64,000 nucleotides of DNA, taken from the IMG/VR virus record IMGVR_UViG_3300018004_000004, positions 124,001-188,000 of that record. The stretch is one strand, 5' to 3'. How positions within the stretch are numbered: the stretch's first letter is position 1; every line of letters begins with the position of its first letter. The notes below the pieces were generated by a model. The model saw nothing but the letters and a program-made list of their open reading frames with translations. It searched no databases and had not been told where the DNA came from. The translations under genes and the position numbers were made by a program. This document shows, one piece after another, positions 1 to 64,000 of this stretch.

Positions 1-483
1 GTCCACCAGGATTGTGTTGCCAACGACCTGTGAAATCGGCTGTGCTGCGATATTGTAACCGGCGAAGGAGAAACCTGTTACTGTAAGAGGAGCCCCATCA
101 ACCAGGTCAGCAGTCGGAGGAAATGCAGTTGTGTAGGTGATAACACCATCAGACAGAACTGCGCTAATGATGGCATTGTTCGGACCAAAACCGGATCCAG
201 AAGTTCCAACCAGAAGAGTGCCCTGAGCAGTACCGACGCGCATCAGGTAAACATTGTCGCAGTATACGGCCGCTTCAGACATCCCGCGGATTAGCGTACC
301 TTGCAGCCCGAAAAGAGTGGTTGCTGTAGCAACGCTTACAACCTGATAAGGGCTGTTTGCGGGTCCAGTCGCGGAGGTACCAAGGACCATGATGGATTGA
401 TTTGTTGGGGTGTTAACGGCGGCCAGACCACCGTCTACGGTCTGTACCTGGACACCCGGCAGATTTGCAAAAGTGAAGGACAT
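1..483 (-). CDS. Contractile tail sheath protein, N-terminal part (runs off window)
   Basis: Not in ORF track. Hand translation from ATG at 483 (RBS GGAGG): MSFTFANLPGVQVQTVDGGLAAVNTPTNQSIMVLGTSATGPANSPYQV...FGLQGTLIRGMSEAA...VYLMRVG, open to position 1. This matches the typical sheath N-terminus (PGV...LGT..GP...FG..G.L). Confidence 0.8.
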   Translation of the reverse strand, partial: MSFTFANLPGVQVQTVDGGLAAVNTPTNQSIMVLGTSATGPANSPYQVVSVATATTLFGLQGTLIRGMSEAAVYCDNVYLMRVGTAQGTLLVGTSGSGFGPNNAIISAVLSDGVITYTTAFPPTADLVDGAPLTVTGFSFAGYNIAAQPISQVVGNTILVD

Positions 484-503
484 CTTTTCCTCCGGAAGTT
501 TCT

Positions 504-1193
504 TTACGGACTAGGAATCTTGTATTCTTCAACCAGATCGATAGACTGCTCTGGGTTAGGCGGTCCGCCCACCGTGACATTAATCGACTCTAGGTTCTTA
601 CATTCGAAAGTCTCGATCAACTCAAGTCGAACGTTGTAATCCAGATGACGGAAATGAACTTCTTGCCCGTACTCTCTGGTGAACTGACATGGCCCACGTT
701 CCTCGAATGTCATGTAGTGTACGCCGCGGGCTTTGAAGAAACTAAGGTCAAAGATGTACCGCATCATCATCTTATGAAACCACTTAGTTACTTGGTCGGC
801 ACGCTCGCTTGACAGTGAATGACATACGAAGCGTACGGTCATCATCTCCCACCACGCGATCGTAATCAGCGAGTAGCCTTTCTTGGTCGGGTGCGGGCGT
901 CTTTCTCTTAGCGTCGGTCCTTTAGGGATCCGAAGCCCTTTGGGGTCTGTTGCTGCTCGAACGGACTTTTGGATACCAAAAATGATGACATCGAAACTCG
1001 TATCGAAGTTCCCCAGGTTATCCTTAGGGAACTCAGCCACAAGAATAGGTGCCTTTTGGCCTGGAGGGCCAGCGGAAGCAAGGTGCAGCTTCATAGCCTC
1101 GCCAACCGCATCGAAAAAGGTATCCCAGTCAACGGCAGGGAGTGGTGAGCGGGTCAAGTACAACGGTTGATGTGCTTCATTCGTTGGGCCCAT
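504..1193 (-). CDS. Putative tail completion/terminator-type virion protein
   Basis: About 229 aa from ATG 1193 (GGAG RBS); lies between neck genes and sheath; no diagnostic motif. Confidence 0.45.
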   Translation of the reverse strand: MGPTNEAHQPLYLTRSPLPAVDWDTFFDAVGEAMKLHLASAGPPGQKAPILVAEFPKDNLGNFDTSFDVIIFGIQKSVRAATDPKGLRIPKGPTLRERRPHPTKKGYSLITIAWWEMMTVRFVCHSLSSERADQVTKWFHKMMMRYIFDLSFFKARGVHYMTFEERGPCQFTREYGQEVHFRHLDYNVRLELIETFECKNLESINVTVGGPPNPEQSIDLVEEYKIPSP

Positions 1194-1212
1194 CGACAAA
1201 CTCCATTCCAAC

Positions 1213-1224
1213 CTGATTAGTATA
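1213..1224 (-). promoter_or_regulatory. Conserved 12-mer TATACTAATCAG (candidate phage promoter), copy 1
   Basis: Exact match, intergenic, 20 nt upstream of ATG 1193. Confidence 0.6.
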
Positions 1225-1240
1225 GTAGAATCAAGGACCT

Positions 1241-1876
1241 TTAAACAGTGACCTTCTCACAGCCTAGCTCAAAGAACTCTATGCGGCCGTTGTCTCCGTG
1301 GTGTGCTGTAAGGGTACGTATCCGCCATTCCTCAGTCCTAATCATGGCCGGATCCATCTGCCCATCCGGACCGACTTTAAGCTCGAAAAGCTTATCAGGC
1401 GCCGGGCGGGTAGGAATCGAGTAGCGTTCATAGTCCGGGACGTCGTACCAGAACATGAACGCCAGGCATCTATCGGAGTCCTGGACGCCTATAGGAGAGA
1501 TCTGACCATGCTGCTGAATCTGAGTGGCGCTGCCCAAAACCGAGCCAAAGTTCTTGGCGAAATAGACTGTCTTGATCTCCTCGGTAAAAAGGTAACCCTC
1601 ACCATTGCAGTAGACACAGTTAGGGTCCGGAGAACCATTCTGAACACCAAAAGATAGATAGCACTGGCACTTAGTGTTAGAGAGCTTGCGATAGATCGCC
1701 GGCCGGCCAACACCAGGATCCTCAAAATCACCATTCATAGTACGCGCGAACCACTCACGAAGATCGAATGCAGTCATCTCCGGATAGGCAGTATCCTCGA
1801 ATGAGCCCGAGACGGGTCTATTAGGATTCTGTTGATTGTAGCTCGGCAGACCTTTATTGATGATGATCTGTGACAT
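1241..1876 (-). CDS. Putative neck/head-closure protein with Cys cluster
   Basis: KCQC...DPNCVYCNGEGY motif typical of large-myovirus neck proteins; position in the virion operon. Confidence 0.5.
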   Translation of the reverse strand: MSQIIINKGLPSYNQQNPNRPVSGSFEDTAYPEMTAFDLREWFARTMNGDFEDPGVGRPAIYRKLSNTKCQCYLSFGVQNGSPDPNCVYCNGEGYLFTEEIKTVYFAKNFGSVLGSATQIQQHGQISPIGVQDSDRCLAFMFWYDVPDYERYSIPTRPAPDKLFELKVGPDGQMDPAMIRTEEWRIRTLTAHHGDNGRIEFFELGCEKVTV

Positions 1877-1878
1877 GG

Positions 1879-2625
1879 TTATCCATTGCCTACAAGTGTC
1901 AAGCAAATATCTGCAAGTGTAGTATCCGGTGTGACTGGGCCGTCTATTTCTAGTAGATCAGTAGCAAGAAAAGACGAATCTGAAGCCTGTGTAAACGTCG
2001 CTGTTGTCGCCGACATAGCAAAGTTAGCAGTAGCGAACGGAGCTCCATTCTTACTGAATGTATACGTAGTAGATGCAGTGGCAGCAGCAGACGCAGTACC
2101 TAAAGAAGCAGTAGCACCAGCGGGGAAATCTATCGGAATACCAAGCGGTCCGCGGAAGAGTTTCTGGCTAGCAGTTCCCAATCCCACAATGAATACAGCA
2201 AGAGGCTTAGCAGTTGGACTAACTGATCCAGTAGGACCTGTCGGTCCTGTTGGACCTGTGGCTCCGGTTGGCCCTGTGGCACCTGTTGGTCCAGTGCCTC
2301 CACTTGCACCACTTGCACCTGTGGCTCCTGTTGCCCCGGTAGCACCTGTGGCACCCGTAGCACCAGTGGCTCCTGTTGCTCCTGAAGCTCCAGATGCTCC
2401 TGAAGCGCCGGTTGCTCCTGTCGCCCCCGTTGCTCCAGTGGGCCCTGTATTACCTGTCGCTCCTGTGGCGCCAGTAGCCCCAGCCGGTCCTGTAGCTCCA
2501 GTAGGCCCAGCTACTGTAGGCACATATCCAGAGACGTTACCACTCATATCCGTCTGCCAAGTGATATTGATCTCGGTAGCTGGATGTGGAGGAGCTGGAG
2601 TTGTGCTATTTAACGTGATCGACAT
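1879..2625 (-). CDS. Collagen-like (G-X-T repeat) virion fibre/whisker protein
   Basis: About 30 GAT/GPT triplets plus a C-terminal globular domain paralogous to that of 28276..29232. Confidence 0.75.
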
Positions 2626-2634
2626 GCTGATTCC

Positions 2635-3126
2635 TTACGTGCTTGTTAGTGGCAGCAACCAGTTTGGAAAGTTGTTATCAACTGCCATCCAGTAGTCATC
2701 TGACATAACCTGTGCATCCACAAGAACCGACTGATTATAGCCTGTGGTTGGAAGGGGAGGAACATACGCCGGAGGATTCACCTTCAGCGCAATAACGATT
2801 GTGTTCACAGGGCCTATCGCTACAATCGTAAAAGGTAGAGCCGCAACGTTGCCGGCCGCATCTGAAGTCAGAATAGGCAGTTGGACTGGAGCATAGACAG
2901 GAGTACCCGGCGTGGATTGATAAGGATCAAGCACACCTTGCCATGTACCATCCGCATTGACACCACTCTGTGCGATTGCATAGAGAGTACCCTGATTACC
3001 GGCCAGCCAATCAGAATACTGATAAACGAAGATCGTGTATGAGGACTGATTGGGTCCAGGAACTAACAGGGCGTTGGGAGTCGGATAGTTCTGGTCGATC
3101 GTGAAGACATCCGATACTTCAGCCAT
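2635..3126 (-). CDS. Hypothetical virion-associated protein
   Basis: 163-aa ORF tightly packed in the structural operon. Confidence 0.55.
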   Translation of the reverse strand: MAEVSDVFTIDQNYPTPNALLVPGPNQSSYTIFVYQYSDWLAGNQGTLYAIAQSGVNADGTWQGVLDPYQSTPGTPVYAPVQLPILTSDAAGNVAALPFTIVAIGPVNTIVIALKVNPPAYVPPLPTTGYNQSVLVDAQVMSDDYWMAVDNNFPNWLLPLTST

Positions 3127-3134
3127 TTACCACC

Positions 3135-3581
3135 TTAGTGATGCCAAGCAGCAAAAAGTGTAGCCCCGATTAGGATTAGGAACTGTATGGCTGCCAAGAT
3201 TCCTGTGTACCAGACAACCTTGTTATTCAGTTGATCGTGATCTTTTCGTAGATCTTTCAGGTCCGAATCCTTCGCCTTCTCAGTGACTGCAGTTGTGAGT
3301 TCCTTCAGATCTGAGTCTTTCGCTTTAGTCAAAGCATCCGCCTTGATTTGCACGAACTGCTCATTGAAGTACTCGATCATACCCTTATGACCTTCGCCGC
3401 CGAATAGACGATCCTTCATCGACTTGATAGATTCATCAGTACGAGCATTCGAATCTGTGACCTTCAAGACAAACTGATCCAGCTTATTCGTCAGCTCCAC
3501 AACTTGCTCAGAGCTGGCAGCATTGCGGCGATCTCCATTTCTAGGCATGTTATCTCTTAGTAGCTTGGGACTCTTGGCCAT
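3135..3581 (-). CDS. Coiled-coil protein with C-terminal transmembrane helix (lysis-accessory-like)
   Basis: C-terminal VVWYTGILAAIQFLILIGATLFAAW; internal repeat KAKDSDLK(E/D)L twice; start may be 3548. Confidence 0.55.
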   Translation of the reverse strand: MAKSPKLLRDNMPRNGDRRNAASSEQVVELTNKLDQFVLKVTDSNARTDESIKSMKDRLFGGEGHKGMIEYFNEQFVQIKADALTKAKDSDLKELTTAVTEKAKDSDLKDLRKDHDQLNNKVVWYTGILAAIQFLILIGATLFAAWHH

Positions 3582-4324
3582 GTTACGAGCACCGTAGGGC
3601 CGAAATATCTTCCAATGCGGTTACCCACCACTACTGGCGAGTAGAACTTGACTGTCTTACTGCGGCCGCCCGAAGAACTGACGCCCGTCATTGAATATGT
3701 ATTAGCACCAGGGCCTGAGTTCAACCATGTACGGCCAGGGGTATTGTCACTGTCATCATACAAACCCTTGGCGCCCATACGAGGCTTAACGTGTCCCTTG
3801 TATCCGATTGCACCACCGCTCATCAGAGCGAGTTCCCAATCCTTGACCATCTGTCCTAGATCCTTGATCTTGCCCGGGACACCACTGTCATTCGAGAAGT
3901 CTTGACGGCTAACTGAGAAGTTGGCCAGGGTCTTGCTTCCGCGGACAGCGTTCAAGTCGAACATATTCAGGATCAACTGCTTAGCTGAACTGTAAGTTAC
4001 CCAGTTGACGCGCGCCATAACGAAGTTGCGATAGTGGGTTTCTTGGAAGTCCGTGAATGGTGCATAAGAAGGAGGCACCATAGGCAGGGACCAAGTAAGA
4101 GCATCAGCGTTCTTGCTCATGTAGTAGATCATACCCGCGATCGTTAGGTCAGAGACCTTACGCAGATAGATGCCACCATTCAAGCGAACAAGATCAACCG
4201 ATGAGTAATAAGGCGTGATTCCAGATACCACCTGGAACTGCATTGGCTCTATGGTTTGTGCACCGTTCGTCAATGCGAATCCCTGGGGCAGTTGGATTGT
4301 CACAACGATATTAGGCTGGGACAC
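3557..4324 (-). CDS. Putative head-tail adaptor/connector protein
   Basis: 255 aa in neck region; adaptor-like size and position; function inferred only. Confidence 0.4.
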   Translation of the reverse strand: MSQPNIVVTIQLPQGFALTNGAQTIEPMQFQVVSGITPYYSSVDLVRLNGGIYLRKVSDLTIAGMIYYMSKNADALTWSLPMVPPSYAPFTDFQETHYRNFVMARVNWVTYSSAKQLILNMFDLNAVRGSKTLANFSVSRQDFSNDSGVPGKIKDLGQMVKDWELALMSGGAIGYKGHVKPRMGAKGLYDDSDNTPGRTWLNSGPGANTYSMTGVSSSGGRSKTVKFYSPVVVGNRIGRYFGPTVLVTWPRVPSY

Positions 4325-4709
4325 GTTTCGTCTCCAGGAGCTCTTTTAACAGCTCCACAGTTCTTGGATAGGTGAATCCTAAACGTTCTAGTATTCCCTT
4401 TTTGAAGTTACAGATTTTGCAGCAAGGAACAACATTTCCAATAGCATAACCTTGCTTATAATCTAATCGATCTAACCCGCATCCTGTTTCACCAACAGAT
4501 CCATTACAGTAATAACAGTTGCGAGAAATCAAAGCAAACCATTCGTCAAATGTGAGATTCCATTCTAACCCTCTATCCTTTGCACGATAGACAACACGAT
4601 TAAATCTAGGAAGAGGCTTTCTGGAACATCGCATCCTTTGTTCTTTACGGCGTTCGGGGTGCGCCTTCTTATACTTTGCCGAAGCTATGGCCGCTTTCGA
4701 TTGACTCAT
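4311..4709 (-). CDS. Free-standing HNH homing endonuclease
   Basis: CYYC...GLDRLD...GYAIGNVVPCCKICNFKK. Confidence 0.85.
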   Translation of the reverse strand: MSQSKAAIASAKYKKAHPERRKEQRMRCSRKPLPRFNRVVYRAKDRGLEWNLTFDEWFALISRNCYYCNGSVGETGCGLDRLDYKQGYAIGNVVPCCKICNFKKGILERLGFTYPRTVELLKELLETKRVPA

Positions 4710-5665
4710 TAGACGCTGCTCTCCGGAGGTGATGTGATAACAATGCGCTGTGTAGCGCTAACAGTCTGTTGCAGCGTGAAGCTGGCAATAGGTGTACCGT
4801 TGATACGGCTAATGTAGAGCACAGGCGGAGACACGGTATTGTCGATTCTCCATGCGCCGAACGAATAGTCGTAGATATCTTGTATGAGGCCCGACAGTGT
4901 GCCGGCAGCCAACGTACCCAACAACGTGCTTGTTGCAGCAGTGTTGTTGTTAATAGTATTGGTCTGAGCAGCGATTGTCTGTACGGTTGGGTCATTCTGA
5001 GGCGCCACATACTGAGACGACTTCATGACCGTAGCATCCTTAGCTACCGTGGAGTTCTGAGCCACCGTAGCATTCAAGGCCACTGGGCCTGTCACGTAAG
5101 AATCACCGACATGAAGCTCATCCTTCACAGTGACCAACTGATTGGAGACTGTCGTAACTACACTGACTGAACCAGTTCCAAGCGTTCCAACCACCAAGGC
5201 GCTACCCACCACAGCGACGGTGACAACACCAGTCGACGGATTAACCGTGAGGATAGGAGCATTTGTAACGTTGAAGTTACCAGTACCAGAACCTGTGGTG
5301 AATCCGCTTGTAGTAAGCAAAGCTCCTGCCACACAAGTAGCTGGAAGTGGAAGCGGGAATGTATACGAAGCAATCCCAGTCGACCAGACCGCCGCTGTTG
5401 CAGTGCCTAGCGATTGGACGTTCTTGGAAGCATAGCTATAGATCGCTATATAATCCTTTGGAGATGCATTCGGAATGGTGAAGGAGTAATAGTAAACGAA
5501 GCTGGTGCCTGTCACTAGGGTCATTGCGGCACCAGATACGATAGGAGAGCCTGGATTGAGGATATCCAAGATGGTGATCAACGGAGCGCTGGTCACACTA
5601 GTGACGCCAACCCCAGGACTGGGGATGTTCAGGATGAAGTTGTATGTATCGCCTGGATAGAACAT
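4709..5665 (-). CDS. Beta-rich virion structural protein
   Basis: 318 aa, Thr/Val/Ser/Gly-rich, in the structural operon, RBS AAGGAG. Confidence 0.55.
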   Translation of the reverse strand: MFYPGDTYNFILNIPSPGVGVTSVTSAPLITILDILNPGSPIVSGAAMTLVTGTSFVYYYSFTIPNASPKDYIAIYSYASKNVQSLGTATAAVWSTGIASYTFPLPLPATCVAGALLTTSGFTTGSGTGNFNVTNAPILTVNPSTGVVTVAVVGSALVVGTLGTGSVSVVTTVSNQLVTVKDELHVGDSYVTGPVALNATVAQNSTVAKDATVMKSSQYVAPQNDPTVQTIAAQTNTINNNTAATSTLLGTLAAGTLSGLIQDIYDYSFGAWRIDNTVSPPVLYISRINGTPIASFTLQQTVSATQRIVITSPPESSV

Positions 5666-5674
5666 GAGATCTCC

Positions 5675-6400
5675 TTACTTAACCGTGAACACGCGCGTCA
5701 GGAAGCCGGACACGTAGCCAATCAAGAACCACTTCATCTTGCCCTTGCGAGCATCAGCCTTCACCGTATCAATCTGTTGGTTGCAGGCTTTTACCTGGTC
5801 AACATTCTTTCCCTTCTCCGAAGCAACCGCATCATTGGCTGTCTTTAGATCCGCGACAGCATTGGTTGCAATCGTAGTCTCTTTGACTAGGTTGCCTTCG
5901 ACTGTCACCAGATCCTGCTTAGCTGTAGCCCCTTCTGTAATCTGTTGATCAACATCTCGAGCAGCAGGGAGGTCAAGCTTAACACCGTCTGCCAGAACTG
6001 TTGCTGTTCCCGCGCGCAGCTTGGGCTGAAGGTCGGCCGCAACCTGCGGGGCTGTCATTGTTCCGATCTTGGCGACCAGCACCTTCATCATATCATCGCG
6101 CTGTTTCATCGCCACTTGATCTGCAGCTATCTGCTGCTGATAAGCTTGTGCTTCAGCTGCATGAGCCTTCGTGTCAGAATCCAGTTTACTCTCTAGAGCC
6201 TCGGTCCTCTTATTGTCATCAGCCAGCAACTGTGCGTAGTAAACATCTTTCGCATGGTCGTGCTTAGCAATCATTGAGTCCACACCATAGACACCGCCCC
6301 ATACAAGAGCACCTACAAGGGCCAGTATCAAGAGATGTGAAAGTACCCAATGCCAAATGCTGGTGGGTTTTGTCGTGGTCGTAGCCTCTGTTGTTCCCAT
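5675..6400 (-). CDS. Spanin-like coiled-coil membrane protein
   Basis: N-terminal TM helix, long Ala/Gln/Lys coiled coil, hydrophobic C-terminus; directly after the holin and endolysin candidates. Confidence 0.55.
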   Translation of the reverse strand: MGTTEATTTTKPTSIWHWVLSHLLILALVGALVWGGVYGVDSMIAKHDHAKDVYYAQLLADDNKRTEALESKLDSDTKAHAAEAQAYQQQIAADQVAMKQRDDMMKVLVAKIGTMTAPQVAADLQPKLRAGTATVLADGVKLDLPAARDVDQQITEGATAKQDLVTVEGNLVKETTIATNAVADLKTANDAVASEKGKNVDQVKACNQQIDTVKADARKGKMKWFLIGYVSGFLTRVFTVK

Positions 6401-6402
6401 TG

Positions 6403-6621
6403 TTAACTCCCTACGTTTACGTTTGTAACGGTCTTGACATTAATGTCGTTATGCACATCGTTGGCAGTCACGAGGAGTTGGATCGCTCCGATCGCAGCCA
6501 CGAAGTTGGCTGTCAGCAAGTTCTTGAAAGCAAGGACGATAACAGCCACAGTGAAGACTGCGGCATAGAACTCAGTCGCCCCGCCAAAGAAGTTGTACAG
6601 ACTCGTCAGATTGTATTTCAT
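6403..6621 (-). CDS. Holin candidate
   Basis: 72 aa with two hydrophobic helices, between endolysin and spanin-like gene. Confidence 0.55.
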   Translation of the reverse strand: MKYNLTSLYNFFGGATEFYAAVFTVAVIVLAFKNLLTANFVAAIGAIQLLVTANDVHNDINVKTVTNVNVGS

Positions 6622-6625
6622 GGTC

Positions 6626-7141
6626 TTATCCTTGGTATTTGCTAATCAAATCGACTCGATTGTACCAGCCTTTGAGATCAACTGATTTAGCTGGGTTGGC
6701 TGCAACAACGGCATCATAGTGAGCCTTGGCTGTTTGGTCAAAACGCTGCAGGAAAGTTGCTTCATCAAGCGCATTAACAGCCGCAAGAGATATGACGCCG
6801 AAGACGCCATCTGCAGTAACACCTGCAGCTTGCTGCGCAAACTTGATACCCTGGACGATGCCATCGTTGACGCCAATCGAAAGTATCTGCGCAGCAACTC
6901 GATTAGAGGTGAGTTGATCTCCTCTGAACTTGTCCCAGTAGTTGGGTTTGTAATACGTCTTCGCCATTTGGAGCGCAGTGACGGGATCAGTCGTATAGTA
7001 ACCCGCTTCAACAAGATCGGGGTGCCAGCGGTCAAGAAGGCCGTACCGAGTAGCCCCGTCCGCATCGTGTTCAACACGACCACTAAGTGTTGAATCTTCG
7101 AGATGAATAACAAAATCAATGGCGCTAGCATAATCACTCAT
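6626..7141 (-). CDS. Endolysin, glycoside hydrolase family 108 with C-terminal PG-binding domain
   Basis: FVIHLE...DADGATRYGL N-terminus; LQQAAGV.ADG.FG..SL.A motif; C-terminal KGWYNRV. Confidence 0.8.
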   Translation of the reverse strand: MSDYASAIDFVIHLEDSTLSGRVEHDADGATRYGLLDRWHPDLVEAGYYTTDPVTALQMAKTYYKPNYWDKFRGDQLTSNRVAAQILSIGVNDGIVQGIKFAQQAAGVTADGVFGVISLAAVNALDEATFLQRFDQTAKAHYDAVVAANPAKSVDLKGWYNRVDLISKYQG

Positions 7142-8239
7142 TTACACACCTGTTACAGTTACAATGATTTTGTTGCCCTGGACGATGTACGTCGCATTGG
7201 CACCATAGTTCACCATGACATCAGGATCATTCATGATGGGTTCAACTCCGACCAGTAACTGTGAAGGATCGAAGCTGTTTACATCCACTGGAGCAGGGAA
7301 GATCAACTCGACAGTTGTCACACTGCTGACAGACGGATCATCAACTCCAACTGGCGGGCGCGGAACAACAATCACCTGGCTGGGTTGGAGATAAGATTTG
7401 GGCGGCGGGACCGGATTCTGTATAGGAGGAACCGAGAGGTTCAATGTACCTGTTGTAAATGACCATTGGTAGGAGTGAAGGAGAGGATTACCAGAGAGGT
7501 CATGAACGTAGGTGTTGGCGAGTGTAGAGTCCGATCCCACCACGAGAACTGTGTAAGTTGTACCAGGCAGCATTGGCTTGGCCGGAGTGAACGTGGCTAT
7601 AGTCTGGCCGTTATTGGCCGGCCCGCCATTCATCCAGATAGGCCCACCGTCTACTGGAACTTGGACTGCAGTCCAGGTTACGCTGCCATCGAATGTGACA
7701 CCATTCAGAGTCTTGTTCCAGTTAGGAGGGGTAGATCCAGTGGTACCTCCAACGGAGACAGTACACTTCTGGAGATTCTGATTGGGGTCGACAATGTACT
7801 GACCAAAAGAAATAGCCTGGTCTGCCTGCCACTGCGGGATGTTATTGTCCACAGTGGAAGATCCAGGTGTGGTCAACCATGCCGGCGCATAAGGCGAAGA
7901 CATACCAGGCTCAACTACAGTCTGTACGTTTCCGTTGCTGTCTACCACCTGGGCATTCAAAGCATACACCGTAAAAGGAGCCCACGGCTGGTAGGTTTTG
8001 GTAGAGAAGTTGAAACTGCCAAGGATATACCCGCGGCCTTGTGCAGGCGTCGGGTTATATTCTATGAGTTGTTGATCGGTTACGATCGAGGAGAGGTTAG
8101 GCCCAGTGAGGACAAAAGTAGCGTTATTGTACGAATCTGTATCGATCGGTTCAGAGAAAGTAACAACGATCGATGAACCCAACACAACGTCAGTTGCATT
8201 TGGTACTGGAGTAACGCTTACTATGGTCGGGTTAGGCAT
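7142..8239 (-). CDS. Ig-like (Big_5-type) domain virion protein with W-P-T-Y repeat insert
   Basis: PTIVSVTPVPNATDVVLGSSIVVTFSEPID start; ATFTPAKPMLPGTTYTV end; inserted aromatic repeat modules. Confidence 0.7.
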   Translation of the reverse strand: MPNPTIVSVTPVPNATDVVLGSSIVVTFSEPIDTDSYNNATFVLTGPNLSSIVTDQQLIEYNPTPAQGRGYILGSFNFSTKTYQPWAPFTVYALNAQVVDSNGNVQTVVEPGMSSPYAPAWLTTPGSSTVDNNIPQWQADQAISFGQYIVDPNQNLQKCTVSVGGTTGSTPPNWNKTLNGVTFDGSVTWTAVQVPVDGGPIWMNGGPANNGQTIATFTPAKPMLPGTTYTVLVVGSDSTLANTYVHDLSGNPLLHSYQWSFTTGTLNLSVPPIQNPVPPPKSYLQPSQVIVVPRPPVGVDDPSVSSVTTVELIFPAPVDVNSFDPSQLLVGVEPIMNDPDVMVNYGANATYIVQGNKIIVTVTGV

Positions 8240-8739
8240 TAGGCACTCTCAGGCTCTGGTTCCAGGTCGGTGATCGTAATCGCCGAAAGATGGGGCTGAA
8301 CCTGCTTCTTAGACTGCAGGTTCGGATAGTTGGCCAATAGGAGATGCCCTGTGTCCTGCAACTCTTTCTCGATCTGCGCTGCCTGTTCTGGCGATTCCGG
8401 GGTTAACACAACTACACCCTCATTAGTCTGAAGAGTGTAGATTTTCAAGTTGGTATCGCCAAGTTCGCCCGCGGGAGAAGCTTGGGCATTCTTGGATGTT
8501 ATGCCAGTTCCTGGCGCCAACTCAAGGAGCCGACCATCCAAGATAGCATGATGAATGGAAGCCATATCAGCTTCCGGAGGCACAATCTGCGGAGACTTAC
8601 GAAAGACTACGAAGCCTCTGCATTGGAACCTTGATAGTGGAGTCTCAGGAGAGACCGCCACAGTCTTCCCGGTGTAATCCGGGGTAACTGGAAACTCGAT
8701 GATCTTTGCCATAGGACCTCCTGGGTCGCTAGCAAGCAT
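8239..8739 (-). CDS. Hypothetical protein
   Basis: 166-aa ORF coupled to its neighbours. Confidence 0.55.
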   Translation of the reverse strand: MLASDPGGPMAKIIEFPVTPDYTGKTVAVSPETPLSRFQCRGFVVFRKSPQIVPPEADMASIHHAILDGRLLELAPGTGITSKNAQASPAGELGDTNLKIYTLQTNEGVVVLTPESPEQAAQIEKELQDTGHLLLANYPNLQSKKQVQPHLSAITITDLEPEPESA

Positions 8740-8744
8740 TCAGA

Positions 8745-10424
8745 TTACTGAACTGGGAAGGTGCTACCAGGAACCGGCTGAGTACCCGCGGTAACCACGA
8801 TTGACAGACCGTTGTAGGTTGTAGTAGTGATAACACCACCACCATTACCCAAGTCATGCCAAGTCAAGTCACCGTCAACTACCGTACCACCACCCGTGCT
8901 GAAAGCAGGGGTTGTAGCTACAGGCTCAGCAAACTGAACTTCACCGACCTGTGTCACCCAACCAACGTGGACGTTACCAGCTCCATCAACATAAGCACGC
9001 AAGCCGGAGTTAACAGCAGTCCCGGTGAAGGAATGTGTAACACCGCCTGTGTTAGCCAAATAGAGGTAAGCACTAGTTGATGCAGTGCAGATGAAAACTC
9101 CATTGTTACCTGCATTCACTGAATCGCCGGCGACTGTGAAGACATAACCAGCAAAGCCGTTAGAGTTAGCTGCTGTACCAAAGCTGCCAGCATAACGTGT
9201 GATTCCAGCGGCTGTCGCATTGAGTGCGGCAGTCAGTGCGAATGAACCCAAAGCACCCGAACCGACTTCAGAGTACTTTGCGATCTCAACCACACTGACG
9301 TTAGAATAACCAAGAGTAGCTGCACTGATGTACTTCCAGGTTACTGTGTTATCTACAGTCGTGGAACTTCCCGAGAAGGCAGGATATTGAGTTCCGGAAG
9401 TACCAGCCTTGAAGACCTGCTGGATATTACCGTTCTCATCAATGATCTGGAATCCGAGAGCGTAGTTCGTAACCGGCTGCCAAGCAACGGCCGGGACAGG
9501 AGTGCTGATACCAGCCGTACCTGTATCGGAGCTAGGCAGGAAAGGATGAGCCAGTCGGCCAATCGATCCACCACTGGAATAACCGCAGGCTGTGAAGGAA
9601 ACACTAGCTGCTGACGTCGGGTAAGGCTTTGTGAGATTGCCCGAGTTGGCTGCAATGGCGCCAGCTGGCCAATCACCATTCGTACCTTGACCTTGGTTCA
9701 GGACCACACCGTACTGATAGTTACCGTTGTAAAGCCCTTGATCACCTTGGGCCAGAGAAGCAATAAGAGCATCGCCAGGAACATAAGCTGTGCTGGCTGC
9801 TGTAACGGAAGCACTGACTGCAGCACCGTTGTAGCTGATGCTGATGGAGTTTGCACCCACAGCAAGCAGTGTCCAGGTGCCGTTCAAAGATGCCACGGAG
9901 CCAGTCATACCAGCAATGGTTACAAGCTGGCCAGCTGCGAAAGAGCTGGGGACTGATGCCGAGATACCAGTGATGGCAACCAGATAAGGATTGCCAGTCT
10001 TCGGATCGTTGGACGAAGCAGCAGAACCGCCCGTCAGGACCAAGGAGACAGAGCCTGGGATGTAGCCGGCATTCGGAGTGTAGCGGGTAGGAACGAACTT
10101 GGTTGCAGCGCTTACCTGTTGAGCATGTCCGTTAGAGTCAAGGATCGTATCACCCAAGAAGTAGAGCTTTCCTGGCTGCCAGCCAGCTGTAACGCCAAGA
10201 GCATTCTTGACCGTTGCAGTAATAACTGTGGCAGTGCCCGAGTTGTGGGCAACTGGTGTGAAGAGCGCGCTGCGCCCATCATTGCGAGCTGTCACCGTAC
10301 CTGTAGCAGTTTGGCTGCTGGACCAGGCATACTTGCCAGCCGGAGCACCGACAGGCAGAGTGAGCTCGAAGGAGGCGATTGAACCGTCGCCGTTGTTCAA
10401 GGGAACTGTAATCGTGAGAGCCAT
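8745..10424 (-). CDS. Large beta-rich virion protein (head fibre/decoration-like) with W-Q-P-x-x-Y modules
   Basis: About 559 aa from MALTITVP; repeats such as WQPGKLYFLGDTILDSNG and WQPVTNYALGFQIIDENG. Confidence 0.6.
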   Translation of the reverse strand: MALTITVPLNNGDGSIASFELTLPVGAPAGKYAWSSSQTATGTVTARNDGRSALFTPVAHNSGTATVITATVKNALGVTAGWQPGKLYFLGDTILDSNGHAQQVSAATKFVPTRYTPNAGYIPGSVSLVLTGGSAASSNDPKTGNPYLVAITGISASVPSSFAAGQLVTIAGMTGSVASLNGTWTLLAVGANSISISYNGAAVSASVTAASTAYVPGDALIASLAQGDQGLYNGNYQYGVVLNQGQGTNGDWPAGAIAANSGNLTKPYPTSAASVSFTACGYSSGGSIGRLAHPFLPSSDTGTAGISTPVPAVAWQPVTNYALGFQIIDENGNIQQVFKAGTSGTQYPAFSGSSTTVDNTVTWKYISAATLGYSNVSVVEIAKYSEVGSGALGSFALTAALNATAAGITRYAGSFGTAANSNGFAGYVFTVAGDSVNAGNNGVFICTASTSAYLYLANTGGVTHSFTGTAVNSGLRAYVDGAGNVHVGWVTQVGEVQFAEPVATTPAFSTGGGTVVDGDLTWHDLGNGGGVITTTTYNGLSIVVTAGTQPVPGSTFPVQ

Positions 10425-10479
10425 TTTGTAATCCTCTTTTAGGGTAACTCTAGTTGATTGTAAACCAAAACACAAAGAG

Positions 10480-10532
10480 GGTGGTCCAGCTCTTTCGGCC
10501 CGGTCTCCCGAGCCGATAACCGGGCCACCCTC
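10480..10532 (-). terminator. Branched GC-rich stem followed by U-rich tract downstream of the capsid gene
   Basis: Minus strand GAGGGTGG...CCACCCTC then TTTGTGTTTT; internal GGCCCGGT/ACCGGGCC helix. Confidence 0.55.
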
Positions 10533-10581
10533 AGTGCGGACAGCTAGGCTGCCCTAATATATTGCTCAAGCCGCCAACCGA

Positions 10582-11946
10582 TTAGTCGGTTGTTGGGAGA
10601 TCCGCCAGGTTTGCAGCGGTTGGATCGATTGCGCCTGCACCAAAGATAGTGACGTTCTCGTAAGTCTGGAAGTTGCCTGCAGACTGCTGAACACCGATAT
10701 CCATGATGGAGCGAGCCGGCAGAACGATTTCGTTCGGACGGAGCTTAACGTTCTTAGCAACACCGATTGCCTGACCTTCGTTCAGGATACCGAAGCCATA
10801 GGACTCTTCGATTCCGATGTTACGCAGATCATACATTGGGTCGTCCCAAGAGTTGACATGAGGATCCTGGTCCACGATCAAGGCGCCAAGGTTCTGGCTA
10901 TTGAAGAGGAGGGTGTCTACGACGCGGTTGACCGGGTCGAAGCTCATGAACGGGCTAACCACGATACGGAACGGCAGGCCCAAGTAGTTGGGCAGTATCG
11001 GCCCAGACTTCTGAGTCTGAGGCAAGCCAGCCGAGGTAGCAGTCTGACCACCAGTCTGAGTACCCTGGGTGTACTGACCAGTCTGACCTTGACCGAATGC
11101 GAGGTTACCGAAGTTGAAGAACGGGTTTGCGAACTCGTTTGGCTTACCAGTGAACTGAGCGAAGAACGAACCACCGCCAGCTTGGATAGCAAACTCGCGC
11201 AACACAGGATCCTTTACCCATTGCAGCCAAGACATCGGGTGAATGAGCATCATGTCAGGGATGAAACCCTGCATGAGGACCTGGGCGTACATGTCGTACA
11301 CGTCGTCAGCGGTGATGGAGCCGTTGAACTGACCCTTCAGGTTACGGCCGGTAGTGATACCCTTGATTGGCTGGACAGTCGACGTTGCCGCACGAGCTGC
11401 CGGGCTGTTATCAAAGATCACCGTGCCGAGGCCGGTAATGAAGTTGAAGATGAACTCTTCCTTGTGACGGGCAAGCGCGTTGCCGGCAAGGCGCATCCAG
11501 TACTGGATCCACGGGTAGGTGGACTGTTCCACGAAGCGCTCGCTAATGCGCAGAGCAAGGCCGTGACGCTTGACTGTCACGCCGAAGGTCTGTGCACCGC
11601 CAACGTTAATGTTGAAGATGGGTAGTGCCATCCCATCGCCGACCTCACGAGCTGTGAGGACGTCGATAGCTGGGAAGACCGTCTGCATACCAGGCACGTA
11701 ATCAACGCGCTGGAGCAGGCTAGTCCCGATCAGCATCGGTTCGATACCTTCTTGAACGAAGGTAGTCAGAACGCGCGGGATAAGGAAGGCTGCGTTCGGG
11801 ATATCCAACGCGTCCTTCATCGAGATTTTCTTGTTCTCGACTGGGTCAAAACCGCCGGTACGGAAGATTGTTTCTACACGCACCAAGTCTGTCTTGACTT
11901 GAGCATCGTTCCAGTCGGGCTGTTCGAGTTTTACGTTCTTGGCCAT
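10582..11946 (-). CDS. Major capsid protein (HK97-like fold inferred)
   Basis: 454 aa; follows protease-scaffold and decoration genes; strong codon bias; ALARHKEEFIF and A.DV..MYAQV....F.PD..L.HP..W pattern. Confidence 0.8.
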   Translation of the reverse strand: MAKNVKLEQPDWNDAQVKTDLVRVETIFRTGGFDPVENKKISMKDALDIPNAAFLIPRVLTTFVQEGIEPMLIGTSLLQRVDYVPGMQTVFPAIDVLTAREVGDGMALPIFNINVGGAQTFGVTVKRHGLALRISERFVEQSTYPWIQYWMRLAGNALARHKEEFIFNFITGLGTVIFDNSPAARAATSTVQPIKGITTGRNLKGQFNGSITADDVYDMYAQVLMQGFIPDMMLIHPMSWLQWVKDPVLREFAIQAGGGSFFAQFTGKPNEFANPFFNFGNLAFGQGQTGQYTQGTQTGGQTATSAGLPQTQKSGPILPNYLGLPFRIVVSPFMSFDPVNRVVDTLLFNSQNLGALIVDQDPHVNSWDDPMYDLRNIGIEESYGFGILNEGQAIGVAKNVKLRPNEIVLPARSIMDIGVQQSAGNFQTYENVTIFGAGAIDPTAANLADLPTTD

Positions 11947-11982
11947 GATTTCTCCAAATGAGATAGGATTACTTTGAATCTC

Positions 11983-12204
11983 TTAAGACTTGGCTAAGTC
12001 TTCCCTAGCCGGTGCGAGTTTTACTTCTATTTCTTGGTGGCATCTCTCACACCGAAAGTTGCCAGCGATTTGACCCTGCTCATTTTTCTTAGCGAGCAGT
12101 TTATTGCAAGATCTACGACTATCATTGGCCCTGGGGGCTGCACATCTCAGGGAGTCGCCTTGTATTACAGCTTTCCCTTTCGTTATGAAGGTTAAGAGAC
12201 GCAT
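11983..12204 (-). CDS. Small zinc-finger protein, Mu Com-like
   Basis: LRC...CNKLLAK...G.F.CERC motif, 73 aa. Confidence 0.55.
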   Translation of the reverse strand: MRLLTFITKGKAVIQGDSLRCAAPRANDSRRSCNKLLAKKNEQGQIAGNFRCERCHQEIEVKLAPAREDLAKS

Positions 12205-12247
12205 AGGTCCTCACAGGGCCCAGATAAAGGTACTTCCTGACCCGTTT

Positions 12248-13732
12248 TTAGCGAGCCAGGAAGTGAATGTACACGTACGTTGCGTATTCCGGACGGATGG
12301 TCTTATTCTGGTCCGAGGCAAGGCGGAGGATACCGTCGTTTGTCAGGTTGACCATGTAATCCATACCGCGAGTTGCGGAACCACCAAGCTGACCGATTGA
12401 AGGTGTCTTGGTTGTGAAAGGACCAACAGCTTCCGTCGCGCGCTCAAACTGTGTACGAACGCGGTTTGCGAAGTCACGGATTGGGTACAGGCTTTCCACA
12501 CCGATTACTCGGCCGCAGATCTCGTCAAAACCATTGACCGCGGAGTTGTAGAAGGAGTAGTTGCCAGCATCCGTACCGGAGCCGAGGCGGCTAGGAACAA
12601 CCGACAGGCCGTTGAGGGCGTATGGGTTGCCTGCTGTGCCACCTGTGCAGTGCACGAAGCTACGGCCGAAGTCCGTCTGAACGTATCCGGAGATACCGTC
12701 CTGGGTAGCATAACCCTGAAGAGCAGTCGGGGTTGCGCCGATCCAAGGCATACGAAGCACAAAGTGGGTCTGGATGGCAGTGCCCATTTCATGCATGTAG
12801 TTGTGAACACGGAACTGAAGAGGAACCATTGATTCCAAGGTATAGAACACACCGCCGGTTGCGGAAATCAGGTTCACACCACCGAGGAACTGGAAGACGT
12901 TGCGAACTGCGTAGCCGATCGGGCGGGCAACGCTATTCGGGATCACATTGCATGCCAGAGCAAAGGTCACATCAGTACCGCTAACGGTAATAACGTTGCC
13001 ATCTGGGAAGACAATGAGGTCGCCGGCAACAGCATCAGAAGGAGCAGCAAGAACTTCGTATTCACCAGCAGCTACCACCGGGTTACCAGTTGCAACGTTG
13101 CGTGCGAAGCCGACGTCATTCTGACCATACTGAACTGCGCAGTAGAGACCGCGATAGTTACGGATCGTTGTCGGATACGTAAAGTTGGCTGTGCTTGTTG
13201 CACTAGAAGGTGCAACCAGCGTCCAAACACCAGCCAACAGGGAGGCGCTTGTCAGGACATAGGATCCTGCCACAGCTGCGGTGCCGAGGATAGTGATAAC
13301 ATCACCAGCCGCGAAGTTCAAGTTAGCAGCCGTTGCTGCAGCACTTCCGCCAGCAACGATACCACTTGCCACACCACCCGCTGGGGTGAGCGTGATAGTG
13401 ATAATCCCAGCAGCGGCGACATAAGAGTCACCAGCACCTGCTGGAGTTACAGTGGTATAGATCTGCGAAGAGTTCTGAGTACCGGAGAGCAAGCCGGCCG
13501 GAACCAGGGCGCCAGACTTGTCGAGACCGACGAGTTGGTGCGAGCTGATCACAACCTGCGCGCCTACTGGATGCCCTTCATCCAAACGGCGGCCAGGCAG
13601 CCAGGGGGCTGGATACGGGACCGGAAGGAACGGACGGAGAGGCTCAGATGCATCGGCATCAGGAGTCGTGTAGCCCAAACGATCGCGACCGTAGAGCGTA
13701 CCACGATAGTTGTTATTGATATCGAAAGACAT
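12248..13732 (-). CDS. Putative capsid decoration/stabilisation protein
   Basis: 494 aa, between scaffold and MCP genes, beta-rich. Confidence 0.5.
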   Translation of the reverse strand: MSFDINNNYRGTLYGRDRLGYTTPDADASEPLRPFLPVPYPAPWLPGRRLDEGHPVGAQVVISSHQLVGLDKSGALVPAGLLSGTQNSSQIYTTVTPAGAGDSYVAAAGIITITLTPAGGVASGIVAGGSAAATAANLNFAAGDVITILGTAAVAGSYVLTSASLLAGVWTLVAPSSATSTANFTYPTTIRNYRGLYCAVQYGQNDVGFARNVATGNPVVAAGEYEVLAAPSDAVAGDLIVFPDGNVITVSGTDVTFALACNVIPNSVARPIGYAVRNVFQFLGGVNLISATGGVFYTLESMVPLQFRVHNYMHEMGTAIQTHFVLRMPWIGATPTALQGYATQDGISGYVQTDFGRSFVHCTGGTAGNPYALNGLSVVPSRLGSGTDAGNYSFYNSAVNGFDEICGRVIGVESLYPIRDFANRVRTQFERATEAVGPFTTKTPSIGQLGGSATRGMDYMVNLTNDGILRLASDQNKTIRPEYATYVYIHFLAR

Positions 13733-13737
13733 TTAGA

Positions 13738-16422
13738 TTACTCCTTTGGGGCTGGCTTAATGTCCTTGGTCTTCGCTTCGAAGAACAAGATGGCTGAAGC
13801 AGCCTTTGGATCCTTTGGAAGTTTACGTGCGGCAGGAGTTGGTTTCTCCTTGCTATCTTGCACGGTTGTAGAACCATCTGGGTTAAGTTTCGCCTTGTCG
13901 GCTACTTCTTTCGTACCCGCCTCTTGGGGCGTCGGTGCTGATGTTCCACCCTGGAATGTGAAGCCAGACAGCTTACCCAGCTCGTCATCCAGTGCATCTC
14001 TCAAGCTTGCCAGGGAACGCTGTTCTCTTTCCGCTACCTTAGATGTGATCTGGGCATCGGTAAGACCCTGGAAACCTGCTTCTCCGGTGAGCACCTTGAT
14101 TGCTACTAATGTGGTGGCGCGGTCCTTCTTGAGACTCTTCACCAGTACGGTATTCTGTTGCTGCAGAGCATCGACTTCAGCTCTTACTGCTGCCAGCTGA
14201 CCTTCGAGCTTTTCCTGACCGACGATCAGAGTATCATGCTCTTCCTTCGTCAGGAGGATTTCGCTATCCTTTCCACCCTGAGCCATCCCAGGAGCCAACA
14301 GCTTGCGATGATACTCAAGCAGGGATCCGGAGTGCCAGTGTTCGAGGAGGGCGCCAGCCGCACCAACGATGTGGGACTTGCCCTCAGCGTCAGCAGCTGC
14401 ATGTGCCTTGTGGAGTGCTTCGTAGGAACTCGAGCAACCCGTCGGCACAAAACCCTTGCCCATCTCACTCTTGAGACCGGCGCCCACTGTCATCAGGGGA
14501 GCCTTCTTCTCGGCATCCGTCAGGATCACGTCAGGGATAGAGTCTTTGTTCTCATTACCCTTTTCGATCTCCGTCAGACGCTGGTGAGCGTATTCACGAT
14601 CCGACTGGGATTGCCAGTTGCCCAAGTGGGCATACAGATCGTAGCGCATTGCACCCTTGCCCTGGTCATCAGCCTTGTGATAATGACTGTGGAGCGTGTC
14701 CAGGCAAGTCAGTGTATCTGCAGGAACCTTTGCATCATCGAAAGAGAAGAGCTCGACCTTGTGAAGCTCGGCGAGTAGGTTCTTTACCGAGTCGGTCAGT
14801 ACTGGAGTAGGATCTGCATCCTTCTTCTTGCTCTTACTTTCGCAGCCCATTGCCTTAGCCTTGCGGGATACGCAGCCAAGGATCTTGGACTTAGTCGCAT
14901 CACTTACCTTCGCGCGACCGATTAGACGGCGTGCAGCGGTAACGTGTGCACAGTCAGGAACAGGGAAGCTACGGCCCGGGCCACAGAAAGCGGAACCCTT
15001 AAGGCTCTTACGCTTTTCAGTGGATAGCTTAGCATCGGTTAGTATTTCACCGTACTCAGCATCCTCAGCCTTGATAGCATCTTCACTATCCGCCTTTGTG
15101 AACATTTGTTCATACAGGGCGTCTGGGTCCGCGAAGAAGCTGCGTTCATCCTCAGGCAGCTCTTCGATCTTCCAATCCTGATAAGGTGTGAGGCTTTCGA
15201 CATCGATAGCTGGAACTTCCAGTTCAAACTGCTTAGCCTCTTCGGTGATGCGAGCTATATAGTGAGTTCTCGCTTCAACCGACATATCCTGAAGGGTCGG
15301 GATCAAAGCCTCAATCTTGGCTTCTACCTGTTCCTTCGTAATCTTCTTGTCAGCCACGGTCTCCAGACCGTGCTTTTGTATGTGCGACTTCAGAGTTGTA
15401 GAAACCCTGCGCACCATCTCCTTCTCAGGCTCTTCCTTTGGTTCAAGGGCCTTAATCTTGTCGGAGATTTCAGTTGCGCGCTCCTTGGTAAGAGGCGCCT
15501 TATTCATTTCGTCTAGATAGCTCTGCAGTTCTACAAGCATCTCACTGTCCTTGATGTCGGGGTCCGCAACCTGAATATCCGATTCGAACATCTTTCCCAA
15601 GTCAATGCTATCTGCCATTGCATAGGAGGCCAACAACTTAGCTTGGCGCTCTGGACGCATACCCATGAAAAACATCTTGCTGTTCAAGCTGTCCTGGAGG
15701 ATTTCCTTCGAGATAACCTGAGCAAATGGGTCGGCTGGGAAGTTGACGAAGCTCATTTCCTTGTAGAAGAAGTTGCCGGCGATAAGAAACATCTTCTTGC
15801 CGTCAACCATTTCCCCAAGCTTGTGTTCACAGCGATCGTCAGTAGCCCAATCTGTATGGCACGCGGAGCAAATGGCCTGGTCAGTTTGAAAACCAACCGA
15901 GACTGTAAGGTACTCACCTGTGAGCACCTTTCGGATGCCATCTGGGTTGGTTACTTTCAATCCCAACTCGATGTATCCTAGACCTCTATAGTCCTCACGG
16001 GGCTGGAGCTTGTCCAGAACCACATTGATTGACCGATACAGGTCAAGACGCTTTGATGTAGCGTCCGCGAAAAACAACATACTATTGATCTCTGGCACTT
16101 CAGTACGATACTTGTGCGAGGTATCAATATAACGAGCCTGATGGATACGGCCGATCGCGGTCGATTCCTTGTCATGCTCTACCAGAACTGGCTTTAGGGG
16201 CTTATCTGGCTCCGTCCAACGGTAGACCGAGTCTTGCATGCGGTCCGGACGGTAGAAGCGCTGGTTGCCATTGACTATACCAGAGTGGGTAGCCTCAACC
16301 TTTACCAGGAGGGACTTACCTGTTGGCTCCGAGTCATCTCGGCATTCAGCTAGATTCTTTTTGCTGCGGTCGACTTCTTTAACCTTTAGGTTAACGAAGT
16401 CTCGCATGTACAGGAGACCCAT
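13738..16422 (-). CDS. Prohead protease-scaffold fusion
   Basis: N-terminal ATHSG.VN.N.RFY...KPVL.EHD...IGR...LTVSVG...CS.C...E.SFVN.PAD protease-type motifs; acidic coiled-coil C-terminal region; follows portal. Confidence 0.7.
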   Translation of the reverse strand: MGLLYMRDFVNLKVKEVDRSKKNLAECRDDSEPTGKSLLVKVEATHSGIVNGNQRFYRPDRMQDSVYRWTEPDKPLKPVLVEHDKESTAIGRIHQARYIDTSHKYRTEVPEINSMLFFADATSKRLDLYRSINVVLDKLQPREDYRGLGYIELGLKVTNPDGIRKVLTGEYLTVSVGFQTDQAICSACHTDWATDDRCEHKLGEMVDGKKMFLIAGNFFYKEMSFVNFPADPFAQVISKEILQDSLNSKMFFMGMRPERQAKLLASYAMADSIDLGKMFESDIQVADPDIKDSEMLVELQSYLDEMNKAPLTKERATEISDKIKALEPKEEPEKEMVRRVSTTLKSHIQKHGLETVADKKITKEQVEAKIEALIPTLQDMSVEARTHYIARITEEAKQFELEVPAIDVESLTPYQDWKIEELPEDERSFFADPDALYEQMFTKADSEDAIKAEDAEYGEILTDAKLSTEKRKSLKGSAFCGPGRSFPVPDCAHVTAARRLIGRAKVSDATKSKILGCVSRKAKAMGCESKSKKKDADPTPVLTDSVKNLLAELHKVELFSFDDAKVPADTLTCLDTLHSHYHKADDQGKGAMRYDLYAHLGNWQSQSDREYAHQRLTEIEKGNENKDSIPDVILTDAEKKAPLMTVGAGLKSEMGKGFVPTGCSSSYEALHKAHAAADAEGKSHIVGAAGALLEHWHSGSLLEYHRKLLAPGMAQGGKDSEILLTKEEHDTLIVGQEKLEGQLAAVRAEVDALQQQNTVLVKSLKKDRATTLVAIKVLTGEAGFQGLTDAQITSKVAEREQRSLASLRDALDDELGKLSGFTFQGGTSAPTPQEAGTKEVADKAKLNPDGSTTVQDSKEKPTPAARKLPKDPKAASAILFFEAKTKDIKPAPKE

Positions 16423-16432
16423 GGGAGCCTCC

Positions 16433-16651
16433 TTATCTGCGGCCGCGGAAGGGCGTTGCCTTGGAAATGTCCCCGATCTGGGTAGTTAGGAACTTCTCAA
16501 ACACTTGGCCGGGCTTCACCTTACCCGCCTGCTGCAGGTTATTCATTACCTGAGGCAGAGGACCGTTCATCATGTTCTGCTTCTGGTCCCTGGTCGGGGC
16601 TACTTTCGGTTGATTCTTCGGCATGTGTTTCCTCGAAGTAGTTTGAAACAA
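16433..16651 (-). CDS. Small hypothetical protein overlapping the portal 3' end
   Basis: Probable start MPKNQPK at 16624 with upstream GAGG; basic peptide. Confidence 0.4.
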   Translation of the reverse strand: MFQTTSRKHMPKNQPKVAPTRDQKQNMMNGPLPQVMNNLQQAGKVKPGQVFEKFLTTQIGDISKATPFRGRR

Positions 16652-18749
16652 GATCGGTGAGTAGAACCGACATTATGTCGGGATCCGTAGTCTGTGCGAC
16701 TCGGTCTTTCGCCAACTGGCGGAAGGTATCTAGCGTCATTCGATCCTGATTAGTATAGTAAATCCCAGCCTCGTCACGTAGGCAAGTCTCGACGTACTTA
16801 TCGATTACGGCGGCTGAAGCCTTACCCCAGCTGGCAGCCGAGAAAGTACCCTCTGCCTTCAGACGGTCTATTTCAGCCACAAGCTTGTCATACAGGAGGC
16901 TTGGATCCATGGATGACCTTGCAGAATGCGGGTCTAGATTGCGTCCATACTGATTTGCCGGGCGATTCTTGTTGGCAACGGACTTAGCTCCTGCACTGGC
17001 CTTGCTGGGGCCTTTCTTACCTCTCTCCCCAGCTGCCTCTGCACCACGGACATACATGGCTTCAATCATACCCTGGTTCTTCAGCGCGATACCCTTCTGC
17101 TGCAAATCCAGGACATGCAAGTTATAGTGAGTCAACTGTGCATCCTTCTTGGTATAAGGAACACGCTGCAGTTCACGACGAGCTTCGTCTTCACTGAGCA
17201 AATGGTTGTTGAACAGCTCGATAACGTGATTCTGCCACTTGATGTGACCATCAACGTCAACGTCTGGGAAGACAAGGTCTACGTCTGCAAGAGCATTCTG
17301 AACAGAGAGGTTAGTTGGATTCTCTTCGAACAGCTCCTTGAATATGAACATCTTGAACTGGCCGCAGAACCAGTTAAGATCGGACTTCACGGAATCCTTC
17401 AAGTTCTGAGAGACGTTCTCGGCTGTAGCGCGGTTGCCGGTATCAGTCTCACCCATATCAATAGGCGATACACCCAGGCCAGTAAAGATACGGGCCTTGT
17501 AATGCTTCATGATCTCGGAAGGATCCGGAGCTTCACCTTTGATACCAACGACGTCTACGGCGACACGTTCGTCAGTGATGAATACACCTTCTTTAGGCAT
17601 ATTCTCAAGCTCTGCCTTGATAAGGTCGACTTCTGTGATCCCGTCAACCAACATGGTAGCGGGTGCATCCTCTGAACCGACCTTAACATGAAACAATGGG
17701 AAAAGGTGGTTAATGAGGAGCATTTCCACATTTTCTTCAAGACGGCGGAGAGCAAAAATATCGTCTCGCACGGATACGGTACGCGGGGTTCCATAGACAT
17801 GTCCTGGCTTGACGTCCCATCTGAAATGGACAACGTCTTCCAATCTGTAGTCCTTATACTTGCGCGCGGAGCCGTAGTAACGGCGCCACTTGATGATCTC
17901 ACCCTTCTGGTTAACGAACGGGAAGATAGAGTGAGGAGGTAGAATCATGTAGGCAGCTACAGGAGTCTTATCATCATTCTTCTCATTTGGTTCGCCGCCG
18001 GAAGCTTCTTCATCACGGATCTTCAGCAAGAAACAGTTCGAGATAATGAGCAAGTTGTAGAGAATGTCCTTGATGAAGTTCTCTGTAGTCATGCCCATCA
18101 TGTAGCCAATCTGATTCATACGGCTATTGACGTACTTAGTAAAGCGTGAGTTCATGCCCTCAATCTTGAAGCCCTGGCGGAACATCAAGGAGTGCTTGCG
18201 CTTTGTGGCCTGCATTAGATACGCTTCGGTATCGATCATTGTGAATGGTTCATACTGATCGTACTCAGGCAGAATCGTACCATAGTGGCCGTAGTAGCTA
18301 TTGAGATAATCCTTCTCTTGTTCGATCTTCTTGCGGATCTTCTTCTCAAGCTGTGGTAGATCTTCGGAACTCGGTGCAGCGTCAAGCAGCTTTATCACAC
18401 GATCAAACGAGGCTCTCTCTTCATCCCTATCTTTCCATGTGAAAGCATCCTTTGACTTAGGCTCAAGTGGAGTGCAGTTACGGAAGAGGTCATACGCACC
18501 GCGGATGCGCTCACCTACAGTCAGCTGATGAATACTGTGCTGACTACGATCGCCAAGACCAAGAATGATAGGATCGAGGTTCTTCTTGCTCTTCTTCATG
18601 TCTACAACAGCGAAGGACTTGCCGTAAACCTGGCCTCTCTTCTTGCGCTCGAGATTGTCGATACGCAGTTGTAGATTGAGAGCCTTCTGCTCTTGCAAAG
18701 TGATGAGAGGCTCCTCAACAGGTTTGGTTATCTTCTTAGCCTTAGGCAT
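16539..18749 (-). CDS. Portal protein
   Basis: 736 aa; DVVHFRWD...YGTPR..SVRDDI.ALRRLE and IFTGLGVSPIDMG..DTGNRATA portal-type motifs; between TerL and protease. Confidence 0.8.
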   Translation of the reverse strand: MPKAKKITKPVEEPLITLQEQKALNLQLRIDNLERKKRGQVYGKSFAVVDMKKSKKNLDPIILGLGDRSQHSIHQLTVGERIRGAYDLFRNCTPLEPKSKDAFTWKDRDEERASFDRVIKLLDAAPSSEDLPQLEKKIRKKIEQEKDYLNSYYGHYGTILPEYDQYEPFTMIDTEAYLMQATKRKHSLMFRQGFKIEGMNSRFTKYVNSRMNQIGYMMGMTTENFIKDILYNLLIISNCFLLKIRDEEASGGEPNEKNDDKTPVAAYMILPPHSIFPFVNQKGEIIKWRRYYGSARKYKDYRLEDVVHFRWDVKPGHVYGTPRTVSVRDDIFALRRLEENVEMLLINHLFPLFHVKVGSEDAPATMLVDGITEVDLIKAELENMPKEGVFITDERVAVDVVGIKGEAPDPSEIMKHYKARIFTGLGVSPIDMGETDTGNRATAENVSQNLKDSVKSDLNWFCGQFKMFIFKELFEENPTNLSVQNALADVDLVFPDVDVDGHIKWQNHVIELFNNHLLSEDEARRELQRVPYTKKDAQLTHYNLHVLDLQQKGIALKNQGMIEAMYVRGAEAAGERGKKGPSKASAGAKSVANKNRPANQYGRNLDPHSARSSMDPSLLYDKLVAEIDRLKAEGTFSAASWGKASAAVIDKYVETCLRDEAGIYYTNQDRMTLDTFRQLAKDRVAQTTDPDIMSVLLTDLVSNYFEETHAEESTESSPDQGPEAEHDERSSASGNE
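16746..16757 (-). promoter_or_regulatory. Conserved 12-mer TATACTAATCAG, copy 2 (inside portal 3' region, upstream of the head operon)
   Basis: Exact match; shares TACTATACTAATCAGG with copy 1. Confidence 0.55.
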
Positions 18750-18757
18750 AGCGCACC

Positions 18758-20377
18758 TTATACAGAGAGATTAATCGGAACACGTAGTTGCTGAGTGGTT
18801 ATTTGCTTGACACCACCCGATTGAAGTACAGCTTGAACATTCGTCGGAGCTGTAGGTATAGCAGGGGGTGTAACAACAAGGGTGTTCCCGTCCACAGCAT
18901 ACGACGACCCGCTTTGCGATGATAAGCTGCTGACAAGAGTTCCGAATGACTGGAGTCCGACATTGGGAGTCACCGCATTAGTGTTTAGGCTAGTAGTGTT
19001 ACCTACCGCTGTGGGCGTATTGGCCCCGGATTTCACGATCGACTGAATGATACCCAGCGAGGAGCTTAGTGACTTCAGGCTGGTTAGAAACTCAGTTGTA
19101 TTGCCTTGGTTCGTTAGCTTGCGCAAACTCAAGCGCTGGATTGAGGCCGAGACAGTCTGGGACTGTCTGACCGAAGCTGATTGTGACCAAGACAGGTTAG
19201 CACTGAGTAGCTGTAGGCCTTCTGGTATACCACTCAGCGTGGCTGCTTGAGCCGCAGTGATTGGAGGCGGAGCAAACCCGCCGGCCGCAACAGAGACCGA
19301 ACCAGTGATTCCTACATTCAGTATACTACCAATATTGAATGATGCCATAGCAGATTGCAGGGTTCCTATAGCACCGCCAAAGCTGGCCGAAGGACCTATA
19401 GCTACTTGATTCAGATAGTCAAGATTGCCAGCATGAGATCCTACATCACTGAGCAGTCTAGGAAGAAGCTGATTGTCAACACTATCGTGTGCACTCTTTA
19501 TTGCAGGCTGATGCTGGAAAGCAATCAGGTTCTGCAACATTGCTATCATCCTATTAAGGTCCGAGGTTGGCTGAGTAGATAGCGTAGCCACGACAGACGG
19601 TAGAGACGTTTCAGTTGGATCGGGGGAAGCCACCACCTGGTAGATCCCCGCATAACTTTGTTGCCACTGATCCAGCACTCCATTGAGTTGCTCCGACAAA
19701 CTATTGCTAACATCAACCGAAGCTCCATTCAGATCCCGGTCAGACGAGCCCGATGGATTCTGAGTAGTAGCTAACTGTGCCGGTGTCAACTGCGGCACCG
19801 ACAGAATAGGATAGCCCATCAGGGTGTTAGTCAGGGAATCGAAGATCACCTGGTCACCCTGCAACGAGCGAAGTAGAATGGGAAGAGTCTGGTTATACTG
19901 CCCGGTGCTAATCAGGGCATTCTCAAAAGCCCTACTAGCTAGACTTACATCCGCGCGCTGCAATGGCTGAATCTGCACCGGAGAATCTGGTGAGTTCAGT
20001 AGGTCGAATCGAAGAAAGTTGATGTCCGTCTGCAATAGCTCCGTATACATCGTCATATCCATCGATGTAGGAGCATCTGTCACATTATAGATACGGGACA
20101 ATGCTCGAGCCAGATCCGGATTCGCTGCCAAATCAAAGGTAACGCCAAGCCCCTGGACCAAGGAAAGCAGAGCTTGCTGCAGATACGCTGCTGTATCATT
20201 CATGTCCGACAGTCGAGTCACCAAAGCTGCAGCATTGCTATTGGCAGCTGCACTACTGCCAAAAGCACTAGAAGTACTTACCGCGGTCCCTACTGGATTA
20301 GTGCTGGGAGAGAGCACGCTAATCGGCGGGATCGTCGGGGGCGGAGTGTAGCTAAACTTGATCGGTTTGAAAGACAC
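18758..20377 (-). CDS. Hypothetical Ser/Thr/Ala-rich virion protein
   Basis: 539-aa ORF between TerL and portal. Confidence 0.55.
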   Translation of the reverse strand: MSFKPIKFSYTPPPTIPPISVLSPSTNPVGTAVSTSSAFGSSAAANSNAAALVTRLSDMNDTAAYLQQALLSLVQGLGVTFDLAANPDLARALSRIYNVTDAPTSMDMTMYTELLQTDINFLRFDLLNSPDSPVQIQPLQRADVSLASRAFENALISTGQYNQTLPILLRSLQGDQVIFDSLTNTLMGYPILSVPQLTPAQLATTQNPSGSSDRDLNGASVDVSNSLSEQLNGVLDQWQQSYAGIYQVVASPDPTETSLPSVVATLSTQPTSDLNRMIAMLQNLIAFQHQPAIKSAHDSVDNQLLPRLLSDVGSHAGNLDYLNQVAIGPSASFGGAIGTLQSAMASFNIGSILNVGITGSVSVAAGGFAPPPITAAQAATLSGIPEGLQLLSANLSWSQSASVRQSQTVSASIQRLSLRKLTNQGNTTEFLTSLKSLSSSLGIIQSIVKSGANTPTAVGNTTSLNTNAVTPNVGLQSFGTLVSSLSSQSGSSYAVDGNTLVVTPPAIPTAPTNVQAVLQSGGVKQITTQQLRVPINLSV

Positions 20378-20378
20378 G

Positions 20379-20795
20379 TTAAGTTACCGACTTAATAGTA
20401 CTGTTGAAAGACGCTTGGCTAGTAAGAATATCTTGTGGTGCAACCAGAACATTCTGAATACCTACTAGGGACAGCACTTGACTGCCTAGAGGCGCACTGC
20501 CAAATGCGGGGATGTGAATCAACGTAGCCAACATCTTTGCGTTGTTCAGGATCAGATTCTTAATCAAGCTCCAAGCTATACGCAAGGTATGGCTTGTGGA
20601 GGAGTACAGATTCATCTGGAACTTGAAGTCAGACAAGCTGTGCCAGTCTTGATTCATCAAGCCCTTCATAGATCCATATTGCAGATTCTGCCGGCCGGGC
20701 CAATCCTGTAGCTTAGTCTGTAGATTCAGACCTAATGAGACATGGAACTGGTCCAGTATACCACTGGCAAGATTACTCTGAACCTGGTCCGGCAT
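20379..20795 (-). CDS. Hypothetical protein
   Basis: 138-aa ORF filling the gap after TerL. Confidence 0.5.
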   Translation of the reverse strand: MPDQVQSNLASGILDQFHVSLGLNLQTKLQDWPGRQNLQYGSMKGLMNQDWHSLSDFKFQMNLYSSTSHTLRIAWSLIKNLILNNAKMLATLIHIPAFGSAPLGSQVLSLVGIQNVLVAPQDILTSQASFNSTIKSVT

Positions 20796-22836
20796 TTGGT
20801 TTCACACCTCTACGAGGAGCTATAAAAGCATTATCAAAAGGATTACCTTGAGGTCTTTGGTACTGACCTTGGATGGTGTTCGGCTGAGAACGCGACGGCA
20901 CTCTGCTGTTCTGCCCAGGCGGCCGGAAGGCAGCAGTTCTACTTGGAACTCTTGAGCTAGCCACTTTGTTCTTGCCTGGGATTACGATATGACTAAACTG
21001 CCCTGGAAGAACGATCTTGGGTTCGGTACCATCTTCCTTATCTGGCATCTGACGCGAAGGTACCTTAGAGGCCTCTTCAGCACGTTGACGAGCCTCAGCT
21101 GCTTTCTGAGCGTCTCTAACTGGATCACTTGGCCCTCCACCTAATGTACCGTGGGCAATCTGTGCGATACGCTGTTGGGCTGGTATGGCTGTAATACCAT
21201 ACTTCATTTCGACGCCAAGCAGCGCCAGCATTGTAGCATCTAGATCGTGGTCACCTTCTTTGCCGCACTCATAGGTATTGGCAAAGCCATGCTGAGACCA
21301 GGTCTTTACTCTGTACGCGCGCAGCTGGGCATCCAGAATGTTATCCGCATCGGAGTATTGGAATAACCCACCTTCCAAGCACATGACAGCACCTTCAACC
21401 ATGAAGGGCTTGGTACGTCTCTTCTCTTCTTCCTTATCAATGTACTTGGAGTTCCCGCGGTTAGGAACAAGCTTGTTGGTTACCATCTCGGCGCCGAAGT
21501 CGATGACCTTGACTTCCATCAGCTTCTTCGTATCCGGATCAGTTGCGTTCTTGCCCATAAGGCGAAGCATCTCATCCTGGACATTGCCGAACCCGCGGTC
21601 GATATAGACACCTTCACAGTGCCAATACTTATTCATATCCTTGATCTTGTCAAGGCTATCTTGTGTGGTAGTTTGTGGACCATCTACGACAGCGGACTCT
21701 ACCACTCGACGCATTTTAGATGTAGGGTTGTATTCGACTACACGAATACGTGTGCCTGTACCTTGGCCATTCCAATCCACACCCATGTAATAAGCCATGC
21801 CAGGTAGAGCGCGACATTGCTTGTAGTTGTAGTTCGTACGCGCGCGGTCTACATAAAAAGACTTGAAGACACCTTGTTTCAGGTCGCCGAACTCAGCCAT
21901 GAACTCATGACGGAATACATCATCAGTTCTTGCTTCACGTCGGCACGCGTCTTCATATTCCTGGTCGAAATCAGGATGCATCGTGATCGGAGCATAGAAC
22001 TCACGATACGTGGGATCCTGAACGCACATCTGCCAGTAGGTAGAACGCAGTCCTGTTGGCGTCGAGGCGCCATGAAACTCAGTATTACGATAACGGCGTA
22101 AGAGAGGAGTTACAGCCCCATAGTCAGCTTCTGTCAGCAGGTCTTGCTCTTCAAGTCTGATACGACGCGGTGATTGAGAACGGATGACATTGGCGCCGCG
22201 GCCGGATGACGAGCCGGCCGTGAAGATCGAGACCTTAGATCCATTACGGAACGTGATCTCAAAGTAAGGCTGCTGCTTACGTCCTTTAATACACTCACTG
22301 AGTTCGGGATTGTTATCGCACTGCCATTGAATATCATCGAACCACTTCTGAGCTTGTGCCTTCGCCGGGCACAAGATCAGTAGTTCGTAGTTCTTATGGG
22401 TTGTTATCTTATGGAGTTCTTCGATAACACCCAAAAGAGTCTTGCCCATACCACGACCCATGCGATCGATCTTGTAGCGAGCCGAGCAAGCGAGCACCGG
22501 CTCCTGGTAGTCACGCGGAGTAAACGGCGTAATCGTACCCTTGTCATCGATTACATGGATGTACTTCTTAGCCCAGTGAATAGGATCGAGGATGTCCCGG
22601 ACATCCTCTTCCTGAAGCTCTGGCTTACGCTCACATGTCTTCTTGATATCTTCTTCAGTATAGATACCTTGACAGATGATGCTGAAAGGCTTACCAGGAT
22701 ACTTCTCTTGGTATTTCTCGTGACAAGCCCTGCAAACAGGGTTATCCATACGCCGGAGAACATCCGGTGCAGTGGTCTTTCCATCCGATCGTGTATTGCG
22801 TTTTACGACCGGGAGTAGGAACTCGTCACGATTCAT
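20773..22836 (-). CDS. terL: Terminase large subunit
   Basis: FTPRDYQ adenine-binding motif, Walker A RMGRGMGKT, Walker B-like IRLEE, motif III ASTP, nuclease GVDWN...DRG.G...DHDLDA. Confidence 0.9.
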   Translation of the reverse strand: MNRDEFLLPVVKRNTRSDGKTTAPDVLRRMDNPVCRACHEKYQEKYPGKPFSIICQGIYTEEDIKKTCERKPELQEEDVRDILDPIHWAKKYIHVIDDKGTITPFTPRDYQEPVLACSARYKIDRMGRGMGKTLLGVIEELHKITTHKNYELLILCPAKAQAQKWFDDIQWQCDNNPELSECIKGRKQQPYFEITFRNGSKVSIFTAGSSSGRGANVIRSQSPRRIRLEEQDLLTEADYGAVTPLLRRYRNTEFHGASTPTGLRSTYWQMCVQDPTYREFYAPITMHPDFDQEYEDACRREARTDDVFRHEFMAEFGDLKQGVFKSFYVDRARTNYNYKQCRALPGMAYYMGVDWNGQGTGTRIRVVEYNPTSKMRRVVESAVVDGPQTTTQDSLDKIKDMNKYWHCEGVYIDRGFGNVQDEMLRLMGKNATDPDTKKLMEVKVIDFGAEMVTNKLVPNRGNSKYIDKEEEKRRTKPFMVEGAVMCLEGGLFQYSDADNILDAQLRAYRVKTWSQHGFANTYECGKEGDHDLDATMLALLGVEMKYGITAIPAQQRIAQIAHGTLGGGPSDPVRDAQKAAEARQRAEEASKVPSRQMPDKEDGTEPKIVLPGQFSHIVIPGKNKVASSRVPSRTAAFRPPGQNSRVPSRSQPNTIQGQYQRPQGNPFDNAFIAPRRGVKPNAGPGSE

Positions 22837-22845
22837 TGGCCCTGA

Positions 22846-23172
22846 TTAAGGTTGAGCGGGCGCTGGGGCAGCCTGGGGAACTGGAACAGGCGCCGGAGCT
22901 GGCTTCTCAAGCTTATTGATTGTCTTGTAGTCCGCGAGAGCGATACCGTATTCAGTATGCGACAGACCGCGGTCCTTAAGAACAGCGATTACGAAATCCG
23001 ACACTTCTTGCGCTGCCTGATCGACAATAAGCTTAGCCTGGGCCTTGGCGTATTCTTGCTGACGTACAAGATGCTGAAGCATGGCGCTTTCATGAGCATC
23101 TAGCGGCTTTATGGCGGGAGCAGTCTCAACGGGCTTCGCACTGCTAATCGGGGTGACCTTCTCTTTCTTCAT
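22846..23172 (-). CDS. Small helical protein (fibre-chaperone-like)
   Basis: 108 aa, coiled-coil character, follows fibre genes. Confidence 0.45.
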   Translation of the reverse strand: MKKEKVTPISSAKPVETAPAIKPLDAHESAMLQHLVRQQEYAKAQAKLIVDQAAQEVSDFVIAVLKDRGLSHTEYGIALADYKTINKLEKPAPAPVPVPQAAPAPAQP

Positions 23173-23226
23173 TGTATCCTCCTAGGGATTCTTAGAATAT
23201 ACCATAAACTCAGGATCTAGCCAAAC

Positions 23227-23436
23227 TTACTTAGGGCAGTTGGCACAGATAGCTGACCCATCCTTTTGGGTCTCATATCGCACTACCTTCCGACCACACT
23301 TACTGCAAACCGTTGCCCTCTGAGTAGCAGCCAAAACCACCTGGGCCTGGGCTACCACCTTAGGCTTATGGATCACCGCATAGGTCGACAGACCCAAGCT
23401 GACAACACTGATTATGATTGCGATGATTTCAATCAT
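23227..23436 (-). CDS. Small membrane-anchored zinc-ribbon protein
   Basis: N-terminal TM helix; CSKC...CANC. Confidence 0.55.
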   Translation of the reverse strand: MIEIIAIIISVVSLGLSTYAVIHKPKVVAQAQVVLAATQRATVCSKCGRKVVRYETQKDGSAICANCPK

Positions 23437-23439
23437 GGT

Positions 23440-26244
23440 TTACTCGTAGACCACAAGAACGTTGCAGTTGGCTGTTGTGATTGCCAGCTCCAAGCCTGTA
23501 TAGAATGGGATCTCTTTCAAGTCCACATAAATAACGCCTGGGTTTGCGCCACCGCCGGTCGGGATAGCCCCTGATGCCCACAAAATCGTTCCTGAAGCCG
23601 CCGTATTATCGTATAACGTAATCGCAGCATTGTTCGTGATGTTGCTGATAACGATAGAGCGTAATGCTCCGGCTCCAATCTTCAAGTTGATACCAGCAGT
23701 TGTACCTGACTGGAAGAAGGAGATAGGAGCTGTTGAATCGCGCCCTTCACGAAGAATGGAAGCATCCCAAACTTCCAAACTTGCTGATGTGCTAGCTGCT
23801 GTACTTGTTGCCCAAGCATTGATTGGGAAGATAGGTATCTGATAGAGAACGCCTGTCGTCGGAGTGACCGAGTGAACGAGCAGGTTGTCTACGAAGAAGT
23901 AGGCGCCTGTCACACTGTACTGAATCTCATACAGATGGACGTTCGTGTCCAGAACGAACTGACTAACTACACCATTGAAGGAGCCAGATGTAACTGTCTG
24001 TATGCTGGTGGCATGTACAGTGTTGATTTGGAGCTGGCCGGAAGCGTTCACAGAAAAGTAACAACCGTTCTGTGGAGCAACAGTGGACAAGGTAACAGCT
24101 CCCCAAGCACGGAGAGTGTTAGCAACTGTGACTGCTGTCAGTCGGACGTTGGCTGCGAAAGCCAGAGGATGCGAGTGGATATAACGCCCGCTACGAACGG
24201 AAGTCAGCTTGCCATATGCACTAGCAGCAGTACCACTAGTAAGTGTAGCAATGGAGTTCGCCACACCAGCAGCAGAACCTGTCCCGCTGTTTGCCACTGT
24301 CCAAAAGTTCGTGTCCACAGAGGCAGCAAAAGGTACACCCACGACCTTGTAAGGCTGGTTGACAGCCAGAGTGTGGGCAACATTAGAAACGACTGGGAAG
24401 CCGTCCTTATCTGCAATACCTATGATTGACGTGCGCAGGTTGCCATTGATATCCAGCGAACGAGGAATAGCCTCGATCATCGGGGCAGCGAATGTTTCCA
24501 GACGGAATGTTGTGGTTGTAACTGCGCCATTGTTGGTGACGCGCACGCGATAACTCTTACCAACTGCCTGAACTGTGAGACCGAAAGACTTGCCCGGGAC
24601 ATAGGTATAAGAGTCTGTTACATCGAAGTGCGTACCATCACCAGACTGATCAATGAAAACCGTGCAGGTCTGGTCAGAGAAGAACATCACCTGGATGGCA
24701 CCGACGCCCAGAGCATTAGTTGTCGTACCAGTGAATGTGGCGCCTGAACCTATGTTAGCAGCAGATGTGTTGTTGGCATCCGCTGTGATATTCTGAATAG
24801 TTGAAACAGCCAAACATACATCGCCATCAGCATCTATATAATGATCGTAAGACGCTCCGTTATCTGCATAGAGCTGAGCAGCTACAACCTTGGAAACTGT
24901 CTGGTCTGCTGGTGTGGTGATCGAAGCTGCGATGGCAGCGAGATTGCCACCTGTCTCTTGTGCAGCATTGGCAGGCAGAGGAAGTGCGGCTGCTGTGATA
25001 GCAACGTTCCCACTATCGTGAACAGGAAGAGGATTGGTGAGGGCTGCTGCAACTGCTGAACCGATAGCTGCTGCTGTTGGAGGAGTTAGGGTTGTAACCT
25101 GAGCAGTTGGAAGCGGATTTGTAGCTGGGTTGCTTACGATTGCCGAAGCAATAGCTGCTGCTGAAGGCGCAGCAACTGCTGCTCCGATTGCAGCCGCAGT
25201 GGGAGGCGTAATAGCACTGATTGTACCAGCACTCAAACTGACTGTGCCGCTAACCACACCGTTGAATGTTGTGGGAGGGTTGGAAACTATAGCAGAAGCG
25301 ATTGCAGCAGCAGACGGCGCAGCAACAGCAGCACCAATGGCTGCTGCTGTCGGAGGAGTAAGAGTTGTGACTTGTGCTGTAGGAAGAGGATTGGTAGCCG
25401 GGTTGGAAACAATGGCTGCTGCAATAGATGCCGCGGTCGGAGGCAGAGTACCAGCGATAGTAGAGAGATAACCTTCTGCGATTGAATCTTGAACTGCGAA
25501 TGTTCCTGCGTTCGTGACTGCGATGGACTGACCAGCAGCCAGTGTGACGTTCGGGAGAGCCAGGACGTTAGCATTGACGCCAATGACCGTCTGTCCGGTA
25601 GGAGCAGAACCCCAAGTAGAAGGAGTACCAAGATTGACGCTATCCCATTGGGTGATGTTGTTCGTGCCGGTAACCGTACCGGTAAATGTGCCCAAGACGC
25701 GAAGGTTGCCGTTTAGATCGGTGGACAGAAGGACTTCATTGCCCTCAGTGTAGAGAGGAGCAAGGTTGGAAGCCTTGGCGGTGAGAGCACCGACGTTGTT
25801 ATTGCTTGGAGCCTGACCGTTGCTGGTAAGAGTTCCTACAACTGTCTGCTGTGCCGAGAAGTTGTCGATAACAACGTGGTTGCCCGTGCTGTTGCCGATC
25901 GTGCTCCACACATCGAACTGTGTGCCGCCAGCGAATGCTGTGACATTGAGACGATAGAAACCCCCTTCGCTACAAGTCGCTGCGAGCATTGGTTGGGAAA
26001 GGGGAGACCACGTATCCACGACTTCCCAATAAGCTTGTGCTCCCAGAACTGGGGTAAACTCGAGGTTGATAACGATGTTCGAGAACGTCCCGACAACATT
26101 GTAGAGCCCAAACACAAAGTTTCCAGGCTCCCCGTGAAAACGGGGAACAGAATCCTTCACAAAGTATTGAGTGCTTGGACCTGTGCCAGTCACCCCTGTG
26201 AGGATGGGAACGATTGTGCCGCGAACTATGTTGAGTACGCTCAT
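23440..26244 (-). CDS. Long tail fibre/spike-like protein with Ala-Pro repeats
   Basis: 934 aa; repeats of PPTAAAIGAAVAAPSAAAIASAIVSNP; beta-rich lectin-like C-terminal region. Confidence 0.6.
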   Translation of the reverse strand: MSVLNIVRGTIVPILTGVTGTGPSTQYFVKDSVPRFHGEPGNFVFGLYNVVGTFSNIVINLEFTPVLGAQAYWEVVDTWSPLSQPMLAATCSEGGFYRLNVTAFAGGTQFDVWSTIGNSTGNHVVIDNFSAQQTVVGTLTSNGQAPSNNNVGALTAKASNLAPLYTEGNEVLLSTDLNGNLRVLGTFTGTVTGTNNITQWDSVNLGTPSTWGSAPTGQTVIGVNANVLALPNVTLAAGQSIAVTNAGTFAVQDSIAEGYLSTIAGTLPPTAASIAAAIVSNPATNPLPTAQVTTLTPPTAAAIGAAVAAPSAAAIASAIVSNPPTTFNGVVSGTVSLSAGTISAITPPTAAAIGAAVAAPSAAAIASAIVSNPATNPLPTAQVTTLTPPTAAAIGSAVAAALTNPLPVHDSGNVAITAAALPLPANAAQETGGNLAAIAASITTPADQTVSKVVAAQLYADNGASYDHYIDADGDVCLAVSTIQNITADANNTSAANIGSGATFTGTTTNALGVGAIQVMFFSDQTCTVFIDQSGDGTHFDVTDSYTYVPGKSFGLTVQAVGKSYRVRVTNNGAVTTTTFRLETFAAPMIEAIPRSLDINGNLRTSIIGIADKDGFPVVSNVAHTLAVNQPYKVVGVPFAASVDTNFWTVANSGTGSAAGVANSIATLTSGTAASAYGKLTSVRSGRYIHSHPLAFAANVRLTAVTVANTLRAWGAVTLSTVAPQNGCYFSVNASGQLQINTVHATSIQTVTSGSFNGVVSQFVLDTNVHLYEIQYSVTGAYFFVDNLLVHSVTPTTGVLYQIPIFPINAWATSTAASTSASLEVWDASILREGRDSTAPISFFQSGTTAGINLKIGAGALRSIVISNITNNAAITLYDNTAASGTILWASGAIPTGGGANPGVIYVDLKEIPFYTGLELAITTANCNVLVVYE

Positions 26245-26247
26245 GAG

Positions 26248-26631
26248 TTATTTGCTCTTCTTGGAACCTTTCTTCCAGTTACAGTTGGCACAGAGAAGTT
26301 GGTATTTGCCTTCTGTGTCTTTTAGGACCTTCTGATAAATAGTCTGGGTCGCTTTCAACTTCTTTCGCTCTTCGTATCCACCGCCATAAACATGGTCTAC
26401 TTGAAGCATGGTTCGGTCTTTACATCCAAAAGTTCCATCTTCATTTAGCCATCTACAATCTGGATTGGAACATTTCCCACCCAAGAAAATAAGAACAGCA
26501 TCCCGAAGTCGACGATAGTAGTTTCGTTGGTAGATCTTGAAATAGGGTCTGTTCTTGGCATACCAGCGATGGTTAGCAGCACGCCAACTCTTCTGACGGG
26601 CAGCTTTCTTGGCTGGGTCCTTGTATGGCAC
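26248..26631 (-). CDS. Free-standing HNH endonuclease
   Basis: GGKC...C...LQVDHVYGGG...YQLLCANCNWKK. Confidence 0.8.
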   Translation of the reverse strand: MPYKDPAKKAARQKSWRAANHRWYAKNRPYFKIYQRNYYRRLRDAVLIFLGGKCSNPDCRWLNEDGTFGCKDRTMLQVDHVYGGGYEERKKLKATQTIYQKVLKDTEGKYQLLCANCNWKKGSKKSK

Positions 26632-26865
26632 TTAGAGTAGTCCTCGCAAATCAGAAGCCATAAGTTTGGCTTCTCTGCGCAGAGTGTTCTCTGATTTCTT
26701 TGGTTCACTCTCGAACCAAGCTACAAGCTTGGCGAGTAGTTGTGTGTCTTGAGTCTTGATTGTAGAAACTTCCTTGACTACTTTCGTTGCTGGCTTGCGG
26801 AAATAGTAATCTCCGCCAGCTCCAGCAGCAAGACAAACGATGGCAATGCAGATTTCGAGAATCAT
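26632..26865 (-). CDS. Small single-pass membrane protein
   Basis: MILEICIAIVCLAAGAGG then basic/helical tail. Confidence 0.5.
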   Translation of the reverse strand: MILEICIAIVCLAAGAGGDYYFRKPATKVVKEVSTIKTQDTQLLAKLVAWFESEPKKSENTLRREAKLMASDLRGLL

Positions 26866-26951
26866 GTTAGTGTTTAGACCGTGCTTGGGACTTCCTTTGA
26901 GCAATACGTTTCTTTGCTGGATCTTTTATCGCCACTGGTGAGCCTATTGGG

Positions 26952-28268
26952 TTATCTGATGAAAAGAATGACTGGCTTTGCTGTTGCTGGCGGAGGCGGG
27001 GGTGCTCCGGCAGCCGCAAAGACAGCCGCTACCATCGCAGACATCGACCCGCCAGCCGCCTCATAAAATCCCGGGGTGATGTTGTTTTGCTGCGTGGTGA
27101 AAATAGCGTGTCCTGCACCCTGAGCCGTCGAGGGGGAGATTTGTGTGTCATCTGTAATCCCACCTAGAGTGAGGGTGACAATAAAATCCCCACCACCCAA
27201 GCCTCCGGTCATCATACAAACAATCGTGTTGACGGCCACCGTGGAAAACGGACCTGTTGTTAATAAATAGGCACCGACGTTCGCGGTTCCGACCGAATCG
27301 AAAGGACTAGTTGTGCTGGCCCCTGAAATCTGCCAAGCAAAGATCGACGAGTATTGCACAGTCGGAGACACATTCACCGTGATGATATTAGTTGCGTTTC
27401 CAAGACAGTTCTTGACATAGTAGAAGACTACGTAACCACTCGAACTGTTGAGCGCTGAGCCGCCCGGAACAAGAGTGTAGTTGGCATTGTTTCCAGCCGT
27501 GTCGGTGATGGACGTGATGGGATTCGAGGTGAAATAACCATAGAAAGCGCAACCCAGAACCAACAAACTTCCCGGGGTCAAGTTCATTCCCGCTGTCGTA
27601 AGAGGAGTTACAGAACCACCAGCTTGCCCTCCAAAGTCCGTATTCACAACCGCGAGATTATTTACTGGTGAAGCGTTGTAAAAAGAAATCCCGAACTGTA
27701 CCCAAGTTGCAGAACCGCTTAATGTGGTGCTAACGGTTGTACTTGAAACGGCAGACGTGACATCGAGATGGGCTCCATACGACGTGTTCGTCTGCCCAAA
27801 GCTTCCATCATCAATCATCGGGGTCGAGCCAACAAACGGAAGCGAGCCAGTTGTAGCGTTGGTGCCGTTGCCTACGAAGTTGATTATCGCTTCGTCAGCA
27901 TACGCAGTAGCAAAACTCGGAACTGACGGAGCAGCCGATGTTCCTGTTGCGGTTACATACGCATCTAACGTATTGGCACCAGCGATATCCCATGCCATGA
28001 TTCCGCAATACGTAGGCGTTTGTCCGCCGAGAGAAATGACATTAGATGCATTACCTACGCAGTTCACGCAGTAGAAAACTCGCGAATACCAACTGCCAAT
28101 ATGGACAGAGGGCCCAGCCGGAACATAGCTGTTCCCAGCGGTGTCAACGATATAAGGAGTTTGAGCGTTGTAGTTATTCACGCCCACAACAATGACGTGT
28201 CCGGCTGACTGGCTATAAGCAGGAGTACTGTAAGTGCCTCCACCGATGAATGTTGTAGTCGAAGGCAT
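26952..28268 (-). CDS. Beta-rich virion protein with two tandem paralogous domains (putative receptor-binding/fibre)
   Basis: Two copies of ITDTAGN.Y...G...VFYC/VKNC.GNA.N.I...AW.I.GA; Pro-rich linker; C-terminal VILFIR. Confidence 0.6.
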   Translation of the reverse strand: MPSTTTFIGGGTYSTPAYSQSAGHVIVVGVNNYNAQTPYIVDTAGNSYVPAGPSVHIGSWYSRVFYCVNCVGNASNVISLGGQTPTYCGIMAWDIAGANTLDAYVTATGTSAAPSVPSFATAYADEAIINFVGNGTNATTGSLPFVGSTPMIDDGSFGQTNTSYGAHLDVTSAVSSTTVSTTLSGSATWVQFGISFYNASPVNNLAVVNTDFGGQAGGSVTPLTTAGMNLTPGSLLVLGCAFYGYFTSNPITSITDTAGNNANYTLVPGGSALNSSSGYVVFYYVKNCLGNATNIITVNVSPTVQYSSIFAWQISGASTTSPFDSVGTANVGAYLLTTGPFSTVAVNTIVCMMTGGLGGGDFIVTLTLGGITDDTQISPSTAQGAGHAIFTTQQNNITPGFYEAAGGSMSAMVAAVFAAAGAPPPPPATAKPVILFIR

Positions 28269-28275
28269 AAAGGGA

Positions 28276-29232
28276 TTATCCGTTGCCGACGAGTGTTAGA
28301 CACACACCCGCTAGAGTTGAATCTGCTGTTGCTGGGCCATCCACTTCAAGGATGTCCGAAGCAAGGAAAGCGGTATCAGATGCTTGTGTCCAAGTGCCGA
28401 CCAGGCCGCCAGAAACACCAGCATCGAACACACAGGTAGCAAATGGTGAACCATTCTTATTGAAGGTGAATGTTGCTGCTGTGCCGCCTGTGCCTGTTGC
28501 CGCGACCTTAGCTACGGCATAAGAAAGCGAAGCACTGACAGGGAAATCTATCGCAATACCTAGCTTGCCATAAAAGAGAATCTGACCATTGGTTCCAACA
28601 CCAGGAGCATAAATAGCAAGAGGCTTGGCGCTAATCCCAGGAGATCCTGTCGCTCCGGTTGCGCCTGTAGGTCCTGTAGCACCCGTCGGTCCTGTCGCAC
28701 CGGTAGCTCCGGTTGCGCCTGTAGCACCTGTACCTGTTGGTCCAGTAGGTCCTGTTGGGCCTGTTGCTCCAGTTGGTCCAGTAGCTCCTGTTGGTCCTGG
28801 AGGCCCACCACTAGGTCCAGTTGCACCGGTGGGACCTGTAGCACCTGTAGGACCTGTAGCTCCTGTGGCACCTGTAGTACCCGGGCTGGTAGCTGAGCCA
28901 AACACATTGGCAGTTGTGCCGCCTGTGAATGTTGTACAGTTGAAACGATAAAGAGTGTTTTCAGCTATCGGGAAAGTTGTGCTAGGGGTTGCATGAGCAT
29001 CCCAGGAAGACACATTATTCCACGTCACACCATTATCAGGTGAGATCTGCAGTTCAAAAACCAGACCGCTAAAGGAACCAGTAGTGACAACTGTAGCTAC
29101 TAGTAAGTCAGCAGCATCTGCAACTGACGGCTTCAGGAATGGATAAGAAACGGAGAAACCTGTTCCTGTCGCACCAACCACTAGATGAGAGATATGGGTG
29201 CGAGCCAGTGCAAGAGTTGTAAGAGTCGGCAT
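28276..29232 (-). CDS. Collagen-like fibre protein (paralog of 1879..2625)
   Basis: GAT/GPT triplets; C-terminal domain KPLA...G.LGI.IDFP...[16 protein letters not shown] shared. Confidence 0.75.
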
Positions 29233-29235
29233 GGG

Positions 29236-30195
29236 TTATCCTGTTACGACGACACCTATCGCAATCGTATTTGTGTGCGGGTTAGTCACGTTGGAAACTG
29301 TGGCAAACAGATTCATACCCTGAAGATCGATACCTTCATTATTGCCAATGAAGAGACCACCAACATTAGAATAGTTAAGAGCACCTGTTCCAGGCACTCC
29401 ACTAACCCAAGAACCTACCGTCACGTTGCCGGCAGTTGTCACAGCCGAGATCACCAAGTCGATTGAAGAAGCAGTATCCAAACCATAGACCAGGACTTGG
29501 ACTCCGCGCGCGCGGACAACAACCCCGCCAACCACGCTAGTACCAGCACCTGTGCCAGAGTAGAGTTCTATAGCGCTGACCGAGTGACGACCAGTATCCA
29601 GATCTGCGATAGTCATATTGGGTGGGATACCTTGACCGTAGTTGACTTCTCCGGTGCCAGATACCGACATACGAGACAGACTACCTGTGTCTCCATAGAC
29701 AGGAGCAGCTGTTGCGTAGTTGTAACCTTCCTCAAGTACACCACCACCAACCCCAATCGTTACCGGAACGGCATACGAAAGGTTGACTGGCTGGCCCGAT
29801 GAGTTATCAATAGGATTGCTCTGGAGCAGCGCCTTATTGCCACTGAACAGAGTAAGGATAGCCGAACGAATGTCCCCAAAGCTGGCACCTCTGCGAAGAG
29901 GAGCATAGGTAACATCGAACTGCTGGCTGGCGCCATTAGCTATCGTGACTGGGTAGGAACCACTGTGGACTGCGACTCTGAAATCGCTGTTGGTATAGAT
30001 ACCGGCCGGCTGCGTAACAGCGTCACCATCTGTGCTTGTGCTGAATCCATAGTTCGTTACAGTGACAGACACACCACTGTTATTGGTGAGCACAAAGCTG
30101 AGAGTTTGTGGTGTTGCGTACAGCCCAGGCACCGGACCCTGAACATTCACCTTAGTAAAAGTCAGAGCTGCGGGAGATACTGTGAAGTTAGCCAT
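29236..30195 (-). CDS. Ig-like (choice-of-anchor D/ASH-like) virion protein
   Basis: VSPAALTF...TLSFVLTN.SG..VTVT...DFRV...PVTIANGASQQFDVTYAP. Confidence 0.6.
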   Translation of the reverse strand: MANFTVSPAALTFTKVNVQGPVPGLYATPQTLSFVLTNNSGVSVTVTNYGFSTSTDGDAVTQPAGIYTNSDFRVAVHSGSYPVTIANGASQQFDVTYAPLRRGASFGDIRSAILTLFSGNKALLQSNPIDNSSGQPVNLSYAVPVTIGVGGGVLEEGYNYATAAPVYGDTGSLSRMSVSGTGEVNYGQGIPPNMTIADLDTGRHSVSAIELYSGTGAGTSVVGGVVVRARGVQVLVYGLDTASSIDLVISAVTTAGNVTVGSWVSGVPGTGALNYSNVGGLFIGNNEGIDLQGMNLFATVSNVTNPHTNTIAIGVVVTG

Positions 30196-30197
30196 TG

Positions 30198-30803
30198 TTA
30201 CCTCATGAAAAGAGCTTCATTGCCCAGCCAGCGTCTTGAATAAGACATAGCCGAGCTCATGTCACTGACGGCTCTCATACGCAGAGCCTGTGCGGTTTCC
30301 GTGTCCTGATAATCGCCACCCATTTCAATGTGGCGGAGTTTGTAGCCAAACTGACCTAAGAGCTTAGCGCCCTTAGCAGCAAGTAGCCCTACACGATAAG
30401 AAGCAACTGCTGCTATGAAAGGAACTGTCAAAGGTGCTGCAGGTGCAAGCGCTGCTGGGAGCATGAATCTAGTTGCTGCTCCGATTATAGCTGATGCCGC
30501 TGGGTAGGATGCTATTCCCACTGAGTTACCCACGAACGTAGGAAGAACTTCCCCACGCTGAGTATGGAAGGAAGAGAATGCTATCTGAGGAACACCACCA
30601 TAAAATCCTGGCCGATCAGAGTGCATCGGTTTCCAGTTATTCTGGAATGGCTTATGTGTTTGCTGGCGCTGAAACTGGACATAAGATTCCTCAGGTCCGT
30701 AGTTTGAGAGATCTTCATCACTCACACCATGTGGGACGTTGGGATTAAAACGACGCGCGACGACGCGAAGAGCATCGTCAGCAAACATAAGTACATTTGG
30801 CAT
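30198..30803 (-). CDS. Putative internal virion (ejection) protein
   Basis: Hydrophobic Ala-rich core; C-terminal TAQALRMRAV...RRWLGNEALFMR. Confidence 0.45.
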   Translation of the reverse strand: MPNVLMFADDALRVVARRFNPNVPHGVSDEDLSNYGPEESYVQFQRQQTHKPFQNNWKPMHSDRPGFYGGVPQIAFSSFHTQRGEVLPTFVGNSVGIASYPAASAIIGAATRFMLPAALAPAAPLTVPFIAAVASYRVGLLAAKGAKLLGQFGYKLRHIEMGGDYQDTETAQALRMRAVSDMSSAMSYSRRWLGNEALFMR

Positions 30804-31546
30804 TAGCCGTGTCTCCGGCCATTCAAACCAAGAACGATCTCACCAGAAGCGTTCATCGCAGTCATGCGATCGGCCATGTCTCCGGAGAGCGGTTCATAAT
30901 CCATCGTGCCGCCAATACCAGGAACCGCAGAAGCAGTAGCTTCTGGCTTACCGTGTCCAAAAGCAACTTGTGCTGCCAATGGAATAGCCGCGGCCGTCAG
31001 ATACAAACCCATACGTCCACCAGGGATCTGACTCAGCTTTTCAAACCCACCATAAGCTTTGATAGCGGCCGGGGTCAGCAAACCCAACCCAGCTCCCACA
31101 GTCATCCCTTGAGCTTTATGCCCTTCAGGAGCTACCATGTACCCAAGACCAGCTCCTGCGGTCATCGTAATGAAAGGAGACTTAGCAAAAGGTGCTGCTA
31201 GGGTCTTTGCTTTGGTGAAGAAGCCCATCTCGGGTGTAATAGTTGCTTTTGCTGCAGCCAGACGAGCGGAGAAAGCACCAGCTCGATTACCAACGACTCT
31301 TTGACCAACGGATCCTGCTAGCTCTGCTCCTCGACCTGCCAATCTTGTTAGGCTGCCGGCTGCCAAGCCAGTACCGGCACCCATCACCACACCCTCAGTG
31401 ATGCGATCCATCAAATCGCGGTTAGGATCGCCATAAACAGCCTCTCCCACACCACCAGCCGCGGCTCCAGCCAGTAATCTCCATCTCCATGGAACCTTAC
31501 CGACGAGCTTTGCTGTGGACTCGAAGATGCTGTAGATGCCTGGCAT
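30803..31546 (-). CDS. Gly/Ala-rich amphipathic protein, putative ejection protein
   Basis: Several glycine-zipper-like helices (GAGTGLAAG, GAGLGY, GAGLGLL). Confidence 0.45.
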   Translation of the reverse strand: MPGIYSIFESTAKLVGKVPWRWRLLAGAAAGGVGEAVYGDPNRDLMDRITEGVVMGAGTGLAAGSLTRLAGRGAELAGSVGQRVVGNRAGAFSARLAAAKATITPEMGFFTKAKTLAAPFAKSPFITMTAGAGLGYMVAPEGHKAQGMTVGAGLGLLTPAAIKAYGGFEKLSQIPGGRMGLYLTAAAIPLAAQVAFGHGKPEATASAVPGIGGTMDYEPLSGDMADRMTAMNASGEIVLGLNGRRHG

Positions 31547-31548
31547 TA

Positions 31549-31881
31549 TTACTTCGCGAGTAACCTAGCAGCTTTCTGCATCATACCTGCAAGGCCTGCT
31601 TCACCTTTATTACGCAAAATGTTACCGATCATATTACGGTGACGCCAGTAGCCAGGAACTTTATCAGCCATGCGGCCAATCCCTTGGAAACCACCCATAG
31701 CGCCGAAGCCACGATATGCCCCATAACCTGCTGCACCGACTGCAGCTCCACGAAGAGCTCCACGGGTACGGTTGTCACGGTTAGTCAAGGCACCAGTCAC
31801 ACCACCAGCTACTACGCTAGGACCCAGCCCGCGGATGAGTTGGAAAGGATAAGAAGACGCCATTTTAGAAAAGACGGGCAT
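31549..31881 (-). CDS. Gly/Ala-rich small protein, putative ejection protein
   Basis: GALRGAAVGAAGYGAY glycine zipper. Confidence 0.45.
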   Translation of the reverse strand: MPVFSKMASSYPFQLIRGLGPSVVAGGVTGALTNRDNRTRGALRGAAVGAAGYGAYRGFGAMGGFQGIGRMADKVPGYWRHRNMIGNILRNKGEAGLAGMMQKAARLLAK

Positions 31882-31893
31882 AGAGACACCTCT

Positions 31894-32256
31894 TTACCAC
31901 TTGAAATACGCTATGATATTACTTCTATTGCTTTCAGCCCAACCTGCCATGACATTACAGTAAGTATGCAAGAGCTTCCTAACTTCTCCAGTTTCATGGT
32001 CATGATCAACACAGCACTTAGATATAGCTTTTGGAAGTGGTTGGTGACAAAAGCCACATAACCCATGCTGTTCTTTATACATACACTCTTTGTCTTCGAG
32101 CGTAATACCGTATCTCTGCTTCAATAAAGAACTAGCATGCACACGTTGACCCTTTTCAGTCTGACGGTACGCTCGCTTTGCCTTTCTCGCAGCTTCCCTA
32201 CCTTTATCAGACGAAAGGTATCGTTCTTGGGCTTGTTTTGCAGCCTCACTTTTCAT
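31894..32256 (-). CDS. Endonuclease VII-type homing endonuclease
   Basis: RYGIT......EQ.GLC..C....VDHDHETGEVR.LL...CN. Confidence 0.85.
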   Translation of the reverse strand: MKSEAAKQAQERYLSSDKGREAARKAKRAYRQTEKGQRVHASSLLKQRYGITLEDKECMYKEQHGLCGFCHQPLPKAISKCCVDHDHETGEVRKLLHTYCNVMAGWAESNRSNIIAYFKW

Positions 32257-32276
32257 AGCATACCTGGAGCTCAGAT

Positions 32277-32288
32277 CTGATTAGTATA
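32277..32288 (-). promoter_or_regulatory. Conserved 12-mer TATACTAATCAG, copy 3
   Basis: Exact match, intergenic, 20 nt upstream of ATG 32256. Confidence 0.6.
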
Positions 32289-32295
32289 GACAGAC

Positions 32296-32904
32296 TTACA
32301 GTGATCTAGGCGTGCGATTGCCACCATAAAGACTACGGTTTGACATGCTGGTAGCGGACTTTCCTTCGCCCGCCTTCATGACTGCTTTATTGGCTCCCAC
32401 TGCGGTCGCAAGATCACGACTAGCCTTAAGCGTGCTAACTTCTGTCGCTTCAGTCACCGGCATCATAAATGCTGCTTTCATTCCACCGCGGCCGGCAAAC
32501 CTAGGACCTAGTGCTGCATAAGGTACCTCAGTCTTGACAGCTCGACCTTGTTCCACAAGACGGGTCCACGCCTGGACTTCATCATAGGACATTGAACCAA
32601 AGACGTCGGATATCAGATAGTTCTTTCCTCTTTCCTTAGCTACACGTGCCAACTCAGTACGCATCTGGTATCCGGCGCCCTTCGCTTCGCCGGCAATACC
32701 CATAACCGTATAACCCTCACCGAACTCTTTATACTTCAACAGACCTAGCTTCTGCTCACCGCGCATCATGCGGATCTGTTTGAATCCAGCTTCCTCGGTA
32801 TGAATGAAACGTACGGCCTCAACGCCCTCAGACAGAACTTTACCAGCCTCTTTCTCAGCGGCGAATCCTGCGAACTTTCCGATGACTTTGAAGAATGAGC
32901 CCAT
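32296..32904 (-). CDS. Hypothetical protein with GNAT-like pattern
   Basis: KGAGYQMRTELARVAKERGKNYLISD...S.DEVQAWTRL resembles GNAT motif A/B spacing. Confidence 0.4.
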   Translation of the reverse strand: MGSFFKVIGKFAGFAAEKEAGKVLSEGVEAVRFIHTEEAGFKQIRMMRGEQKLGLLKYKEFGEGYTVMGIAGEAKGAGYQMRTELARVAKERGKNYLISDVFGSMSYDEVQAWTRLVEQGRAVKTEVPYAALGPRFAGRGGMKAAFMMPVTEATEVSTLKASRDLATAVGANKAVMKAGEGKSATSMSNRSLYGGNRTPRSL

Positions 32905-32911
32905 ATAGAGA

Positions 32912-32933
32912 AGGGGCGATTCACATCGCCCCT
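32912..32933 (-). terminator. Perfect 9-bp hairpin between genes
   Basis: AGGGGCGAT-GTGA-ATCGCCCCT then TCTCT on the minus strand. Confidence 0.5.
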
Positions 32934-32972
32934 ATGAGGTACAACATTCTGGGATATTCCCAGTGGGGATCC

Positions 32973-33734
32973 TTATTTCTGTACGTCCTCGTAAGGTACA
33001 TCGATGACGTCATGAACCATGGAGGCTGTGTTCGATTGGCGACTGGCGAGATCCTTACCCATCTTTCCTTGGGTCTTCAGCTTGCGGGTCTTCGCGCGCT
33101 CGGTACGTTCCATATCATCCAGGATCATACGGCGAGCCGTACGCAGCTCTTGGATGATCTGCATGTTGGCGTGTACGATCTTTTCGTAGGACAAGGCTTC
33201 GCCGGTCTGCAGATCCACTTCCTTCACGGCCAGGTCTGTCATGGAAGCAGCCTTGCCTTCCGACATGATTGTAAGGCAGCGCTGTTCCTGTAAATCAAGG
33301 ACGACCAACTGAGCAATAGAGGAGCGCTCTGTCTCTGAAAGGGTGGCTTCTTCTCTCTCGAGTTCTTTCATCCAACCCACAAAGCGCTCAACAACGTAGT
33401 TGGCCTCGAACGGGCAGATCTCACCCAGAGGAGCCTTGTGCATCTTCATTAGAGGGCAGGTAGAAGCTACTGGGCAGTGCTCGCCAGCACAACGCATTGG
33501 TGCGGCGCCAGCCGGGCCCAGGACAAGCCGAGCTTCCTGGTAAATCTGTATGCTCTTCTGTTCCTCAGTGGTAAGCTCAAGGTTACCAGTCGGCAGGAGC
33601 TTAGCAAATCGATCCTGTGTAGACTGGATTGGTGGCAGAGGTGCTTGTACCTTCTCGATCGCCGCTTGGCTAAAGATTACTGGCTCAGGAAGAGGTTCTT
33701 GAACTGCTGGAGTTTCTGTCTTCTTCTTAGGCAT
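32973..33734 (-). CDS. Cys-cluster helical protein, possible terminase small subunit
   Basis: CAGEHCP...CPL...PLGEICPFE cluster, then helical region and basic C-terminus; TerS role is inference only. Confidence 0.35.
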   Translation of the reverse strand: MPKKKTETPAVQEPLPEPVIFSQAAIEKVQAPLPPIQSTQDRFAKLLPTGNLELTTEEQKSIQIYQEARLVLGPAGAAPMRCAGEHCPVASTCPLMKMHKAPLGEICPFEANYVVERFVGWMKELEREEATLSETERSSIAQLVVLDLQEQRCLTIMSEGKAASMTDLAVKEVDLQTGEALSYEKIVHANMQIIQELRTARRMILDDMERTERAKTRKLKTQGKMGKDLASRQSNTASMVHDVIDVPYEDVQK

Positions 33735-34375
33735 TAGATTTCTCGTTCTTCACTAGCTTGGATATCTTCGAGTTCCTCTTTGATCTTTGCTTTCTCTTCT
33801 GGAGTGACATCAGGACCCAGTGTTTCCTTGATAGCTTCTTCGAGTTGCTCTTCGGTGATCTTGATCTTCTTAATGATGATTTTCCCACCTGGGATGTCAT
33901 GAGTACCTTCCTCTAAGGATTCGAGATCTGGAACTATCTTGATAGGAGGCCATGGTTGAGGAGCGACAGGCGGTGGGTTGTAAGGAATGAACGGATTGGG
34001 ATAGATACCACCAGAGTTCGGCACAGGGTCACCAATATACGGTTGTCCCCACGTACTGCCGTTACCGTAGCTATTATCATTTGGAATCACCCAGGTATAT
34101 CCATTCATATTGGGCAGAGTGATAGAAATACCAGACTGATTCGGTAGAGCTTCAGTAGTAGTGATAGTTTGGCTTACCTGATACTTAGTAGTATCTCCGC
34201 CGGTTTCAGCTGGCGCCAGGAAGCCAGAAGTAGCCACCATATTTGATGTCTGGAAGTTCTGGGCCTGAGATGTTGGGACTGGTTTCGGATCCCCACAGGC
34301 CATGTAGCAGCTGATACCGGCCGAGTGTGTGATTGTGTTGAGTACTGCTTGCGCATTCGCGCTTAGTGTTGTCAT
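33734..34375 (-). CDS. Hypothetical Pro-rich protein
   Basis: 213 aa, translationally coupled (TAATG). Confidence 0.55.
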   Translation of the reverse strand: MTTLSANAQAVLNTITHSAGISCYMACGDPKPVPTSQAQNFQTSNMVATSGFLAPAETGGDTTKYQVSQTITTTEALPNQSGISITLPNMNGYTWVIPNDNSYGNGSTWGQPYIGDPVPNSGGIYPNPFIPYNPPPVAPQPWPPIKIVPDLESLEEGTHDIPGGKIIIKKIKITEEQLEEAIKETLGPDVTPEEKAKIKEELEDIQASEEREI

Positions 34376-34391
34376 CTTCTTACTCCAAATC

Positions 34392-35099
34392 TTAGGCAGT
34401 TACGTGTTGCAGAGCATCCATGACGGCCGAGTGAATCAGCTGTCGCTCCTCAAGAGTCCAATAGTCCCAATAGACCGAGAAGTTCACCCCAGGACGCAGT
34501 GGGTTATAACGAACGATCACAGGATTAATGATCGTATTCGTGGCAATCGTAATGATCTTGCTAATGTAGGTGACCCACTCCATGAAAGGAACCAGGTTCT
34601 CCACATTGACATTCAAGAAGAAGCGTGTCATACCAGCCTTGCGAAGTTCTTCCTTACGGTGACGATAGTATTGATCAGGTACTAGACCACGGACAAAGGC
34701 CATATCCAACTTAGCATTCTCGACGTAGACATTCTCGCCTGTAGCATAAGGATATAGCTCGGACTGCTCGCCAGTCGGCCGATCGAGAGGATGGCCGGAG
34801 CAATACTCCACAGTCTTGATCCAGGGACGCTTATTGAGTTCCTGAATCATAGTGATACCCGCGGAGTCCAGCGTCGAGTAGTCAATATCTTCAGGCTTGC
34901 CGAACGGGAAGGAGGGATCAACCTTCGATTCTGCCTCAGCCTGCTCCTGTACAGCAGCAGCAAGCCCACCCAGGAACTTCTTCAGTTGTGGCGGGATCTC
35001 TTGTACAACCTCATTAGGGGTAGCGGCGCCTGTTTGTACCTGGATGCCTTCAGCACCCGGTCCAGCGATTTCAGGTCCGGTGATTTCAGGTTCTGGCAT
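34392..35099 (-). CDS. Hypothetical protein with LN..PWI.T...CSGH motif
   Basis: 235 aa, RBS AGGAGA. Confidence 0.6.
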   Translation of the reverse strand: MPEPEITGPEIAGPGAEGIQVQTGAATPNEVVQEIPPQLKKFLGGLAAAVQEQAEAESKVDPSFPFGKPEDIDYSTLDSAGITMIQELNKRPWIKTVEYCSGHPLDRPTGEQSELYPYATGENVYVENAKLDMAFVRGLVPDQYYRHRKEELRKAGMTRFFLNVNVENLVPFMEWVTYISKIITIATNTIINPVIVRYNPLRPGVNFSVYWDYWTLEERQLIHSAVMDALQHVTA

Positions 35100-35154
35100 T
35101 TATATCTCCTATCGATCAAGTCGATCTTATCAGAAAACACTACTGGAGCCAAAG

Positions 35155-35631
35155 TTACGAGAGGTATTTTGAAATGTAAAGACCCACATGGAAGGTTCCC
35201 TTCATCATGCGGGCAGCTGCTACAGCGGATTTGGTGAGGTCAGTACGCGCGGAGGTAATACAGTAGAGGTAGGTTACCATGGCATCCTCAAGGGGATTTC
35301 GGTACTGGGGATCGAACTTGCGGGTAACTAGGTCTAGCATGTGGCCGAGCAAAAATACAGCTATTGCCCGCTCTTTGCAGAGATCTTTCAGCTCCTGGAC
35401 CTTAGGATTCTCATCCAGGTATCTTTTGTACAACGAAATGCCCGACGCGAGGCCAACCTCGACGCTAAACTCAATGGATTCAATATATTTGAGTAGCTCA
35501 CGGAGCACGGGCTGCACCGTCCTTAAGTGGTATTCAATCTCGGCGCCTTCTTGTACGTAAGTAGCAGAGTAACAGGAGATACAACCCAGTAATGACTCCG
35601 CCAATGTACAGCTTTGTCGCGGTATCAACAT
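35155..35631 (-). CDS. Hypothetical helical protein
   Basis: 158-aa ORF. Confidence 0.5.
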   Translation of the reverse strand: MLIPRQSCTLAESLLGCISCYSATYVQEGAEIEYHLRTVQPVLRELLKYIESIEFSVEVGLASGISLYKRYLDENPKVQELKDLCKERAIAVFLLGHMLDLVTRKFDPQYRNPLEDAMVTYLYCITSARTDLTKSAVAAARMMKGTFHVGLYISKYLS

Positions 35632-35736
35632 AAAAGGGGTTCATTTTCTGTGACTTCCAAACCGGGAGGTCAAGCAGTATAGAGTACTCTATGACCTATA
35701 GTATATACCTAAGATCTATTATACTATACATCTCTT

Positions 35737-36054
35737 CTATACCTGCCGATCATCCCACCAGTCACAGACAATCGGAGCGTCATCAAACAACTTGAAGAAC
35801 GAACCATGAGTTCGACACTGCAAGTTGCCGGTACGTCCGGGCCAATCACCCTCCGTATAACTCACATCACACATCAGATGGTTCAAAAGCCAATCATACT
35901 GCTCAGAGTTTATTGGACGGTAGATCTGTCCAGGTACGTTGGGTAGAGCATCTTCCCGATCGTACATATAGACAGCATACACCAACGGCCGCGAGCCAAA
36001 GCCAACACGGACGCAGTAATGCTTGATTCCATACGTGAATCGGAAGACAGCCAT
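35737..36054 (-). CDS. EQ(Y/W)(D/E)WL..H..C family paralog 1
   Basis: 105 aa from ATG 36054 (TAATG overlap); RPINSEQYDWLLNHLMCDVSY...LQCRTH. Confidence 0.65.
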   Translation of the reverse strand: MAVFRFTYGIKHYCVRVGFGSRPLVYAVYMYDREDALPNVPGQIYRPINSEQYDWLLNHLMCDVSYTEGDWPGRTGNLQCRTHGSFFKLFDDAPIVCDWWDDRQV

Positions 36055-36422
36055 TAGGCAGTTAGAGCTAGGAACTTCACCAGAGCACTGGTGCACAAAA
36101 ACTGGATTTGGTTGGTGCCGGCCTGCGTGTACAAAGAGGTCGGAATGATGTTGACAAAGCTGAACACACCAGGACCTACGGAGTATGTAAAATCTGCATA
36201 GCGGCCGAACGAGTCGACGGCCGAGTAGATCACAACATCGTGCGCAGAGGCGTCGGTATTCTGGATGATCAGAACGTCATTCCCCGAGGCGAGGAAAGCA
36301 TTCCCATTAGTTACATCAGCCGCGGTGAAGGCCTTGTCCAAAGCCAAAGGTGCTTCGGTACCCGGAGACTGCAGAGTCAGGGCCGGATTGTTGGGGATGA
36401 GTGTCGGATTTGAAAGTGGCAT
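36054..36422 (-). CDS. Small beta-sandwich protein, possible virion decoration
   Basis: TAADVTNGNAF..SG..VLI..NTDASAHDV...S..D..GR..D..Y.V. Confidence 0.55.
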   Translation of the reverse strand: MPLSNPTLIPNNPALTLQSPGTEAPLALDKAFTAADVTNGNAFLASGNDVLIIQNTDASAHDVVIYSAVDSFGRYADFTYSVGPGVFSFVNIIPTSLYTQAGTNQIQFLCTSALVKFLALTA

Positions 36423-36781
36423 TAGATTTTCCTCTCTTCGTCCATATCAGGCTCGATGTAGACTTCCGGTTCCTGTTGGGTGACGAAGTAGTCTTTACCG
36501 TGCTTTTCCCAGCACTGGTGGTTATTGCAGAAGAAGGTATGGCCGTCGCTTATGTCGGCGCCCACGTAAGAAACCATACAACTGTAGTGTCTCAACAGCC
36601 ATTCATACTGTTCCCTGTTGATCCACTTCCAAAGCTTCCTGGCTTCATACGAATCTTTGTTCATGGCACAGACTTCGTAGACGATCGGATACTGGAACAC
36701 TTCCCCGGGCCAGGTAATAGTCTCGAACCCGAACAGCTCGGCGCCAGCCTGGGTGATCCGAATCTGCTCGTGAGTCACCAT
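36422..36781 (-). CDS. EQ(Y/W)(D/E)WL..H..C family paralog 2
   Basis: KWINREQYEWLLRHYSCMVSY...FFCNNH. Confidence 0.65.
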   Translation of the reverse strand: MVTHEQIRITQAGAELFGFETITWPGEVFQYPIVYEVCAMNKDSYEARKLWKWINREQYEWLLRHYSCMVSYVGADISDGHTFFCNNHQCWEKHGKDYFVTQQEPEVYIEPDMDEERKI

Positions 36782-37407
36782 TAGATCTCTCGTTCCTCCG
36801 CGGCCAGGTGTTCCTGACTAGGCAGGACAACATCCAGCTCGGCGTCGACCTTTGGCTCACTACCAGCCAGAATCCCCTCGGTCTTGGATACCGGCCGGAT
36901 GATCCGGGCGTGATCCTGGCACCCAAGGGTAATAAAGGCAGGGCACTTCTCGTCATACCAGGCCACGATCGAGCAATGAGCATGGTTGGTCAGCCAATCC
37001 CACTGTTCAGGGAGGATACGGTGCTTCTTATGCCCTATGTAGTTCCCTTTGGGGCCATTCTTGTGCTCACTGACCCAGGCCTTGATGTGGGCATGCGCAG
37101 AGAAGGCACTCAGGCCACCTAGGGCCTCCGGAGCGAGGACATAATACTCTTTAAGCCCCAAGGGATCAGTTTCTGCTATAGTCGCTTCCTGGGGCTTTAG
37201 AACGCTAAACTGGCCTACCATCAGCTTGGCCGGAAGGGGCCCAAGGATGCTCTCTACGGCTTCTTTCTGGTCCGCGGCCGTCACAGCCGAAGGCTCAATG
37301 AGCTTGGCGTCACCCTCAAAGATGGTTGCCTGGTTGGTCTTAGGGTCAATGAACACAGTCTTCCCATCTTGGGTGTGGTACACGTTTCCAAAGGTAGGTT
37401 CAGACAT
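36781..37407 (-). CDS. EQ(Y/W)(D/E)WL..H..C family paralog 3 with N-terminal extension
   Basis: HRILPEQWDWLTNHAHCSIVAWY...LGCQDH. Confidence 0.65.
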   Translation of the reverse strand: MSEPTFGNVYHTQDGKTVFIDPKTNQATIFEGDAKLIEPSAVTAADQKEAVESILGPLPAKLMVGQFSVLKPQEATIAETDPLGLKEYYVLAPEALGGLSAFSAHAHIKAWVSEHKNGPKGNYIGHKKHRILPEQWDWLTNHAHCSIVAWYDEKCPAFITLGCQDHARIIRPVSKTEGILAGSEPKVDAELDVVLPSQEHLAAEEREI

Positions 37408-37428
37408 AGTGGGGTTACCTCTAACTCC

Positions 37429-37456
37429 ATTGTACTAGAATCAAGCCCCGGTCCAA
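37429..37456 (-). promoter_or_regulatory. Possible sigma70-type promoter
   Basis: TTGGAC-16 nt-TACAAT upstream of ATG 37407. Confidence 0.3.
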
Positions 37457-37498
37457 AAATGTTTCTTCTTATTTCATGCCTTCCCGGAGCGCATCCAG

Positions 37499-37966
37499 TT
37501 AGACTCTTGGAGTACGGTCGACTAACAAAGCGATATTCTTGTCCACGTTGGTCAGGATTTCGACCATCTTGTCAGTCTTACCATTCAGGTTTTCAATGCT
37601 GATTGCCAGGTGAGCGATGTGATTGCCAGTCAGGGTTTGAAGACTGATGGCATTGGCTTCGCTCTTCTCCTTGGCCTCTCCAGCGATGATCTTGATTTCA
37701 GAGGCTTGCAAAGCGCCTTCTTTGAGAGCGATCGCTACTTGTTCCACGGCCACCTTCTTGCTTTCTTCCACGGCGTCCAGGACCTTGGCCACAGCGTCCA
37801 GTTGGGCCTTCTGGTTGGCTAGATAGTCGTCCACCCAGCCACGGATCTTGTAGGACCAGCGGGCAGCGAAAGCGATGGCTGCGATGATGGAGCCCCAGCC
37901 AAATACAGCCAGCGGTCCTCTAATGCTTTCCCAGATGTTTGGGGTATTAGGAGCATCGAAATACAT
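37499..37966 (-). CDS. N-terminally anchored coiled-coil membrane protein (holin/lysis-accessory-like)
   Basis: TM helix PLAVFGWGSIIAAIAFAA followed by a long heptad region. Confidence 0.55.
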   Translation of the reverse strand: MYFDAPNTPNIWESIRGPLAVFGWGSIIAAIAFAARWSYKIRGWVDDYLANQKAQLDAVAKVLDAVEESKKVAVEQVAIALKEGALQASEIKIIAGEAKEKSEANAISLQTLTGNHIAHLAISIENLNGKTDKMVEILTNVDKNIALLVDRTPRV

Positions 37967-38118
37967 GGGGATTCCTTTGAAATGTAGACGTTGATAGTTC
38001 GGAACGCGCGACTCAAAAATAGAGAGCCCCGGATCAGGGTTTTGTCCGTGAGAGAACTGGTTTCCGAACCAGACCCCTTGGGTCTTTGCGTCGTTGTAAA
38101 TAAGTCCTGCAGTCTCTG

Positions 38119-38130
38119 CTGATTAGTATA
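38119..38130 (-). promoter_or_regulatory. Conserved 12-mer TATACTAATCAG, copy 4 (head of the late arm)
   Basis: Exact match in the divergent intergenic region, about 150 nt upstream of the first minus-strand gene. Confidence 0.6.
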
Positions 38131-38358
38131 GATTAATCCCGATCGGCGAGTAGGTGTTGTGATTGGCCGGCGGTTTTGCCGTATCTGGGAGGCCAACATG
38201 CGAGCTGGAATGGCAAAATGGTGCATGACCAGGTGAAGAGAGTGTGAGACTCTTCTCACATTTTGTTTCGAGCCCACCCCGTTCTATCTGAGATCTGGGT
38301 TATCCCTAGTCCCATATAGATCAGGTAGGTGGGTAACTCTAGAACAAGGAGACTTACA

Positions 38359-38526
38359 ATGTTCCATTCATTGAACTTGCATAATCAGATGTTGTATTCA
38401 CAGCTGGCGCGGGAACGTGACATCAACCCAAGGCTCAGTAGTATCAGTGTTGTCCGTGACTGGGCCATCATCTCCAATGAAGTGAATGACCGCCGTAAGT
38501 ACGAGATTATCAATCGTACTCGGTAG
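38359..38526 (+). CDS. Small hypothetical protein (first plus-strand gene)
   Basis: RBS AAGGAGA, 55 aa. Confidence 0.55.
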   Translation: MFHSLNLHNQMLYSQLARERDINPRLSSISVVRDWAIISNEVNDRRKYEIINRTR

Positions 38527-38604
38527 TCTGAGTAGTTGCCCTGTAAGTCGAGTGGCGTAGAGTTGTTATCTATTAACCGAAACTATCTATTAAGGAGACA
38601 TATC

Positions 38605-38895
38605 ATGTCACAAGTGAGACTGAGTATTCCTTTTGTTGGTGGCGTTACCAAGGTGTACGAGCAACAGGAGTTCAACAAGGAAATGAAGGCGATTGCGGAG
38701 AAGGCCAAGTATGCTTCTCTGGTCGCTGTCGGGCTGGCGTTGGTGGTCGCAGAGGTTGTTACCCGCAAGACTGCCAATGGTCTGACAGAGGCAGCCAATC
38801 TGGTGGCTGATGTGCATGATGACATCACCAAGAAGCAAGTCAAGAACAACGGGCTGCAGTATGAGCTCAGAGTTCTTAGTTCGCACGCTGCCTAG
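38605..38895 (+). CDS. Hypothetical protein
   Basis: RBS TAAGGAG, 96 aa. Confidence 0.6.
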   Translation: MSQVRLSIPFVGGVTKVYEQQEFNKEMKAIAEKAKYASLVAVGLALVVAEVVTRKTANGLTEAANLVADVHDDITKKQVKNNGLQYELRVLSSHAA

Positions 38896-38954
38896 TCCCC
38901 TGTCTGCTATCAGAGGTCACTAATGATAGCAGGCGGATGTACTAGGAGGTTGTC

Positions 38955-39188
38955 ATGAAATATAGTTTGATGTTGGCCTTCTTGCTGTGTGCCCAGGCTA
39001 ATGCCAAGGAGCCACCTGAGTTGGTTATCAAGTCGGCGCCGACGCATGCCAAGAAGCACCACAGCATGAAGCCAGCGTACTTGTTGAATCATCCCAATGA
39101 TTATGACAAGTGCATATTCACCCCAGAGCAGATGAAGGGCTCTGGATACAACACACTCAACCACATAGAGCAAGTGAAAGGAGCATGA
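38955..39188 (+). CDS. Small protein with signal peptide
   Basis: RBS AGGAGG; MKYSLMLAFLLCAQANA. Confidence 0.55.
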   Translation: MKYSLMLAFLLCAQANAKEPPELVIKSAPTHAKKHHSMKPAYLLNHPNDYDKCIFTPEQMKGSGYNTLNHIEQVKGA

Positions 39189-39430
39189 GCATGCCAGTGC
39201 TTGAACTCTTCAAGACTCTTCGTCCTATCTCTGATGGAACGAAGGATGGGAAGTGGCATCATCATCCTTGTAGCCGGCCGAAGACCAGCTGCAATCATCC
39301 GACAATGCCATGTGGCAAAGGCGCTGCGTTTGTCGTAGTCTGGACCAATGACTACGAAGCAGTGCTGTGCACAGACTGCGCTATTGAGCTCTTGCAACTG
39401 CAAGAACGTCAATGGCAGAAAGAGGCGTAA
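39185..39430 (+). CDS. Small Cys/His-rich protein
   Basis: RBS AAGGAG; HHHPC...C...C...CTDC. Confidence 0.55.
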   Translation: MSMPVLELFKTLRPISDGTKDGKWHHHPCSRPKTSCNHPTMPCGKGAAFVVVWTNDYEAVLCTDCAIELLQLQERQWQKEA

Positions 39431-39660
39431 TCGTGTTCATGAGAACTCAGTTTGAACTCAGCATCATGTCTTGGACTGATCTGCGTACGCATTACAATAC
39501 GTGTGCCAAGTCCAAGGCTTTGACGGAAGCCACAGGCGGGAAGCTCACGGAAGAGGAGCAAGCGTATTTCGATTACCTCTTCTATCTGGTGCAGGTGCAC
39601 TGTGAGAATCCCAACAATCGCAAGCCGTTGTCTGAAGTGCTCAAGCATTACAAGCAGTAG
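39412..39660 (+). CDS. Hypothetical protein
   Basis: 82-aa ORF. Confidence 0.5.
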   Translation: MAERGVIVFMRTQFELSIMSWTDLRTHYNTCAKSKALTEATGGKLTEEEQAYFDYLFYLVQVHCENPNNRKPLSEVLKHYKQ

Positions 39661-39671
39661 AAAGGACAGTC

Positions 39672-39902
39672 ATGATCCCCAATGGTGTTGTGCTGTGGGT
39701 GGCGCCGAATGGCACCACAATGATGAATCGTCTCGGCTACAAATCTGTATCCTATTTGACCTGGCTCATCGACGAAGAAGGTGATCGGGTCAATGGGTAT
39801 TCGATGCCGGAAGCCGATGCGTTGGCAGCGATTGAGTTGATCACGGAGTACAATGCACTTCCGTGCAACGATTGCTGCCACATCAAGGCCTATATCAAGT
39901 AG
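39672..39902 (+). CDS. Hypothetical protein
   Basis: 76-aa ORF with AAGGA RBS. Confidence 0.5.
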   Translation: MIPNGVVLWVAPNGTTMMNRLGYKSVSYLTWLIDEEGDRVNGYSMPEADALAAIELITEYNALPCNDCCHIKAYIK

Positions 39903-39947
39903 AAGTGCAGCAGGCATGGCGCTGTATGAGTCCATGCACAAGGAGTA

Positions 39948-42860
39948 GTGATGAATCAACGTTACCACGTTGTATTCGAAGGAGAGAATAAAGTAACAAC
40001 TCGCCGTCCTTGGAAGGGACGCGGTGTTGAGCTTTATTCCTCCAGCGGTGATCCAGCAAGAGGCATACCAGCGATGTTTGGTTCTCATGAAGTGCGTCAG
40101 TTTCTTGAGAACCTCGGGCCATTCATCGTAGCATCGATGGACAATCCCGCAGTCGCAGCTCAGATCCTTGATGAAGGGTATGTGGTAACAGACCCTGATT
40201 CAGGTGCGAAGAGCAAGTGGTATGTTGGTGGTTATTTCGTCCGCGACGACGGTGCAGTGTATATCATGCTGCCCGAAGTCACAACCGATGCCCAGTTTCG
40301 TTCTAAGCTGGGTTTGCATATTGACCTAAACGATCAGTGGGGCAATAGCTTCAAGGTAGGTAAGTATCTGAAGCGCTTGTTCTCACATCATCGTAAGTTC
40401 ATGCAAGGTGAAGTCGTGAAGGAGCTCGACAATGTCGTGCTCGTACGGCTGAAGAGTGGCAAAGTGATCAGTGTGAAATATGCTGATCATGGCGCGCTCA
40501 CAGATGGCATGAACCTCGTGTCAACACATTGCATGAAGCTCATGGGTCTTAACAAGACCATGGGTGCTGGCCTTAGGATCACGGCGTTGAGTCCTAAGGG
40601 ATTCAGCAAAGGCCATGCGATTGTACTGCCGGAGCTGCAGCATGATGTCGTGCTGTTCAACTCTAAGAAGCTGCTGACAGGTGATCAGTTCACCTTCGGC
40701 ATGGATTGGTTGCATAGCGGTGCAGTATTCACTGATATGCAATCAGTCATTAACTTCAGGTTCGCAAACACCAGCTTCTTGTCGCAGTGGGACAAGGAGT
40801 TTCTGGAGACAGTAGTCGATGCTATTGAAGATGAGGATAAGCTGAAGCGTATGCTTCAGTTCTATCATGTGGAGTTCCACAAACAGCGGGACGATGACGG
40901 AGACATGCAGTTCATTCAGAAGGACAAAGAGTGGGCACTGTTGCGTGCATTGCGCGGTGGTGTGAAGATTCAAGATCACCCAGCGCTTGTGCGTAAGGTG
41001 TTCCATCTATTTGCCGACAAGGTTCGCAACTGCGAAACCAACATTCGTGTGCCTATACCTGAGACAGCAGGTGGTGCACGTTATGCTTTGGTTGATCCTA
41101 CCATCTTCGATATGTGGGGTGATCCCACTCTCGAAGGTACTCTGAAGAATGACCAGGTATATTGCGCTGGCGATGTTGGCAGCGTGGTATTCCACAGGCA
41201 GCCGAATGCGCATCGTGACGAGCATTATATCGCGCGCGCAACAAGCAATGAATATCTGAAAGCTATGGACACTGGATGTTTCATGTTCATATCCAAGGAT
41301 ATCATCAAGCCAAGCCTGGCCAAGCTAGGTGGTGGTGATCAGGATGATCGCCTTGTGTATTACAAGGACCCAGCAGTTGTGGAACACTTCAGGCAACTGG
41401 AGCTGGATCCATATCCCACAGTGCCTCTGGTTGAGAAGCCAGAGCCACCAAAGCGTTCCAATGCATTTGCACACAGACTGCATCGCACACCGATCTATGA
41501 TCGGACTCAGCTGCTGATGATGTTGGATCAGATGAAGAACCAGAGTCTGCATATTGGCTTCGTTGTTAATGCTGGTATGCATGACACTGTGCTGACGGAT
41601 AATAGGGCAGAGATCACCAGGAATCTGGAGGCTCTGCCAAAGACACTGAAGAATCAATCTGCCTATGAATGGTTCACAACCAAGTATCAGAACTATACGC
41701 TGCGTGAACCAATGTCCAGGTTGGAGTTGGTCATTGACGCGGTCAAGAAGACTGGTGCTGATCTGGCTGGTATTCGTGACCAGGTGAAGAAGTTCAATGA
41801 CACATTCGAAGTCGTGGCTGAGTTCATGACGCGCGGCGGTAGGTATGATGGGAGAATCCCATTGTCTCGCCGCGGTGACAGCCATCCAGTTATGGTCCGT
41901 ACCATTGTGGATGATAAGCTGGATGAACTCAAGCGACTGAGGCAAGACCTGGAAGATATCATCACTGATATCTCTTGGCAAATGATACCGCCAGTGGCGG
42001 AGGAAATACTGACATGCCCGTGCTATGAAGAGCAGGCGACTCAGCTGGCGTATGCCATGCGTCAGGAGTATCGCAATCAGTGGGCCAATCTGAGTAAGGA
42101 GATTGAGCGCACTGGTGACAAGGCAGAAGTAAAGAAGACCATAGATGCGTACATGAAGATCGACAAGGCGATGTATGAGCGCTTCGCTCCACATCCGCTG
42201 ATCATCGATGCCATGGTCAAGCTGTATATCATGGTGTATGAATCCAGGAAGCCAGAGGCGCCAAGGGACGAAGATGGTCGTCCTATTAAGTTTGGTGATG
42301 GTATCCTCTGGGGCCCGAGAATGTCCGGCCTGACCCTGCGCATGATGGAGCGCGCAGGGCTGGCTGGGCGGTTCACTGAGATCACATTCGAGGATGAAGT
42401 CAAACACCTCCGTAAGGAGAGCCTCGATGTGGTTATTGATCAGGGTATTGTACGCCAGGAGGGTACCAATATCTTGGTGGGTACCATTGACCCAATGGCC
42501 GATGGTGCTAAGAAGGCAGAGAAAGGATGGGTGAAGGTGGCAGCAAGGGATGCATATCCCTATGAACCAGAACCCAGGTACATGATCCTGCGAGTAGTTA
42601 ATGGCATGCATGCCAAGGGTGCGTCTCCAGTTGAGATCGCACAGTGGCGTGATCATGCTAACGAACAGGTCGAACTAGTTCCTTTCATCTGGACGAACCC
42701 GGAGAATGAAGAAGAACACGCAGTTCGCGTGGTGCTCAATGGCCAGGATTATGGCTATATCGATCGCAAGGACAACACGTATGTCACTGAAAAGACTATG
42801 GGTTGGCTATTGCCGGGCACAACACCAAAGACCATGGGAGTATTGGTCTATGAAAGGTAG
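39948..42860 (+). CDS. Putative single-subunit two-barrel RNA polymerase (YonO/cellular RdRP-like)
   Basis: 970 aa; ordered motifs LTDGMNLVS, LRI...KGFSKG, FHRQPN, LGGGDQDDR, matching the TDG..IS, R...KG, R.P and GG.D.DGD motifs of QDE-1-type RdRP/YonO. Confidence 0.7.
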   Translation: MMNQRYHVVFEGENKVTTRRPWKGRGVELYSSSGDPARGIPAMFGSHEVRQFLENLGPFIVASMDNPAVAAQILDEGYVVTDPDSGAKSKWYVGGYFVRDDGAVYIMLPEVTTDAQFRSKLGLHIDLNDQWGNSFKVGKYLKRLFSHHRKFMQGEVVKELDNVVLVRLKSGKVISVKYADHGALTDGMNLVSTHCMKLMGLNKTMGAGLRITALSPKGFSKGHAIVLPELQHDVVLFNSKKLLTGDQFTFGMDWLHSGAVFTDMQSVINFRFANTSFLSQWDKEFLETVVDAIEDEDKLKRMLQFYHVEFHKQRDDDGDMQFIQKDKEWALLRALRGGVKIQDHPALVRKVFHLFADKVRNCETNIRVPIPETAGGARYALVDPTIFDMWGDPTLEGTLKNDQVYCAGDVGSVVFHRQPNAHRDEHYIARATSNEYLKAMDTGCFMFISKDIIKPSLAKLGGGDQDDRLVYYKDPAVVEHFRQLELDPYPTVPLVEKPEPPKRSNAFAHRLHRTPIYDRTQLLMMLDQMKNQSLHIGFVVNAGMHDTVLTDNRAEITRNLEALPKTLKNQSAYEWFTTKYQNYTLREPMSRLELVIDAVKKTGADLAGIRDQVKKFNDTFEVVAEFMTRGGRYDGRIPLSRRGDSHPVMVRTIVDDKLDELKRLRQDLEDIITDISWQMIPPVAEEILTCPCYEEQATQLAYAMRQEYRNQWANLSKEIERTGDKAEVKKTIDAYMKIDKAMYERFAPHPLIIDAMVKLYIMVYESRKPEAPRDEDGRPIKFGDGILWGPRMSGLTLRMMERAGLAGRFTEITFEDEVKHLRKESLDVVIDQGIVRQEGTNILVGTIDPMADGAKKAEKGWVKVAARDAYPYEPEPRYMILRVVNGMHAKGASPVEIAQWRDHANEQVELVPFIWTNPENEEEHAVRVVLNGQDYGYIDRKDNTYVTEKTMGWLLPGTTPKTMGVLVYER

Positions 42861-42925
42861 ACCATATACATGCCCACATTCCATTGTACTCTTTTCGACG
42901 TAGTTGTTTGGATTGACCGGTATTC

Positions 42926-43037
42926 GGGGCCTATTACCTTTATGGGCCCCGATCCCATTGATTTGATGGGATTTACCATCATTTGATGGGTGTATTTAGG
43001 CCCTGTTTTATGGTGTAAAATAAGCCCATTTATGGGC
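42926..43037. repeat. Cluster of short inverted repeats with a CCCAT/ATGGG core
   Basis: Palindromes at 42926-50, 42952-72, 42976-89 and 43024-37; direct repeat ATTTGATGGG at 42961 and 42981. Confidence 0.7.
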
Positions 43038-43050
43038 ACAAGGAGAAGTC

Positions 43051-43491
43051 ATGACTCAACTCAATCGGTATGCATCACGCTCTAACTTCAACAATCAGAA
43101 GACGTTCGGTCGTCGTTGGACATCGAACTTTCGTCGGCAGTCTGGTCTGATCATTGCTGTGCTCGATCGTGGCTATTTGCCACAGAGCCACAACGATCTG
43201 CCCAAGCCGTTCTGTTCCTTCAAGGTCGAGACGGACACCGGCAAGCGCTACATCGTGCGCTTGGAAGGCCGGCAGGCCCTGGACTTCACCGGAGAAGTTG
43301 GTCAGCTCATGTACTACGAAGGCGTCTTCAAGGGGCGCTTCGTGGACAAGACTGGCAAATATCACGGTGAGTACTGGTCCGCCACGTTCGCCGAGATCGA
43401 CAACAAGGAAATCGACGAGTATGTTGCTCATCTGACAGCAGTTAAGCTGCGGATGGACAAGGAAGCGCAGGACGCCGCCGAGCAGAAGTAA
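43051..43491 (+). CDS. Putative OB-fold ssDNA-binding protein
   Basis: Beta-strand pattern FCSFKVET...YIVRLEG.QA...GQLMYYEG.F; acidic C-terminus; strong codon bias. Confidence 0.4.
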   Translation: MTQLNRYASRSNFNNQKTFGRRWTSNFRRQSGLIIAVLDRGYLPQSHNDLPKPFCSFKVETDTGKRYIVRLEGRQALDFTGEVGQLMYYEGVFKGRFVDKTGKYHGEYWSATFAEIDNKEIDEYVAHLTAVKLRMDKEAQDAAEQK

Positions 43492-43505
43492 ATAATCAGT
43501 GTAGT

Positions 43506-43562
43506 CAGTGGATCTGGGGCTCATCCTAACTGCCTTCATGGCATGGTGAGCCCCATTCACTG
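43506..43562 (+). other. Long imperfect hairpin
   Basis: CAGTGGAT/ATTCACTG + GGGGCTCA/TGAGCCCC + TGCC/GGCA. Confidence 0.55.
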
Positions 43563-43734
43563 TGTAAATATTACATGAAGTGCTTTAGATTCACTGGGAT
43601 ACGCTGAGGTGACCATATTTGGGCAGATGGAGAGAGAAGCACCACCATAGATTCAAGTCCCTGAAATAAAGATAAGGGACTTAGCACCCATGTGTATTGA
43701 ATAGAGATTCGTTGAAAACAAAGGAGTTATAGCC

Positions 43735-43917
43735 ATGGGTATTACGATATGTGAGGCCAAGAGAGCATTGAGGCGTGGGAATGTAGTGATAGATCCTCGG
43801 CCCTTCAATCCTACTGTCTACTATCTCTTTAGGGATATACAAGAAGGACGTACCCACGCGCAGCTGGCCGGTTTTCTGAAGGGCTGTTACATCGCTCGAG
43901 AGATCGAAAGGAGATAG
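43735..43917 (+). CDS. Hypothetical protein
   Basis: RBS AAGGAG, 60 aa. Confidence 0.5.
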   Translation: MGITICEAKRALRRGNVVIDPRPFNPTVYYLFRDIQEGRTHAQLAGFLKGCYIAREIERR

Positions 43918-43922
43918 CTACC

Positions 43923-44279
43923 ATGTGCAATAGACTGAGTGATCTGGGATTGAAGGCACTGGAAATCAATAAAGAGGAGAAGACTGTGTTGGTTACAGCA
44001 TTAAAGCTCCTCGATTGCAAAGCCAAGGCCATGCAGCATGATACTGCATCCATGCTGAATGAAGAGCGAGAACTGAACTGTGTTGTCCTCTCTCATATCT
44101 GTGATCAACTAACAGATAGAATAGAGACGCTGTTTGCTCCGCCGGCGCCTCCTGAAGTGCTCGTTGATCACCATGTGGCCATTCATGGACGCAACCCAGG
44201 ACCAGCTGACCTGGATCCTGTAGTGGATTGTGGCTGTGGGTTTTCCCATCGCCGATCGGAACGCTGCGGTCCGTGGTAA
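43923..44279 (+). CDS. Hypothetical protein
   Basis: RBS AAGGAG, 118 aa. Confidence 0.55.
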   Translation: MCNRLSDLGLKALEINKEEKTVLVTALKLLDCKAKAMQHDTASMLNEERELNCVVLSHICDQLTDRIETLFAPPAPPEVLVDHHVAIHGRNPGPADLDPVVDCGCGFSHRRSERCGPW

Positions 44280-44289
44280 TACGATATTA

Positions 44290-44449
44290 CCAGAGGAATG
44301 CCCAGATAGTATCTGGGACCGAAGTGTGAGCTAGGTATGCAAGTTCGATCCAATGCCTCTGCCTAGTCATTTCCCGCGGGTTGGGCTGCAACTCACACGC
44401 TGAAGGCCCACAACAACCTTCCTACATGGTAATGTAGGCATTCCTCTGG
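44290..44449 (+). ncRNA. Candidate multibranched structured RNA (unassigned)
   Basis: Perfect 13-bp closing helix CCAGAGGAATGCC/GGCATTCCTCTGG with internal stems CCCAGAT/ATCTGGG, GTGTGAG/CTCACAC, CTAGG/CCTAG, CCTACAT/ATGTAGG. Confidence 0.55.
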
Positions 44450-44471
44450 ACTTGTCTTAAGGAGATTGATC

Positions 44472-44729
44472 ATGTCAGTCTGTGCTTATACGTTGATTGA
44501 GCTCGAGGCCATTATTGGCAACGAGTTGACTAATCATCCCAACTTCTGTGACTCCAGGAACTATTGGGCCTGGGAAGAATATGTAGCTATCCCTGCTCTG
44601 CGGGGATTTGGCTACAAGATACTCGACAACCACTTCCGTACATTGGAAGGGGATAGCTGTGGTCCTTTGACCCGCGGTATTCGAGTGCAGAGTTCAACCG
44701 GCCTTGTTCGCATGGCCTGGTATGGGTAA
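44472..44729 (+). CDS. Hypothetical protein
   Basis: RBS TAAGGAG; GD..GP..R.I motif. Confidence 0.55.
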   Translation: MSVCAYTLIELEAIIGNELTNHPNFCDSRNYWAWEEYVAIPALRGFGYKILDNHFRTLEGDSCGPLTRGIRVQSSTGLVRMAWYG

Positions 44730-44738
44730 GGAGGATAC

Positions 44739-44873
44739 ATGCCCACTTCTGCTGCCATCATACTGATTGCAATAGTACTTGGCCTTGATTATGGCCTGTG
44801 GTTTCTTGTGCTGCCACGTATCAGGCAGCACTCAAAGAAAGGACAATCTGATGTGCGTTCTATGCGCGCGTGA
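44739..44873 (+). CDS. Small single-pass membrane peptide (44 aa)
   Basis: Hand translation MPTSAAIILIAIVLGLDYGLWFLVLPRIRQHSKK...; RBS AAGGAGG. Confidence 0.55.
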   Translation: MPTSAAIILIAIVLGLDYGLWFLVLPRIRQHSKKGQSDVRSMRA

Positions 44874-45243
44874 GCTGAGCAAGAAGATGCCGCAACATCC
44901 AGGTGTTACCATCCTCAAGAGCATTGCTCATGAGTTCAAATGCCCTGCAATGAAAGCATTAGAGGATCTCACTCCCTCAGGTTCTGAGTTCGTGAACGAT
45001 CCTACTTTCTGTCATGCCTATCTTCGTAGGCGACTGACCACAGCTTGGGAGTTGCTCAAGCAAAAGACCATTCACCTGCATAATATGCAGAAGCAGATTG
45101 ACCTCCTCGAACAAATAATCAAGGAAACTACTAAGTTTGCCCCAACTGAAATGGCGCCACGCACTTGCAAATACACCGACTGTGGCAAGATCACCACACG
45201 CACAGCCTTTGGCCTATGCACAGAATGTGGGAGGTTCCAATGA
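44851..45243 (+). CDS. Hypothetical protein with C-terminal zinc ribbon
   Basis: CKYTDC...CTEC. Confidence 0.55.
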   Translation: MCVLCARELSKKMPQHPGVTILKSIAHEFKCPAMKALEDLTPSGSEFVNDPTFCHAYLRRRLTTAWELLKQKTIHLHNMQKQIDLLEQIIKETTKFAPTEMAPRTCKYTDCGKITTRTAFGLCTECGRFQ

Positions 45244-45458
45244 GTGTGTACAAACTGTGTCCCAGTTGCAAAGAAGTGCACGACTGGTCTGTCCCCTGCA
45301 AAGCCATGGCAAAGGCTGAGCAGGATGCAATAGACCATGGCCAGATCTGTGCTGTTCTATTTGCTACCAGCGCAGAGATCGATGGTGTTGATCATGGCCA
45401 TCGTGTTGGCCCATGTCCAAACCTGTCGCAGTATGACGGAGATCGGAGTGATTTATGA
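45240..45458 (+). CDS. Small Cys-rich protein
   Basis: CPSC...C; overlapping stop/start. Confidence 0.5.
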   Translation: MSVYKLCPSCKEVHDWSVPCKAMAKAEQDAIDHGQICAVLFATSAEIDGVDHGHRVGPCPNLSQYDGDRSDL

Positions 45459-45754
45459 CCGTTCAGGTCATTGCATCAAAGAAAGGCATTGAGATTGGCA
45501 TAGCCGAGACCACAGTGAATGAGTATCAAGAACCACTGTCTACCTGGTCCGGCCGGCCAGTCAAAGAGCTCACGAATGATGAGCTCCAGCTGTTGTGGTT
45601 CAAGCTCGACAAGTATTTGGATACTCAGATACTTACCGAGATCTACGTCGAGATGAATATGCGTGGAATACCGCGCATTCAATGCACCAACTGCCGCTGG
45701 CCTTTAGTAACAGACCATGATGGCACTTGCTCGCATTGTGGCATCTTGCAATAG
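45455..45754 (+). CDS. Hypothetical protein with zinc ribbon
   Basis: CTNC...CSHC. Confidence 0.55.
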   Translation: MTVQVIASKKGIEIGIAETTVNEYQEPLSTWSGRPVKELTNDELQLLWFKLDKYLDTQILTEIYVEMNMRGIPRIQCTNCRWPLVTDHDGTCSHCGILQ

Positions 45755-45762
45755 GAGAGCAC

Positions 45763-45858
45763 ATGATATATACGATCGTAGGTGTGCTCTTGATGTTTGT
45801 CTTCAGCCTCGTCACTCCCAGGAAAGGAGGACCCAATGATTTCATGGGTCGCAAGTAA
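45763..45858 (+). CDS. Small membrane peptide (31 aa)
   Basis: MIYTIVGVLLMFVFSLVTPRKGG...; RBS AGGAGA. Confidence 0.45.
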   Translation: MIYTIVGVLLMFVFSLVTPRKGGPNDFMGRK

Positions 45859-46162
45859 GCTACTCGCTACGTTGTTCCCGCCCAAAGCCAAGAAGATCAA
45901 GAAGATACATGGCCTTGATACTTGGCTGCTCTTCAGAGCACTTGAGGACGGACATCTTCAGCCAGAGCCAACAGGGTTAGTGTTGGCTAATGGCACACAG
46001 ATCCCCGATGATTCGGGGTGCGGCCGCGTGTTCGAGTATCGACAGGGTTGGTTCAAGAAACCAACCATCATCAAGGATCACAGAGGTGAACACCGTGTAT
46101 CTCACAGGCAAAATGAACGGGATAACATTCAACGTTCAGATCTTACCTACGGGCAGGCGTGA
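45836..46162 (+). CDS. Hypothetical protein
   Basis: RBS AAGGAGG, 108 aa. Confidence 0.5.
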   Translation: MISWVASKLLATLFPPKAKKIKKIHGLDTWLLFRALEDGHLQPEPTGLVLANGTQIPDDSGCGRVFEYRQGWFKKPTIIKDHRGEHRVSHRQNERDNIQRSDLTYGQA

Positions 46163-46304
46163 TCAGGAAGCCAAGGCTGAGGATATTAAGCCTTATCCTG
46201 GCGCCGCGACCTTCAATGAAAACCATCCTGTCTCTGCTGATCCAGAGGATGTGAAGCAGAGCATTCCCAGGAAACAAGTGCATCGTGTCAAAAGAAAGAG
46301 GTGA
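46086..46304 (+). CDS. Hypothetical protein
   Basis: GTG start; overlaps the previous gene. Confidence 0.35.
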   Translation: MNTVYLTGKMNGITFNVQILPTGRRDQEAKAEDIKPYPGAATFNENHPVSADPEDVKQSIPRKQVHRVKRKR

Positions 46305-46308
46305 GCTC

Positions 46309-46674
46309 ATGCAGTTCATCAAGACCTGGATTCTCAGGTATAAGCTCGCGCGCATTTTCAAGCGCGCTGAGCAAGCTGTTGATCTCGGCCGTCAGCCGGG
46401 AGATGAGGTGTTTGTTCAGCTGTATGAACAGGCACTGAAGCTGGCATTGTGGCATCATGCCCAGTTCAAAGACTTCGTCATTGCAGCCGAGGTGCCGGCC
46501 CTGGCCGACTTGGAAAAACTAACGATCAAGCCGGTGCCAGTAGACAATACCCAGAAAGCAAAGCTGGCAGTTCTTATTGCTGCGGCTTTGCCTGTGGTGC
46601 TTGGCACTCTGACCGGCATTGGAATCGGAACATGTCATCTTTGGATGCATCTGTTCCGGTTGATCGGAGGCTAG
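46309..46674 (+). CDS. Membrane protein (C-terminal TM)
   Basis: LAVLIAAALPVVLGTLTGIGIG. Confidence 0.55.
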   Translation: MQFIKTWILRYKLARIFKRAEQAVDLGRQPGDEVFVQLYEQALKLALWHHAQFKDFVIAAEVPALADLEKLTIKPVPVDNTQKAKLAVLIAAALPVVLGTLTGIGIGTCHLWMHLFRLIGG

Positions 46675-46675
46675 T

Positions 46676-46996
46676 ATGTTGCTGCCTGCTGGCGTTGCAG
46701 TAGTCATAATACTGGCCATCCGTAACTTCTGGCGTAACAACTTCTCTCAGGCTCCCAAGTATGTGAAGCAGAGAGAAGAGGACGCCAAGCGCTTGGCTGA
46801 TCCTGCCAACAAGCTGCCTACCTTCAAGGAGGCAGCAGACACGATTGTGAAGACATACAAGGCGCCTGAATCTGAGCGCATACAGTGGCGCCAAGAGTGG
46901 GCACAGAAGCAAACAAGCCTTGAGAACAAGGCTGTTGCCTTGGCATTCGGTATTCTGATTGCCATGCTTGCTATAGGCGCGCTGCTGGCCCATTAG
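46676..46996 (+). CDS. Membrane protein (N- and C-terminal TM)
   Basis: Two hydrophobic helices. Confidence 0.55.
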   Translation: MLLPAGVAVVIILAIRNFWRNNFSQAPKYVKQREEDAKRLADPANKLPTFKEAADTIVKTYKAPESERIQWRQEWAQKQTSLENKAVALAFGILIAMLAIGALLAH

Positions 46997-47007
46997 AAAG
47001 GAGGCCT

Positions 47008-47385
47008 ATGATCATTGAGATCCTAGCAGTTGTTGGCTATGAAGTAGTCACAACTGCAGCTGCGATGCTGGGCCTCAAAGCTTTATCTGGCAACAATATA
47101 CAACGCCAGATGCTTGGCCTCAAACAACCAAAGAGATTGCCCGTTGTTGATGGCTATCTCAAGCGTCAGCTTGGTGGGACCACCAAGATGGAAGAAAGAC
47201 TGTCTCGAAAGGCAGTCAAGGTCATCAATCATATCAGCCAGTATCAGGCATTCCGAATGCTCCTGATCATGGCAGGGAGGAAGATCCGTGAGGCACAAGC
47301 TAACGTGGAAACACGTCCTCGTGGTAGCCGCGGCGATTTTGGTGCCTGGAGCGCTCACAGCTACAGGCGCTTACTTGGCCTATAA
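47008..47385 (+). CDS. Membrane-anchored basic protein
   Basis: RBS AAGGAGG. Confidence 0.55.
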   Translation: MIIEILAVVGYEVVTTAAAMLGLKALSGNNIQRQMLGLKQPKRLPVVDGYLKRQLGGTTKMEERLSRKAVKVINHISQYQAFRMLLIMAGRKIREAQANVETRPRGSRGDFGAWSAHSYRRLLGL

Positions 47386-47424
47386 GGCCTTCAAGAACAA
47401 ACAGTCCAAAGGAAAGGAGACGTC

Positions 47425-47634
47425 ATGAAGTCTTTGCTTACTTTCATCCTGGCATTCATCGCAACAGTTCTGTCTTGCATGCTTGCCATTCGACTGTGCC
47501 AACTGCAGGATGCTTTCTTGCCTGCTTTCCGCGTGCGCCGGCAGATTCATGGAATGAGAGCCGGTCGACTCGCAGCTGACACAGAAGCAAAGCTACGCGC
47601 TATATTCATCAACAAGCCCAAGCGCGTGGCGTAG
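47425..47634 (+). CDS. Small membrane-anchored protein
   Basis: RBS AAGGAG; N-terminal TM. Confidence 0.55.
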   Translation: MKSLLTFILAFIATVLSCMLAIRLCQLQDAFLPAFRVRRQIHGMRAGRLAADTEAKLRAIFINKPKRVA

Positions 47635-47660
47635 TACAAATCTGCATTCGAAAGGACAAC

Positions 47661-47891
47661 ATGAGTACCATCAATCGCATCGTGCTCGGAGTAGCTGGCC
47701 TGATCTGCCTGATCATGGGTGTCTACTCCTGTGTCGCGATCACGAAGGGAGACAATCAGTGGCTCAAACATTCACTCCAACAGCTGCATCCGCTGCAGCT
47801 GCTGGGTTCGGTTTTTGGGCGTTGGTCTGGGGCATTGCGCTCAAGCTGGACACGATCGCAGGCCTCTTCGGCTTCAGGGACCGTGGTCTAA
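47661..47891 (+). CDS. Small membrane-anchored protein
   Basis: RBS AAGGA; N-terminal TM; overlaps the next gene. Confidence 0.45.
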   Translation: MSTINRIVLGVAGLICLIMGVYSCVAITKGDNQWLKHSLQQLHPLQLLGSVFGRWSGALRSSWTRSQASSASGTVV

Positions 47892-48112
47892 GCCGGCGCA
47901 TTCGCCTCTGGATCAACGAGAACAAGGGATTGAGCCTGTGCATTACTGAGGTCACCAACTTCAGTATCCATGGGATTACCAATCCCGATGCCGTCACATT
48001 TGCCATTGGCGGCACTCTATTCAACTTCTTGTTCGTGTTCGTATTCAATCCAATCATGCTCATGATTGAGGGCAAGAAACGACCGATCAAGAATAACAGG
48101 GTGGCTGCGTAG
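47759..48112 (+). CDS. Multi-pass membrane protein
   Basis: GTG start after GGGAGA; 2-3 TM helices. Confidence 0.55.
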   Translation: MAQTFTPTAASAAAAGFGFWALVWGIALKLDTIAGLFGFRDRGLSRRIRLWINENKGLSLCITEVTNFSIHGITNPDAVTFAIGGTLFNFLFVFVFNPIMLMIEGKKRPIKNNRVAA

Positions 48113-48146
48113 TACATGTCAGCCACCCTTTCCCAAGGTGACTGAC

Positions 48147-48575
48147 ATGAATATGACTGAAGCCATCATCATGTTTGCCATTCAGCACAGAGCCTATGCT
48201 ACACCAAAGGGCTCGTACAACATGTGCTGTACGTCTGTACAAGAGTTCACTGACTTCCTGTCATACCATGGCGTGAAAGGCGTGGCCTTGGAGTACTCAT
48301 TCGATGTGATGAGCAGAAACAAGGATGAGTATATCAATCCAAATCCACGCGCGTACAGATGGAACAAGAAGAAAGCCGAATACCACATGATTGTGGATCT
48401 CGGCTTCTGTTATTTGGATTGGACCGCCAGGCAGTATTGTGCCATCCTGCCATTTCCCTACATCATTCCGAAAAGAAAGGAGGATGCTAATGAAGTGGAG
48501 CGTTTATTGGACAGCACTTGTAGGCGCGCTATTCGGCGCGCTCTATTTGAAGAACAACCACAATCACAAGGATAA
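48147..48575 (+). CDS. Putative Cys-His-Asp (papain/transglutaminase-like) enzyme
   Basis: NMCC...EF..FL...G; YHMIV; YLDWTARQY...PFP. Confidence 0.45.
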   Translation: MNMTEAIIMFAIQHRAYATPKGSYNMCCTSVQEFTDFLSYHGVKGVALEYSFDVMSRNKDEYINPNPRAYRWNKKKAEYHMIVDLGFCYLDWTARQYCAILPFPYIIPKRKEDANEVERLLDSTCRRAIRRALFEEQPQSQG

Positions 48576-48876
48576 GACTGTTCAATGGAATCTGGGCAAG
48601 TCCATCATTGAATGCGTCCTGCTTGTGTTGGCTGTGGCATTCATGCCAGCAGTCATCGCTATCTATGGATCCATGTGGATCACCAAGGGCATTAAACGCC
48701 CTGGTTTCAAGATCTTAGTGGGATTCAGCGTTGGCACAGCCCTGATGATTATCATGGGCTGGGCGCTGGAAGTCCTGGTGCTGATAGGTGTATTCGGCAT
48801 CGACATTCTGTCCGATGATTTCCTCGGCTTCATGGCCGAGCGGAAACAGCAAAAGAGAGGAGTCGTAGCAGCATGA
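48490..48876 (+). CDS. Four-helix membrane protein
   Basis: RBS AAGGAGG; four hydrophobic segments. Confidence 0.6.
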   Translation: MKWSVYWTALVGALFGALYLKNNHNHKDKTVQWNLGKSIIECVLLVLAVAFMPAVIAIYGSMWITKGIKRPGFKILVGFSVGTALMIIMGWALEVLVLIGVFGIDILSDDFLGFMAERKQQKRGVVAA

Positions 48877-49124
48877 AGAACTGGCTCAAAGAGAACTGGA
48901 CTTATGTTGCATTGGGCACATTCGCGGCGCTAGTTGTTGGCGCCATTGTCGTGGCCAAGGTGACTCACGTTCCGCTGAATGATGCTGACATGGAAGCACT
49001 GAAGAACTTCCAGTCTTCATTGGCTGAGAACACAGCCAAGCATGGCTTCAACAATAGCATGGCTATTGTGGAGCAGGGCAAGCATCAGGTCCTGGTAACC
49101 GCGGACAAGATCAAAGAACTGTGA
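48873..49124 (+). CDS. Membrane-anchored protein
   Basis: N-terminal TM; ATGA overlap. Confidence 0.55.
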   Translation: MKNWLKENWTYVALGTFAALVVGAIVVAKVTHVPLNDADMEALKNFQSSLAENTAKHGFNNSMAIVEQGKHQVLVTADKIKEL

Positions 49125-49261
49125 CACTCGAACAGTTCGAGGGGATCCTTGCTTTGTTCTTTGTCCTGTATTTGCTCTTGCGCGCCAGGCGCAAAGAGTT
49201 AGGACTCAAGGATCACCTAGATCCAATGCCATGGATTAGGAAGCACATCTTCCCGGAGTGA
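49121..49261 (+). CDS. Small membrane peptide (46 aa)
   Basis: GTGA overlap; MTLEQFEGILALFFVLYLLLRARRK... Confidence 0.45.
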   Translation: MTLEQFEGILALFFVLYLLLRARRKELGLKDHLDPMPWIRKHIFPE

Positions 49262-49275
49262 GAAAGGAGGTCATC

Positions 49276-50889
49276 ATGGACAAGAAGGAAATGGCTGATG
49301 AACTGATCTATGCTATATTCCAAACCCTAAAGAATCATGCGATTAACTTCTTGCTTGATGGCCTTGTTCTCAAACCGTTATCCAAATCGATTGCTGCTAA
49401 GATGCAGCCCAGCCCGTATAAGGGAGCGAGCGCATTGTTATCTGCTCGCATGATGTCCAAGAAGACTGTTGATGGTGCCATCCTTGAGGGCCCAACAGAG
49501 GCAGGCTATGCCAAGTATGCTATTCGCAAGGGCATGCCAGGCCCAGGACAGAAGAGATTGGCAATCGAGAATGAACCGCACACCGTTGATGATTTTGATG
49601 GTGTGATTGAGGAAGGCTATGGCAAAGGCAAGAAAGAACTCATCTACACAGGCCAAGCCGCCATCAAAGTTGGAGAAGAAAGATTCCTCGGCAAAGTCAA
49701 CATTCATAAGCACACTGCTGACAAAGCCGGGCTCCACTGGGATTTTGTTGCGGAAGGCGTTAAGCCTGGGACACAGCAGTTCGAAGTTAACATCCCTACT
49801 GGCCGATGCAAAGGACGCTATGCCTTTGTTACCACGGCCAAAGGCATGCTCATTACCCGCCTCAAGGACAGGAGCGTCCTCATCGAGAAGCCGACATTCC
49901 ATCTCAAAGGCGAAGACCTTCTGAGAGAGCTCGACAAGAATCCCAGTGGCACAATAGCAGAGTGGAAACCAGATGGTTCACTCGCGAATGTGGCCATTAG
50001 TGGGCAACGGGCTATCTTTAGAAGTCATCGGGATACAGGCGAACCTTACTACGATAAACTGCCAGGACTAGAAGATCTGAGCAACCGTAGTGGATTCCTA
50101 TCCAATCGCCTGTTCTTCCCGGGACCCAACCTGGATGGAACGGTGTTACGAGGGGAACTGTTCCATCCAGAAGGGGCTGCTCGAGTTGGTGGTATTCTGA
50201 ATAGCATGCCGGACAAGGCTATTCAGTTCCAGACAGAGCATGGCCCAGTGACATTCATTGTATGGGACGAGCTGAAGCACAATGGCAGAGATATATCCAA
50301 GCTGCCTTACGCAGAGAGGAGAGCGATCTATGTCGCGGACGTCAATAGCATTCGACACTTCAACGGGCTTTGGTCGTACGTGCCAGCTCGTACCCGAGCT
50401 TTCCTTTCGTTTTACAGGGATATCGTCAACGATCCTCGTGGCCTGCCCTACGCCGAAGGTATTGTCCTCAAGGATGGAAGTAGCCCAGCTGGTGAACCAT
50501 GGCGCAAGGTCAAGTTCCGCGACACCGTGGATGTCAAGATTGTTGATGTTCTTGAGGGAACTGGTAAGTACGAAGGATCGGCCGGCAAGCTTCTGGTTCA
50601 GACAGCAGGAGGAGGACGCGGAGAAGTTGGTTCTTTCGCCATGCCTGATTGGCAGCGAAAGCAGATCCTGATTGATAAGGATCTGGTCAAGGGGCAGGTG
50701 ATTGAGATCTATGCCCAAGAGATAACCAAGGCTGGTGCTCCGCGCGCTGGTGTCATGCTGCGATTCCATCCAAGCAAGAGCGAGTATGCATTCGATCTCG
50801 AATCGAAAGCTATTGCTGATGTGGATGGCAGGACACCAAATGAAGTGAAGTATGCAATGAAGACAGCCGCAGGCTGGAGGAAGAAATGA
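49276..50889 (+). CDS. lig: ATP-dependent DNA ligase with N-terminal rearranged LigD-type phosphoesterase domain
   Basis: Motif I EWKPDG, III LRGELF, IIIa FIVWD, IV EGIVLK, V WRKVK, then OB domain; upstream PE motifs KRLAIENEPH...FDG.I..GYG.G and KH...GLHWDF. Confidence 0.85.
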   Translation: MDKKEMADELIYAIFQTLKNHAINFLLDGLVLKPLSKSIAAKMQPSPYKGASALLSARMMSKKTVDGAILEGPTEAGYAKYAIRKGMPGPGQKRLAIENEPHTVDDFDGVIEEGYGKGKKELIYTGQAAIKVGEERFLGKVNIHKHTADKAGLHWDFVAEGVKPGTQQFEVNIPTGRCKGRYAFVTTAKGMLITRLKDRSVLIEKPTFHLKGEDLLRELDKNPSGTIAEWKPDGSLANVAISGQRAIFRSHRDTGEPYYDKLPGLEDLSNRSGFLSNRLFFPGPNLDGTVLRGELFHPEGAARVGGILNSMPDKAIQFQTEHGPVTFIVWDELKHNGRDISKLPYAERRAIYVADVNSIRHFNGLWSYVPARTRAFLSFYRDIVNDPRGLPYAEGIVLKDGSSPAGEPWRKVKFRDTVDVKIVDVLEGTGKYEGSAGKLLVQTAGGGRGEVGSFAMPDWQRKQILIDKDLVKGQVIEIYAQEITKAGAPRAGVMLRFHPSKSEYAFDLESKAIADVDGRTPNEVKYAMKTAAGWRKK

Positions 50890-51047
50890 AGGCCTTTCTA
50901 GTTACCATACTTGGCGATGGCCCAAAGCAGAAGAAAGAGCTCCTCATTGGCACGGAGCCAACGTCATCCGCAGCGAGAGAGAGGGCTCTTCGCATGTTTG
51001 GTGAACCGTGGATTCCCACGCGTGTTGTCGTTGAGGACATACGCTGA
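50886..51047 (+). CDS. Small hypothetical protein (53 aa)
   Basis: ATGA overlap with ligase; hand translation MKAFLVTILGDG... Confidence 0.45.
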   Translation: MKAFLVTILGDGPKQKKELLIGTEPTSSAARERALRMFGEPWIPTRVVVEDIR

Positions 51048-51070
51048 TTTGGCGGTGGTGCATCGTTTCC

Positions 51071-51112
51071 AGAAGGGTGTGTCTACCTCAACTGGGACTC
51101 ACCCTTTTGGTT
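51071..51112 (+). other. Intergenic hairpin
   Basis: CCAGAAGGGTG/CACCCTTTTGG just before an RBS. Confidence 0.45.
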
Positions 51113-51127
51113 TAAAGGAGGTGCATA

Positions 51128-51250
51128 ATGCACACAGCAGCTGAGATGATGGCGCAGTTAGCAATCCTCTGCTTTATTTGGGCTGGTGCGGAATGGCGCC
51201 TGGAATACTGGCGCCCAAAGAAGGAAGTATGGACACATATCAAGTATTGA
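51128..51250 (+). CDS. Small membrane peptide (40 aa)
   Basis: RBS AAGGAGG; AQLAILCFIWAGAEW. Confidence 0.45.
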   Translation: MHTAAEMMAQLAILCFIWAGAEWRLEYWRPKKEVWTHIKY

Positions 51251-51612
51251 GTCCATACGCAATGCTGTCCAACTGGATGCGTATAATGGATGCGCATCCT
51301 TCAGTTGAGGACTTCAAGGACTTCGAAGAGGAGTTCAAGAAGAGGTTCGTTGAGAAAGGAGCATCAGATGTCCTGGCTATCACTAGCGAAGAAGGAACCA
51401 GTGAGCGAATCGAGCAACCAAGCACTACCAGCACCGGCTGGGTCGACGGAGACCAAGATCTCTTCGGAGATTACATATGCAGAACCCCTGCAGATCTTGG
51501 TTGTCATCAGCACACTGTCGAAGACCGGTTTGGTAGTGCTCACCGAAGCGAAAGATTTGGTGGGCGCGCAGAGGGTAACGCGGCGCTTCAGCGACTGTCC
51601 CGCGCTGTATAA
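51229..51612 (+). CDS. Hypothetical protein (long overlap with next gene)
   Basis: AAGGAAG RBS; N-terminal half protein-like; 3' half overlaps 51368..51913. Confidence 0.35.
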   Translation: MDTYQVLSPYAMLSNWMRIMDAHPSVEDFKDFEEEFKKRFVEKGASDVLAITSEEGTSERIEQPSTTSTGWVDGDQDLFGDYICRTPADLGCHQHTVEDRFGSAHRSERFGGRAEGNAALQRLSRAV

Positions 51613-51913
51613 GCCCATTGCCGGCTGGCCCAAGGACACAGCATGGATCACTCATAATCAGAAGATTATGACTGTGATTGATGTGCGTCCGTTCGGCAAA
51701 CGGAGTTATGTGAAGTATCCGTTCACGCCGGAGGAAGTTGTGGCCATGACCAAGAAGCCTCAACAGAAGCTGATTGAGCTGGTTGAGGGTGGACCATCTG
51801 CGAACAGCGAGGCAGTCGCCAAGCTGTTGGCTCAATGGCAAGAGGAGGATAAAGAACTGGCTCAAGCCAATCGCCGACCGCACAGGCCGGAGTTGCAGAC
51901 TACGTCCGCATAA
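51368..51913 (+). CDS. Hypothetical protein
   Basis: RBS AAGGAG; 181 aa. Confidence 0.6.
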   Translation: MSWLSLAKKEPVSESSNQALPAPAGSTETKISSEITYAEPLQILVVISTLSKTGLVVLTEAKDLVGAQRVTRRFSDCPALYKPIAGWPKDTAWITHNQKIMTVIDVRPFGKRSYVKYPFTPEEVVAMTKKPQQKLIELVEGGPSANSEAVAKLLAQWQEEDKELAQANRRPHRPELQTTSA

Positions 51914-51991
51914 CGAGATTACCAGCAGAAGATCGCTGGTAGTGTAGTACAAATCAAGCACCCTAACAGGGTGAGAAAAAGGAGTACATCC

Positions 51992-52321
51992 ATGGCGTAT
52001 TTGAATCGTTTGCTGCCTCGTATGACTCGCGCCCAGGCCAACCTGGTTGCGCCGGTCACCGAGCAATATGCTCGCGCGCACGTTGTCCGCGTGCTCGGCG
52101 AGGGTCTCACGAAGGACAAGGACGGGCTGTCTTGCATTACCGTCCGCGTTCTGACGAGCGAAAAGCCTGGGCAACCGTTGCAGTTGGTGGCCAAGGATAT
52201 TCTGGCACAGCAGTTGGCGCAGTTCGCGAAGGACGGACAGTCCTTCTCGTTCACGGCTAATGTGTCGGGTCGTATCCAGCCGTATCTGTTCTGCACCGGT
52301 CTGGACGCGCTCGAGCAGTAA
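51992..52321 (+). CDS. Small beta-rich protein, possibly OB-fold
   Basis: RBS AAGGAG; strong codon bias; ITVRVLT...LQLVAK..LAQQ...DGQSFSFTANV. Confidence 0.5.
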   Translation: MAYLNRLLPRMTRAQANLVAPVTEQYARAHVVRVLGEGLTKDKDGLSCITVRVLTSEKPGQPLQLVAKDILAQQLAQFAKDGQSFSFTANVSGRIQPYLFCTGLDALEQ

Positions 52322-52344
52322 AGGGCGCCGATCAGCAGTAAAGG

Positions 52345-52420
52345 TAGAGGTGCCGGACAGTGCCGAGGCAACTCGACGTTATGTCTGGTTAAACGGCTCT
52401 AGCTCGGGCAACGGCCTCTA
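52345..52420 (+). ncRNA. Candidate three-way-junction RNA element
   Basis: TAGAGGT/GCCTCTA; CCGGACA/TGTCTGG; CGAG-GCAA-CTCG GNRA hairpin; GCTC/GGGC. Confidence 0.35.
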
Positions 52421-52464
52421 TTCTCCTCTAATCAACAACAACACCTCTGGAAGGAGTGTGCTGC

Positions 52465-52851
52465 ATGAATGAATACAGGGATGGTTTCCGAGAAGTGCAA
52501 CGGGATGTAGTGTGGACATTGCCACGGATTTTCCTTGTGGCTTTGATCGCACTAGTCGTGATCTATGGTCTCGGATTCCTGGCGACAGGTGGCGATCTTG
52601 CCATCTATCGTTTCTGGGCCCCCAAACAGGCGAATGCTCAGCGTGTGGTATTCGAGAACACACAGAGCTACGTCCAAGGGAAAGTGGAGTATCTCACGCG
52701 TCTTCGCTTTCAGTACCAACAGGCACTGATCGATAAAGAAGACACCCGCGCCGCCGGGCTTCGTACGTTGATTCTGGACGAAGCATCCACGGTTGACAAT
52801 GACAAACTTCCGCCTGATCTTCGGGCGTTCATCTCACGACTGAAGGAGTGA
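52465..52851 (+). CDS. Conserved phage membrane-anchored protein (partner of downstream lipoprotein-like gene)
   Basis: N-terminal TM; RVVFENTQSYVQGK...LP.DL..F. Confidence 0.65.
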   Translation: MNEYRDGFREVQRDVVWTLPRIFLVALIALVVIYGLGFLATGGDLAIYRFWAPKQANAQRVVFENTQSYVQGKVEYLTRLRFQYQQALIDKEDTRAAGLRTLILDEASTVDNDKLPPDLRAFISRLKE

Positions 52852-52854
52852 GCC

Positions 52855-53409
52855 TTGAATCTATTCTTCAAGTTCTTCGGTGTGCTTCTGCTGGGCTTCT
52901 TCTTGCAGCAGTCTGACGGCTGCGAGGACAACCAAGCTACCAAGACAGAGAACAAGGTAGCCGAACAGCAAGCGCAATCTCTGGAACAAGCTATTCAGCA
53001 GGTTGGAATGCCTGGCATTACCAACTTTACTGAGAAGAAGCTTGTTCGAAAGCTGTACGAACTGCGTGACCAGAATGGCCTCGCAACATACACATACGTC
53101 CCAGACATGAATGGGCGTATGTGGCATCTGTGCGATTCCATTGGTTACGGCTTGCCTTACGGCGTCCAGTTCACGAATCCCGAGCGCCGCGCACCAAACG
53201 CAAGCTATACGCAGTACGGCTACAACATACCCCAGGCAGAGCCAAATGGGCTCTTCATGCCACCGACGGCTGAAGGCACATGGGTTATCTGCATGGATCC
53301 GGCCAAGAAAGGCGAAATCGCACCGGTGTACGTCGAGCCGCGCGTGATCGTCAGTCCGTTCAAGCTTGCAGCTGCCGGCGAATACATGCCAGCGGCCGCA
53401 GCAAAGTAG
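52855..53409 (+). CDS. Conserved exported/lipoprotein-like protein
   Basis: Signal region ending SDGC; GMP.I.NF.EK...YELRDQ...CDSIGYG.PY...PQAEPNGLF...EGTWV.C...YVEPRVIVSPFKL. Confidence 0.65.
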   Translation: MNLFFKFFGVLLLGFFLQQSDGCEDNQATKTENKVAEQQAQSLEQAIQQVGMPGITNFTEKKLVRKLYELRDQNGLATYTYVPDMNGRMWHLCDSIGYGLPYGVQFTNPERRAPNASYTQYGYNIPQAEPNGLFMPPTAEGTWVICMDPAKKGEIAPVYVEPRVIVSPFKLAAAGEYMPAAAAK

Positions 53410-53432
53410 TACAACGATCGAACAACAAGCGA

Positions 53433-53458
53433 GAGGGAGGGTAGAACCTCCCTCTTTA
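53433..53458 (+). terminator. Intrinsic terminator candidate
   Basis: GAGGGAGG-GTAGAA-CCTCCCTC followed by TTT. Confidence 0.55.
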
Positions 53459-53470
53459 GTTTGGAGGCCC

Positions 53471-53713
53471 ATGAGTAACGGATTACAGACCTTCGTGTTC
53501 AACTTCCATATCAGGCAGAACGGAGTTGTAAACACAAAGACGGAGGAGAAGGATTGCATTGACTGGACGGAGGCGCATTTGCATTTTCTTACGCGCTGCC
53601 GTGATCTTGGTATCCGCGGGGAAGGTCTGACTGCCTGTTCCTTCTGCAGGAAGGACAGCCCCGAAGGAGCATGTTGCTTCGGCGGTATGACTATGAAGGA
53701 CACACTCCTATGA
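53471..53713 (+). CDS. Small Cys-rich protein
   Basis: RBS GGAGG; CSFC...CCF. Confidence 0.5.
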   Translation: MSNGLQTFVFNFHIRQNGVVNTKTEEKDCIDWTEAHLHFLTRCRDLGIRGEGLTACSFCRKDSPEGACCFGGMTMKDTLL

Positions 53714-53871
53714 AGATGTTCTGGTGGGTGATCATCTTCACTGAAGATAGGCACGGCCTGATTTGGTTCACCCACGCTGATCTTGAGCTGCACCTGTTCT
53801 GTGGTAAGTGCGGCTTCTGTAATCGACATGGCTGGAGAGCAGACATGTTCGAAACCTTTTGGATGTGGTAA
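53710..53871 (+). CDS. Small hypothetical protein
   Basis: ATGA overlap; CGKCGFC. Confidence 0.4.
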   Translation: MKMFWWVIIFTEDRHGLIWFTHADLELHLFCGKCGFCNRHGWRADMFETFWMW

Positions 53872-54056
53872 GGAGGACGATGATCCAAACGCTTAAGAAG
53901 TACTGGAGATGGTACCTAGTATCAGGACTGTCATTCGTAGCAGGGCTGTTCGTTGGGATAACCCTTGCCGTGTATGTCCTGATCAACGCTTTCCACTGAG
54001 TTTCTAGGCTGAATAAGCCTGGAATGTAGTCAAATCCCCAACTGAAAAGGCAACTA

Positions 54057-55295
54057 ATGAGAAAAGCAGTTCTCCTGATTGCTGCCTTGATGTTTGTTGT
54101 TGCACCCGCCGTGTCAGCATGCGACACGGCGTGTAAGACTGGGTATCACTGGGTTTGGACCAACCAGGCTAAGGACCAAGGTTCTTGCCAGCCGGATCCG
54201 ACTCCCACGCCGACACCCAGCACCAACACAAACACGAACAGCAACAGCAATAGCAACGCGAACAGCAACTCGAATACCAACAAGCAGTCGCAAGGCCAAG
54301 GCCAGGGCCAGACGCAGGGACAAGGCCAAGGACAGCAACAGACTGCTACTGGTGGCGCCGGTGGTCAAGGCGGCCAGGGAGGAGCAGGTGGTAATGGATA
54401 CGGTGGGTCAGTTTCTGGTTCTGGGAACTCTCACAATACTAATACCAACACTGCTACCACTGGCCCTTCAACGGCTACTGCTACTAGTGGTGATTCGAAT
54501 GCTACTTCCACGTCCGCGGCCAGTAACAATGGCAACGGATCCAACAATGCAAGTTACTCCAGTACGGAGAACGTGCAGGCTTCGAAGATCCCGGTGGCCA
54601 CAGCTTATGCTGGCACTCCGGCTCCGACTGCCCTTTGTGCCTTAGGCTATGGTGGTGGTGTTCAAACCATGGGCTTTGGCATCAGCGGCGGTGGCGCCAG
54701 GATTGATCAGAACTGTGCCATCCTCGAGGCAGCAAGGCAGGGTGCAACGTACGCTGGCAAGTTGGCCTTTTGCAAGCTCTACGTATCAAACAAGAACGTT
54801 AAGAAAGCAGGGTATACTCTCTCTGATTGTCTGGGAGACACCCTCAACGTTCCGCCCCCAGCCCCAGAGCCGAAGGTCTCCGAGGTTGTCCCTCCAACTC
54901 CCACCACCCGAGTCTTGGTGCAGATCGATCCGAACCCTGCACCCAAGATCACTCCTCCTATGGTAACTGATCAGCCGAACATTCCGCCGGCTGTGGTCCA
55001 ACAGGATGAGTCGAAGACACTCGCGCGCGTAGGTACGTTCCATCTGACCACGCAGTATACAGATGGTGCGTGTCCTACGAAGTTCGTGTGTCTCTCCGCG
55101 GCCGCCAAGGCAGTGCTTGATCAAGCCATTGCCAAGGCCAAGGCCAATCCGACCATACAGGTCGTAGTGGAAGGGAACCTGCGCAATGCAGGCGCCAGCG
55201 CTAGATACATGGCGAAGTCAATCGATCGCAGCCGGATCCTAGTTCGATCCGATGACGATTCGACTGATAACGTCGACATCTACGTCTGGCAGTAG
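54057..55295 (+). CDS. Secreted low-complexity protein with Cys-stabilised middle domain and OmpA-like C-terminus
   Basis: Signal peptide; N/T/S and Q/G tracts; C...GGGVQT.GFGISGG...D.NC domain; AKAVLD.......P...V.VEG...SRI tail. Confidence 0.65.
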   Translation: MRKAVLLIAALMFVVAPAVSACDTACKTGYHWVWTNQAKDQGSCQPDPTPTPTPSTNTNTNSNSNSNANSNSNTNKQSQGQGQGQTQGQGQGQQQTATGGAGGQGGQGGAGGNGYGGSVSGSGNSHNTNTNTATTGPSTATATSGDSNATSTSAASNNGNGSNNASYSSTENVQASKIPVATAYAGTPAPTALCALGYGGGVQTMGFGISGGGARIDQNCAILEAARQGATYAGKLAFCKLYVSNKNVKKAGYTLSDCLGDTLNVPPPAPEPKVSEVVPPTPTTRVLVQIDPNPAPKITPPMVTDQPNIPPAVVQQDESKTLARVGTFHLTTQYTDGACPTKFVCLSAAAKAVLDQAIAKAKANPTIQVVVEGNLRNAGASARYMAKSIDRSRILVRSDDDSTDNVDIYVWQ

Positions 55296-55300
55296 CTTGT

Positions 55301-55374
55301 CTGGGCAGGAGTTTAACCGTTCTCCCTGCTCGGCAAAAATAGCTGGGGTAGATGCCGACTAGCTCTACCCCAGT
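55301..55374 (+). terminator. Two tandem hairpins after the 412-aa gene
   Basis: GGGCAGG/CCTGCTC, then AGCTGGGGTAGA/TCTACCCCAGTT. Confidence 0.45.
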
Positions 55375-55386
55375 TATACTAATCAG
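55375..55386 (+). promoter_or_regulatory. Conserved 12-mer TATACTAATCAG, copy 5 (plus strand)
   Basis: Exact match, 29 nt upstream of ATG 55416. Confidence 0.6.
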
Positions 55387-55415
55387 GGATAATCCCCTGA
55401 CAATATGGAGCTTAT

Positions 55416-55706
55416 ATGCCATGCGAACGCTGTGGCAATGCATCGCATTGCACCACAGAGCATGTGAAGGAAACAGCCGTGCACGTCGTATTACGAGACG
55501 GCACCCACGATTTTGACCCTGATAGCTTTGTCTCCAACGTCCATTCGTTAGATAATAAGACGTTGTATGACAACTGCATCGAAATGCAGAAGGCGTTTGC
55601 CAGGGTAGTTACGACATCATGGCCATCGGTCATGCGTTGCGCATGGATGGTCGGGGTTTATGAAAGGGAGGCCAAACACAGGCAGCAGAGATGGATCGTA
55701 AAGTAG
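55416..55706 (+). CDS. Hypothetical protein with N-terminal Cys/His cluster
   Basis: CERC..ASHC..EH; RBS GGAG. Confidence 0.55.
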   Translation: MPCERCGNASHCTTEHVKETAVHVVLRDGTHDFDPDSFVSNVHSLDNKTLYDNCIEMQKAFARVVTTSWPSVMRCAWMVGVYEREAKHRQQRWIVK

Positions 55707-55741
55707 CTGCCAGGATCACATCTAAACTTAAGGAGAACCGC

Positions 55742-56275
55742 ATGCAGAAACTACTTCGGGTAGTAGTATTCTTACTACTCGCCGTAAGCCTGCTGTGGAC
55801 GCCCCCGACGTTCGCAGCACAATACCACCATGCCAGTCACGTAAAACTAGTTTACTGTGACTTTCATGTTTGCCTGGAGAAGCCCCACTATATAGGGAAG
55901 GCTTCTTTCTATGGCAAACATTACTGGCAAGGTCGCAAGATGGCGAACGGTAATCGTTTTGATTATCGCAAGCCGTCTATTGCTACCTGGGGTATTCCCC
56001 TAGGTACCATGGTCCGTGTGACAAACCTACGCAATGGCAAGTCCATTGTGGTTGAGGTCACTGACCGGGGCCCTGCTCATAGCCTTCATAGAGTCGCAGA
56101 CCTGTCTCAGGCTGCGGCCGAAGCCCTGGACTACGTCAAAGATGGAATGACGACGGTGATGATCCAGGTAGTTGTGCCAGTAGACACTGAGGTAGCAGTA
56201 CTTGACACTACCTTGGTGGAATCACCTGAACTTGTGAGCCTCGAGCCCCCTATTGTGGTGGCTGGAAAGGACTAG
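55742..56275 (+). CDS. rlpA: RlpA-family (DPBB) septal-ring lytic transglycosylase-like protein
   Basis: Signal peptide; GKASFYG...G.KMANG..F...PLGT.VRVTNL.NGKS.VV.V.DRGP...R..DLS..AA..L. Confidence 0.85.
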   Translation: MQKLLRVVVFLLLAVSLLWTPPTFAAQYHHASHVKLVYCDFHVCLEKPHYIGKASFYGKHYWQGRKMANGNRFDYRKPSIATWGIPLGTMVRVTNLRNGKSIVVEVTDRGPAHSLHRVADLSQAAAEALDYVKDGMTTVMIQVVVPVDTEVAVLDTTLVESPELVSLEPPIVVAGKD

Positions 56276-56278
56276 CCG

Positions 56279-56509
56279 ATGAGTGCAATCAAAGGCTCAG
56301 TTCGTAACTTCCTTCTTGGCAGGCCCGAACCTGTCAAGAAGGAAACTCCCGCGGATAAGCTTGCGCCCAGTCTGTGGGAGAAGAAGCAGCAAGTATACAA
56401 TGCCATCCGTAAGTATCAGGATGGCGAGTACAACAATCGCTGCGTCCTGGTTGGCCAGCTTGATGTTGCATTGAGCGGGCTCTATGATGAGCTCGTGAAG
56501 ATCTTGTGA
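56279..56509 (+). CDS. Hypothetical protein
   Basis: 76-aa ORF. Confidence 0.5.
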   Translation: MSAIKGSVRNFLLGRPEPVKKETPADKLAPSLWEKKQQVYNAIRKYQDGEYNNRCVLVGQLDVALSGLYDELVKIL

Positions 56510-56694
56510 TGCTCTACCCACTTTCACCCGACATAGTCGCAGAGCTGCAGAAGCAAAGCCACGCTTGGAAGTGGTGTTTTCACTGCAAGCACAAAGGCAA
56601 ATCAGAATGGAAACCTGCTGTGCAGTATTGTCCTGACTGCAAGCAGGTATTCTGTAAAGATCATTTGTCTTGTGCATGTGGCTCGGATGACTAG
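56506..56694 (+). CDS. B-box-like zinc finger protein
   Basis: CFHC...AVQYCPDCKQVFCKDH..C. Confidence 0.5.
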   Translation: MMLYPLSPDIVAELQKQSHAWKWCFHCKHKGKSEWKPAVQYCPDCKQVFCKDHLSCACGSDD

Positions 56695-56703
56695 GAGATC
56701 ATA

Positions 56704-57087
56704 GTGTCCAAACCACTCATAACAATACCAGCTGGATCCAGAGTTCTGTTGATAGAGGATTCTGGTGCTCGTATTGAATGGTTTCGTGAGCGTATTACTG
56801 AACGGCTGGATGTCGCTTGGACTCCCGAGATGGCACTAGAGCGCGCCGGACACTGTCTGGAATACGATTTGATCTTCTTGGATCACGATGCCAAGTGGAA
56901 TGATCCTCGTGTTACATTCTACGAGGCAGCATTGAGAATGGAACAACTTGAGTACCCAGGCACTGTGGTGATTCATTCACTCAATACGCCTGGCGCCAAG
57001 CGAATGGAGTATGCTTTGGGTCGGAATGCCAAGGTTGTACTATTGCGGTATGGCACATTCGAAATCGAGGTGAAGCATGGCTCTTGA
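56704..57087 (+). CDS. Cyclic-phosphate-processing receiver-like domain protein
   Basis: LLIED...R...YDLIFLDHD...VVIHSLNTPGAKRM. Confidence 0.75.
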   Translation: MSKPLITIPAGSRVLLIEDSGARIEWFRERITERLDVAWTPEMALERAGHCLEYDLIFLDHDAKWNDPRVTFYEAALRMEQLEYPGTVVIHSLNTPGAKRMEYALGRNAKVVLLRYGTFEIEVKHGS

Positions 57088-57775
57088 GGAAGTGATTCAG
57101 AGCCTATGGGTAAGCGGTAAACTCTCACCTATGGAGCACCTTTCAATAAGCTCCTACTTAAGGCATGGACATGAGTTCCATCTGTACACGTACGAGCCTG
57201 TTGATAACATCCCTCCTGGCACTATCGTAAAGGATGCGAATAGCATCATACCTTTGGATATGTACGATCCAAAGGACTTTACTTCTCTCGCTCTGTTCTC
57301 CGATTTCTTCCGTTACAAGCTGTTGCTTGATTGTGGTGGTTGGTGGTCAGATACAGACGCAGTGTGCATGCACACGTTTGACTTTGACTCACCTTATGTA
57401 TTCTCGTCCGAGGATACTAAGGAAGATGGTTGGCAAGTCAACGGAGGCACCATCAAAGCACCAAAGAACAGCGACGTCATGGCTTATTGCTGGCGGCGTT
57501 GTTTGGATACAGATCCACACACGGAACTGTGGGGAGTGTGCGGTCCTACATTGATCGCACAAGCCGTGAAGAAGATGTGGTTAGTCAGGTATGTGCAAGC
57601 TCCACATATCTTCTGTTCAGTGCCATGGTGGATGGTGTGGGACTTCAAGGACTTGGCATTCAAACCTGATCCGCTGGCATATGCCGTCCACTTGTGGAAT
57701 GCAATGTGGATCCAGGAACAGATGGATAAGAGTTTGATACCAACAAGTCTGAAGGAGGCAGCGTATGGCTCTTGA
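57077..57775 (+). CDS. DxD-motif glycosyltransferase (GT32/capsule-synthesis-like)
   Basis: QSLW..LS..E.LSI.S....GHEF.LY.Y; FSDFFRY.LL...GGWW.DTD; GP..I; YA.HLWN. Confidence 0.8.
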   Translation: MALEEVIQSLWVSGKLSPMEHLSISSYLRHGHEFHLYTYEPVDNIPPGTIVKDANSIIPLDMYDPKDFTSLALFSDFFRYKLLLDCGGWWSDTDAVCMHTFDFDSPYVFSSEDTKEDGWQVNGGTIKAPKNSDVMAYCWRRCLDTDPHTELWGVCGPTLIAQAVKKMWLVRYVQAPHIFCSVPWWMVWDFKDLAFKPDPLAYAVHLWNAMWIQEQMDKSLIPTSLKEAAYGS

Positions 57776-58475
57776 GGACATTCGAGCACCAGGACGTCAT
57801 GGAGCAAACATATACCGCATTGTCTATCGCTTCCTGCATGCTAACATTGGGAAGCCTTGGGCTAGCGTGTATTCCCGTTTGTGCGCCGTGGCCGATTCAC
57901 GCACGTACAAAGGCGAAGAGATCCGTCGTTGTATCGGCTATGAAGTCGATATCAATGGCTTCAGGACGAAGCGTTGGCGCAATGATCTCTTCGTCGATGA
58001 CGGTGGTATCCTGCGTGAGTTCAAGCAGGATCCCTGGAAGACGAGTTGGGACAGGGCAAGGAAGAATGCCTCTGTCACACGAATCCTCTTCGCGAAGGAT
58101 GGGCCTGATCTCTGGTATGAGATTACAGAGATCCCTGACGGGCCGCGCGCATCTAAGTACACCAAGATGCACAAGACCTGGTTCAGGGTCCTGCGTACGA
58201 TCGTAAAGGACACGCGTCCTTTGGATGAATGGGAGATTGAACGTGCTAAGATGGGTCTTACCAAGGCACAGCAAGGCAAGAAGAAGTGGTACAAGGAGAT
58301 CTCGACTGAGACGTACCACAGGACACAGGTAGGAAGCAAGCTACTGCATATTCTCCAGATAGTGGCTGCGAAGCGCAATCCACCTGGGTATAAGATCCTT
58401 CGGCTCGAGTATCACTGGAACCATGCCAAGGATGAGCACTCTATGAGTGCTTATGTTTCCGGACAAAGTCAATAA
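57765..58475 (+). CDS. Hypothetical basic protein
   Basis: RFL..N.GKPW..VYS.LC...D.R...G; 236 aa. Confidence 0.6.
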   Translation: MALEDIRAPGRHGANIYRIVYRFLHANIGKPWASVYSRLCAVADSRTYKGEEIRRCIGYEVDINGFRTKRWRNDLFVDDGGILREFKQDPWKTSWDRARKNASVTRILFAKDGPDLWYEITEIPDGPRASKYTKMHKTWFRVLRTIVKDTRPLDEWEIERAKMGLTKAQQGKKKWYKEISTETYHRTQVGSKLLHILQIVAAKRNPPGYKILRLEYHWNHAKDEHSMSAYVSGQSQ

Positions 58476-58503
58476 TCAGGAACGTACTGAACGTTCCAAG
58501 CAT

Positions 58504-58596
58504 AAGCAGGACTGTCATGGTTTGGCCTCACTGATTATGTAGCACGTTAGTGGCCATACCTTAAGCCTTGTGTTATCATAGGCTTCAGTCCTGCTT
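58504..58596 (+). ncRNA. Candidate three-way-junction RNA element
   Basis: 11-bp AAGCAGGACTG/CAGTCCTGCTT closing two hairpins (GGT..TGGC.CACTGA/TTAGTG-GCCA.ACC and AAGCCT/AGGCTT). Confidence 0.5.
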
Positions 58597-58638
58597 TACG
58601 TGTTTTTGGAGATGTATTCTGCAATAGGGGTGATGCAT

Positions 58639-59034
58639 ATGTCAACACTCAGAAATGCCTGGCAACGTTTCCTGCATTGGGATTTGGCGTACGCTGTCCG
58701 AGATTGGTTCGTCCAGATCTACCTCGAACGCGTTGTCCAATACCATGCTGTGACCAGCCAGGTCCTGTTCGACTTTAAGAACGGCGAATGGGAAGAGCTG
58801 ATCAGTGGTCCAGAAGACGATCGCACCAGTGGATTGGTGCACGTATTCATCGATCAGATGCTAGCCACCGGCGACCCAGCAAAGCTGGTGATCGTAGTTC
58901 ATACTCGCCAGGACAGTGGGTATGTCATGGGTATGACCCACGAGAAGAAACACAAGACATTCTTCTTCAGGGCCGGCACGTATGAAATGGCCCAGGCTTT
59001 CACAGACATCTGTCTGTGGATCAAGGAGGCATAG
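58639..59034 (+). CDS. Hypothetical protein
   Basis: 131 aa. Confidence 0.55.
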   Translation: MSTLRNAWQRFLHWDLAYAVRDWFVQIYLERVVQYHAVTSQVLFDFKNGEWEELISGPEDDRTSGLVHVFIDQMLATGDPAKLVIVVHTRQDSGYVMGMTHEKKHKTFFFRAGTYEMAQAFTDICLWIKEA

Positions 59035-59142
59035 ATGGTGAGCTCGATCCTTCTTGGATTAGCCGCCCTTTGTCTCTGGTTGGCAGGTGCTATTCGCTTC
59101 CCAGAGGCTTTTGGGCTGCGAACCCGAAAGAGAGGCCACTAA
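59035..59142 (+). CDS. Small membrane peptide (35 aa)
   Basis: Starts right after TAG, ends in TAATG; MVSSILLGLAALCLWLAGAIRF; RBS AAGGAGG. Confidence 0.5.
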   Translation: MVSSILLGLAALCLWLAGAIRFPEAFGLRTRKRGH

Positions 59143-59369
59143 TGGCCAAGTTGAAGGCAAACGTTCGCCCACGGCGCTGCAAACGCGACACACGTGTGTT
59201 TAAGGGCACGTGCTCGAACTGCCGCGACAAGAAAGTGGATGTAACCAAGGTCAAAGGCAGTCAGGTATGCATGGATAAGTGCCTGTCTGGCCTGATCATG
59301 GACAGACCGAAGGTATCTGATCCAGGCATCCTTCAGATACTGAAAGATGGCGTGCTCGGCACAAGTTAA
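59142..59369 (+). CDS. Small basic zinc-binding protein
   Basis: CSNC...CMDKC. Confidence 0.5.
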   Translation: MAKLKANVRPRRCKRDTRVFKGTCSNCRDKKVDVTKVKGSQVCMDKCLSGLIMDRPKVSDPGILQILKDGVLGTS

Positions 59370-59375
59370 GGCTCT

Positions 59376-59870
59376 ATGCTCTACAAATGTAAGAGATCAG
59401 GATGTAAGAACAGATTCTCCCGGAAAGGTATAGGAAAAGGGAGAAAACTATACTGTTCAGAGGAATGCGCCGATTTCATGCGCAACCAAAGATGGCGCCT
59501 TAAACATCCCGATAAGAGACGCCAATATTTGAACGAATGGCAGGAACAAAACCTTCCATTTCTTATGTTCTGGACGGCGAAGGGCAGAGCATCAAAGAAG
59601 CACTTAGATTTTGACATTGATGTCTCTGATGTCATTATTCCTGAGTTCTGTCCGGTGCTTGGTATTAGATTAGAGACCAAGCGCAATAAAGCAACCAGGT
59701 TCACTACTTCACCTTCCCTTGACAGGATAGATTCGACCAAGGGTTATGTGAAGGGTAATGTGCGCGTTATCTCCGCGCGCGCCAACTGTTTGAAGAACAA
59801 TGCTACAGTTGAAGAACTGGAGATGGTTCTGGCTGATTTAAGGGCCATTACTGGAGGATCCCATGGGTGA
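59376..59870 (+). CDS. HNH endonuclease with N-terminal zinc finger
   Basis: YCSEEC; CPVLG..L...SPSLDRIDSTKGYVKGNVRVIS.RAN.LK. Confidence 0.85.
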   Translation: MLYKCKRSGCKNRFSRKGIGKGRKLYCSEECADFMRNQRWRLKHPDKRRQYLNEWQEQNLPFLMFWTAKGRASKKHLDFDIDVSDVIIPEFCPVLGIRLETKRNKATRFTTSPSLDRIDSTKGYVKGNVRVISARANCLKNNATVEELEMVLADLRAITGGSHG

Positions 59871-59970
59871 TAACTTAGCAGGGCCTCTCGTAAGGGAAGC
59901 TATCAACCTATGCTTCCTCATACTTGTTCTCTGGGGCGCTTGGCGTCTACTAAGAAAGAAGCATAAGTGA
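59863..59970 (+). CDS. Small membrane peptide (35 aa)
   Basis: RBS GGAGG; NLCFLILVLWGAWRLLRKK. Confidence 0.5.
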   Translation: MGDNLAGPLVREAINLCFLILVLWGAWRLLRKKHK

Positions 59971-60179
59971 TGCCAATCATACTTATGCTGATTTCTTATT
60001 GCCTCCCCAGAAGAAATATAAAGACGTTTCTTTCTGGACAACTGCCACCATCTAAGTGGGATGATACCTTGCCAGTATGGAAGAGATACAGAGCGAAGTA
60101 CTCACAAAGGACCTTACAAGCTATTCATCCGAAACCTCCCATTGATTTGGAACCTCTTTGGGAAGATGTGGAGGTGTAA
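59967..60179 (+). CDS. Small hypothetical protein
   Basis: 70-aa ORF coupled to neighbours. Confidence 0.35.
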   Translation: MMPIILMLISYCLPRRNIKTFLSGQLPPSKWDDTLPVWKRYRAKYSQRTLQAIHPKPPIDLEPLWEDVEV

Positions 60180-60708
60180 TATCTACTTTTTTTTCGATGC
60201 CAACAGGTACTCATCTGTATTCACCCGGAAAGCCATACAGAACAAAGAGATAGGCAGTCTCTGGCTGACTTCCTGGCGTGATGTAGATACCAACGTGCGA
60301 CACGACATAGCGTACAAAGCCGAGACTAACAATCAGGCTGAGTACACCAGCATGCTGAACATCCTTAAGCATATCCGTGCCAACGCTCCTGGCATACGTC
60401 ACTGGCTGTCAGAGGCTACCATCATTGGTGACTCCCAGCTGGTGATTAACCAGATGACTGGCGAGTATGCCATTAAGGAAGAAGGACTTAGACCTCTGTT
60501 TCTGGAGGCGGTCAACCTCGTACACGTGTTGAAGGAAGAGTTCGACATCGTGGTACGTTTTTATTGGGTCCCGCGGGAGCTGAATAATGAAGCTCTCGAT
60601 CTCACCGCCAGGCTGAAAGATCTTCCTTCTCATCTACCTGTGACGGCCGAGGATATCGTGAAGGGACAAGCTGATGCAGAAGACCAGGGAAACGGAACTG
60701 AACCCTGA
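60166..60708 (+). CDS. rnhA: Ribonuclease HI-like protein
   Basis: FFFD; TNNQAEY; GDSQLVINQ..G.Y; WVPRE.N.EA.DL. Confidence 0.8.
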   Translation: MWRCNIYFFFDANRYSSVFTRKAIQNKEIGSLWLTSWRDVDTNVRHDIAYKAETNNQAEYTSMLNILKHIRANAPGIRHWLSEATIIGDSQLVINQMTGEYAIKEEGLRPLFLEAVNLVHVLKEEFDIVVRFYWVPRELNNEALDLTARLKDLPSHLPVTAEDIVKGQADAEDQGNGTEP

Positions 60709-61093
60709 TCTGGTCGTTGGCAGGGAAACTACCATCGACCGGCTGGGAAGGATCGTCTCCGATGCTGTCGAGCAGAAGAAGACGACCTTCCCTCAGCAAG
60801 TAATGTTGCTTCGGTCCTACGCCAGGAAGTTGTGCCCTGTCTACATGAACTGTCGCAGGGAGAACTGGTGTTGGCTGTGCAACTCTGGCGAGCGGGGTGT
60901 TTACAACCGCGGCGCGCTATGTTTGGAGTGTAAGCTGCTCGATAACTCCGCGCGTCTTCACTACAACAAGACATTGGTGCAGATCTCACAGACCGCGCAC
61001 AATCACACGGACCAAAGCGTGCCTATGAATGAGATCGGCAACAGTACTACAGAATCCAGTGAATGGCCGCGTGAGCGGACTACTCTGGGTTAG
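60674..61093 (+). CDS. Cys-rich hypothetical protein
   Basis: LCP...C...C..C...LC.EC. Confidence 0.5.
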   Translation: MQKTRETELNPDLVVGRETTIDRLGRIVSDAVEQKKTTFPQQVMLLRSYARKLCPVYMNCRRENWCWLCNSGERGVYNRGALCLECKLLDNSARLHYNKTLVQISQTAHNHTDQSVPMNEIGNSTTESSEWPRERTTLG

Positions 61094-61100
61094 GTGGTTG

Positions 61101-61155
61101 CAGGAAGCAGGCAAGCTAGGGCATAGACACCTGCCGTTTATGCTCTAGCTTCCTG
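61101..61155 (+). other. Long hairpin with potential bulge-loop pseudoknot
   Basis: 15-bp AGCTAGGGCATAGAC/GTTTATGCTCTAGCT with 2 G-U pairs; loop CCTGC complementary to upstream GCAGG. Confidence 0.5.
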
Positions 61156-61183
61156 TATCTATCTCGATTAGGAGAATCAGACC

Positions 61184-61627
61184 ATGAGTCAGAACAACAG
61201 ACAGTACCGCGGCGCCACGGTCGCGGAGTTCATTCCACAGGATCAGTTGGAAGAGATCAAGAAGTTTGCTCTCGGCCCTCAGACCTTGGAAGGGAAACTG
61301 GCGCTGTACGCGAAGTACGCCACGGAGCATGAGGTGGCCAATCCGAAGGATCCGAAGCGAAAGGATCGTCGGAGCCGTCTCGGTTCCTTCATCAACAAGA
61401 TGTTCAATACCGAGCTCGTTCTGCCTTCCACTGGCCGGCGTCAGCAGATCGGCAAAGCGATCAAGTTCGGGAAGGAATATCTCCAGGATCACTCCGATGT
61501 GTCCGTGTATTACGCGGCCGCCATGGGAGCTGCCCTCGAGTACCGCGAATGGATGGCCTGTATTGGCGGCCTTTCCGAAGCGCAACAGCTCGCAGTTCTG
61601 AACAACGACCAAGAGATCCCAGCGTAA
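61184..61627 (+). CDS. Hypothetical helical protein (strong codon bias)
   Basis: RBS AGGAGA; 147 aa. Confidence 0.65.
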   Translation: MSQNNRQYRGATVAEFIPQDQLEEIKKFALGPQTLEGKLALYAKYATEHEVANPKDPKRKDRRSRLGSFINKMFNTELVLPSTGRRQQIGKAIKFGKEYLQDHSDVSVYYAAAMGAALEYREWMACIGGLSEAQQLAVLNNDQEIPA

Positions 61628-61668
61628 TCTGATCTGTAACAGATCACGTGCTCTTAGAAAGGAGTATC

Positions 61669-61935
61669 ATGGTACGGCTAGGTGATCGAGTCAAAGACGA
61701 AATCAGTGGATTCACTGGTATCGTCACGGGACGCTTCGAATATTTGTATGGTTGCGTCCGTGCTTTTGTCCAGCCTGAAAAGATGGACAAAGGCAAACTA
61801 CTTGACGGTAATACCTTTGATGAGGATCAGCTGATCGTTGTCAAAGCAGCAGTGAGAGAAGGGGTTCCACCAAAGTCCAAGGTTCCAACTGGTGGTCCCC
61901 GAAGTCTCCGTGAAGTAGCTGGCGAGCGTCGCTAA
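61669..61935 (+). CDS. Small SH3-like conserved phage protein
   Basis: LGDRVKD.ISGF.GIVTGR.EYL.GC....VQP...FDE. Confidence 0.65.
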   Translation: MVRLGDRVKDEISGFTGIVTGRFEYLYGCVRAFVQPEKMDKGKLLDGNTFDEDQLIVVKAAVREGVPPKSKVPTGGPRSLREVAGERR

Positions 61936-61962
61936 GTACTAGCGTAGCTCAGTTCACGAGTT

Positions 61963-62030
61963 GGGAGGGTGGTTCGGAGACGGCACGGACTAATAACATC
62001 CGTGCTGTGTCCAACCATCTTCCTCTTTGT
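61963..62030 (+). terminator. Long imperfect hairpin followed by U-rich tract
   Basis: GGAGGGTGGTT/AACCATCTTCC + GGA/TCC + ACGGCACGGA/TCCGTGCTGT, then CTTTGTTT. Confidence 0.5.
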
Positions 62031-62052
62031 TTGATCATAGAAGGGGTCTTTC

Positions 62053-62244
62053 ATGCAACGTAATAAGTTAGCTGAAGCCCAGCTGATGTGTCTGCTAGCT
62101 CTTCTCCTTAGCGCGCTTTTGCTGCTGGGGAATATCTATCAGATGACAGTCATTGCAGAGCAGAAGATTCGTATCAAACAGCTCTGGCAAGATGCACAGC
62201 CCTGTATCATGAAGGGTGTGATGCCTCATGCCTCTCGACGTTAG
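62053..62244 (+). CDS. Small membrane-anchored protein
   Basis: N-terminal TM, coiled coil. Confidence 0.5.
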   Translation: MQRNKLAEAQLMCLLALLLSALLLLGNIYQMTVIAEQKIRIKQLWQDAQPCIMKGVMPHASRR

Positions 62245-62578
62245 ACCAGGAACACCCTTTGTTCGGGTATATAGCGTAAAGCATTTGGATTCTTTGATTC
62301 AGCGGGAGAAGCATATCTTCCAGCTGATTATGAACGATCGTCCCCCGGGCCCATCGCAAGTCAGACCAGATGGTACTCACGAGGTTGTGATGACTGTCCG
62401 ACCAAAGGGCTTCTTTGCCAGTTGGTCGGCAGAATGTAGGCAATCAGATTTCGGATATGAGTTGCTCTCTCGTGTCCTCGGTGACTGGAAAGGCAAGTAT
62501 GATGTTACTGTCTATTGCTTTGATCCAGACTGGTCGGCCCATGAAATAGCCCAGGAGATCTTGGAGTGGGGAACCTAG
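62228..62578 (+). CDS. Hypothetical protein
   Basis: 116 aa. Confidence 0.55.
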   Translation: MPLDVRPGTPFVRVYSVKHLDSLIQREKHIFQLIMNDRPPGPSQVRPDGTHEVVMTVRPKGFFASWSAECRQSDFGYELLSRVLGDWKGKYDVTVYCFDPDWSAHEIAQEILEWGT

Positions 62579-62802
62579 TAAAAGGAAGCTTTGTACGCCG
62601 TCGTGAAGACGGGTGTATTGGCGTCGTATCAGAAGTACGACCGGATGGCTATGCTTATGTCCGGTGGCTGCTCAGCTGGGATGAGACAGTGAGAGCTGCC
62701 CGGTATTGGTTGGACTACGTCAACATGGGAGATGTAGAAGAGCTGCCCGGCAATGAAGTGACGGAGCCGTTGTTCGACATAAAGAGATTGATCTTGGGAT
62801 GA
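62566..62802 (+). CDS. Small SH3-like protein
   Basis: GSFVRRR..G..G.V.EV...Y.YVRW. Confidence 0.5.
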   Translation: MGNLVKGSFVRRREDGCIGVVSEVRPDGYAYVRWLLSWDETVRAARYWLDYVNMGDVEELPGNEVTEPLFDIKRLILG

Positions 62803-62842
62803 CGAGAGTCATTCCAATACTCCGCACCATGGAAGGAGCAGT

Positions 62843-63202
62843 ATGGCTGAAAAGCAGATGAAGGTGCTCTGTCGCGAGCATTTCTTCGACCTACTTGATA
62901 GTGGGCACGAGGAGTTTCGCATCAAGACAGTGACACCTGGGAAGAACAGGCGCGAGATTCAGGAGGACGCTCCTTTTGATAAGGACGACCCGATGAGTTA
63001 CGTGCTTGTGAATCTCATTTTCGATGAGATCACCATCTTTGCCAAGGGTGATTTCTCGGCCCACGACATCGCCGAGGCGCAACGAGTCTACGGCGGAATC
63101 GAATCGAGCAGCTTCCAAGCTCAGATCGATCGACTGAAGAATGACGTCAAGGAGCTCAAGCAGCAGTTGTTAGTGCTCTCGAAGCTCCTTCAACCGGCGT
63201 AA
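62843..63202 (+). CDS. Hypothetical protein with C-terminal coiled coil
   Basis: RBS AAGGAG; 119 aa. Confidence 0.6.
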   Translation: MAEKQMKVLCREHFFDLLDSGHEEFRIKTVTPGKNRREIQEDAPFDKDDPMSYVLVNLIFDEITIFAKGDFSAHDIAEAQRVYGGIESSSFQAQIDRLKNDVKELKQQLLVLSKLLQPA

Positions 63203-63210
63203 AGGACAGC

Positions 63211-63248
63211 TATGGCAGGGCCTATTCCCGGAACCGGGCCCTGCTATA
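63211..63248 (+). other. Intergenic hairpin
   Basis: TATGGCAGGGCC/GGCCCTGCTATA. Confidence 0.45.
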
Positions 63249-63255
63249 ACCACAC

Positions 63256-63543
63256 ATGAAAAAGGAAAGCAAACTCTTTATCCAAGATTTACATTGGGCA
63301 GTTCAGCAGACAGCTCTGGCCATGCTTGCGCTTTTCAGCATGTTTGCAGGTGGCTATAACATATCTCTGCTGAGTGAAGCCCTCGATCCTAAGAAGCCCG
63401 GCCAGCCGGCCGCGGACTATGTAGGAAGTCTTATGGGCAATGTCTTCATGGCTTTAGTGATTGGCATTATCTGTATTGTGTGGTATCGTATACGTAAGCG
63501 GAACTACAATGAGGGCCGCCAACAAGAGGACAACGATGGCTAA
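63256..63543 (+). CDS. Two-helix membrane protein
   Basis: Two hydrophobic segments. Confidence 0.55.
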   Translation: MKKESKLFIQDLHWAVQQTALAMLALFSMFAGGYNISLLSEALDPKKPGQPAADYVGSLMGNVFMALVIGIICIVWYRIRKRNYNEGRQQEDNDG

Positions 63544-63820
63544 GTACGAAGTTCGGCTGTACTACAAAGGCAGGGCGGACTGGGACACAGAGTTCTTTGA
63601 CGCTACCAGCCACACTGGAGCACGAAATGAAGCTGCCAAGATTGCGAAGCAGCATCATGCTGATCATCACTGCGTAGGTCAGCCGACGCCTCAGGATGAG
63701 TACAAGCATTCTGGTCCTCTCTCGAAGACCAAGATCTCTGCCCTTGGGACGAACCCCAAGGAGCAAGTGGCTGCTGTTGAAACCATGTTTGGCATCAACA
63801 GCAAGAAGAAGAAAGAATGA
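63536..63820 (+). CDS. Hypothetical protein
   Basis: MAKYEVRLYY...; GAGGA RBS. Confidence 0.55.
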   Translation: MAKYEVRLYYKGRADWDTEFFDATSHTGARNEAAKIAKQHHADHHCVGQPTPQDEYKHSGPLSKTKISALGTNPKEQVAAVETMFGINSKKKKE

Positions 63821-64000
63821 CCGACGAACTTGTCAGCAATCAGTTTATACCTTGGCCTCTTGTCAGCAATCAGTTTATACCTTGGCCTCTTGGAAAAGAG
63901 AAGCCAAAGAGAAAGTGCAAGATTATCGTTAATATAGGTCTGCCTGGCTGCGGGAAGACTACGGAAACCCGTGAGCTCATGAAGACCGACGGTAATCTGA
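63817..64000 (+). CDS. P-loop kinase, polynucleotide kinase (PNK/AAA_33)-like, N-terminus only
   Basis: Not in ORF track. ATGA overlap; ...KIIVNIGLPGCGKTTETRELMK.. Walker A at the N-terminus. Confidence 0.65.
   Translation, partial: MTDELVSNQFIPWPLVSNQFIPWPLGKEKPKRKCKIIVNIGLPGCGKTTETRELMKTDGNL
63830..63892 (+). repeat. Perfect 30-bp tandem duplication
   Basis: TTGTCAGCAATCAGTTTATACCTTGGCCTC twice (+TTG), encoding LVSNQFIPWP twice in frame. Confidence 0.9.

What the first reader, a model, noticed from the sequence alone, without database searches (positions are those of the whole stretch)
1213..55386. Exact 12-mer TATACTAATCAG occurs five times, always upstream of and co-oriented with genes: candidate cognate promoter
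Seen: minus-strand copies at 1213-1224 (before tail completion/sheath), 16746-16757 (inside the portal 3' end, before the protease/capsid operon), 32277-32288 (before the EndoVII and ejection cluster) and 38119-38130 (head of the late arm), plus one plus-strand copy at 55375-55386 (before the RlpA/glycosyltransferase cluster). Chance expectation for a given 12-mer on both strands of 64 kb is about 0.01. Partial matches: CTTAATCAGG just before TerL (~22841) and CTATAATCAG (~2731). There is a -10-like TATACT but no shared -35. Inference: a late promoter read by the 970-aa RNAP or a phage sigma factor, which would make 55416 onward late-expressed.
Basis: partly seen in the sequence, partly recalled or inferred. 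Interest (0 to 1): 0.75.

Follow-up and report, generated by a model that had tools for sequence, protein, structure and literature searches.

The report
Phage-specific promoter of a jumbo phage
A 12-base signal repeated exactly 11 times in this 215-kb peat-soil phage genome, always pointing the way the genes run and usually a few bases before a gene, is almost certainly the phage's own promoter, and the most likely reader is an unusual single-chain RNA polymerase that the phage encodes.

Summary
TATACTAATCAG occurs 5 times in the window (0 expected) and 11 times in the whole 215,395-bp phage genome, plus 2 one-mismatch copies. All 13 are co-oriented with the local genes. Eight end 8-31 nt before a start codon or a tRNA (P about 5e-11). 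The same element stands at orthologous positions in at least 8 related uncultured phages, as lineage-specific variants that are uniform within each genome (consensus TATACTA-N-Y-CA-N). No -35-like element accompanies it. It is therefore a real, conserved, oriented signal placed like a promoter, with the start site inferred at its 3' edge. It is not strictly late, because copies precede a primase/helicase gene and a tRNA-Gly. The 970-aa ORF really has a two-barrel RNA polymerase fold (QDE-1/RDR2, Z 16-20; Thermus-phage nvRNAPs, Z 15.5). In all nine phages examined (this one and eight relatives) its gene is never preceded by the motif. This polymerase is the favoured reader (about 0.55). A conserved phage protein with a sigma-70 region-4 domain, acting with host core polymerase, is the main rival (about 0.25). 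No transcription start was mapped; one metatranscriptome contig ends 25 nt downstream of a copy. The finding is a new member of a known kind, the phage-specific promoter.

The parts
1213..1224 (-). Motif copy TATACTAATCAG, 19 nt before the ATG of a 229-aa virion structural protein (504-1193), followed by the tail sheath gene just beyond the window start
   Evidence: Orthologous copy in relative G001 (15287) with the same 19-nt gap; downstream protein 63% identical.
16746..16757 (-). Motif copy inside the 3' end of the portal gene (16539-18749), read in frame as Tyr-Thr-Asn-Gln. It lies upstream of the 894-aa gene (13738-16422) and the major capsid gene (10582-11946).
   Evidence: Orthologous intragenic copy in G001 (40427). 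An RNA-library contig of a related strain ends at 16721, 25 nt downstream of the motif.
32277..32288 (-). Motif copy 20 nt before the ATG of the endonuclease VII gene (31894-32256) and the cluster that follows
   Evidence: Syntenic copies in L003, L005, L006, L018-L021.
38119..38130 (-). Motif copy at the head of the whole minus (structural) arm, in the divergent intergenic region, 152 nt before the first minus-strand gene (37499-37966)
   Evidence: A copy stands at the same head-of-arm position in all 7 relatives with this region.
55375..55386 (+). Motif copy 29 nt before a 96-aa gene (55416-55706), which is followed by the RlpA-like DPBB gene (55691-56275)
55343..55373 (+). Strong hairpin (10-bp stem) ending 1 nt before the 55375 copy. 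It is probably the terminator of the preceding motif-free transcription unit.
   Evidence: -24.6 kcal/mol, z = -5.1. No comparable hairpin at the other copies.
39948..42860 (+). 970-aa single-subunit two-barrel RNA polymerase (QDE-1/RdRP-like fold) and favoured reader of the motif. Its gene lies in the motif-free stretch at the head of the right plus arm.
   Evidence: 9 of 38 family members hit PF05183, best E 1.5e-10; model pLDDT 87.8; Foldseek: RDR2 and QDE-1 at about 1e-16; P74 gp62 and P32 gp64 at about 1e-7; Z 19.9, 15.9, 15.5. Invariant HRQPxxHxxE and GGGDxDD.
38193..38281 (+). Conserved 89-nt non-coding block (AACATGCGAG ... covarying hairpin ... TTTCGAGCCC) between the head-of-arm motif and the first plus-strand gene. 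It is a different element that heads the operon containing the polymerase gene.
   Evidence: No Rfam match. Function unresolved.

Best explanation
TATACTAATCAG is the phage's own promoter, used for middle and late transcription units (structural arm, primase/helicase, a tRNA block, an RlpA-like cluster). Host RNA polymerase first transcribes motif-free early operons, including the one at the head of the right plus arm that encodes a 970-aa single-subunit two-barrel RNA polymerase. That enzyme, alone or with a phage accessory factor, then recognises the 12-bp element and starts RNA synthesis at or within a few bases of its 3' edge. The invariant CA at positions 10-11 may be the -1/+1 pair. Shown: the element's existence, strand and position bias, clade-wide conservation with lineage-specific variants, and the polymerase fold. 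Inferred: that it is a promoter (about 0.9), where transcription starts, and that this polymerase reads it (about 0.55-0.6).
For: (1) There are 11 exact and 2 one-mismatch copies, all co-oriented, and none of ATACTAAT in antisense. (2) Eight copies end 8-31 nt before a start codon or tRNA (P = 5e-11). One copy heads the entire minus arm in a divergent region with no upstream co-directional gene. (3) The signal is not translational. The copy at 66372 ends 8 nt before tRNA-Gly(GCC), and the orthologous tRNA in two relatives has the motif 9 and 6 nt upstream. Shine-Dalgarno sequences begin 0-2 nt after the motif at several sites. Together these pin the RNA 5' end to the motif's 3' edge. (4) Positions are conserved. 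Five of 7 sites in G001 (polymerase 41% identical) are orthologous or syntenic to ours, and the plus-arm sites are conserved in L038 and L039. (5) Variation is concerted. Ours has T at position 9 in 13 of 13 copies. G001 has C in 7 of 7, including an intragenic copy where the serine codon AGT became AGC. The L005/L039 phage has AGT at positions 7-9 (G at position 8) in 4 of 4. The most distant relative, L022 (polymerase about 30% identical), has TATACTAGCCAA twice. (6) The block is sharply bounded, with no -35 element across 34 sites. (7) The polymerase fold is established and no second RNAP was found. The motif never precedes the polymerase gene in this phage or in 8 relatives. (8) All-or-none exactness, and use for both replication and structural genes, matches the logic of single-subunit phage RNAPs. 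Thermus phage P23-45 shows that two-barrel single-subunit phage RNAPs each have a dedicated motif (PMC10770324). (9) RNA-library contigs of a related strain cover the capsid operon up to 25 nt downstream of the portal-internal copy and not beyond.
Against: No transcription start site was mapped. The RNA evidence is one assembled contig end; contigs also break elsewhere, only 79 nt upstream of that end could be inspected, and DNA carry-over cannot be excluded. TATACT resembles a sigma-70-type -10 hexamer, with A at position 2 and T at position 6. The clade also conserves a protein with a sigma-70 region-4 domain, more strongly than it conserves the polymerase. The polymerase family has DxDD instead of the canonical DxDGD metal motif, and its nearest solved structures are RNA-dependent enzymes, so DNA-dependent promoter-specific activity is an inference. 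The only mapped YonO-dependent start region, in SPbeta, has no similar sequence. Co-occurrence cannot separate the two candidate readers, because both genes sit on the same 216-kb and 218-kb contigs.
Confidence: 0.55

Rival explanations
1. The element is a promoter, but it is read by host RNA polymerase core redirected by the phage's 378-aa sigma-like protein (genome 60152-61288). TATACT would act as a -10 element and AATCAG as an unusually constrained discriminator, much as T4 gp55 reads TATAAATA without a -35 element.
For: TATACT matches TATAAT at 5 of 6 positions, including A2 and T6 (sequence). The protein has Sigma70_r4 (E 1.2e-6, above the cut-off; 27 of 28 family members), Atlas neighbours are phage sigma-factor clusters (0.95), and its sigma4 domain superposes at Z 8.3, rmsd 1.9 A. 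It is conserved across the clade at 59-72% identity. The 2026 review notes that many jumbo phages use sigma homologues with host RNAP (PMC13282480).
Against: No family member hits Sigma70_r2 even at E 0.1, and the N-terminal region overlays sigma2 only loosely. Region 4 normally reads a -35 element, and none is conserved. The sigma-like gene lies downstream of a motif-driven unit (49719) and ends inside another copy (61270), which creates a bootstrap problem. Invariance of 12 bases at 11 sites is atypical for sigma-dependent promoters. A distant sigma homologue locus (L037, 37% identical) has no such motif at the syntenic primase and sigma positions.
Confidence: 0.25
2. The element acts at the RNA level or during elongation, as a sequence-specific processing site that creates defined 5' ends between genes, or as an ops/nut-like site loading an antiterminator, rather than as a site of initiation.
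For: Strict co-orientation and placement just upstream of genes and a tRNA would also fit an RNA cleavage site. Four copies lie inside genes.
Against: The head-of-arm copy, conserved in every relative with that region, has no co-directional gene upstream. No other dispersed motif exists that could serve as the promoter class for the 88-kb structural arm. There is no associated RNA structure. Exact 12-nt single-strand cleavage specificity has no close precedent (own knowledge).
Confidence: 0.07
3. The element is a strand-polar DNA signal unrelated to transcription (Chi-like, KOPS-like, packaging or replication related), or the remnant of a small repeat or mobile element.
For: Polar DNA motifs also follow replication or transcription arms (own knowledge).
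Against: Such signals are not positioned 8-31 nt before start codons (P = 5e-11). The flanks of the copies share no similarity, so it is not a dispersed repeat.
Confidence: 0.03

Closest known systems
Promoters of Thermus phage P23-45 two-barrel single-subunit RNAPs (gp96 vRNAP AT-rich motif; gp64 nvRNAP GC-rich motif), PMC10770324
   Same: The phage encodes a single-subunit two-barrel RNAP, and the nvRNAP homologues P32 gp64 and P74 gp62 match our model at Z 15.5. A dedicated conserved motif stands upstream of the phage genes that enzyme transcribes. The polymerase gene itself belongs to an earlier class without that motif.
   Different: The sequence is different. In P23-45 the phage RNAPs serve pre-early, early and some middle genes, and host RNAP makes the late genes. 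Here the motif covers the structural genes. The P23-45 motifs were defined by TSS mapping and ChIP-seq; here nothing is mapped. Our enzyme is closer in size and fold to QDE-1/RDR2 than to gp64.
T7/T3/SP6-type promoters of Pol-I-like single-subunit phage RNAPs
   Same: Near-identical copies are dispersed in one orientation before DNA-metabolism and structural genes. The polymerase gene is early and is made by host RNAP. Related phages carry promoter variants that differ at a few positions (own knowledge).
   Different: The polymerase family is unrelated: no PF00940 match was found, although that control search rang nowhere. The conserved block is 12 bp rather than about 23 bp.
YonO of Bacillus prophage SPbeta and its late promoter P_YonO (PMC5467207)
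   Same: It is a single-chain two-barrel RNAP of a tailed phage that transcribes late genes. Its promoter determinants are unknown, so this motif would be among the first consensus sequences proposed for that broad group. Local motif resemblance exists: HRQPNAHRDEH with LRSPHLFREH, and GGDQDDR with FDNDGDK.
   Different: Profile similarity to YonO is not significant (hhalign probability 0.35%). SPbeta has one mapped start for one long operon, and no TATACTA-like sequence lies near it. YonO keeps DxDGD, whereas our family has DxDD.
T4 late promoters (TATAAATA) read by gp55 with host core RNAP
   Same: It is a short, AT-rich, -10-like element without a -35 element, placed close to late genes (own knowledge).
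   Different: T4's element is 8 bp and tolerates variation, and it depends on gp55, gp33 and the sliding clamp. Here 12 bp are invariant, the element also serves primase and tRNA genes, and no sigma region-2-like protein was detected.
phiKZ and AR9 non-virion multisubunit RNAP promoters
   Same: These are jumbo phages with their own RNAP and short phage-specific promoter motifs near the start site (PMC13282480, PMC9209446).
   Different: Those enzymes are split beta/beta' multisubunit RNAPs with a specificity subunit (gp68, gp226). This phage has a single-chain enzyme and no beta/beta'-like genes were found (one search found no paralogue; dedicated family searches were not run).

Membership tests
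Phage-specific promoter (cognate promoter of a phage-encoded transcription factor or polymerase) | Over-represented sequence, co-oriented with the genes, just upstream of transcription units | tested here: met
   11 exact and 2 near copies; 13 of 13 co-oriented; 8 of 13 lie 5-35 nt before starts (P = 5e-11); one copy heads the structural arm.
Phage-specific promoter (cognate promoter of a phage-encoded transcription factor or polymerase) | Conserved at orthologous positions in related genomes while the flanks diverge, with lineage-specific variants | tested here: met
   34 sites in 9 phages; TATACTA and CA invariant apart from one G at position 1; positions 8, 9 and 12 are lineage-specific and uniform within each genome.
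Phage-specific promoter (cognate promoter of a phage-encoded transcription factor or polymerase) | Primary transcript 5' ends map just downstream of the element | tested here: inconclusive
   Only assembled contigs of metatranscriptomes were available. One contig ends 25 nt downstream of the 16746 copy. No 5'-end-specific data exist.
Two-barrel (DPBB) single-subunit RNA polymerases, QDE-1/RdRP/YonO-like (the 970-aa protein) | Two double-psi beta-barrel fold with full-length similarity to solved members | tested here: met
   Foldseek E 3e-16 to RDR2 and QDE-1. VIA Z 19.9, 15.9 and 15.5 (P32 gp64), and 10.4 (P23-45 gp96). Model pLDDT 87.8. 9 of 38 family members hit PF05183.
Two-barrel (DPBB) single-subunit RNA polymerases, QDE-1/RdRP/YonO-like (the 970-aa protein) | Catalytic aspartate triad DxDxD (DxDGD) | tested here: inconclusive
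   Three invariant Asp residues are present but spaced DxDD (GGGDQDDR; D463, D465, D466), with Arg where the third Asp normally sits. Whether D466 substitutes was not tested.
Two-barrel (DPBB) single-subunit RNA polymerases, QDE-1/RdRP/YonO-like (the 970-aa protein) | DNA-dependent, promoter-specific RNA synthesis | not testable with these tools
   Needs biochemistry.
Sigma-70-type promoter read by a sigma-family factor | -10 hexamer resembling TATAAT with A2 and T6 | tested here: met
   TATACT is invariant apart from one G at position 1.
Sigma-70-type promoter read by a sigma-family factor | -35 element or extended -10 TG at the canonical spacing | tested here: not met
   No conserved position upstream of the 12-mer in 34 sites. 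The base before the motif is mostly C, not TGn.
Sigma-70 family factor (the 378-aa protein) | Region 4 (HTH, -35 and flap binding) | tested here: met
   PF04545 at E 1.2e-6; 27 of 28 members; sigma4 superposition Z 8.3.
Sigma-70 family factor (the 378-aa protein) | Region 2 (core binding, -10 recognition and melting) | tested here: not met
   No PF04542 hit in the genome or in any of 28 family members at E 0.1. Only weak full-length overlays on sigma factors (E >= 0.01, high rmsd). Divergent phage sigmas can escape this test.
T7-like (Pol-I-type) single-subunit RNAP system | PF00940 RNA polymerase gene in the genome | tested here: inconclusive
   No match in six frames at E <= 1, but the control genomes did not ring either. 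No Pfam or PHROG hit of this kind was seen among the proteins scanned.

The most novel reading that the evidence does not exclude
The 12-mer is a minimal, factor-independent promoter recognised directly by a QDE-1/RdRP-clade single-chain two-barrel RNA polymerase with a DxDD active site. It would be the first promoter consensus for that clade in a jumbo phage. The natural specificity variants (T or C at position 9; A, G or T at position 8) would have co-evolved with the enzyme across a whole family of uncultured peat phages, giving a ready-made set of orthogonal polymerase-promoter pairs and a direct handle on how the simplest relatives of cellular RNA polymerases find promoters without sigma.
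Probability: 0.35. Interest if true: 0.75.

Novelty: new member of a known kind. Interest (0 to 1): 0.6.

Why it matters
Promoter recognition by single-chain two-barrel RNA polymerases, the minimal relatives of cellular RNAPs, is almost unknown. For YonO the promoter is explicitly undetermined (PMC5467207), and only the Thermus-phage enzymes have associated motifs (PMC10770324). This work gives a compact 12-bp candidate promoter with 34 natural instances and natural specificity variants, paired with a confidently modelled polymerase and a second candidate factor. That makes the question directly testable in vitro without culturing the phage or its unknown host. It also provides a transcription map (early motif-free regions versus motif-driven units) for an uncultured clade of roughly 215-kb jumbo phages that recurs in peat and wetland metagenomes. 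It further shows a jumbo phage using a single-subunit rather than a multisubunit RNAP, a configuration not covered in the 2026 review of jumbo-phage biology (PMC13282480).

Tried and rejected
(1) Megablast and tblastn of the polymerase, the sigma-like protein and TerL against 50,697 cultured phage records found no close relative. The best TerL match is 30% identical, and neither the polymerase nor the sigma-like protein has any hit.
(2) A sigma-70 consensus promoter scan of window 36000-48000 found 12 matches against 11.7 expected, which is uninformative.
(3) Hairpins or terminators as part of the element were rejected. Only the 55375 copy has a strong upstream hairpin.
(5) Similarity to the SPbeta YonO promoter region was rejected. 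There is no TATACTA there, and a 9-base TACTAATCA match lies about 800 nt from the primer-extension region, so it is not at the start site.
(6) A second, virion RNAP hidden in giant structural proteins was rejected. The polymerase has no paralogue, the three giant proteins have no informative hits, and the 934-aa protein with a DADGD string is a lectin-like virion protein.
(7) Generality in the cultured YonO-like-RNAP jumbo phage 0305phi8-36 was not found. It has no TATACTANNCA and a different dispersed hairpin word.
(8) Separating the two candidate readers by phyletic pattern failed. Both genes co-occur on the same large contigs, the GTDB genomes hold no polymerase relatives, and a distant sigma homologue locus lacks the motif but its polymerase status is unknown.
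(9) The repeated 14-mer in L037 is three local tandem copies in one spacer, which looks operator-like and is not a dispersed promoter.
(10) No Rfam family matches the divergent region.

Full report
OBSERVATION. None of 100 dinucleotide-preserving shuffles of the window gave a single match. The window is bases 124001-188000 of a single 215,395-bp IMG/VR virus record that is rated complete. It has 50.7% G+C, 31 tRNAs and a tmRNA, and it recurs in peat, wetland and soil metagenomes. Genome-wide there are 11 exact copies and two one-mismatch copies (80226- GATACTAATCAG and 113058- TATACTAGTCAG). Two-mismatch matches are at chance level, with 4 co-oriented and 5 anti-oriented. The word is the most over-represented 12-mer in the genome, level with the tRNA T-loop. 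Its core ATACTAAT occurs 16 times in sense and never in antisense, against about 2 expected.

ORIENTATION AND POSITION. A simple gene caller shows three arms: plus to 74.3 kb, minus from 74.5 to 162 kb (structural genes), and plus from 162.3 kb onward. All 13 copies point the way their arm is transcribed (P = 1.2e-4). Eight of them end 8-31 nt before a start codon or a tRNA, where only 2.1% of positions qualify (P = 5e-11). One copy (window 38119) sits in the divergent intergenic region at the head of the whole minus arm. Four copies lie inside long structural genes, all read in frame as TAT-ACT-AAT-CAG (or its one-base variants). The copy at 66372 ends 8 nt before tRNA-Gly(GCC), which excludes a translational signal. 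Several Shine-Dalgarno sequences begin 0-2 nt after the motif. Conservation starts and stops sharply at the 12 bases. There is no -35-like element and no associated hairpin, except a probable terminator just before the 55375 copy.

COMPARATIVE EVIDENCE. The 970-aa protein has about 50 metagenomic homologues, and I fetched DNA around nine of them.
- Every relative with the syntenic region carries the element on the strand of the structural arm: at the head of the arm, and before the same downstream cluster.
- In the 62-kb relative G001 (polymerase 41% identical), TATACTANNCAG occurs 7 times on one strand and 0 on the other.
- Five of those seven G001 sites are orthologous or syntenic to ours. 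They include the copy before the virion-protein/sheath genes (same 19-nt gap), the copy inside the portal 3' end, and an intragenic copy in a giant gene.
- The plus-arm copies are conserved too. In L038 and L039 the motif lies inside the 3' end of the sigma-like gene and 9 and 6 nt before the orthologous tRNA-Gly(GCC).
- The variants are lineage-specific and uniform within a genome. Ours is AAT-CAG. The L005/L039 phage is AGT-CAG in 4 of 4 sites. G001 is AAC-CAG in 6 of 7 sites plus one AGC-CAG. The most distant relative, L022 (polymerase about 30% identical, 57% G+C), has AGC-CAA twice.
- Across 34 sites, TATACTA and the CA at positions 10-11 are invariant apart from a single G at position 1, and positions 8, 9 and 12 vary.
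- In the intragenic copy, the serine codon is AGT in our phage and AGC in G001, following each lineage's own base at position 9.
Concerted change at many dispersed sites is what co-evolution with one trans-acting recognition protein predicts.

WHAT IT IS. These properties are those of a promoter. The tRNA and Shine-Dalgarno distances place the RNA 5' end at or within a few bases of the motif's 3' edge, so the element spans roughly -12 to -1 (or -10 to +2 if the invariant CA is the -1/+1 pair). The start site is inferred, not shown. The motif-driven units include:
- the structural arm, with a virion protein and tail sheath, the portal-to-capsid operon, the baseplate, a tail-fibre-like gene, and an EndoVII cluster;
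- a DnaG-type primase/helicase gene;
- a tRNA block;
- an RlpA-like cluster.
'Late' is therefore too narrow. No exact or one-mismatch copy occurs in genome 1-49.7 kb or in 162.3-179.3 kb, and these stretches are presumably early. The second stretch contains the polymerase and DNA ligase genes.
The only direct RNA evidence is weak. In metatranscriptome X24, contigs of a strain about 93-95% identical cover the capsid operon, and the upstream-most contig ends at window 16721, 25 nt downstream of the portal-internal copy. Nothing is laid on the remaining 79 nt. Contigs also break elsewhere, and DNA carry-over cannot be excluded.

WHO READS IT. There are two candidates.
(a) The 970-aa ORF. It has no Pfam or PHROG hit itself, but 9 of 38 family members hit PF05183 (RdRP), with a best E-value of 1.5e-10. 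A confident model (pLDDT 87.8, pTM 0.76) matches RDR2 and QDE-1 over the full length (Foldseek about 1e-16; Z 19.9 and 15.9). It also matches the Thermus-phage non-virion RNAPs P32 gp64 and P74 gp62 (Z 15.5), and more weakly P23-45 gp96 and crAss phi14:2 gp66. Invariant HRQPxxHxxE and GGGDxDD motifs correspond to the barrel motifs. The metal motif is DxDD rather than DxDGD, whereas YonO has FDNDGDK. The genome has no paralogue and no second RNAP. The polymerase gene heads a motif-free operon in this phage and in 8 relatives. That operon is preceded by a different conserved 89-nt block.
(b) A 378-aa protein (genome 60152-61288). It has a C-terminal sigma-70 region-4 domain (PF04545; sigma4 superposition Z 8.3), a central winged helix, and phage-sigma neighbours in the ESM Atlas. 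It is conserved across the clade, on the same large contigs as the polymerase. No member hits sigma region 2.
I favour (a) for four reasons: all-or-none 12-bp identity; use for both replication and structural genes from an early-expressed polymerase (T7-like logic); absence of a -35 element for a region-4 protein to bind; and the sigma-like gene itself lying within motif-driven units. TATACT is nonetheless -10-like, and a divergent sigma could escape detection. A combined model, with the polymerase using the 378-aa protein as a specificity factor, is also open. Phyletic patterns could not separate the candidates.

COMPARISON WITH THE KNOWN. The closest functional precedent is Thermus phage P23-45, where two single-subunit two-barrel RNAPs each have a dedicated promoter motif defined by TSS mapping and ChIP-seq (PMC10770324). 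For YonO of SPbeta the promoter is explicitly unknown (PMC5467207), and its mapped start region has no TATACTA-like sequence. The logic resembles T7-type systems, but the enzyme is unrelated. The sequence resembles T4's -10-only late promoter, but it is longer, invariant, and not restricted to late genes. The cultured jumbo phage 0305phi8-36, which has a YonO-like RNAP according to PMC7824862, lacks this motif. No paper in the library holds the motif in a phage context. The 2026 jumbo-phage review discusses only multisubunit phage RNAPs and sigma homologues.

VERDICT. The interpretation as a cognate phage promoter is well supported by sequence statistics and comparative genomics (about 0.9), but 'late' should be replaced by 'phage-specific middle/late'. 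The finding is a new member of a known kind. Its value is that it makes promoter recognition by a minimal two-barrel RNA polymerase directly testable.

Noticed in passing
window 38193-38281 (+); also L003 8945-9033, L005 8432-8520, L006 8478-8567, L018 7987-8075, L019 8030-8118, L020 7180-7268, L021 8536-8625: A conserved non-coding block of constant length (89-90 nt) lies in the divergent region between the head-of-arm motif and the first plus-strand gene. It has near-invariant ends AACATG[C/T]GAG and TTTCGAGCCC, and a central hairpin kept by compensatory changes (4-5 pairs changed on both sides). There is no Rfam match. Its spacing to the 12-mer varies from 19 to 101 nt. It could be the early promoter or leader of the operon that encodes the polymerase, a small RNA, or an origin.
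   Followed up: partly
genome 150 and 6376 (+), outside the window; L003 8874, L005 8017, L018 7607, L021 8065 (+): Further copies of AACACG[C/T]GAG occur on the plus strand. The two in our genome are each followed by a terminator-like hairpin and a T run. In our genome the count (3) is not above the composition expectation (1.9), so the significance rests on the relatives only.
   Followed up: partly
window 39948-42860 (+), residues 463-467 and 871-969 of the protein: The polymerase family has an invariant GGGDQDD(R), that is DxDD with Arg where the third Asp of the canonical DxDGD triad sits. Its C-terminal beta-rich domain gives a borderline match to a DNA-binding HIRAN domain (Z 7.3).
   Followed up: partly
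genome 60152-61288 (+), outside the window (locus L035): A 378-aa clade-conserved protein combines a helical N-terminal region, a winged-helix domain (residues 137-216) and a sigma-70 region-4 domain (295-365), with no detectable region 2. One motif copy lies inside its last 19 bases in three phages.
   Followed up: yes
genome 62920 (+), outside the window: TATACTAATATCAGG looks like the motif with a 2-base AT insertion, co-oriented. It may be a decayed or variant copy.
   Followed up: no
window 35690-35745 (both strands): An AT-rich stretch with several TATACTA / TAGTATA words in both orientations (atagtataatagatcttaggtaTATACTAtaggtcatagagtactctatact) sits in a spacer of the minus arm. It does not match the full motif.
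   Followed up: no
genome 63.6-73.5 kb and 189-210 kb, outside the window: The genome carries 31 tRNA genes and a tmRNA (tag AEFEELPLAA). The order of the tRNA block is largely conserved in relatives L038 and L039.
   Followed up: no
window 31894-32256 (-): In our phage an endonuclease VII gene sits between the motif copy and the cluster it precedes. In relatives L003, L006 and L020 a different gene follows the copy directly, and EndoVII lies elsewhere (for example next to the polymerase gene in L020), so it appears to move around.
   Followed up: no
L018 10001-12905: In this relative the polymerase gene is called as two ORFs (645 aa and 331 aa). It may be split or frameshifted, or this may be an assembly error.
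   Followed up: no
Bacillus phage 0305phi8-36 (NC_009760; loci L043-L053), 144-212 kb: There are 19 same-orientation copies of CGTGCGAACG (stem CGT/ACG, loop GCGA, with flanking bases extending the stem). It is the top dispersed word in this cultured jumbo phage, which encodes a YonO-like RNAP. It may be a terminator or a hairpin-type regulatory signal.
   Followed up: no
L037 15792-15873: Three tandem copies of CTGCGATTATACGA lie in one spacer of a distant relative, in an operator-like arrangement.
   Followed up: partly
genome-wide, sense strand: GAGCGCATCC occurs 6 times in sense and once in antisense (0.13 expected). One copy lies just upstream of the 113058 motif variant.
   Followed up: no

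Follow-up and report, generated by a model that had tools for sequence, protein, structure and literature searches.

The 64-kb stretch of DNA analyzed here (the window) encodes what is likely an active two-barrel RNA polymerase of a clade with a contracted metal-binding loop, carried by a phage of roughly 215 kb; no biochemical data exist for any member of this clade. The gene product was assigned to the single-chain RNA polymerases of the two-double-psi-barrel (DPBB) superfamily, within the QDE-1/RDR/YonO branch. The fold and the family link are shown, and the activity is inferred.

The polymerase is encoded by a plus-strand ORF (39948..42860) that reads through without an internal stop. The listed ORF start is GTG 39948, and ATG 39951 is the very next codon. 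Because an AAGGAG at 39940-39945, read directly from the sequence, precedes this ATG with a 5-nt spacer, and because the identical database protein P0001 is 969 aa long, ATG 39951 is most probably the real start and GTG 39948 a mechanical one. The 970-aa plus-arm ORF reported in an earlier note on this DNA is thus intact, but its product is probably 969 aa. Residues are numbered here from the ATG, so that D464, D466, and D467 in the GTG count of that note are D463, D465, and D466. The frame and the motifs were kept in 50 homologs at 26-100% identity. A 443-aa antisense ORF (41325..42656) was rejected as a shadow ORF; antisense stop-free stretches in the homologs range from 158 to 802 aa.

39940..39945, plus strand: Shine-Dalgarno sequence AAGGAG, 5 nt before ATG 39951 (read from sequence)
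39951..42860 (stop included), plus strand: polymerase gene, 969 aa, single-subunit two-barrel RNA polymerase (ORF, P0001, fold, and sequence links to RdRP/RDR2/QDE-1)

Searching Pfam, PHROGs, and PDB sequences directly with the window protein, and GenBank phages by tblastn, returned nothing meaningful; the protein gave no hit to the Pfam RdRP model (PF05183) and so fell short of its gathering threshold. The link to RdRPs emerged only through homologs, profiles, and structure, not from the window protein itself. The homolog P0038, the best-scoring of those detected, reached 40.8 bits against the Pfam RdRP cut-off of 23.8, and at the E-value limits used the model detected 8 of 38 close and 4 of 48 distant homologs. 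The kinship with Pfam RdRP is therefore real, yet the window polymerase lies beyond the reach of the model. A profile built from family alignment A2 matched RDR2 (E 1.1e-5) and QDE-1 (E 1.2e-4), and the alignment brought DG..IS, KG, R/K-x-P, and GGDxD(G)D into register.

Structure comparison gave the same assignment over nearly the full length of the protein. The AlphaFold (AF2) model of the window polymerase had a pLDDT of 88.3 and a pTM of 0.77. When it was compared with the PDB by Foldseek, maize RDR2 (E 1.6e-16) and QDE-1 (E 2.6e-16) were matched across about 900-950 columns, followed by P74 gp62 and P23-45-type gp64 (E 5e-8 to 2e-7). Foldseek assigned a probability of 1.00 to RDR2, QDE-1, and the P23-45-type RNA polymerases (RNAPs), and multisubunit RNAP largest subunits appeared only at E values of about 0.04-0.1. 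Among viral models, matches were found to uncultured phage proteins (E 8e-17), to a protein annotated "RNA dependent RNA polymerase" (E 3.6e-13), to A7KVB1 (E 1e-10), which we take to be a Bacillus phage 0305phi8-36 protein, and to P23-45 gp64 (E 2e-8); crAss-type models matched weakly (E 5e-3). The two-DPBB fold of the superfamily is met by these model matches, although the barrels were not traced residue by residue. The earlier proposal of a two-barrel RNA polymerase, made from sequence alone, thus held.

The four motifs on which that proposal rested were all confirmed at their positions, and their sharing with QDE-1-type RdRPs (as DG..IS, KG, R/K-x-P, and GGDxD(G)D) held in the HMMER alignment to RDR2 and QDE-1. 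Conservation counts refer to the 105 near-full-length sequences of A2, which extend down to ~20% identity. The features of the polymerase are as follows.

40497..40523, plus strand: barrel-1 motif LTDGMNLVS, containing D185 (HMMER vDGmslIS aligned to RDR2 sDGiGkIS)
40572-40613, plus strand: motif LRITALSPKGFSKG (read from sequence)
40608..40613, plus strand: K220-G221, the invariant KG of SPKGFSKG (K220 is K in 105/105; aligned to the KG of RDR2)
40665..40667, plus strand: K239, second near-invariant barrel-1 lysine (K in 101/105)
41190..41207, plus strand: FHRQPN, R-x-P motif of barrel 2 (R416, R in 100/105; P418, P in 103/105)
41325..41354, plus strand: metal-binding loop LGGGDQDDRL (D463 at 41337-41339, D465 at 41343-41345, D466 at 41346-41348)
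41736..41738, plus strand: D596, a further Asp that is nearly invariant and has no assigned role, in the conserved helix LELVIDAVKK (D in 104/105)

In the two-barrel superfamily, two invariant lysines and one acidic residue come from barrel 1. Position 185 is Asp in 87 and Glu in 9 of the 105 sequences (D or E in 96/105), and the adjacent G186 is Gly in 103; D185 probably corresponds to QDE-1 D709 and Rpb2 D837, a structural equivalence that is inferred. K220 may be the catalytic lysine of barrel 1, a role inferred from its conservation and its alignment with RDR2, and K239 is inferred from conservation and order to be the equivalent of the second lysine of Rpb2. D185, K220, and K239 are conserved in the right order for Rpb2 D837, K979, and K987, and DG..IS and KG align to RDR2; this rests on alignment only, without a structural one-to-one match. 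A literal D-D-D-G-D at residues 314-318 (40890..40904, plus strand), which had gone unnoticed in the earlier note, is a decoy in a variable acidic loop. It was rejected as the catalytic loop because it is not conserved in homologs and because residues 314-316 form the only segment of the model with a pLDDT below 50.

The Arg/Pro feature that lies upstream of the metal loop in the superfamily is present as FHRQPN, which aligns to R-S-P in QDE-1, K-N-P in RDR2, and R-S-P in YonO. The Arg of this motif makes contact with the incoming NTP at its ribose (PMC7708050). The retention of this Arg bears on the possibility that the protein, like archaeal PolD, is a two-barrel enzyme that makes DNA. In favor of this, PolD shows that such a core can alter its acidic motif and make DNA (PMC7708050), and its DP2 subunit is a precedent for a changed motif (NxDGD). 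However, DP2 differs in a residue and not in spacing, PolD lacks R-x-P and has PHT in place of the ribonucleotide-selecting Arg kept here (PMC7708050), and no PolD chain was found among the 50 best PDB fold matches. We regard a PolD-like DNA polymerase as highly improbable.

The metal loop departs from the superfamily pattern. The D-x-D-x-D (DxDGD) loop of barrel 2, with three metal-binding Asp residues, is described as common to all two-barrel RNAPs (PMC2919709, PMC7708050). The window polymerase does not meet this spacing: the three Asp residues are kept and the Gly position is deleted. HMMER aligned the loop to GGDLDgD and GGDYDgD (RDR2/QDE-1) with the canonical Gly as an insertion, and hhalign, independently of HMMER, placed the same one-residue gap at the canonical Gly of the YonO DNDGD loop. 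D463 and D465 are Asp in all 105 sequences and D466 in 103, the remaining two being alignment gaps. The loop is predicted with good confidence (mean pLDDT of 87 for residues 461-470). Among the best 150 of 298 family representatives, whose loops were inspected, every representative covering the loop had G-[G/A]-D-x-D-D except for one 382-aa fragment with a degenerate loop (P0130), and none had DxDGD.

The departure from a spacing described for all two-barrel RNAPs (PMC7708050, PMC2919709) could be taken to mean that the protein is degenerate or repurposed, for example as a non-catalytic nucleic acid binder with a broken metal loop. Against this, the 105 sequences, although only ~20% identical, show little or no variation in the three Asp residues, R-x-P, the two lysines, and the barrel-1 acid, which argues for selection on catalysis, and the sole degenerate loop seen belongs to the P0130 fragment. 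A degenerate enzyme is thus very improbable. The earlier note had read the loop as D-Q-D-D-R instead of D-x-D-G-D, which held, and had left open whether this marks a divergent clade or a degenerate or repurposed enzyme, a lack of conservation of the Asp cluster among homologs being taken to refute its reading. Aligning the homologs revealed a conserved cluster. Since D-x-D-D is invariant clade-wide and the Gly deletion appears in both alignment programs, the divergent clade is supported and the degenerate option rejected: D-x-D-D is a clade signature, not decay, with one residue fewer at the canonical Gly. As for the "shifted third carboxylate" that the note had suggested, the one-residue contraction is shown, and its geometry is inferred only from sequence.

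This clade is large. A whole-library profile search yielded the 298 representative clusters at E<=1e-3, and at 50% identity the visible members fall into at least about 110 clusters. No member was found in 50,697 GenBank phage records, and 185,579 reference genomes, scanned twice, yielded no relatives, although both scans were limited to narrow peptide patterns and absence is unproven. No description of the D-x-D-D variant was found in the literature searched. Within the searches made, the D-x-D-D RNA polymerases are thus a large clade known so far from metagenomes only. One distant subgroup (P0050) sits in a Planctomycete-like chromosomal context. The source phage of the window polymerase is uncultured.

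Only a few small ORFs precede the polymerase gene in the early/replication arm (plus strand), which diverges from the structural arm (minus strand) and also carries DNA ligase, endonuclease VII, and RNase H. Five further phage loci have their RNAPs, which are 27-61% identical, at the equivalent divergent-arm position. No sigma or other transcription factor was identified by PHROGs in the window; since only 64 of ~215 kb are visible, the remainder of the genome may encode further polymerases or sigma factors. A scan for sigma-70 promoters and terminators around the polymerase gene gave counts no better than those of shuffled sequences, and tRNA and Rfam scans of the window found nothing. A 934-aa ORF (23440..26244, minus strand) with D-A-D-G-D followed by a hydrophobic strand was considered as a second, canonical polymerase and rejected as a chance match, because it has Ala/Thr/Ser-rich repeats typical of fibers and surface proteins and no family match.

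The company of replication genes, together with the nearest relatives, raises the possibility that the protein is primarily an RNA-dependent enzyme, or a maker of primers or R-loops for replication, and not a phage transcriptase. Such an enzyme would copy RNA into dsRNA or supply short RNAs for DNA replication or counter-defense. Its nearest structures and profile matches are the eukaryotic RdRPs RDR2 and QDE-1, and QDE-1 uses both RNA and DNA templates (PMC9508822). On the other side, the phage enzymes of this branch that we checked in the literature, YonO (PMC5467207) and P23-45 gp64 + gp96 (PMC10770324), are DNA-dependent transcriptases; no RdRP-based RNAi pathway is known from bacteria; and a conserved gene-proximal motif points to phage-specific promoters. 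We consider an RNA-dependent or primer-making role unlikely.

The conserved motif is the 12-mer TATACTAAyCAG, a candidate promoter. It occurs 13 times in 152 kb from six related phages, against 0.16 occurrences expected from shuffles. All 13 are co-oriented with genes; most lie in the structural arm, and the usual distance to the following ATG is 9-25 nt. The motif is absent from the bacterial-context locus and from SPbeta. Its occurrences in the window are listed below.

38119..38131, minus strand: CTATACTAATCAG, promoter-like element that heads the structural arm, within the divergent region (motif scan)
32277..32289, minus strand: CTATACTAATCAG, preceding the ATG of gene 31894..32256 by 20 nt (motif scan)
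16746..16758, minus strand: CTATACTAATCAG, located in the 3'-terminal part of the portal gene, ahead of gene 13738..16422 and the major head protein gene
1213..1225, minus strand: CTATACTAATCAG, in the intergenic space that separates gene 1241..1906 from gene 504..1211
55374..55386, plus strand: TTATACTAATCAG, plus-arm copy that immediately follows a 10-bp hairpin and precedes ATG 55416 by 29 nt

The enrichment and orientation of this candidate promoter are shown; its use by the window polymerase is inferred. The motif includes TATACT, which agrees with the sigma-70 -10 hexamer at five of six positions, so an alternative is a T4-like late promoter with a -10 element only, to which a phage factor would direct host RNAP. 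The two-barrel enzyme would then read another class of genes (early/middle, as P23-45 gp64 does) or no window genes. The distance to the ATG fits a start ~7 nt after the hexamer, and the late genes of P23-45 are transcribed by host RNAP (PMC10770324). However, no -35 element is conserved, and the six bases 3' of TATACT are as strictly conserved as the hexamer, which is atypical of sigma-70 sites; nor was a sigma-like protein found in the window, although most of the genome lies outside it. On balance we lean slightly against the host-RNAP explanation.

Under the preferred reading, in which the motif serves the two-barrel enzyme, the gene would probably be transcribed early by a different polymerase, either that of the host or one carried in the virion, because so few small ORFs precede it in the early/replication arm. 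The enzyme would then probably transcribe phage genes from phage-specific promoters, the best candidate being TATACTAAyCAG ahead of genes mainly in the structural arm. In GGDxDD the third carboxylate directly adjoins the second, with all three retained. Since R-x-P, the two lysines, and the barrel-1 Asp/Glu are all kept, the most likely chemistry is the ordinary two-metal mechanism of nucleotidyl transfer, in which only the third ligand would be re-shaped, catalysis being inferred. In QDE-1, the third Asp coordinates cation A only (PMC9508822). Catalytic activity, a DNA template, the class of genes transcribed, and ownership of the motif are inferences only. The earlier claim of a phage late RNAP is accordingly supported as to the RNAP; DNA dependence and the late role are inferred, the latter from the analogy with YonO, the gene position, and the candidate promoter motif. 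The template choice is left open because the best structural matches are RNA-dependent enzymes.

Among known systems, RDR2/QDE-1 (PF05183) are the most similar, as single chains of ~950-1000 aa with two DPBB barrels, a near-full-length fold match, and the motifs DG..IS, KG, R/K-x-P, and GGDxD.D in the same order. They differ in having GGDxDGD instead of GGDxDD, in being eukaryotic and not phage-encoded, and in sharing merely 10-14% identity with the window polymerase. YonO of SPbeta is also a phage-encoded single-chain two-barrel RNAP and, by analogy, likely a functional counterpart as a transcriptase. Its sequence similarity is very weak: hhalign against the single YonO sequence gave E 0.08 with A1 and E 3.1e-4 (39% probability) with A2, covering only R-x-P and the loop. 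YonO has a DNDGD loop and 839 instead of 969 aa, and it comes from a temperate prophage of Firmicutes, whereas the scans of reference bacterial genomes turned up no member of the D-x-D-D clade. P23-45 gp64 (P74-26 gp62) is another phage single-subunit two-barrel RNAP, made after infection and using a short phage-specific promoter motif (PMC10770324), but it has ~590-616 aa, a DxDxD signature, a query-normalized TM-score of ~0.3, and no detectable sequence similarity to the window polymerase. The crAss-like phi14:2 gp66, a two-barrel single-chain phage RNAP, has a loop (DFDxD) whose fourth position departs from DxDGD (bioRxiv 10.1101/2020.03.07.982082). It keeps the D-x-D-x-D spacing, however, is far larger, and is packaged in the virion; the window polymerase gene, by contrast, lies outside the structural arm.

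A bolder reading, which we regard as possible, is that this mostly viral clade is the closest relative in the prokaryotic world of the eukaryotic RNAi polymerases, with a D-x-D-D site, acting without factors from a 12-nt promoter (TATACTAAyCAG) shared across phages whose polymerases are only 27% identical. Those polymerases are the nearest relatives of the clade by both sequence and solved structure, which makes it a candidate for their long-discussed origin in phages. D-x-D-x-D has been treated as a truly universal feature of the polymerases that transcribe cellular genomes and as a search signature; the P23-45 study screened virion proteins for exactly this signature. The D-x-D-D clade would mean that the active site tolerates a re-shaped third ligand and that signature-based searches overlook such enzymes. 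A 969-aa polymerase with a short candidate promoter may also serve as an orthogonal transcription tool, and would offer an experimental handle on the gene expression program of a large uncultured phage lineage.

The ORF at 39948..42860 (+) comprises 970 open codons. Its second codon is an ATG at 39951, which follows AAGGAG (39940-39945) after a 5-nt gap, and a database protein identical to the window polymerase (P0001) has 969 aa; translation was therefore assigned to start at 39951. Residues are numbered from this Met, so that D464/D466/D467 of the earlier note become D463/D465/D466. The ORF and the four motifs listed in that note were confirmed from the sequence.

Polymerase motifs in the window
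40497-40523, plus strand: LTDGMNLVS
40572-40613, plus strand: LRITALSPKGFSKG
41190-41207, plus strand: FHRQPN
41325-41354, plus strand: LGGGDQDDRL

A literal D-D-D-G-D at residues 314-318 (40890-40904, +) was rejected as the catalytic loop, being a variable, low-confidence acidic stretch; a scan for the active site by motif would be drawn to this decoy. An antisense 443-aa ORF within the gene (41325-42656, -) is probably a shadow ORF, and antisense open stretches in homologs range from 158 to 802 aa. Residues ~150-179 (window ~40398-40487) gave sub-threshold matches to the Myosin_N SH3-like domain in 17 of 38 family members, suggesting that the N-terminal part contains a small SH3-like barrel.

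Alone, the polymerase retrieved nothing useful from Pfam, PHROGs, PDB sequences, or 50,697 GenBank phage genomes. A large protein database yielded 50 homologs (26-100% identity), mostly unnamed or "hypothetical." The Pfam RdRP family PF05183 was reached by eight of 38 homologs, best by P0038 (40.8 bits, cut-off 23.8; residues 304-490). AlphaFold2, run on the 38-sequence alignment, gave a confident model (mean pLDDT, 88.3; pTM, 0.77). The model's closest Foldseek matches in the PDB were maize RDR2 (E 1.6e-16), Neurospora QDE-1 (E 2.6e-16), and Arabidopsis RDR2 (E 4.8e-14 to 6.7e-12), followed by the Thermus-phage RNAPs P74 gp62 / gp64 (E 5e-8 to 2e-7) and the largest subunits of multisubunit RNAPs (E ~0.04-0.1). 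The alignments to RDR2 and QDE-1 spanned ~900-950 columns, and their TM-scores were 0.40-0.47. Among viral models, matches were an uncultured Caudovirales protein (E 8e-17), a protein annotated "RNA dependent RNA polymerase" (E 3.6e-13), A7KVB1 (E 1e-10), which we take to be the YonO-like protein encoded by Bacillus phage 0305phi8-36, and P23-45 gp64 (E 2e-8). A profile of a 105-sequence alignment also reached solved structures by sequence (RDR2, E 1.1e-5; QDE-1, E 1.2e-4), and HMMER paired vDGmslIS with sDGiGkIS, KG with KG, and RqP with KnP or RsP. The earlier claim of a two-barrel RNAP from a divergent DxDD clade is supported; it would have been refuted by a structure lacking two double-psi barrels, a condition that does not arise with the predicted fold, which matches RDR2, QDE-1, and phage RNAPs.

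The earlier note had left open whether the DxDD loop marks a divergent clade or a degenerate enzyme, and had proposed checking its conservation among homologs. GGGD[Q/Y]DDR was invariant in the 38-sequence alignment; P0050, an outlier at 26% identity, has NGADFDDS. When 1.84 billion representative proteins were searched with a profile, this returned 298 clusters at E<=1e-3, 108 of them at E<=1e-30. In the best 150 of the 298, aligned to the family HMM, every loop-covering sequence read G-[G/A]-D-x-D-D followed by a beta strand, except one 382-aa fragment with a scrambled loop, and no DxDGD was found. Residue conservation was counted in the 105-sequence MAFFT alignment, whose members are ~20-27% identical to the window protein. 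K138, K220, D463, and D465 were conserved in 105/105 sequences, R142 and D596 in 104, D466 (the other two being alignment gaps) and P418 in 103, Q264 in 102, K239 in 101, R416 in 100, and D262 in 97; position 185 was D or E in 96. HMMER placed the family "GGgDmD.D" opposite "GGDLDgD" and "GGDYDgD" of RDR2/QDE-1, the canonical Gly being an insertion relative to the DxDD clade, and in the HHalign alignment with SPbeta YonO (NC_001884; E 3.1e-4) the Gly of DNDGD likewise faced a gap of one residue. Given this clade-wide conservation and the gap at Gly in both alignments, the DxDD loop is the canonical metal loop shortened by one residue and kept under strong purifying selection. The divergent-clade alternative held and the degenerate-enzyme alternative failed.

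In QDE-1 complexes, all three Asp hold cation A, the first two hold cation B, and the barrel-1 Asp D709 touches cation B via water (PMC9508822). Since the first two Asp retain their spacing, we infer that the cation B site should be unchanged and that only the A-specific third ligand would shift, one position closer. The loop region of the AlphaFold2 model has a pLDDT of ~87. Neighboring Asp pairs bind catalytic metals in motif C (GDD, YxDD) of right-hand polymerases; by analogy, these offer a chemical precedent for DxDD, not homology. The R of R-x-P contacts the incoming NTP ribose in multisubunit RNAPs, and PolD, a DNA polymerase, has another residue in its place (PMC7708050); the polymerase keeps this Arg, and RNA synthesis is therefore favored.

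The DxDGD loop is described in "all two-barrel RNAPs" (PMC7708050), with three Asp among eight superfamily-invariant residues (PMC2919709). Archaeal PolD (NxDGD) and crAss-like virion RNAPs (DFDxD) depart from the canonical loop but, unlike the DxDD clade, keep its spacing. We found no description of a DxDD variant of two-barrel, RdRP, or phage RNAPs in the literature searched in full text; as coverage was partial, this amounts only to absence of evidence. In jumbo-phage surveys, YonO-like enzymes appear solely for 0305phi8-36 and phage c-st (PMC7824862). For four representatives drawn from different subgroups, tblastn gave no match in GenBank phages, the DxDD clusters looked up came from metagenomes only (unnamed or "hypothetical"), and the Pfam RdRP model detects just ~10-20% of clade members. 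Fold and chemistry are known; on this evidence we regard the clade-wide active-site architecture as new. The P0050 cluster, a distant DxDD subgroup (133 member sequences), lies among Planctomycete-type chromosomal genes on contig Ga0453630_0002249 (locus L008), and the clade is therefore not exclusively viral. Neighbors there include PSCyt1/PSCyt2/PSD1, DUF1501, an ECF sigma, and a Ser/Thr kinase, and runs of small ORFs flank the polymerase homolog, which could be a cellular copy or a small integrated element.

The window DNA is phage and its gene layout is as follows.

Gene layout of the window
~500-38,000, minus strand: minus arm, structural genes
10582-11946, minus arm: major head protein
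16539-18749, minus arm: portal
20773-22836, minus arm: large terminase
from near 38,330, plus strand: plus arm, with five small ORFs, the polymerase, then many small ORFs
49258-50889, plus arm: ATP-dependent DNA ligase
59376-59870, plus arm: endonuclease VII-type HNH protein
60061-60708, plus arm: RNase H-like protein

The minus arm also encodes a head-decoration protein and collagen-like proteins; long 9-nt-period repeats (Gly-X-Y) occur in genes 1879-2625 (-) and 28276-29232 (-), one of which is confirmed by Pfam Collagen. A 934-aa Ala/Thr/Ser-rich protein (23440-26244, -), which carries direct repeats (25046-25434) internally and a DADGD that arose by chance, had no family match and one weak match, in an uncultured 595-kb phage; it is likely a fiber or surface protein. 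The phage is jumbo-sized: the identical polymerase gene, with the same spacing of neighboring elements, lies on a 215,395-bp IMG/VR contig, and contigs of homologs span 159-219 kb. The closest terminases in deposited phages (Moorella phage MTATph1, Acinetobacter phage ME3, and Bacillus phage 0305phi8-36) are 25-30% identical.

Two neighbors of the polymerase gene were seen in relatives only. In a related 218-kb phage (L003), a 131-aa protein with an RlpA-like DPBB_1 domain is encoded just upstream (9454-9849, +), and no counterpart was recognized in the window. In L007, the genome of a relative with a 27%-identical polymerase, a 90-aa protein (13266-13538, +) with a weak GerE / sigma-70 region-4-like HTH match overlaps the polymerase stop codon; it might be a specificity factor, and the window yielded no equivalent.

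A short element recurs in the window.

Copies of CTATACTAATCAG
38131-38119, minus strand: exact, head of minus arm
32289-32277, minus strand: exact, minus arm
16758-16746, minus strand: exact, minus arm
1225-1213, minus strand: exact, minus arm
55374-55386, plus strand: one mismatch, single copy in plus arm

The four exact copies all lie on the minus strand of the minus arm, a count reached in 0/100 shuffles; their flanks lack conservation. The 12-13-mer (C)TATACTAAyCAG is conserved in the related phage loci L003, L006, L007, L009, and L010, and 13 matches to TATACTA[AG][CT][CT]AG fall in six phage loci (152 kb) versus 0.16 in shuffles. All point the same way as the local genes, and the distance to the following ATG is usually 9-25 nt. 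A bacterial-context locus and SPbeta contain none. Inferred from sequence alone, this promoter-like element may be a phage-specific promoter. It could be read by host RNAP with a phage factor, given the likeness of TATACT to a -10 box; the window, which leaves out two thirds of the genome, yielded no sigma-like protein. We lean only slightly toward the inference that the phage polymerase itself reads it.

Two hairpins were also observed. One (55345-55373, +; 10-bp stem, CTGGGGTAGA...TCTACCCCAG) directly adjoins the plus-arm copy of the TATACTAATCAG element, perhaps as a terminator-promoter junction. The other, in the divergent region upstream of the plus arm (38244-38277, +), consists of GTGAGA-CTCT-TCTCAC followed by TTTCGAGCCCAC; the 12-mer is shared unchanged by L003, L007, and L009, and the hairpin seems to retain its pairing through two-sided changes (TGGGA/TCCCA in L007). 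It occurs once in the window, matches no tRNA or Rfam family, and is a possible early promoter or regulatory RNA element.

In six independent phage loci, with RNAPs 27-100% identical to that of the window, the polymerase gene lies 3-6 small ORFs downstream of the divergent intergenic region and heads the arm opposite the structural (minus) arm. The late, DNA-dependent role proposed in the earlier note is plausible, though inferred. T7 RNAP is made early and then takes over. The gene position in the six loci fits a similar scheme, in which the polymerase would be an early product that later takes over part of the expression programme, as with YonO and P23-45 gp64.

What the first reader, a model, noticed from the sequence alone, without database searches (positions are those of the whole stretch)
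44290..44449. 160-nt intergenic multibranched RNA-like structure of no family I recognise
Seen: a perfect 13-bp closing helix (44290-302 with 44437-449) enclosing CCCAGAT/ATCTGGG, GTGTGAG (44324-30)/CTCACAC (44392-98), nested CTAGG/CCTAG around a GTTCGATCC T-loop-like segment, a possible pseudoknot TGGGC (44382-86)/GCCCA (44406-10), and CCTACAT-GGTA-ATGTAGG. It fills an ORF-free gap exactly, between a stop codon and the next RBS. Inference: a phage ncRNA, ribozyme or cis-regulator.
Basis: partly seen in the sequence, partly recalled or inferred. Interest (0 to 1): 0.65.

Follow-up and report, generated by a model that had tools for sequence, protein, structure and literature searches.

The report
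New structured RNA in jumbo phage
The 160-base gap holds a real folded RNA gene with seven helices, one a pseudoknot, kept intact by compensating mutations in a small group of giant peat-soil phages; it matches no known RNA family and its job is unknown.

Summary
The window comes from a 215-kb uncultured jumbo phage found in peat and wetland samples.

- **Conservation:** The element is single-copy and non-coding. It is present full-length, at 73-83% identity, in every close relative recovered from metagenomes.
- **Covariation:** An alignment of nine distinct sequences supports seven helices. Of the pair cells, 99.8% are canonical, and 12 pairs show compensatory double changes against 0-1 in register-shifted controls. 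G·U pairs put the RNA on the + strand.
- **Architecture:** An 11-bp terminal helix (13 bp only in this lineage) closes a four-way junction of two hairpins and a P3/P6 pseudoknot domain. Junction and loop bases are invariant, and there is one hypervariable linker.
- **The "T-loop":** It is not conserved as a T-loop.
- **Known families:** Rfam (4227 families), ARAGORN and the YrlA model find nothing. The genome has no Ro protein and no reverse transcriptase.
- **Context:** Flanking genes differ between lineages, which argues against a gene-specific riboswitch. No promoter or terminator adjoins the element, so it is probably co-transcribed.
- **Limits:** Phages whose neighbouring polymerase is only 61-65% identical lack it nearby. 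Expression is untested.

My best guess is an autonomous, processed, protein-binding RNA. Cis-acting antitermination or processing, or self-cleavage, remain open.

The parts
44290..44300 (+). P1 5' strand (CCAGAGGAAUG). This is the conserved 11-bp terminal helix with 44439-44449. In this lineage only, it can extend to 13 bp.
   Evidence: 11 pairs, 100% paired. G-C to A-U compensation at column 10/167 in 4 of 9 rows.
44301..44317 (+). P2 hairpin: 7 bp (44301-07 with 44311-17) and an invariant AGU triloop. It abuts P1 with no linker.
   Evidence: 5 of 7 pairs changed on both sides (for example CCCAGAU/AUCUGGG against GUCGAAU/AUUCGAC). G·U at the base in 4 rows.
44318..44323 (+). J2/3 junction ACCGAA. 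CCGAA is invariant.
   Evidence: invariant columns.
44324..44330 (+). P3 5' strand GUGUGAG. It pairs with 44392-44398, which lies inside the P6 loop, so the two helices form a pseudoknot.
   Evidence: 100% paired, 5 invariant pairs, one G-C to A-U change in 4 rows. One pair is lost to a 1-nt deletion in the same rows.
44331..44366 (+). P4/P4a arm. P4 is 7 bp (44331-37 with 44360-66). P4a is 3 bp (44339-41 with 44354-56) and closes a 12-nt loop at 44342-53 containing invariant GAUCCAA.
   Evidence: P4 is 98% paired with one-sided G·U changes. P4a shows GCA/UGC to ACA/UGU compensation in L019. The loop is invariant from GAUCC onward.
44367..44381 (+). Hypervariable pyrimidine-rich linker (10-25 nt in relatives), ending in the conserved GCGGG.
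   Evidence: length and sequence vary between all lineages.
44382..44410 (+). P6 (UGGGCU 44382-87 with GGCCCA 44405-10). Its loop carries the P3 3' strand CUCACAC (44392-98) and the conserved CUG of the CUGAWG stretch.
   Evidence: 6 pairs, 100% paired. G-C to A-U compensation in 4 rows and an invariant U·G closing pair.
44411..44420 (+). J6/5 junction, C/A-rich, starting with conserved CAC.
44421..44438 (+). P5 hairpin: 7 bp (44421-27 with 44432-38) and a KGUA loop. It abuts the P1 3' strand with no linker.
   Evidence: 3 pairs changed on both sides (CCUACAU/AUGUAGG against CCUGCUU/AAGCAGG).
44439..44449 (+). P1 3' strand (CAUUCCUCUGG).
43923..44279 (+). Upstream ORF (118 aa, no known family). 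Its stop codon lies 10 nt before the element. It is a context gene, not shown to be functionally linked.
   Evidence: In three lineages the homolog lies downstream of the element instead.
44472..44729 (+). Downstream ORF (85 aa, no known family), with RBS AAGGAG at 44460-65. It is a context gene.

Best explanation
The element is a genuine, selectively maintained RNA on the + strand. It forms a four-way junction: P1, P2, P5 and a P3-P4-P6 pseudoknot domain. It behaves as an autonomous gene-like module in the block of small + strand genes of one clade of peat and wetland jumbo phages.

The following steps are inferred, not shown. The element has no promoter or terminator of its own and sits 4-10 nt after a stop codon and 10-25 nt before the next RBS. 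It is therefore most likely transcribed as part of the polycistronic message. Host RNases would then cut it out at the A/U-rich single-stranded flanks, much as phage tRNAs are released. The 11-bp terminal helix, stacked on P2 and P5, seals both ends and would make the roughly 160-nt product stable. It would then act through its fold, with invariant junction and loop bases as a binding surface for a phage or host protein (an RNP or a decoy). It would not regulate a particular neighbouring gene.
For: **Shown**
- All pairings are present.
- The element is full-length at 73-83% identity in every close relative.
- Pair cells are 99.8% canonical, with 12 compensatory pairs against 0-1 in slid controls and 0 of 500 shuffles.
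- 23 G·U cells make the + strand 99.8% paired against 94.2% for the - strand.
- Stops and non-triplet indels interrupt all frames.
- It is single-copy in the genome.
- Flanking gene families differ between lineages while the element stays whole. Its order relative to the 118-aa gene is even inverted in three lineages.
- No sigma-70-like promoter or intrinsic terminator lies beside it.
- The unpaired bases CCGAA, GAUCCAAUG, GCGGG, CUG and CAC are invariant.

**Inferred**
- Release by processing, stability, and protein binding.
Against: - There is no transcript evidence. The only RNA library holding part of this stretch has contigs at 43035-43271 but none on the element.
- No partner protein was identified. 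All neighbours are family-less.
- Distribution is narrow. No match was found within 10 kb of the polymerase homolog in a 61% relative, or within 2.9 kb in a 65% relative.
- An element embedded in an operon fits a cis-acting role equally well.
Confidence: 0.4

Rival explanations
1. It is a cis-acting co-transcriptional element. The nascent RNA would act on the polymerase that made it (processive antitermination, as with Bacillus EAR or HK022 put). Alternatively it would serve as a processing or stability site (RNase III/E) that separates and protects the flanking cistrons.
For: - It is embedded between cistrons without its own promoter or terminator.
- Its function would be independent of the identity of the neighbours.
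- It lies about 1.3 kb downstream of a conserved promoter-like block at 42990-43030 and near the start of a very long + strand gene block.
- P1 stacked on P2 or P5 gives about 18 bp of continuous helix.
Against: - No strong intrinsic terminators were found downstream that would need suppressing.
- Seven helices, a pseudoknot and many invariant unpaired bases are far more than a nuclease site needs.
- There is no similarity to EAR or any other Rfam model, even at E<=10.
- Relatives at 61-65% polymerase identity do without it at this place.
Confidence: 0.25
2. It is a self-cleaving, or otherwise catalytic, ribozyme of a new class that cuts the polycistronic transcript.
For: - The setting is typical of known self-cleaving ribozymes in phages, which show no consistent gene association (established knowledge).
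- It has a compact pseudoknotted core with invariant junction bases.
- A closing helix brings the ends together.
Against: - No match to hammerhead, twister, twister-sister, pistol, hatchet, HDV, glmS or any other Rfam model.
- The CUGAWG stretch varies at the hammerhead-invariant A6 (CUGUUG in four rows), and the strand order does not fit hammerhead or HDV (inference).
- It occurs in one narrow clade and as a single copy, unlike most ribozyme classes.
- No cleavage data exist.
Confidence: 0.12
3. It is a ligand-sensing riboswitch or aptamer.
For: - It has a complex junction with invariant unpaired bases and a pseudoknot.
- It lies 10-25 nt upstream of an RBS.
Against: - The downstream gene differs between lineages.
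- P1 is 11-13 bp, too stable for a typical switching helix.
- No conserved alternative pairing or terminator was found. A candidate linker/P1 alternative was no better than shuffles in most lineages.
- The RBS is not sequestered.
- There is no Rfam match.
Confidence: 0.07
4. It acts at the DNA level, as a replication origin, a recombination or packaging site, a MITE-like mobile element, or a hairpin promoter.
For: - It has terminal inverted repeats.
- Its position relative to the 118-aa gene changes between lineages.
- P2 is a 7-bp stem with an invariant 3-nt loop.
Against: - It is single-copy, and no target-site duplication is visible in the flanks.
- There is no GC-skew inflection at the element, and no iterons.
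- Seven separately covarying helices, with strand-specific G·U pairs including two invariant ones, indicate a single-stranded + strand molecule.
Confidence: 0.05
5. It is a tRNA-like or Y-RNA-like (YrlA) molecule.
For: - It has a long terminal helix and a GUUCGAUCC segment.
- ACCGAAGUGUGAG resembles the 5' stem of vertebrate Y RNAs (from memory, not tested against a sequence).
- The phage carries about 30 tRNAs and a tmRNA.
Against: - ARAGORN finds nothing here.
- The YrlA model hits only the tRNA regions of the genome, not this element.
- There is no TROVE/Ro gene in the genome.
- UUCGA is not conserved.
- Covariation supports P6 rather than a Ro-type bulged helix.
Confidence: 0.03

Closest known systems
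EAR (eps-associated RNA) of Bacillales and the put RNAs of phage HK022, both cis-acting processive antiterminator RNAs
   Same: They are intercistronic or leader elements inside an operon, without a promoter or terminator of their own. They are structured (EAR has a pseudoknot). Their action does not depend on which genes flank them. put is phage-encoded.
   Different: No sequence or covariance-model similarity. EAR is tied to eps operons of Bacillales, and put is two simple stem-loops of about 70 nt. The element here has seven helices and a terminal helix that joins its 5' and 3' ends. Antitermination was not tested.
phi29 packaging RNA (pRNA)
   Same: It is a phage-encoded RNA of about 120-174 nt. 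A helix joins its 5' and 3' ends, it has a multi-helix junction, and its loop sequences are conserved for intermolecular contacts. It works as a protein-bound RNA scaffold.
   Different: No Rfam match. pRNA has its own promoter near a genome end and occurs only in small phi29-like podophages. This phage has an ordinary large terminase and portal. No complementary loop pair was found here, only a palindromic GAUC in the P4a loop.
Group I intron catalytic core (P3/P7 pseudoknot)
   Same: The strand order is the same: closing helix, P2 hairpin, P3 5' strand, a hairpin domain, P7-like 5' strand, P3 3' strand, P7-like 3' strand, 3' hairpin. This is read directly from the supported structure.
   Different: It is only 160 nt, with no P6 or P8 equivalents. 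The group I model does not match even at E<=10. It lies between complete genes that have their own stop codon, RBS and start codon, and those genes differ between lineages. So it is not an intron.
Bacterial Y RNAs (YrlA) and tRNA-like stable RNAs
   Same: They have a long terminal helix that seals both ends and a compact structured body. They occur in phages with large tRNA sets and are released by processing rather than transcribed from their own promoter.
   Different: The YrlA model and ARAGORN are both negative, and there is no Ro gene. The T-loop-like bases are not conserved.
Orphan candidate structured RNAs catalogued from IMG/VR (PMC10690425)
   Same: They are intergenic phage motifs defined by covariation alone, with no assigned function.
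   Different: That catalogue's motifs average 67 nt and reach at most 151 nt. This element is 160 nt with a pseudoknot. The two IMG/VR copies I found are identical, so it could hardly have been called there. Whether it is listed could not be checked, because the supplements are not held.

Membership tests
Any Rfam 15 family (4227 models, including riboswitches, self-cleaving ribozymes, group I/II introns, 6S, pRNA, EAR, GOLLD/ROOL/HEARO) | Covariance-model score at or above the family's gathering score | tested here: not met
   No match at gathering over the 64-kb window. At E<=10 on 44150-44600 there were only two chance hits to eukaryotic models, 16 bits against gathering scores of 34 and 80. 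No match at E<=10 in five loci representing four relative lineages.
tRNA / tmRNA | Cloverleaf detected by ARAGORN | tested here: not met
   ARAGORN finds none in the window. It does find about 30 tRNAs and a tmRNA elsewhere in the genome.
tRNA-like (T-arm) | Conserved T-loop (U54..A58-type UUCRA) closed by a 5-bp stem | tested here: not met
   Relatives have AUCGA or CCUGA there. The closing stem is 3 bp with a 12-nt loop.
Y RNA / YrlA | Match to the YrlA model | tested here: not met
   The best hits in the genome are in tRNA regions, at most 22 bits against a gathering score of 69. None falls at the element.
Y RNA / YrlA | Co-occurring Ro/Rsr (TROVE) protein | tested here: not met
   PF05731 has no match in the 215-kb genome at E<=1, and the control genomes did match. 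The host genome is unknown.
Retron / DRT non-coding RNA | Adjacent reverse transcriptase | tested here: not met
   PF00078 has no match in the genome at E<=1.
Riboswitch | Consistent association with one downstream gene family or pathway | tested here: not met
   At least four different downstream gene families occur across the nine loci examined.
Riboswitch | Expression platform: a mutually exclusive terminator or an RBS-sequestering helix | tested here: not met
   There is no terminator and the RBS lies outside all helices. The candidate alternative pairing was not better than shuffles.
Riboswitch | Ligand binding | not testable with these tools
   Needs in-line probing or ITC.
Self-cleaving ribozyme | Site-specific self-scission | not testable with these tools
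   Needs an in vitro transcription and cleavage assay. No known class matches by model.
Group I intron | Interrupts a gene whose exons join to a continuous product | tested here: not met
   The flanking ORFs are complete, with their own stop codon, RBS and start codon, and they differ between lineages.
MITE / small transposable element | Multiple copies and target-site duplications | tested here: not met
   It is single-copy by BLAST and by covariance model. The flanks show no duplication.
Intrinsic terminator | GC-rich hairpin directly followed by a U tract | tested here: not met
   The scan finds none at 44290-44470.
Processive antiterminator RNA (EAR / put type) | Promotes read-through of downstream terminators in cis | not testable with these tools
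   Only the context fits. There is no model match and no clear downstream terminators.
Conserved structured RNA (generic) | Compensatory base changes across homologs beyond controls | tested here: met
   12 pairs have changes on both sides against 0-1 in slid controls. 0 of 500 shuffles reach this, and 99.8% of cells are paired.

The most novel reading that the evidence does not exclude
The element is the founding member of a new functional RNA class. The most interesting version is a new self-cleaving or otherwise catalytic fold whose P3/P6 pseudoknot has group-I-like strand topology. An alternative is an RNA subunit or decoy that works with the QDE-1-like two-barrel polymerase encoded 1.4 kb upstream. 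The evidence establishes a complex, selected fold with invariant unpaired bases and no known relatives. It excludes neither reading.
Probability: 0.15. Interest if true: 0.8.

Novelty: new member of a known kind. Interest (0 to 1): 0.5.

Why it matters
Complex RNA folds with pseudoknots and invariant junction bases are much rarer than simple hairpin motifs. In the past they have usually turned out to be ribozymes, riboswitches or RNP scaffolds.

This one is defined cleanly: its boundaries, its strand, seven helices and its invariant bases. It sits in an unstudied lineage of jumbo phages that are widespread in peat, whose neighbouring genes have no known function.

The structure model gives direct handles for experiment, namely a 160-nt construct and compensatory mutants. 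It also gives a covariance model for mining peat metagenomes and metatranscriptomes.

If the RNA proves catalytic or polymerase-associated, that would be a new class. If it is a processing or stability element, it still shows how these phages organise very long polycistronic units.

Tried and rejected
- **Rfam.** No match at gathering or at relaxed thresholds, on the window and on relatives.
- **tRNA, YrlA, Ro and reverse transcriptase.** ARAGORN, the YrlA model, a TROVE search and an RVT_1 search were all negative for the element.
- **Cultured-phage DNA.** No match to cultured phages.
- **IMG/VR.** Scans with both flanking proteins and two DNA patterns found only an identical contig.
- **Metagenome pattern scan.** It gave one new lineage (L026), copies of sequences already in hand (L023, L024) and two chance hits: L022 and a TARA scaffold.
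- **GTDB genome pattern scan.** All eight hits are chance and none matches the model. About 30 chance hits were expected for that pattern (my estimate).
- **More distant relatives.** The model finds nothing in the sequence held around the polymerase homolog. That is ±10 kb in the 61% relative, with filters off downstream, and the upstream 10 kb plus 2.9 kb downstream (to the contig end) in the 65% relative. Two other contigs end too early to tell: the 51% relative (L033) and an 87% relative (L043).
- **Folding energy.** It is not exceptional against the genome's own windows. The 13-bp repeat is not unique.
- **Linker as an alternative partner of the P1 5' strand (a switch).** Not better than shuffles in most lineages.
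- **A further helix between GGG(U) and J6/5.** Not conserved on inspection.
- **Hammerhead or HDV reading of CUGAWG and CCGAA.** Strand order and variation do not fit.
- **Replication origin.** No skew inflection at the element.
- **Second copy of GATCCAATGCC at 49220.** It is the same sense and isolated, with no counterpart in the relative loci fetched, which do not reach that region. It is probably chance.
- **Expression.** The one RNA run lays contigs beside the element but not on it, so there is no verdict.
- **Catalogue of phage structured RNAs.** Its supplement is not held, so prior listing could not be checked.

The costly protein word search was used twice. The family scans had left the flanking proteins open, and relatives were needed for the covariation test.

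Full report
**What the window is.** The window is bases 124001-188000 of a 215,395-bp IMG/VR virus record rated complete. The record is 50.7% G+C and carries about 30 tRNA genes and a tmRNA. The window's - strand holds a structural module with large terminase, portal, major head and decoration proteins. From about 38.3 kb onward, a long block of mostly small, family-less ORFs runs on the + strand. Near-identical DNA is held by 19 runs labelled peat, wetland or soil metagenomes. The terminase is only 25-30% identical to those of Moorella phage MTATph1, Acinetobacter phage ME3 and Bacillus phage 0305phi8-36. This is an uncultured, deeply divergent jumbo phage.

**Checking the observation.** The gap runs from the TAA at 44277-79 to AAGGAG at 44460-65 and the ATG at 44472.

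On a single sequence the case is only moderate:
- The MFE is -63.9 kcal/mol, z = -4.0 against dinucleotide shuffles. The - strand gives -61.9 and z = -3.2.
- Among all 160-nt windows of the genome the element is only 2.4 sd below the GC-corrected mean, about the 43rd distinct place. Over half of the better-folding places lie in the same G-rich + strand region.
- Perfect 13-bp inverted repeats within 300 nt occur five times in the genome. Two other long-range ones fall inside called ORFs, one of them only weakly scored.

**Homologs.** IMG/VR holds only an identical second contig, and cultured phages hold nothing. The upstream 118-aa ORF has relatives at 54-79% identity over the aligned part in metagenome assemblies. 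I fetched their contigs. Together with one locus found by a DNA pattern scan (L026), they carry the element full-length at 73-83% identity. Exceptions are two contigs that hold only the part before their end and one interrupted by a run of N. Nine distinct sequences representing about six lineages were aligned (A2).

**Structure and covariation.** RNAalifold recovers P1, P2, P4/P4a, P6 and P5.
- 47 pairs in 7 helices, with 99.8% of 417 cells canonical.
- 12 pairs changed on both sides, against 0-1 when the 3' partners are slid by 1-3 columns.
- Covariation score 0.21 against 0.04-0.06, and no shuffle of 500 reaches the observed values.

P2 alone has five compensating pairs and P5 has three. 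P1, P3, P4a and P6 have one each. P4 shows only one-sided G·U changes.

P3 and P6 each rest on one lineage-level event, so the pseudoknot is well supported as pairing (100% of cells) but thinly as covariation.

There are 23 G·U cells, including the invariant U·G in P6. These make the + strand 99.8% paired against 94.2% for the complement. No reading frame survives across lineages.

The conserved architecture in window coordinates is listed under 'parts'.
- The conserved terminal helix is 11 bp.
- The 'T-loop' UUCGA varies, while GAUCCAAUG is invariant.

The nested part of the conserved structure scores -54.0 kcal/mol, against an MFE of -63.9. The MFE contains a helix that relatives cannot form.

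**Context.** In every lineage the element begins 4-10 nt after a stop codon and ends 10-25 nt before an RBS. The genes on either side differ: at least three upstream and four downstream families. In three lineages the 118-aa gene lies after the element rather than before it. There is no sigma-70-like promoter or intrinsic terminator beside it. The phage's own repeated motif TATACTAATCAG, probably a promoter, is also absent there.

The element is single-copy. My model R1 finds nothing in three places:
- within 10 kb either side of the polymerase homolog in a 61% relative, with filters off downstream;
- in the upstream 10 kb and the 2.9 kb of contig left downstream in a 65% relative;
- in eight GTDB genomes that matched a degenerate pattern by chance.

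The family is therefore confined, as far as I can see, to one clade.

**Expression.** One wetland metatranscriptome holds a small share of the 2.5-kb stretch. Its contigs lie at 43035-43271, with two doubtful pieces elsewhere and none on the element. Contigs cannot show ends or strand, and DNA carry-over is possible. Transcription is untested.

**What it is not.**
- It is not in Rfam 15 at any threshold, here or in relatives.
- It is not a tRNA.
- It is not YrlA-like, and there is no Ro gene.
- It is not a retron or DRT RNA, because the genome has no reverse transcriptase.
- It is not a MITE: it is single-copy with no duplication of flanks.
- It is not a terminator.
- It is not an intron, because the flanking genes are complete and vary.
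- It is not at a skew inflection.

**How it most likely works.** Three things are shown: a selected + strand fold, autonomy from its neighbours, and no transcription signals of its own. From these I infer that it is made as part of the polycistronic transcript.

My preferred reading (about 0.35-0.4) is this. RNases cut at the A/U-rich flanks. The 11-bp end-to-end helix, stacked on P2 and P5, stabilises the product. The RNA then acts through its invariant junction and loop bases as a protein-binding scaffold or decoy.

The rivals are:
- A cis-acting role on the transcribing polymerase or on message processing, as with EAR or put, fits the setting almost as well (0.25).
- A new self-cleaving ribozyme (0.12) and a ligand sensor (0.07) are not excluded.
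- DNA-level roles (0.05) and tRNA- or Y-like roles (0.03) are unlikely.

That the element is a real, conserved structured RNA I hold at about 0.9.

**Comparison with known systems.** In setting it is closest to intercistronic antiterminator RNAs. In overall shape it is closest to end-sealed stable RNAs such as pRNA and Y RNA. The strand order of its pseudoknot matches the P3/P7 core of group I introns. It fails the membership tests of all of these.

A catalogue of 8,495 phage candidate RNAs from IMG/VR exists (PMC10690425). Its motifs are at most 151 nt, and the two IMG/VR copies I found are identical, so prior listing is unlikely. I could not check this.

**Verdict.** This is a new RNA family within the broad, well-populated kind of orphan structured phage RNAs. 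Its complexity is notable, its distribution is narrow and its function is open. Interest is 0.5.

Noticed in passing
window 39948-42860 (+): The 970-aa ORF 1.4 kb upstream is a single-chain two-barrel polymerase of the QDE-1/RDR2/YonO kind.
- 4 of 19 homologs hit Pfam RdRP PF05183, best E 1.5e-10.
- The family keeps HRQPNAHRGE and GGGDxDDR motifs.
- The AlphaFold model (pLDDT 84.6) matches Neurospora QDE-1 and plant RDR2 over about 930-950 columns at E about 1e-16. It matches phage P32 gp64, P74 gp62 and the crAss phi14:2 polymerase more weakly.
- 54 homologs occur in metagenomes and none in cultured phages.
   Followed up: yes
window 1222, 16755, 32286, 38128 (- strand) and 55377 (+ strand); further copies elsewhere in G000: The motif (C/T)TATACTAATCAG occurs about 12 times in the genome, mostly shortly upstream of genes, including the start of the structural-gene block. 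It is probably a phage-specific promoter, perhaps for the two-barrel polymerase. None lies near the RNA element.
   Followed up: partly
window 42861-43050: The 190-nt gap after the polymerase gene holds a GC-rich hairpin (GGGGCC...GGCCCC) with compensating changes in relatives. A strongly conserved block with repeated ATGGTGT and a TAAAAT follows just before the next gene. Parts of the block recur even in the 61% relative L031. It looks like a terminator followed by a promoter or operator region. The only clean metatranscriptome contig on this stretch begins at 43035.
   Followed up: partly
window 38000-62000, + strand: Over half of the best-folding 160-nt windows of the whole genome lie in this 24-kb region, many inside ORFs. 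The + strand here has G>C skew of 0.06-0.15, which favours G·U pairing. This is a warning against using folding z-scores alone in this genome.
   Followed up: partly
window 2200-2520 and 28627-28740 (- strand ORFs 1879-2625 and 28276-29232): Long runs with a 9-nt period encode Gly-X-Y-type (collagen-like) repeats on the - strand in two structural-region ORFs. These are probably fibre proteins.
   Followed up: no
window 49258-50889 (+): This 543-aa ORF combines ATP-dependent DNA ligase domains with an N-terminal LigD-type 3'-phosphoesterase-like stretch.
   Followed up: no
window 49220-49230: GATCCAATGCC, the invariant loop sequence of the element plus two bases, recurs once in the same sense in the intergenic gap upstream of the ligase gene. 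About 0.1 such matches are expected by chance. There is no surrounding similarity.
   Followed up: partly
G000 63.6-73.5 kb and 189-210 kb (outside the window): The phage carries about 30 tRNA genes and a tmRNA with tag AEFEELPLAA, interspersed with small ORFs.
   Followed up: no
L031 13463-13727 and L042 13495-13735: Relatives that lack the element have G-rich, hairpin-rich gene-free gaps of 240-270 nt at about the same place downstream of the polymerase gene. These may be unrelated structured RNAs in an equivalent position.
   Followed up: no
window 43923-44279 and relatives (alignment A5): The 118-aa neighbour has a conserved N-terminal domain of about 75 residues. Its C-terminal tail differs wholesale between lineages, as if by frameshifts. 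In some lineages the tail is Cys/His-rich (DCGCGFSH...RCGPW).
   Followed up: no
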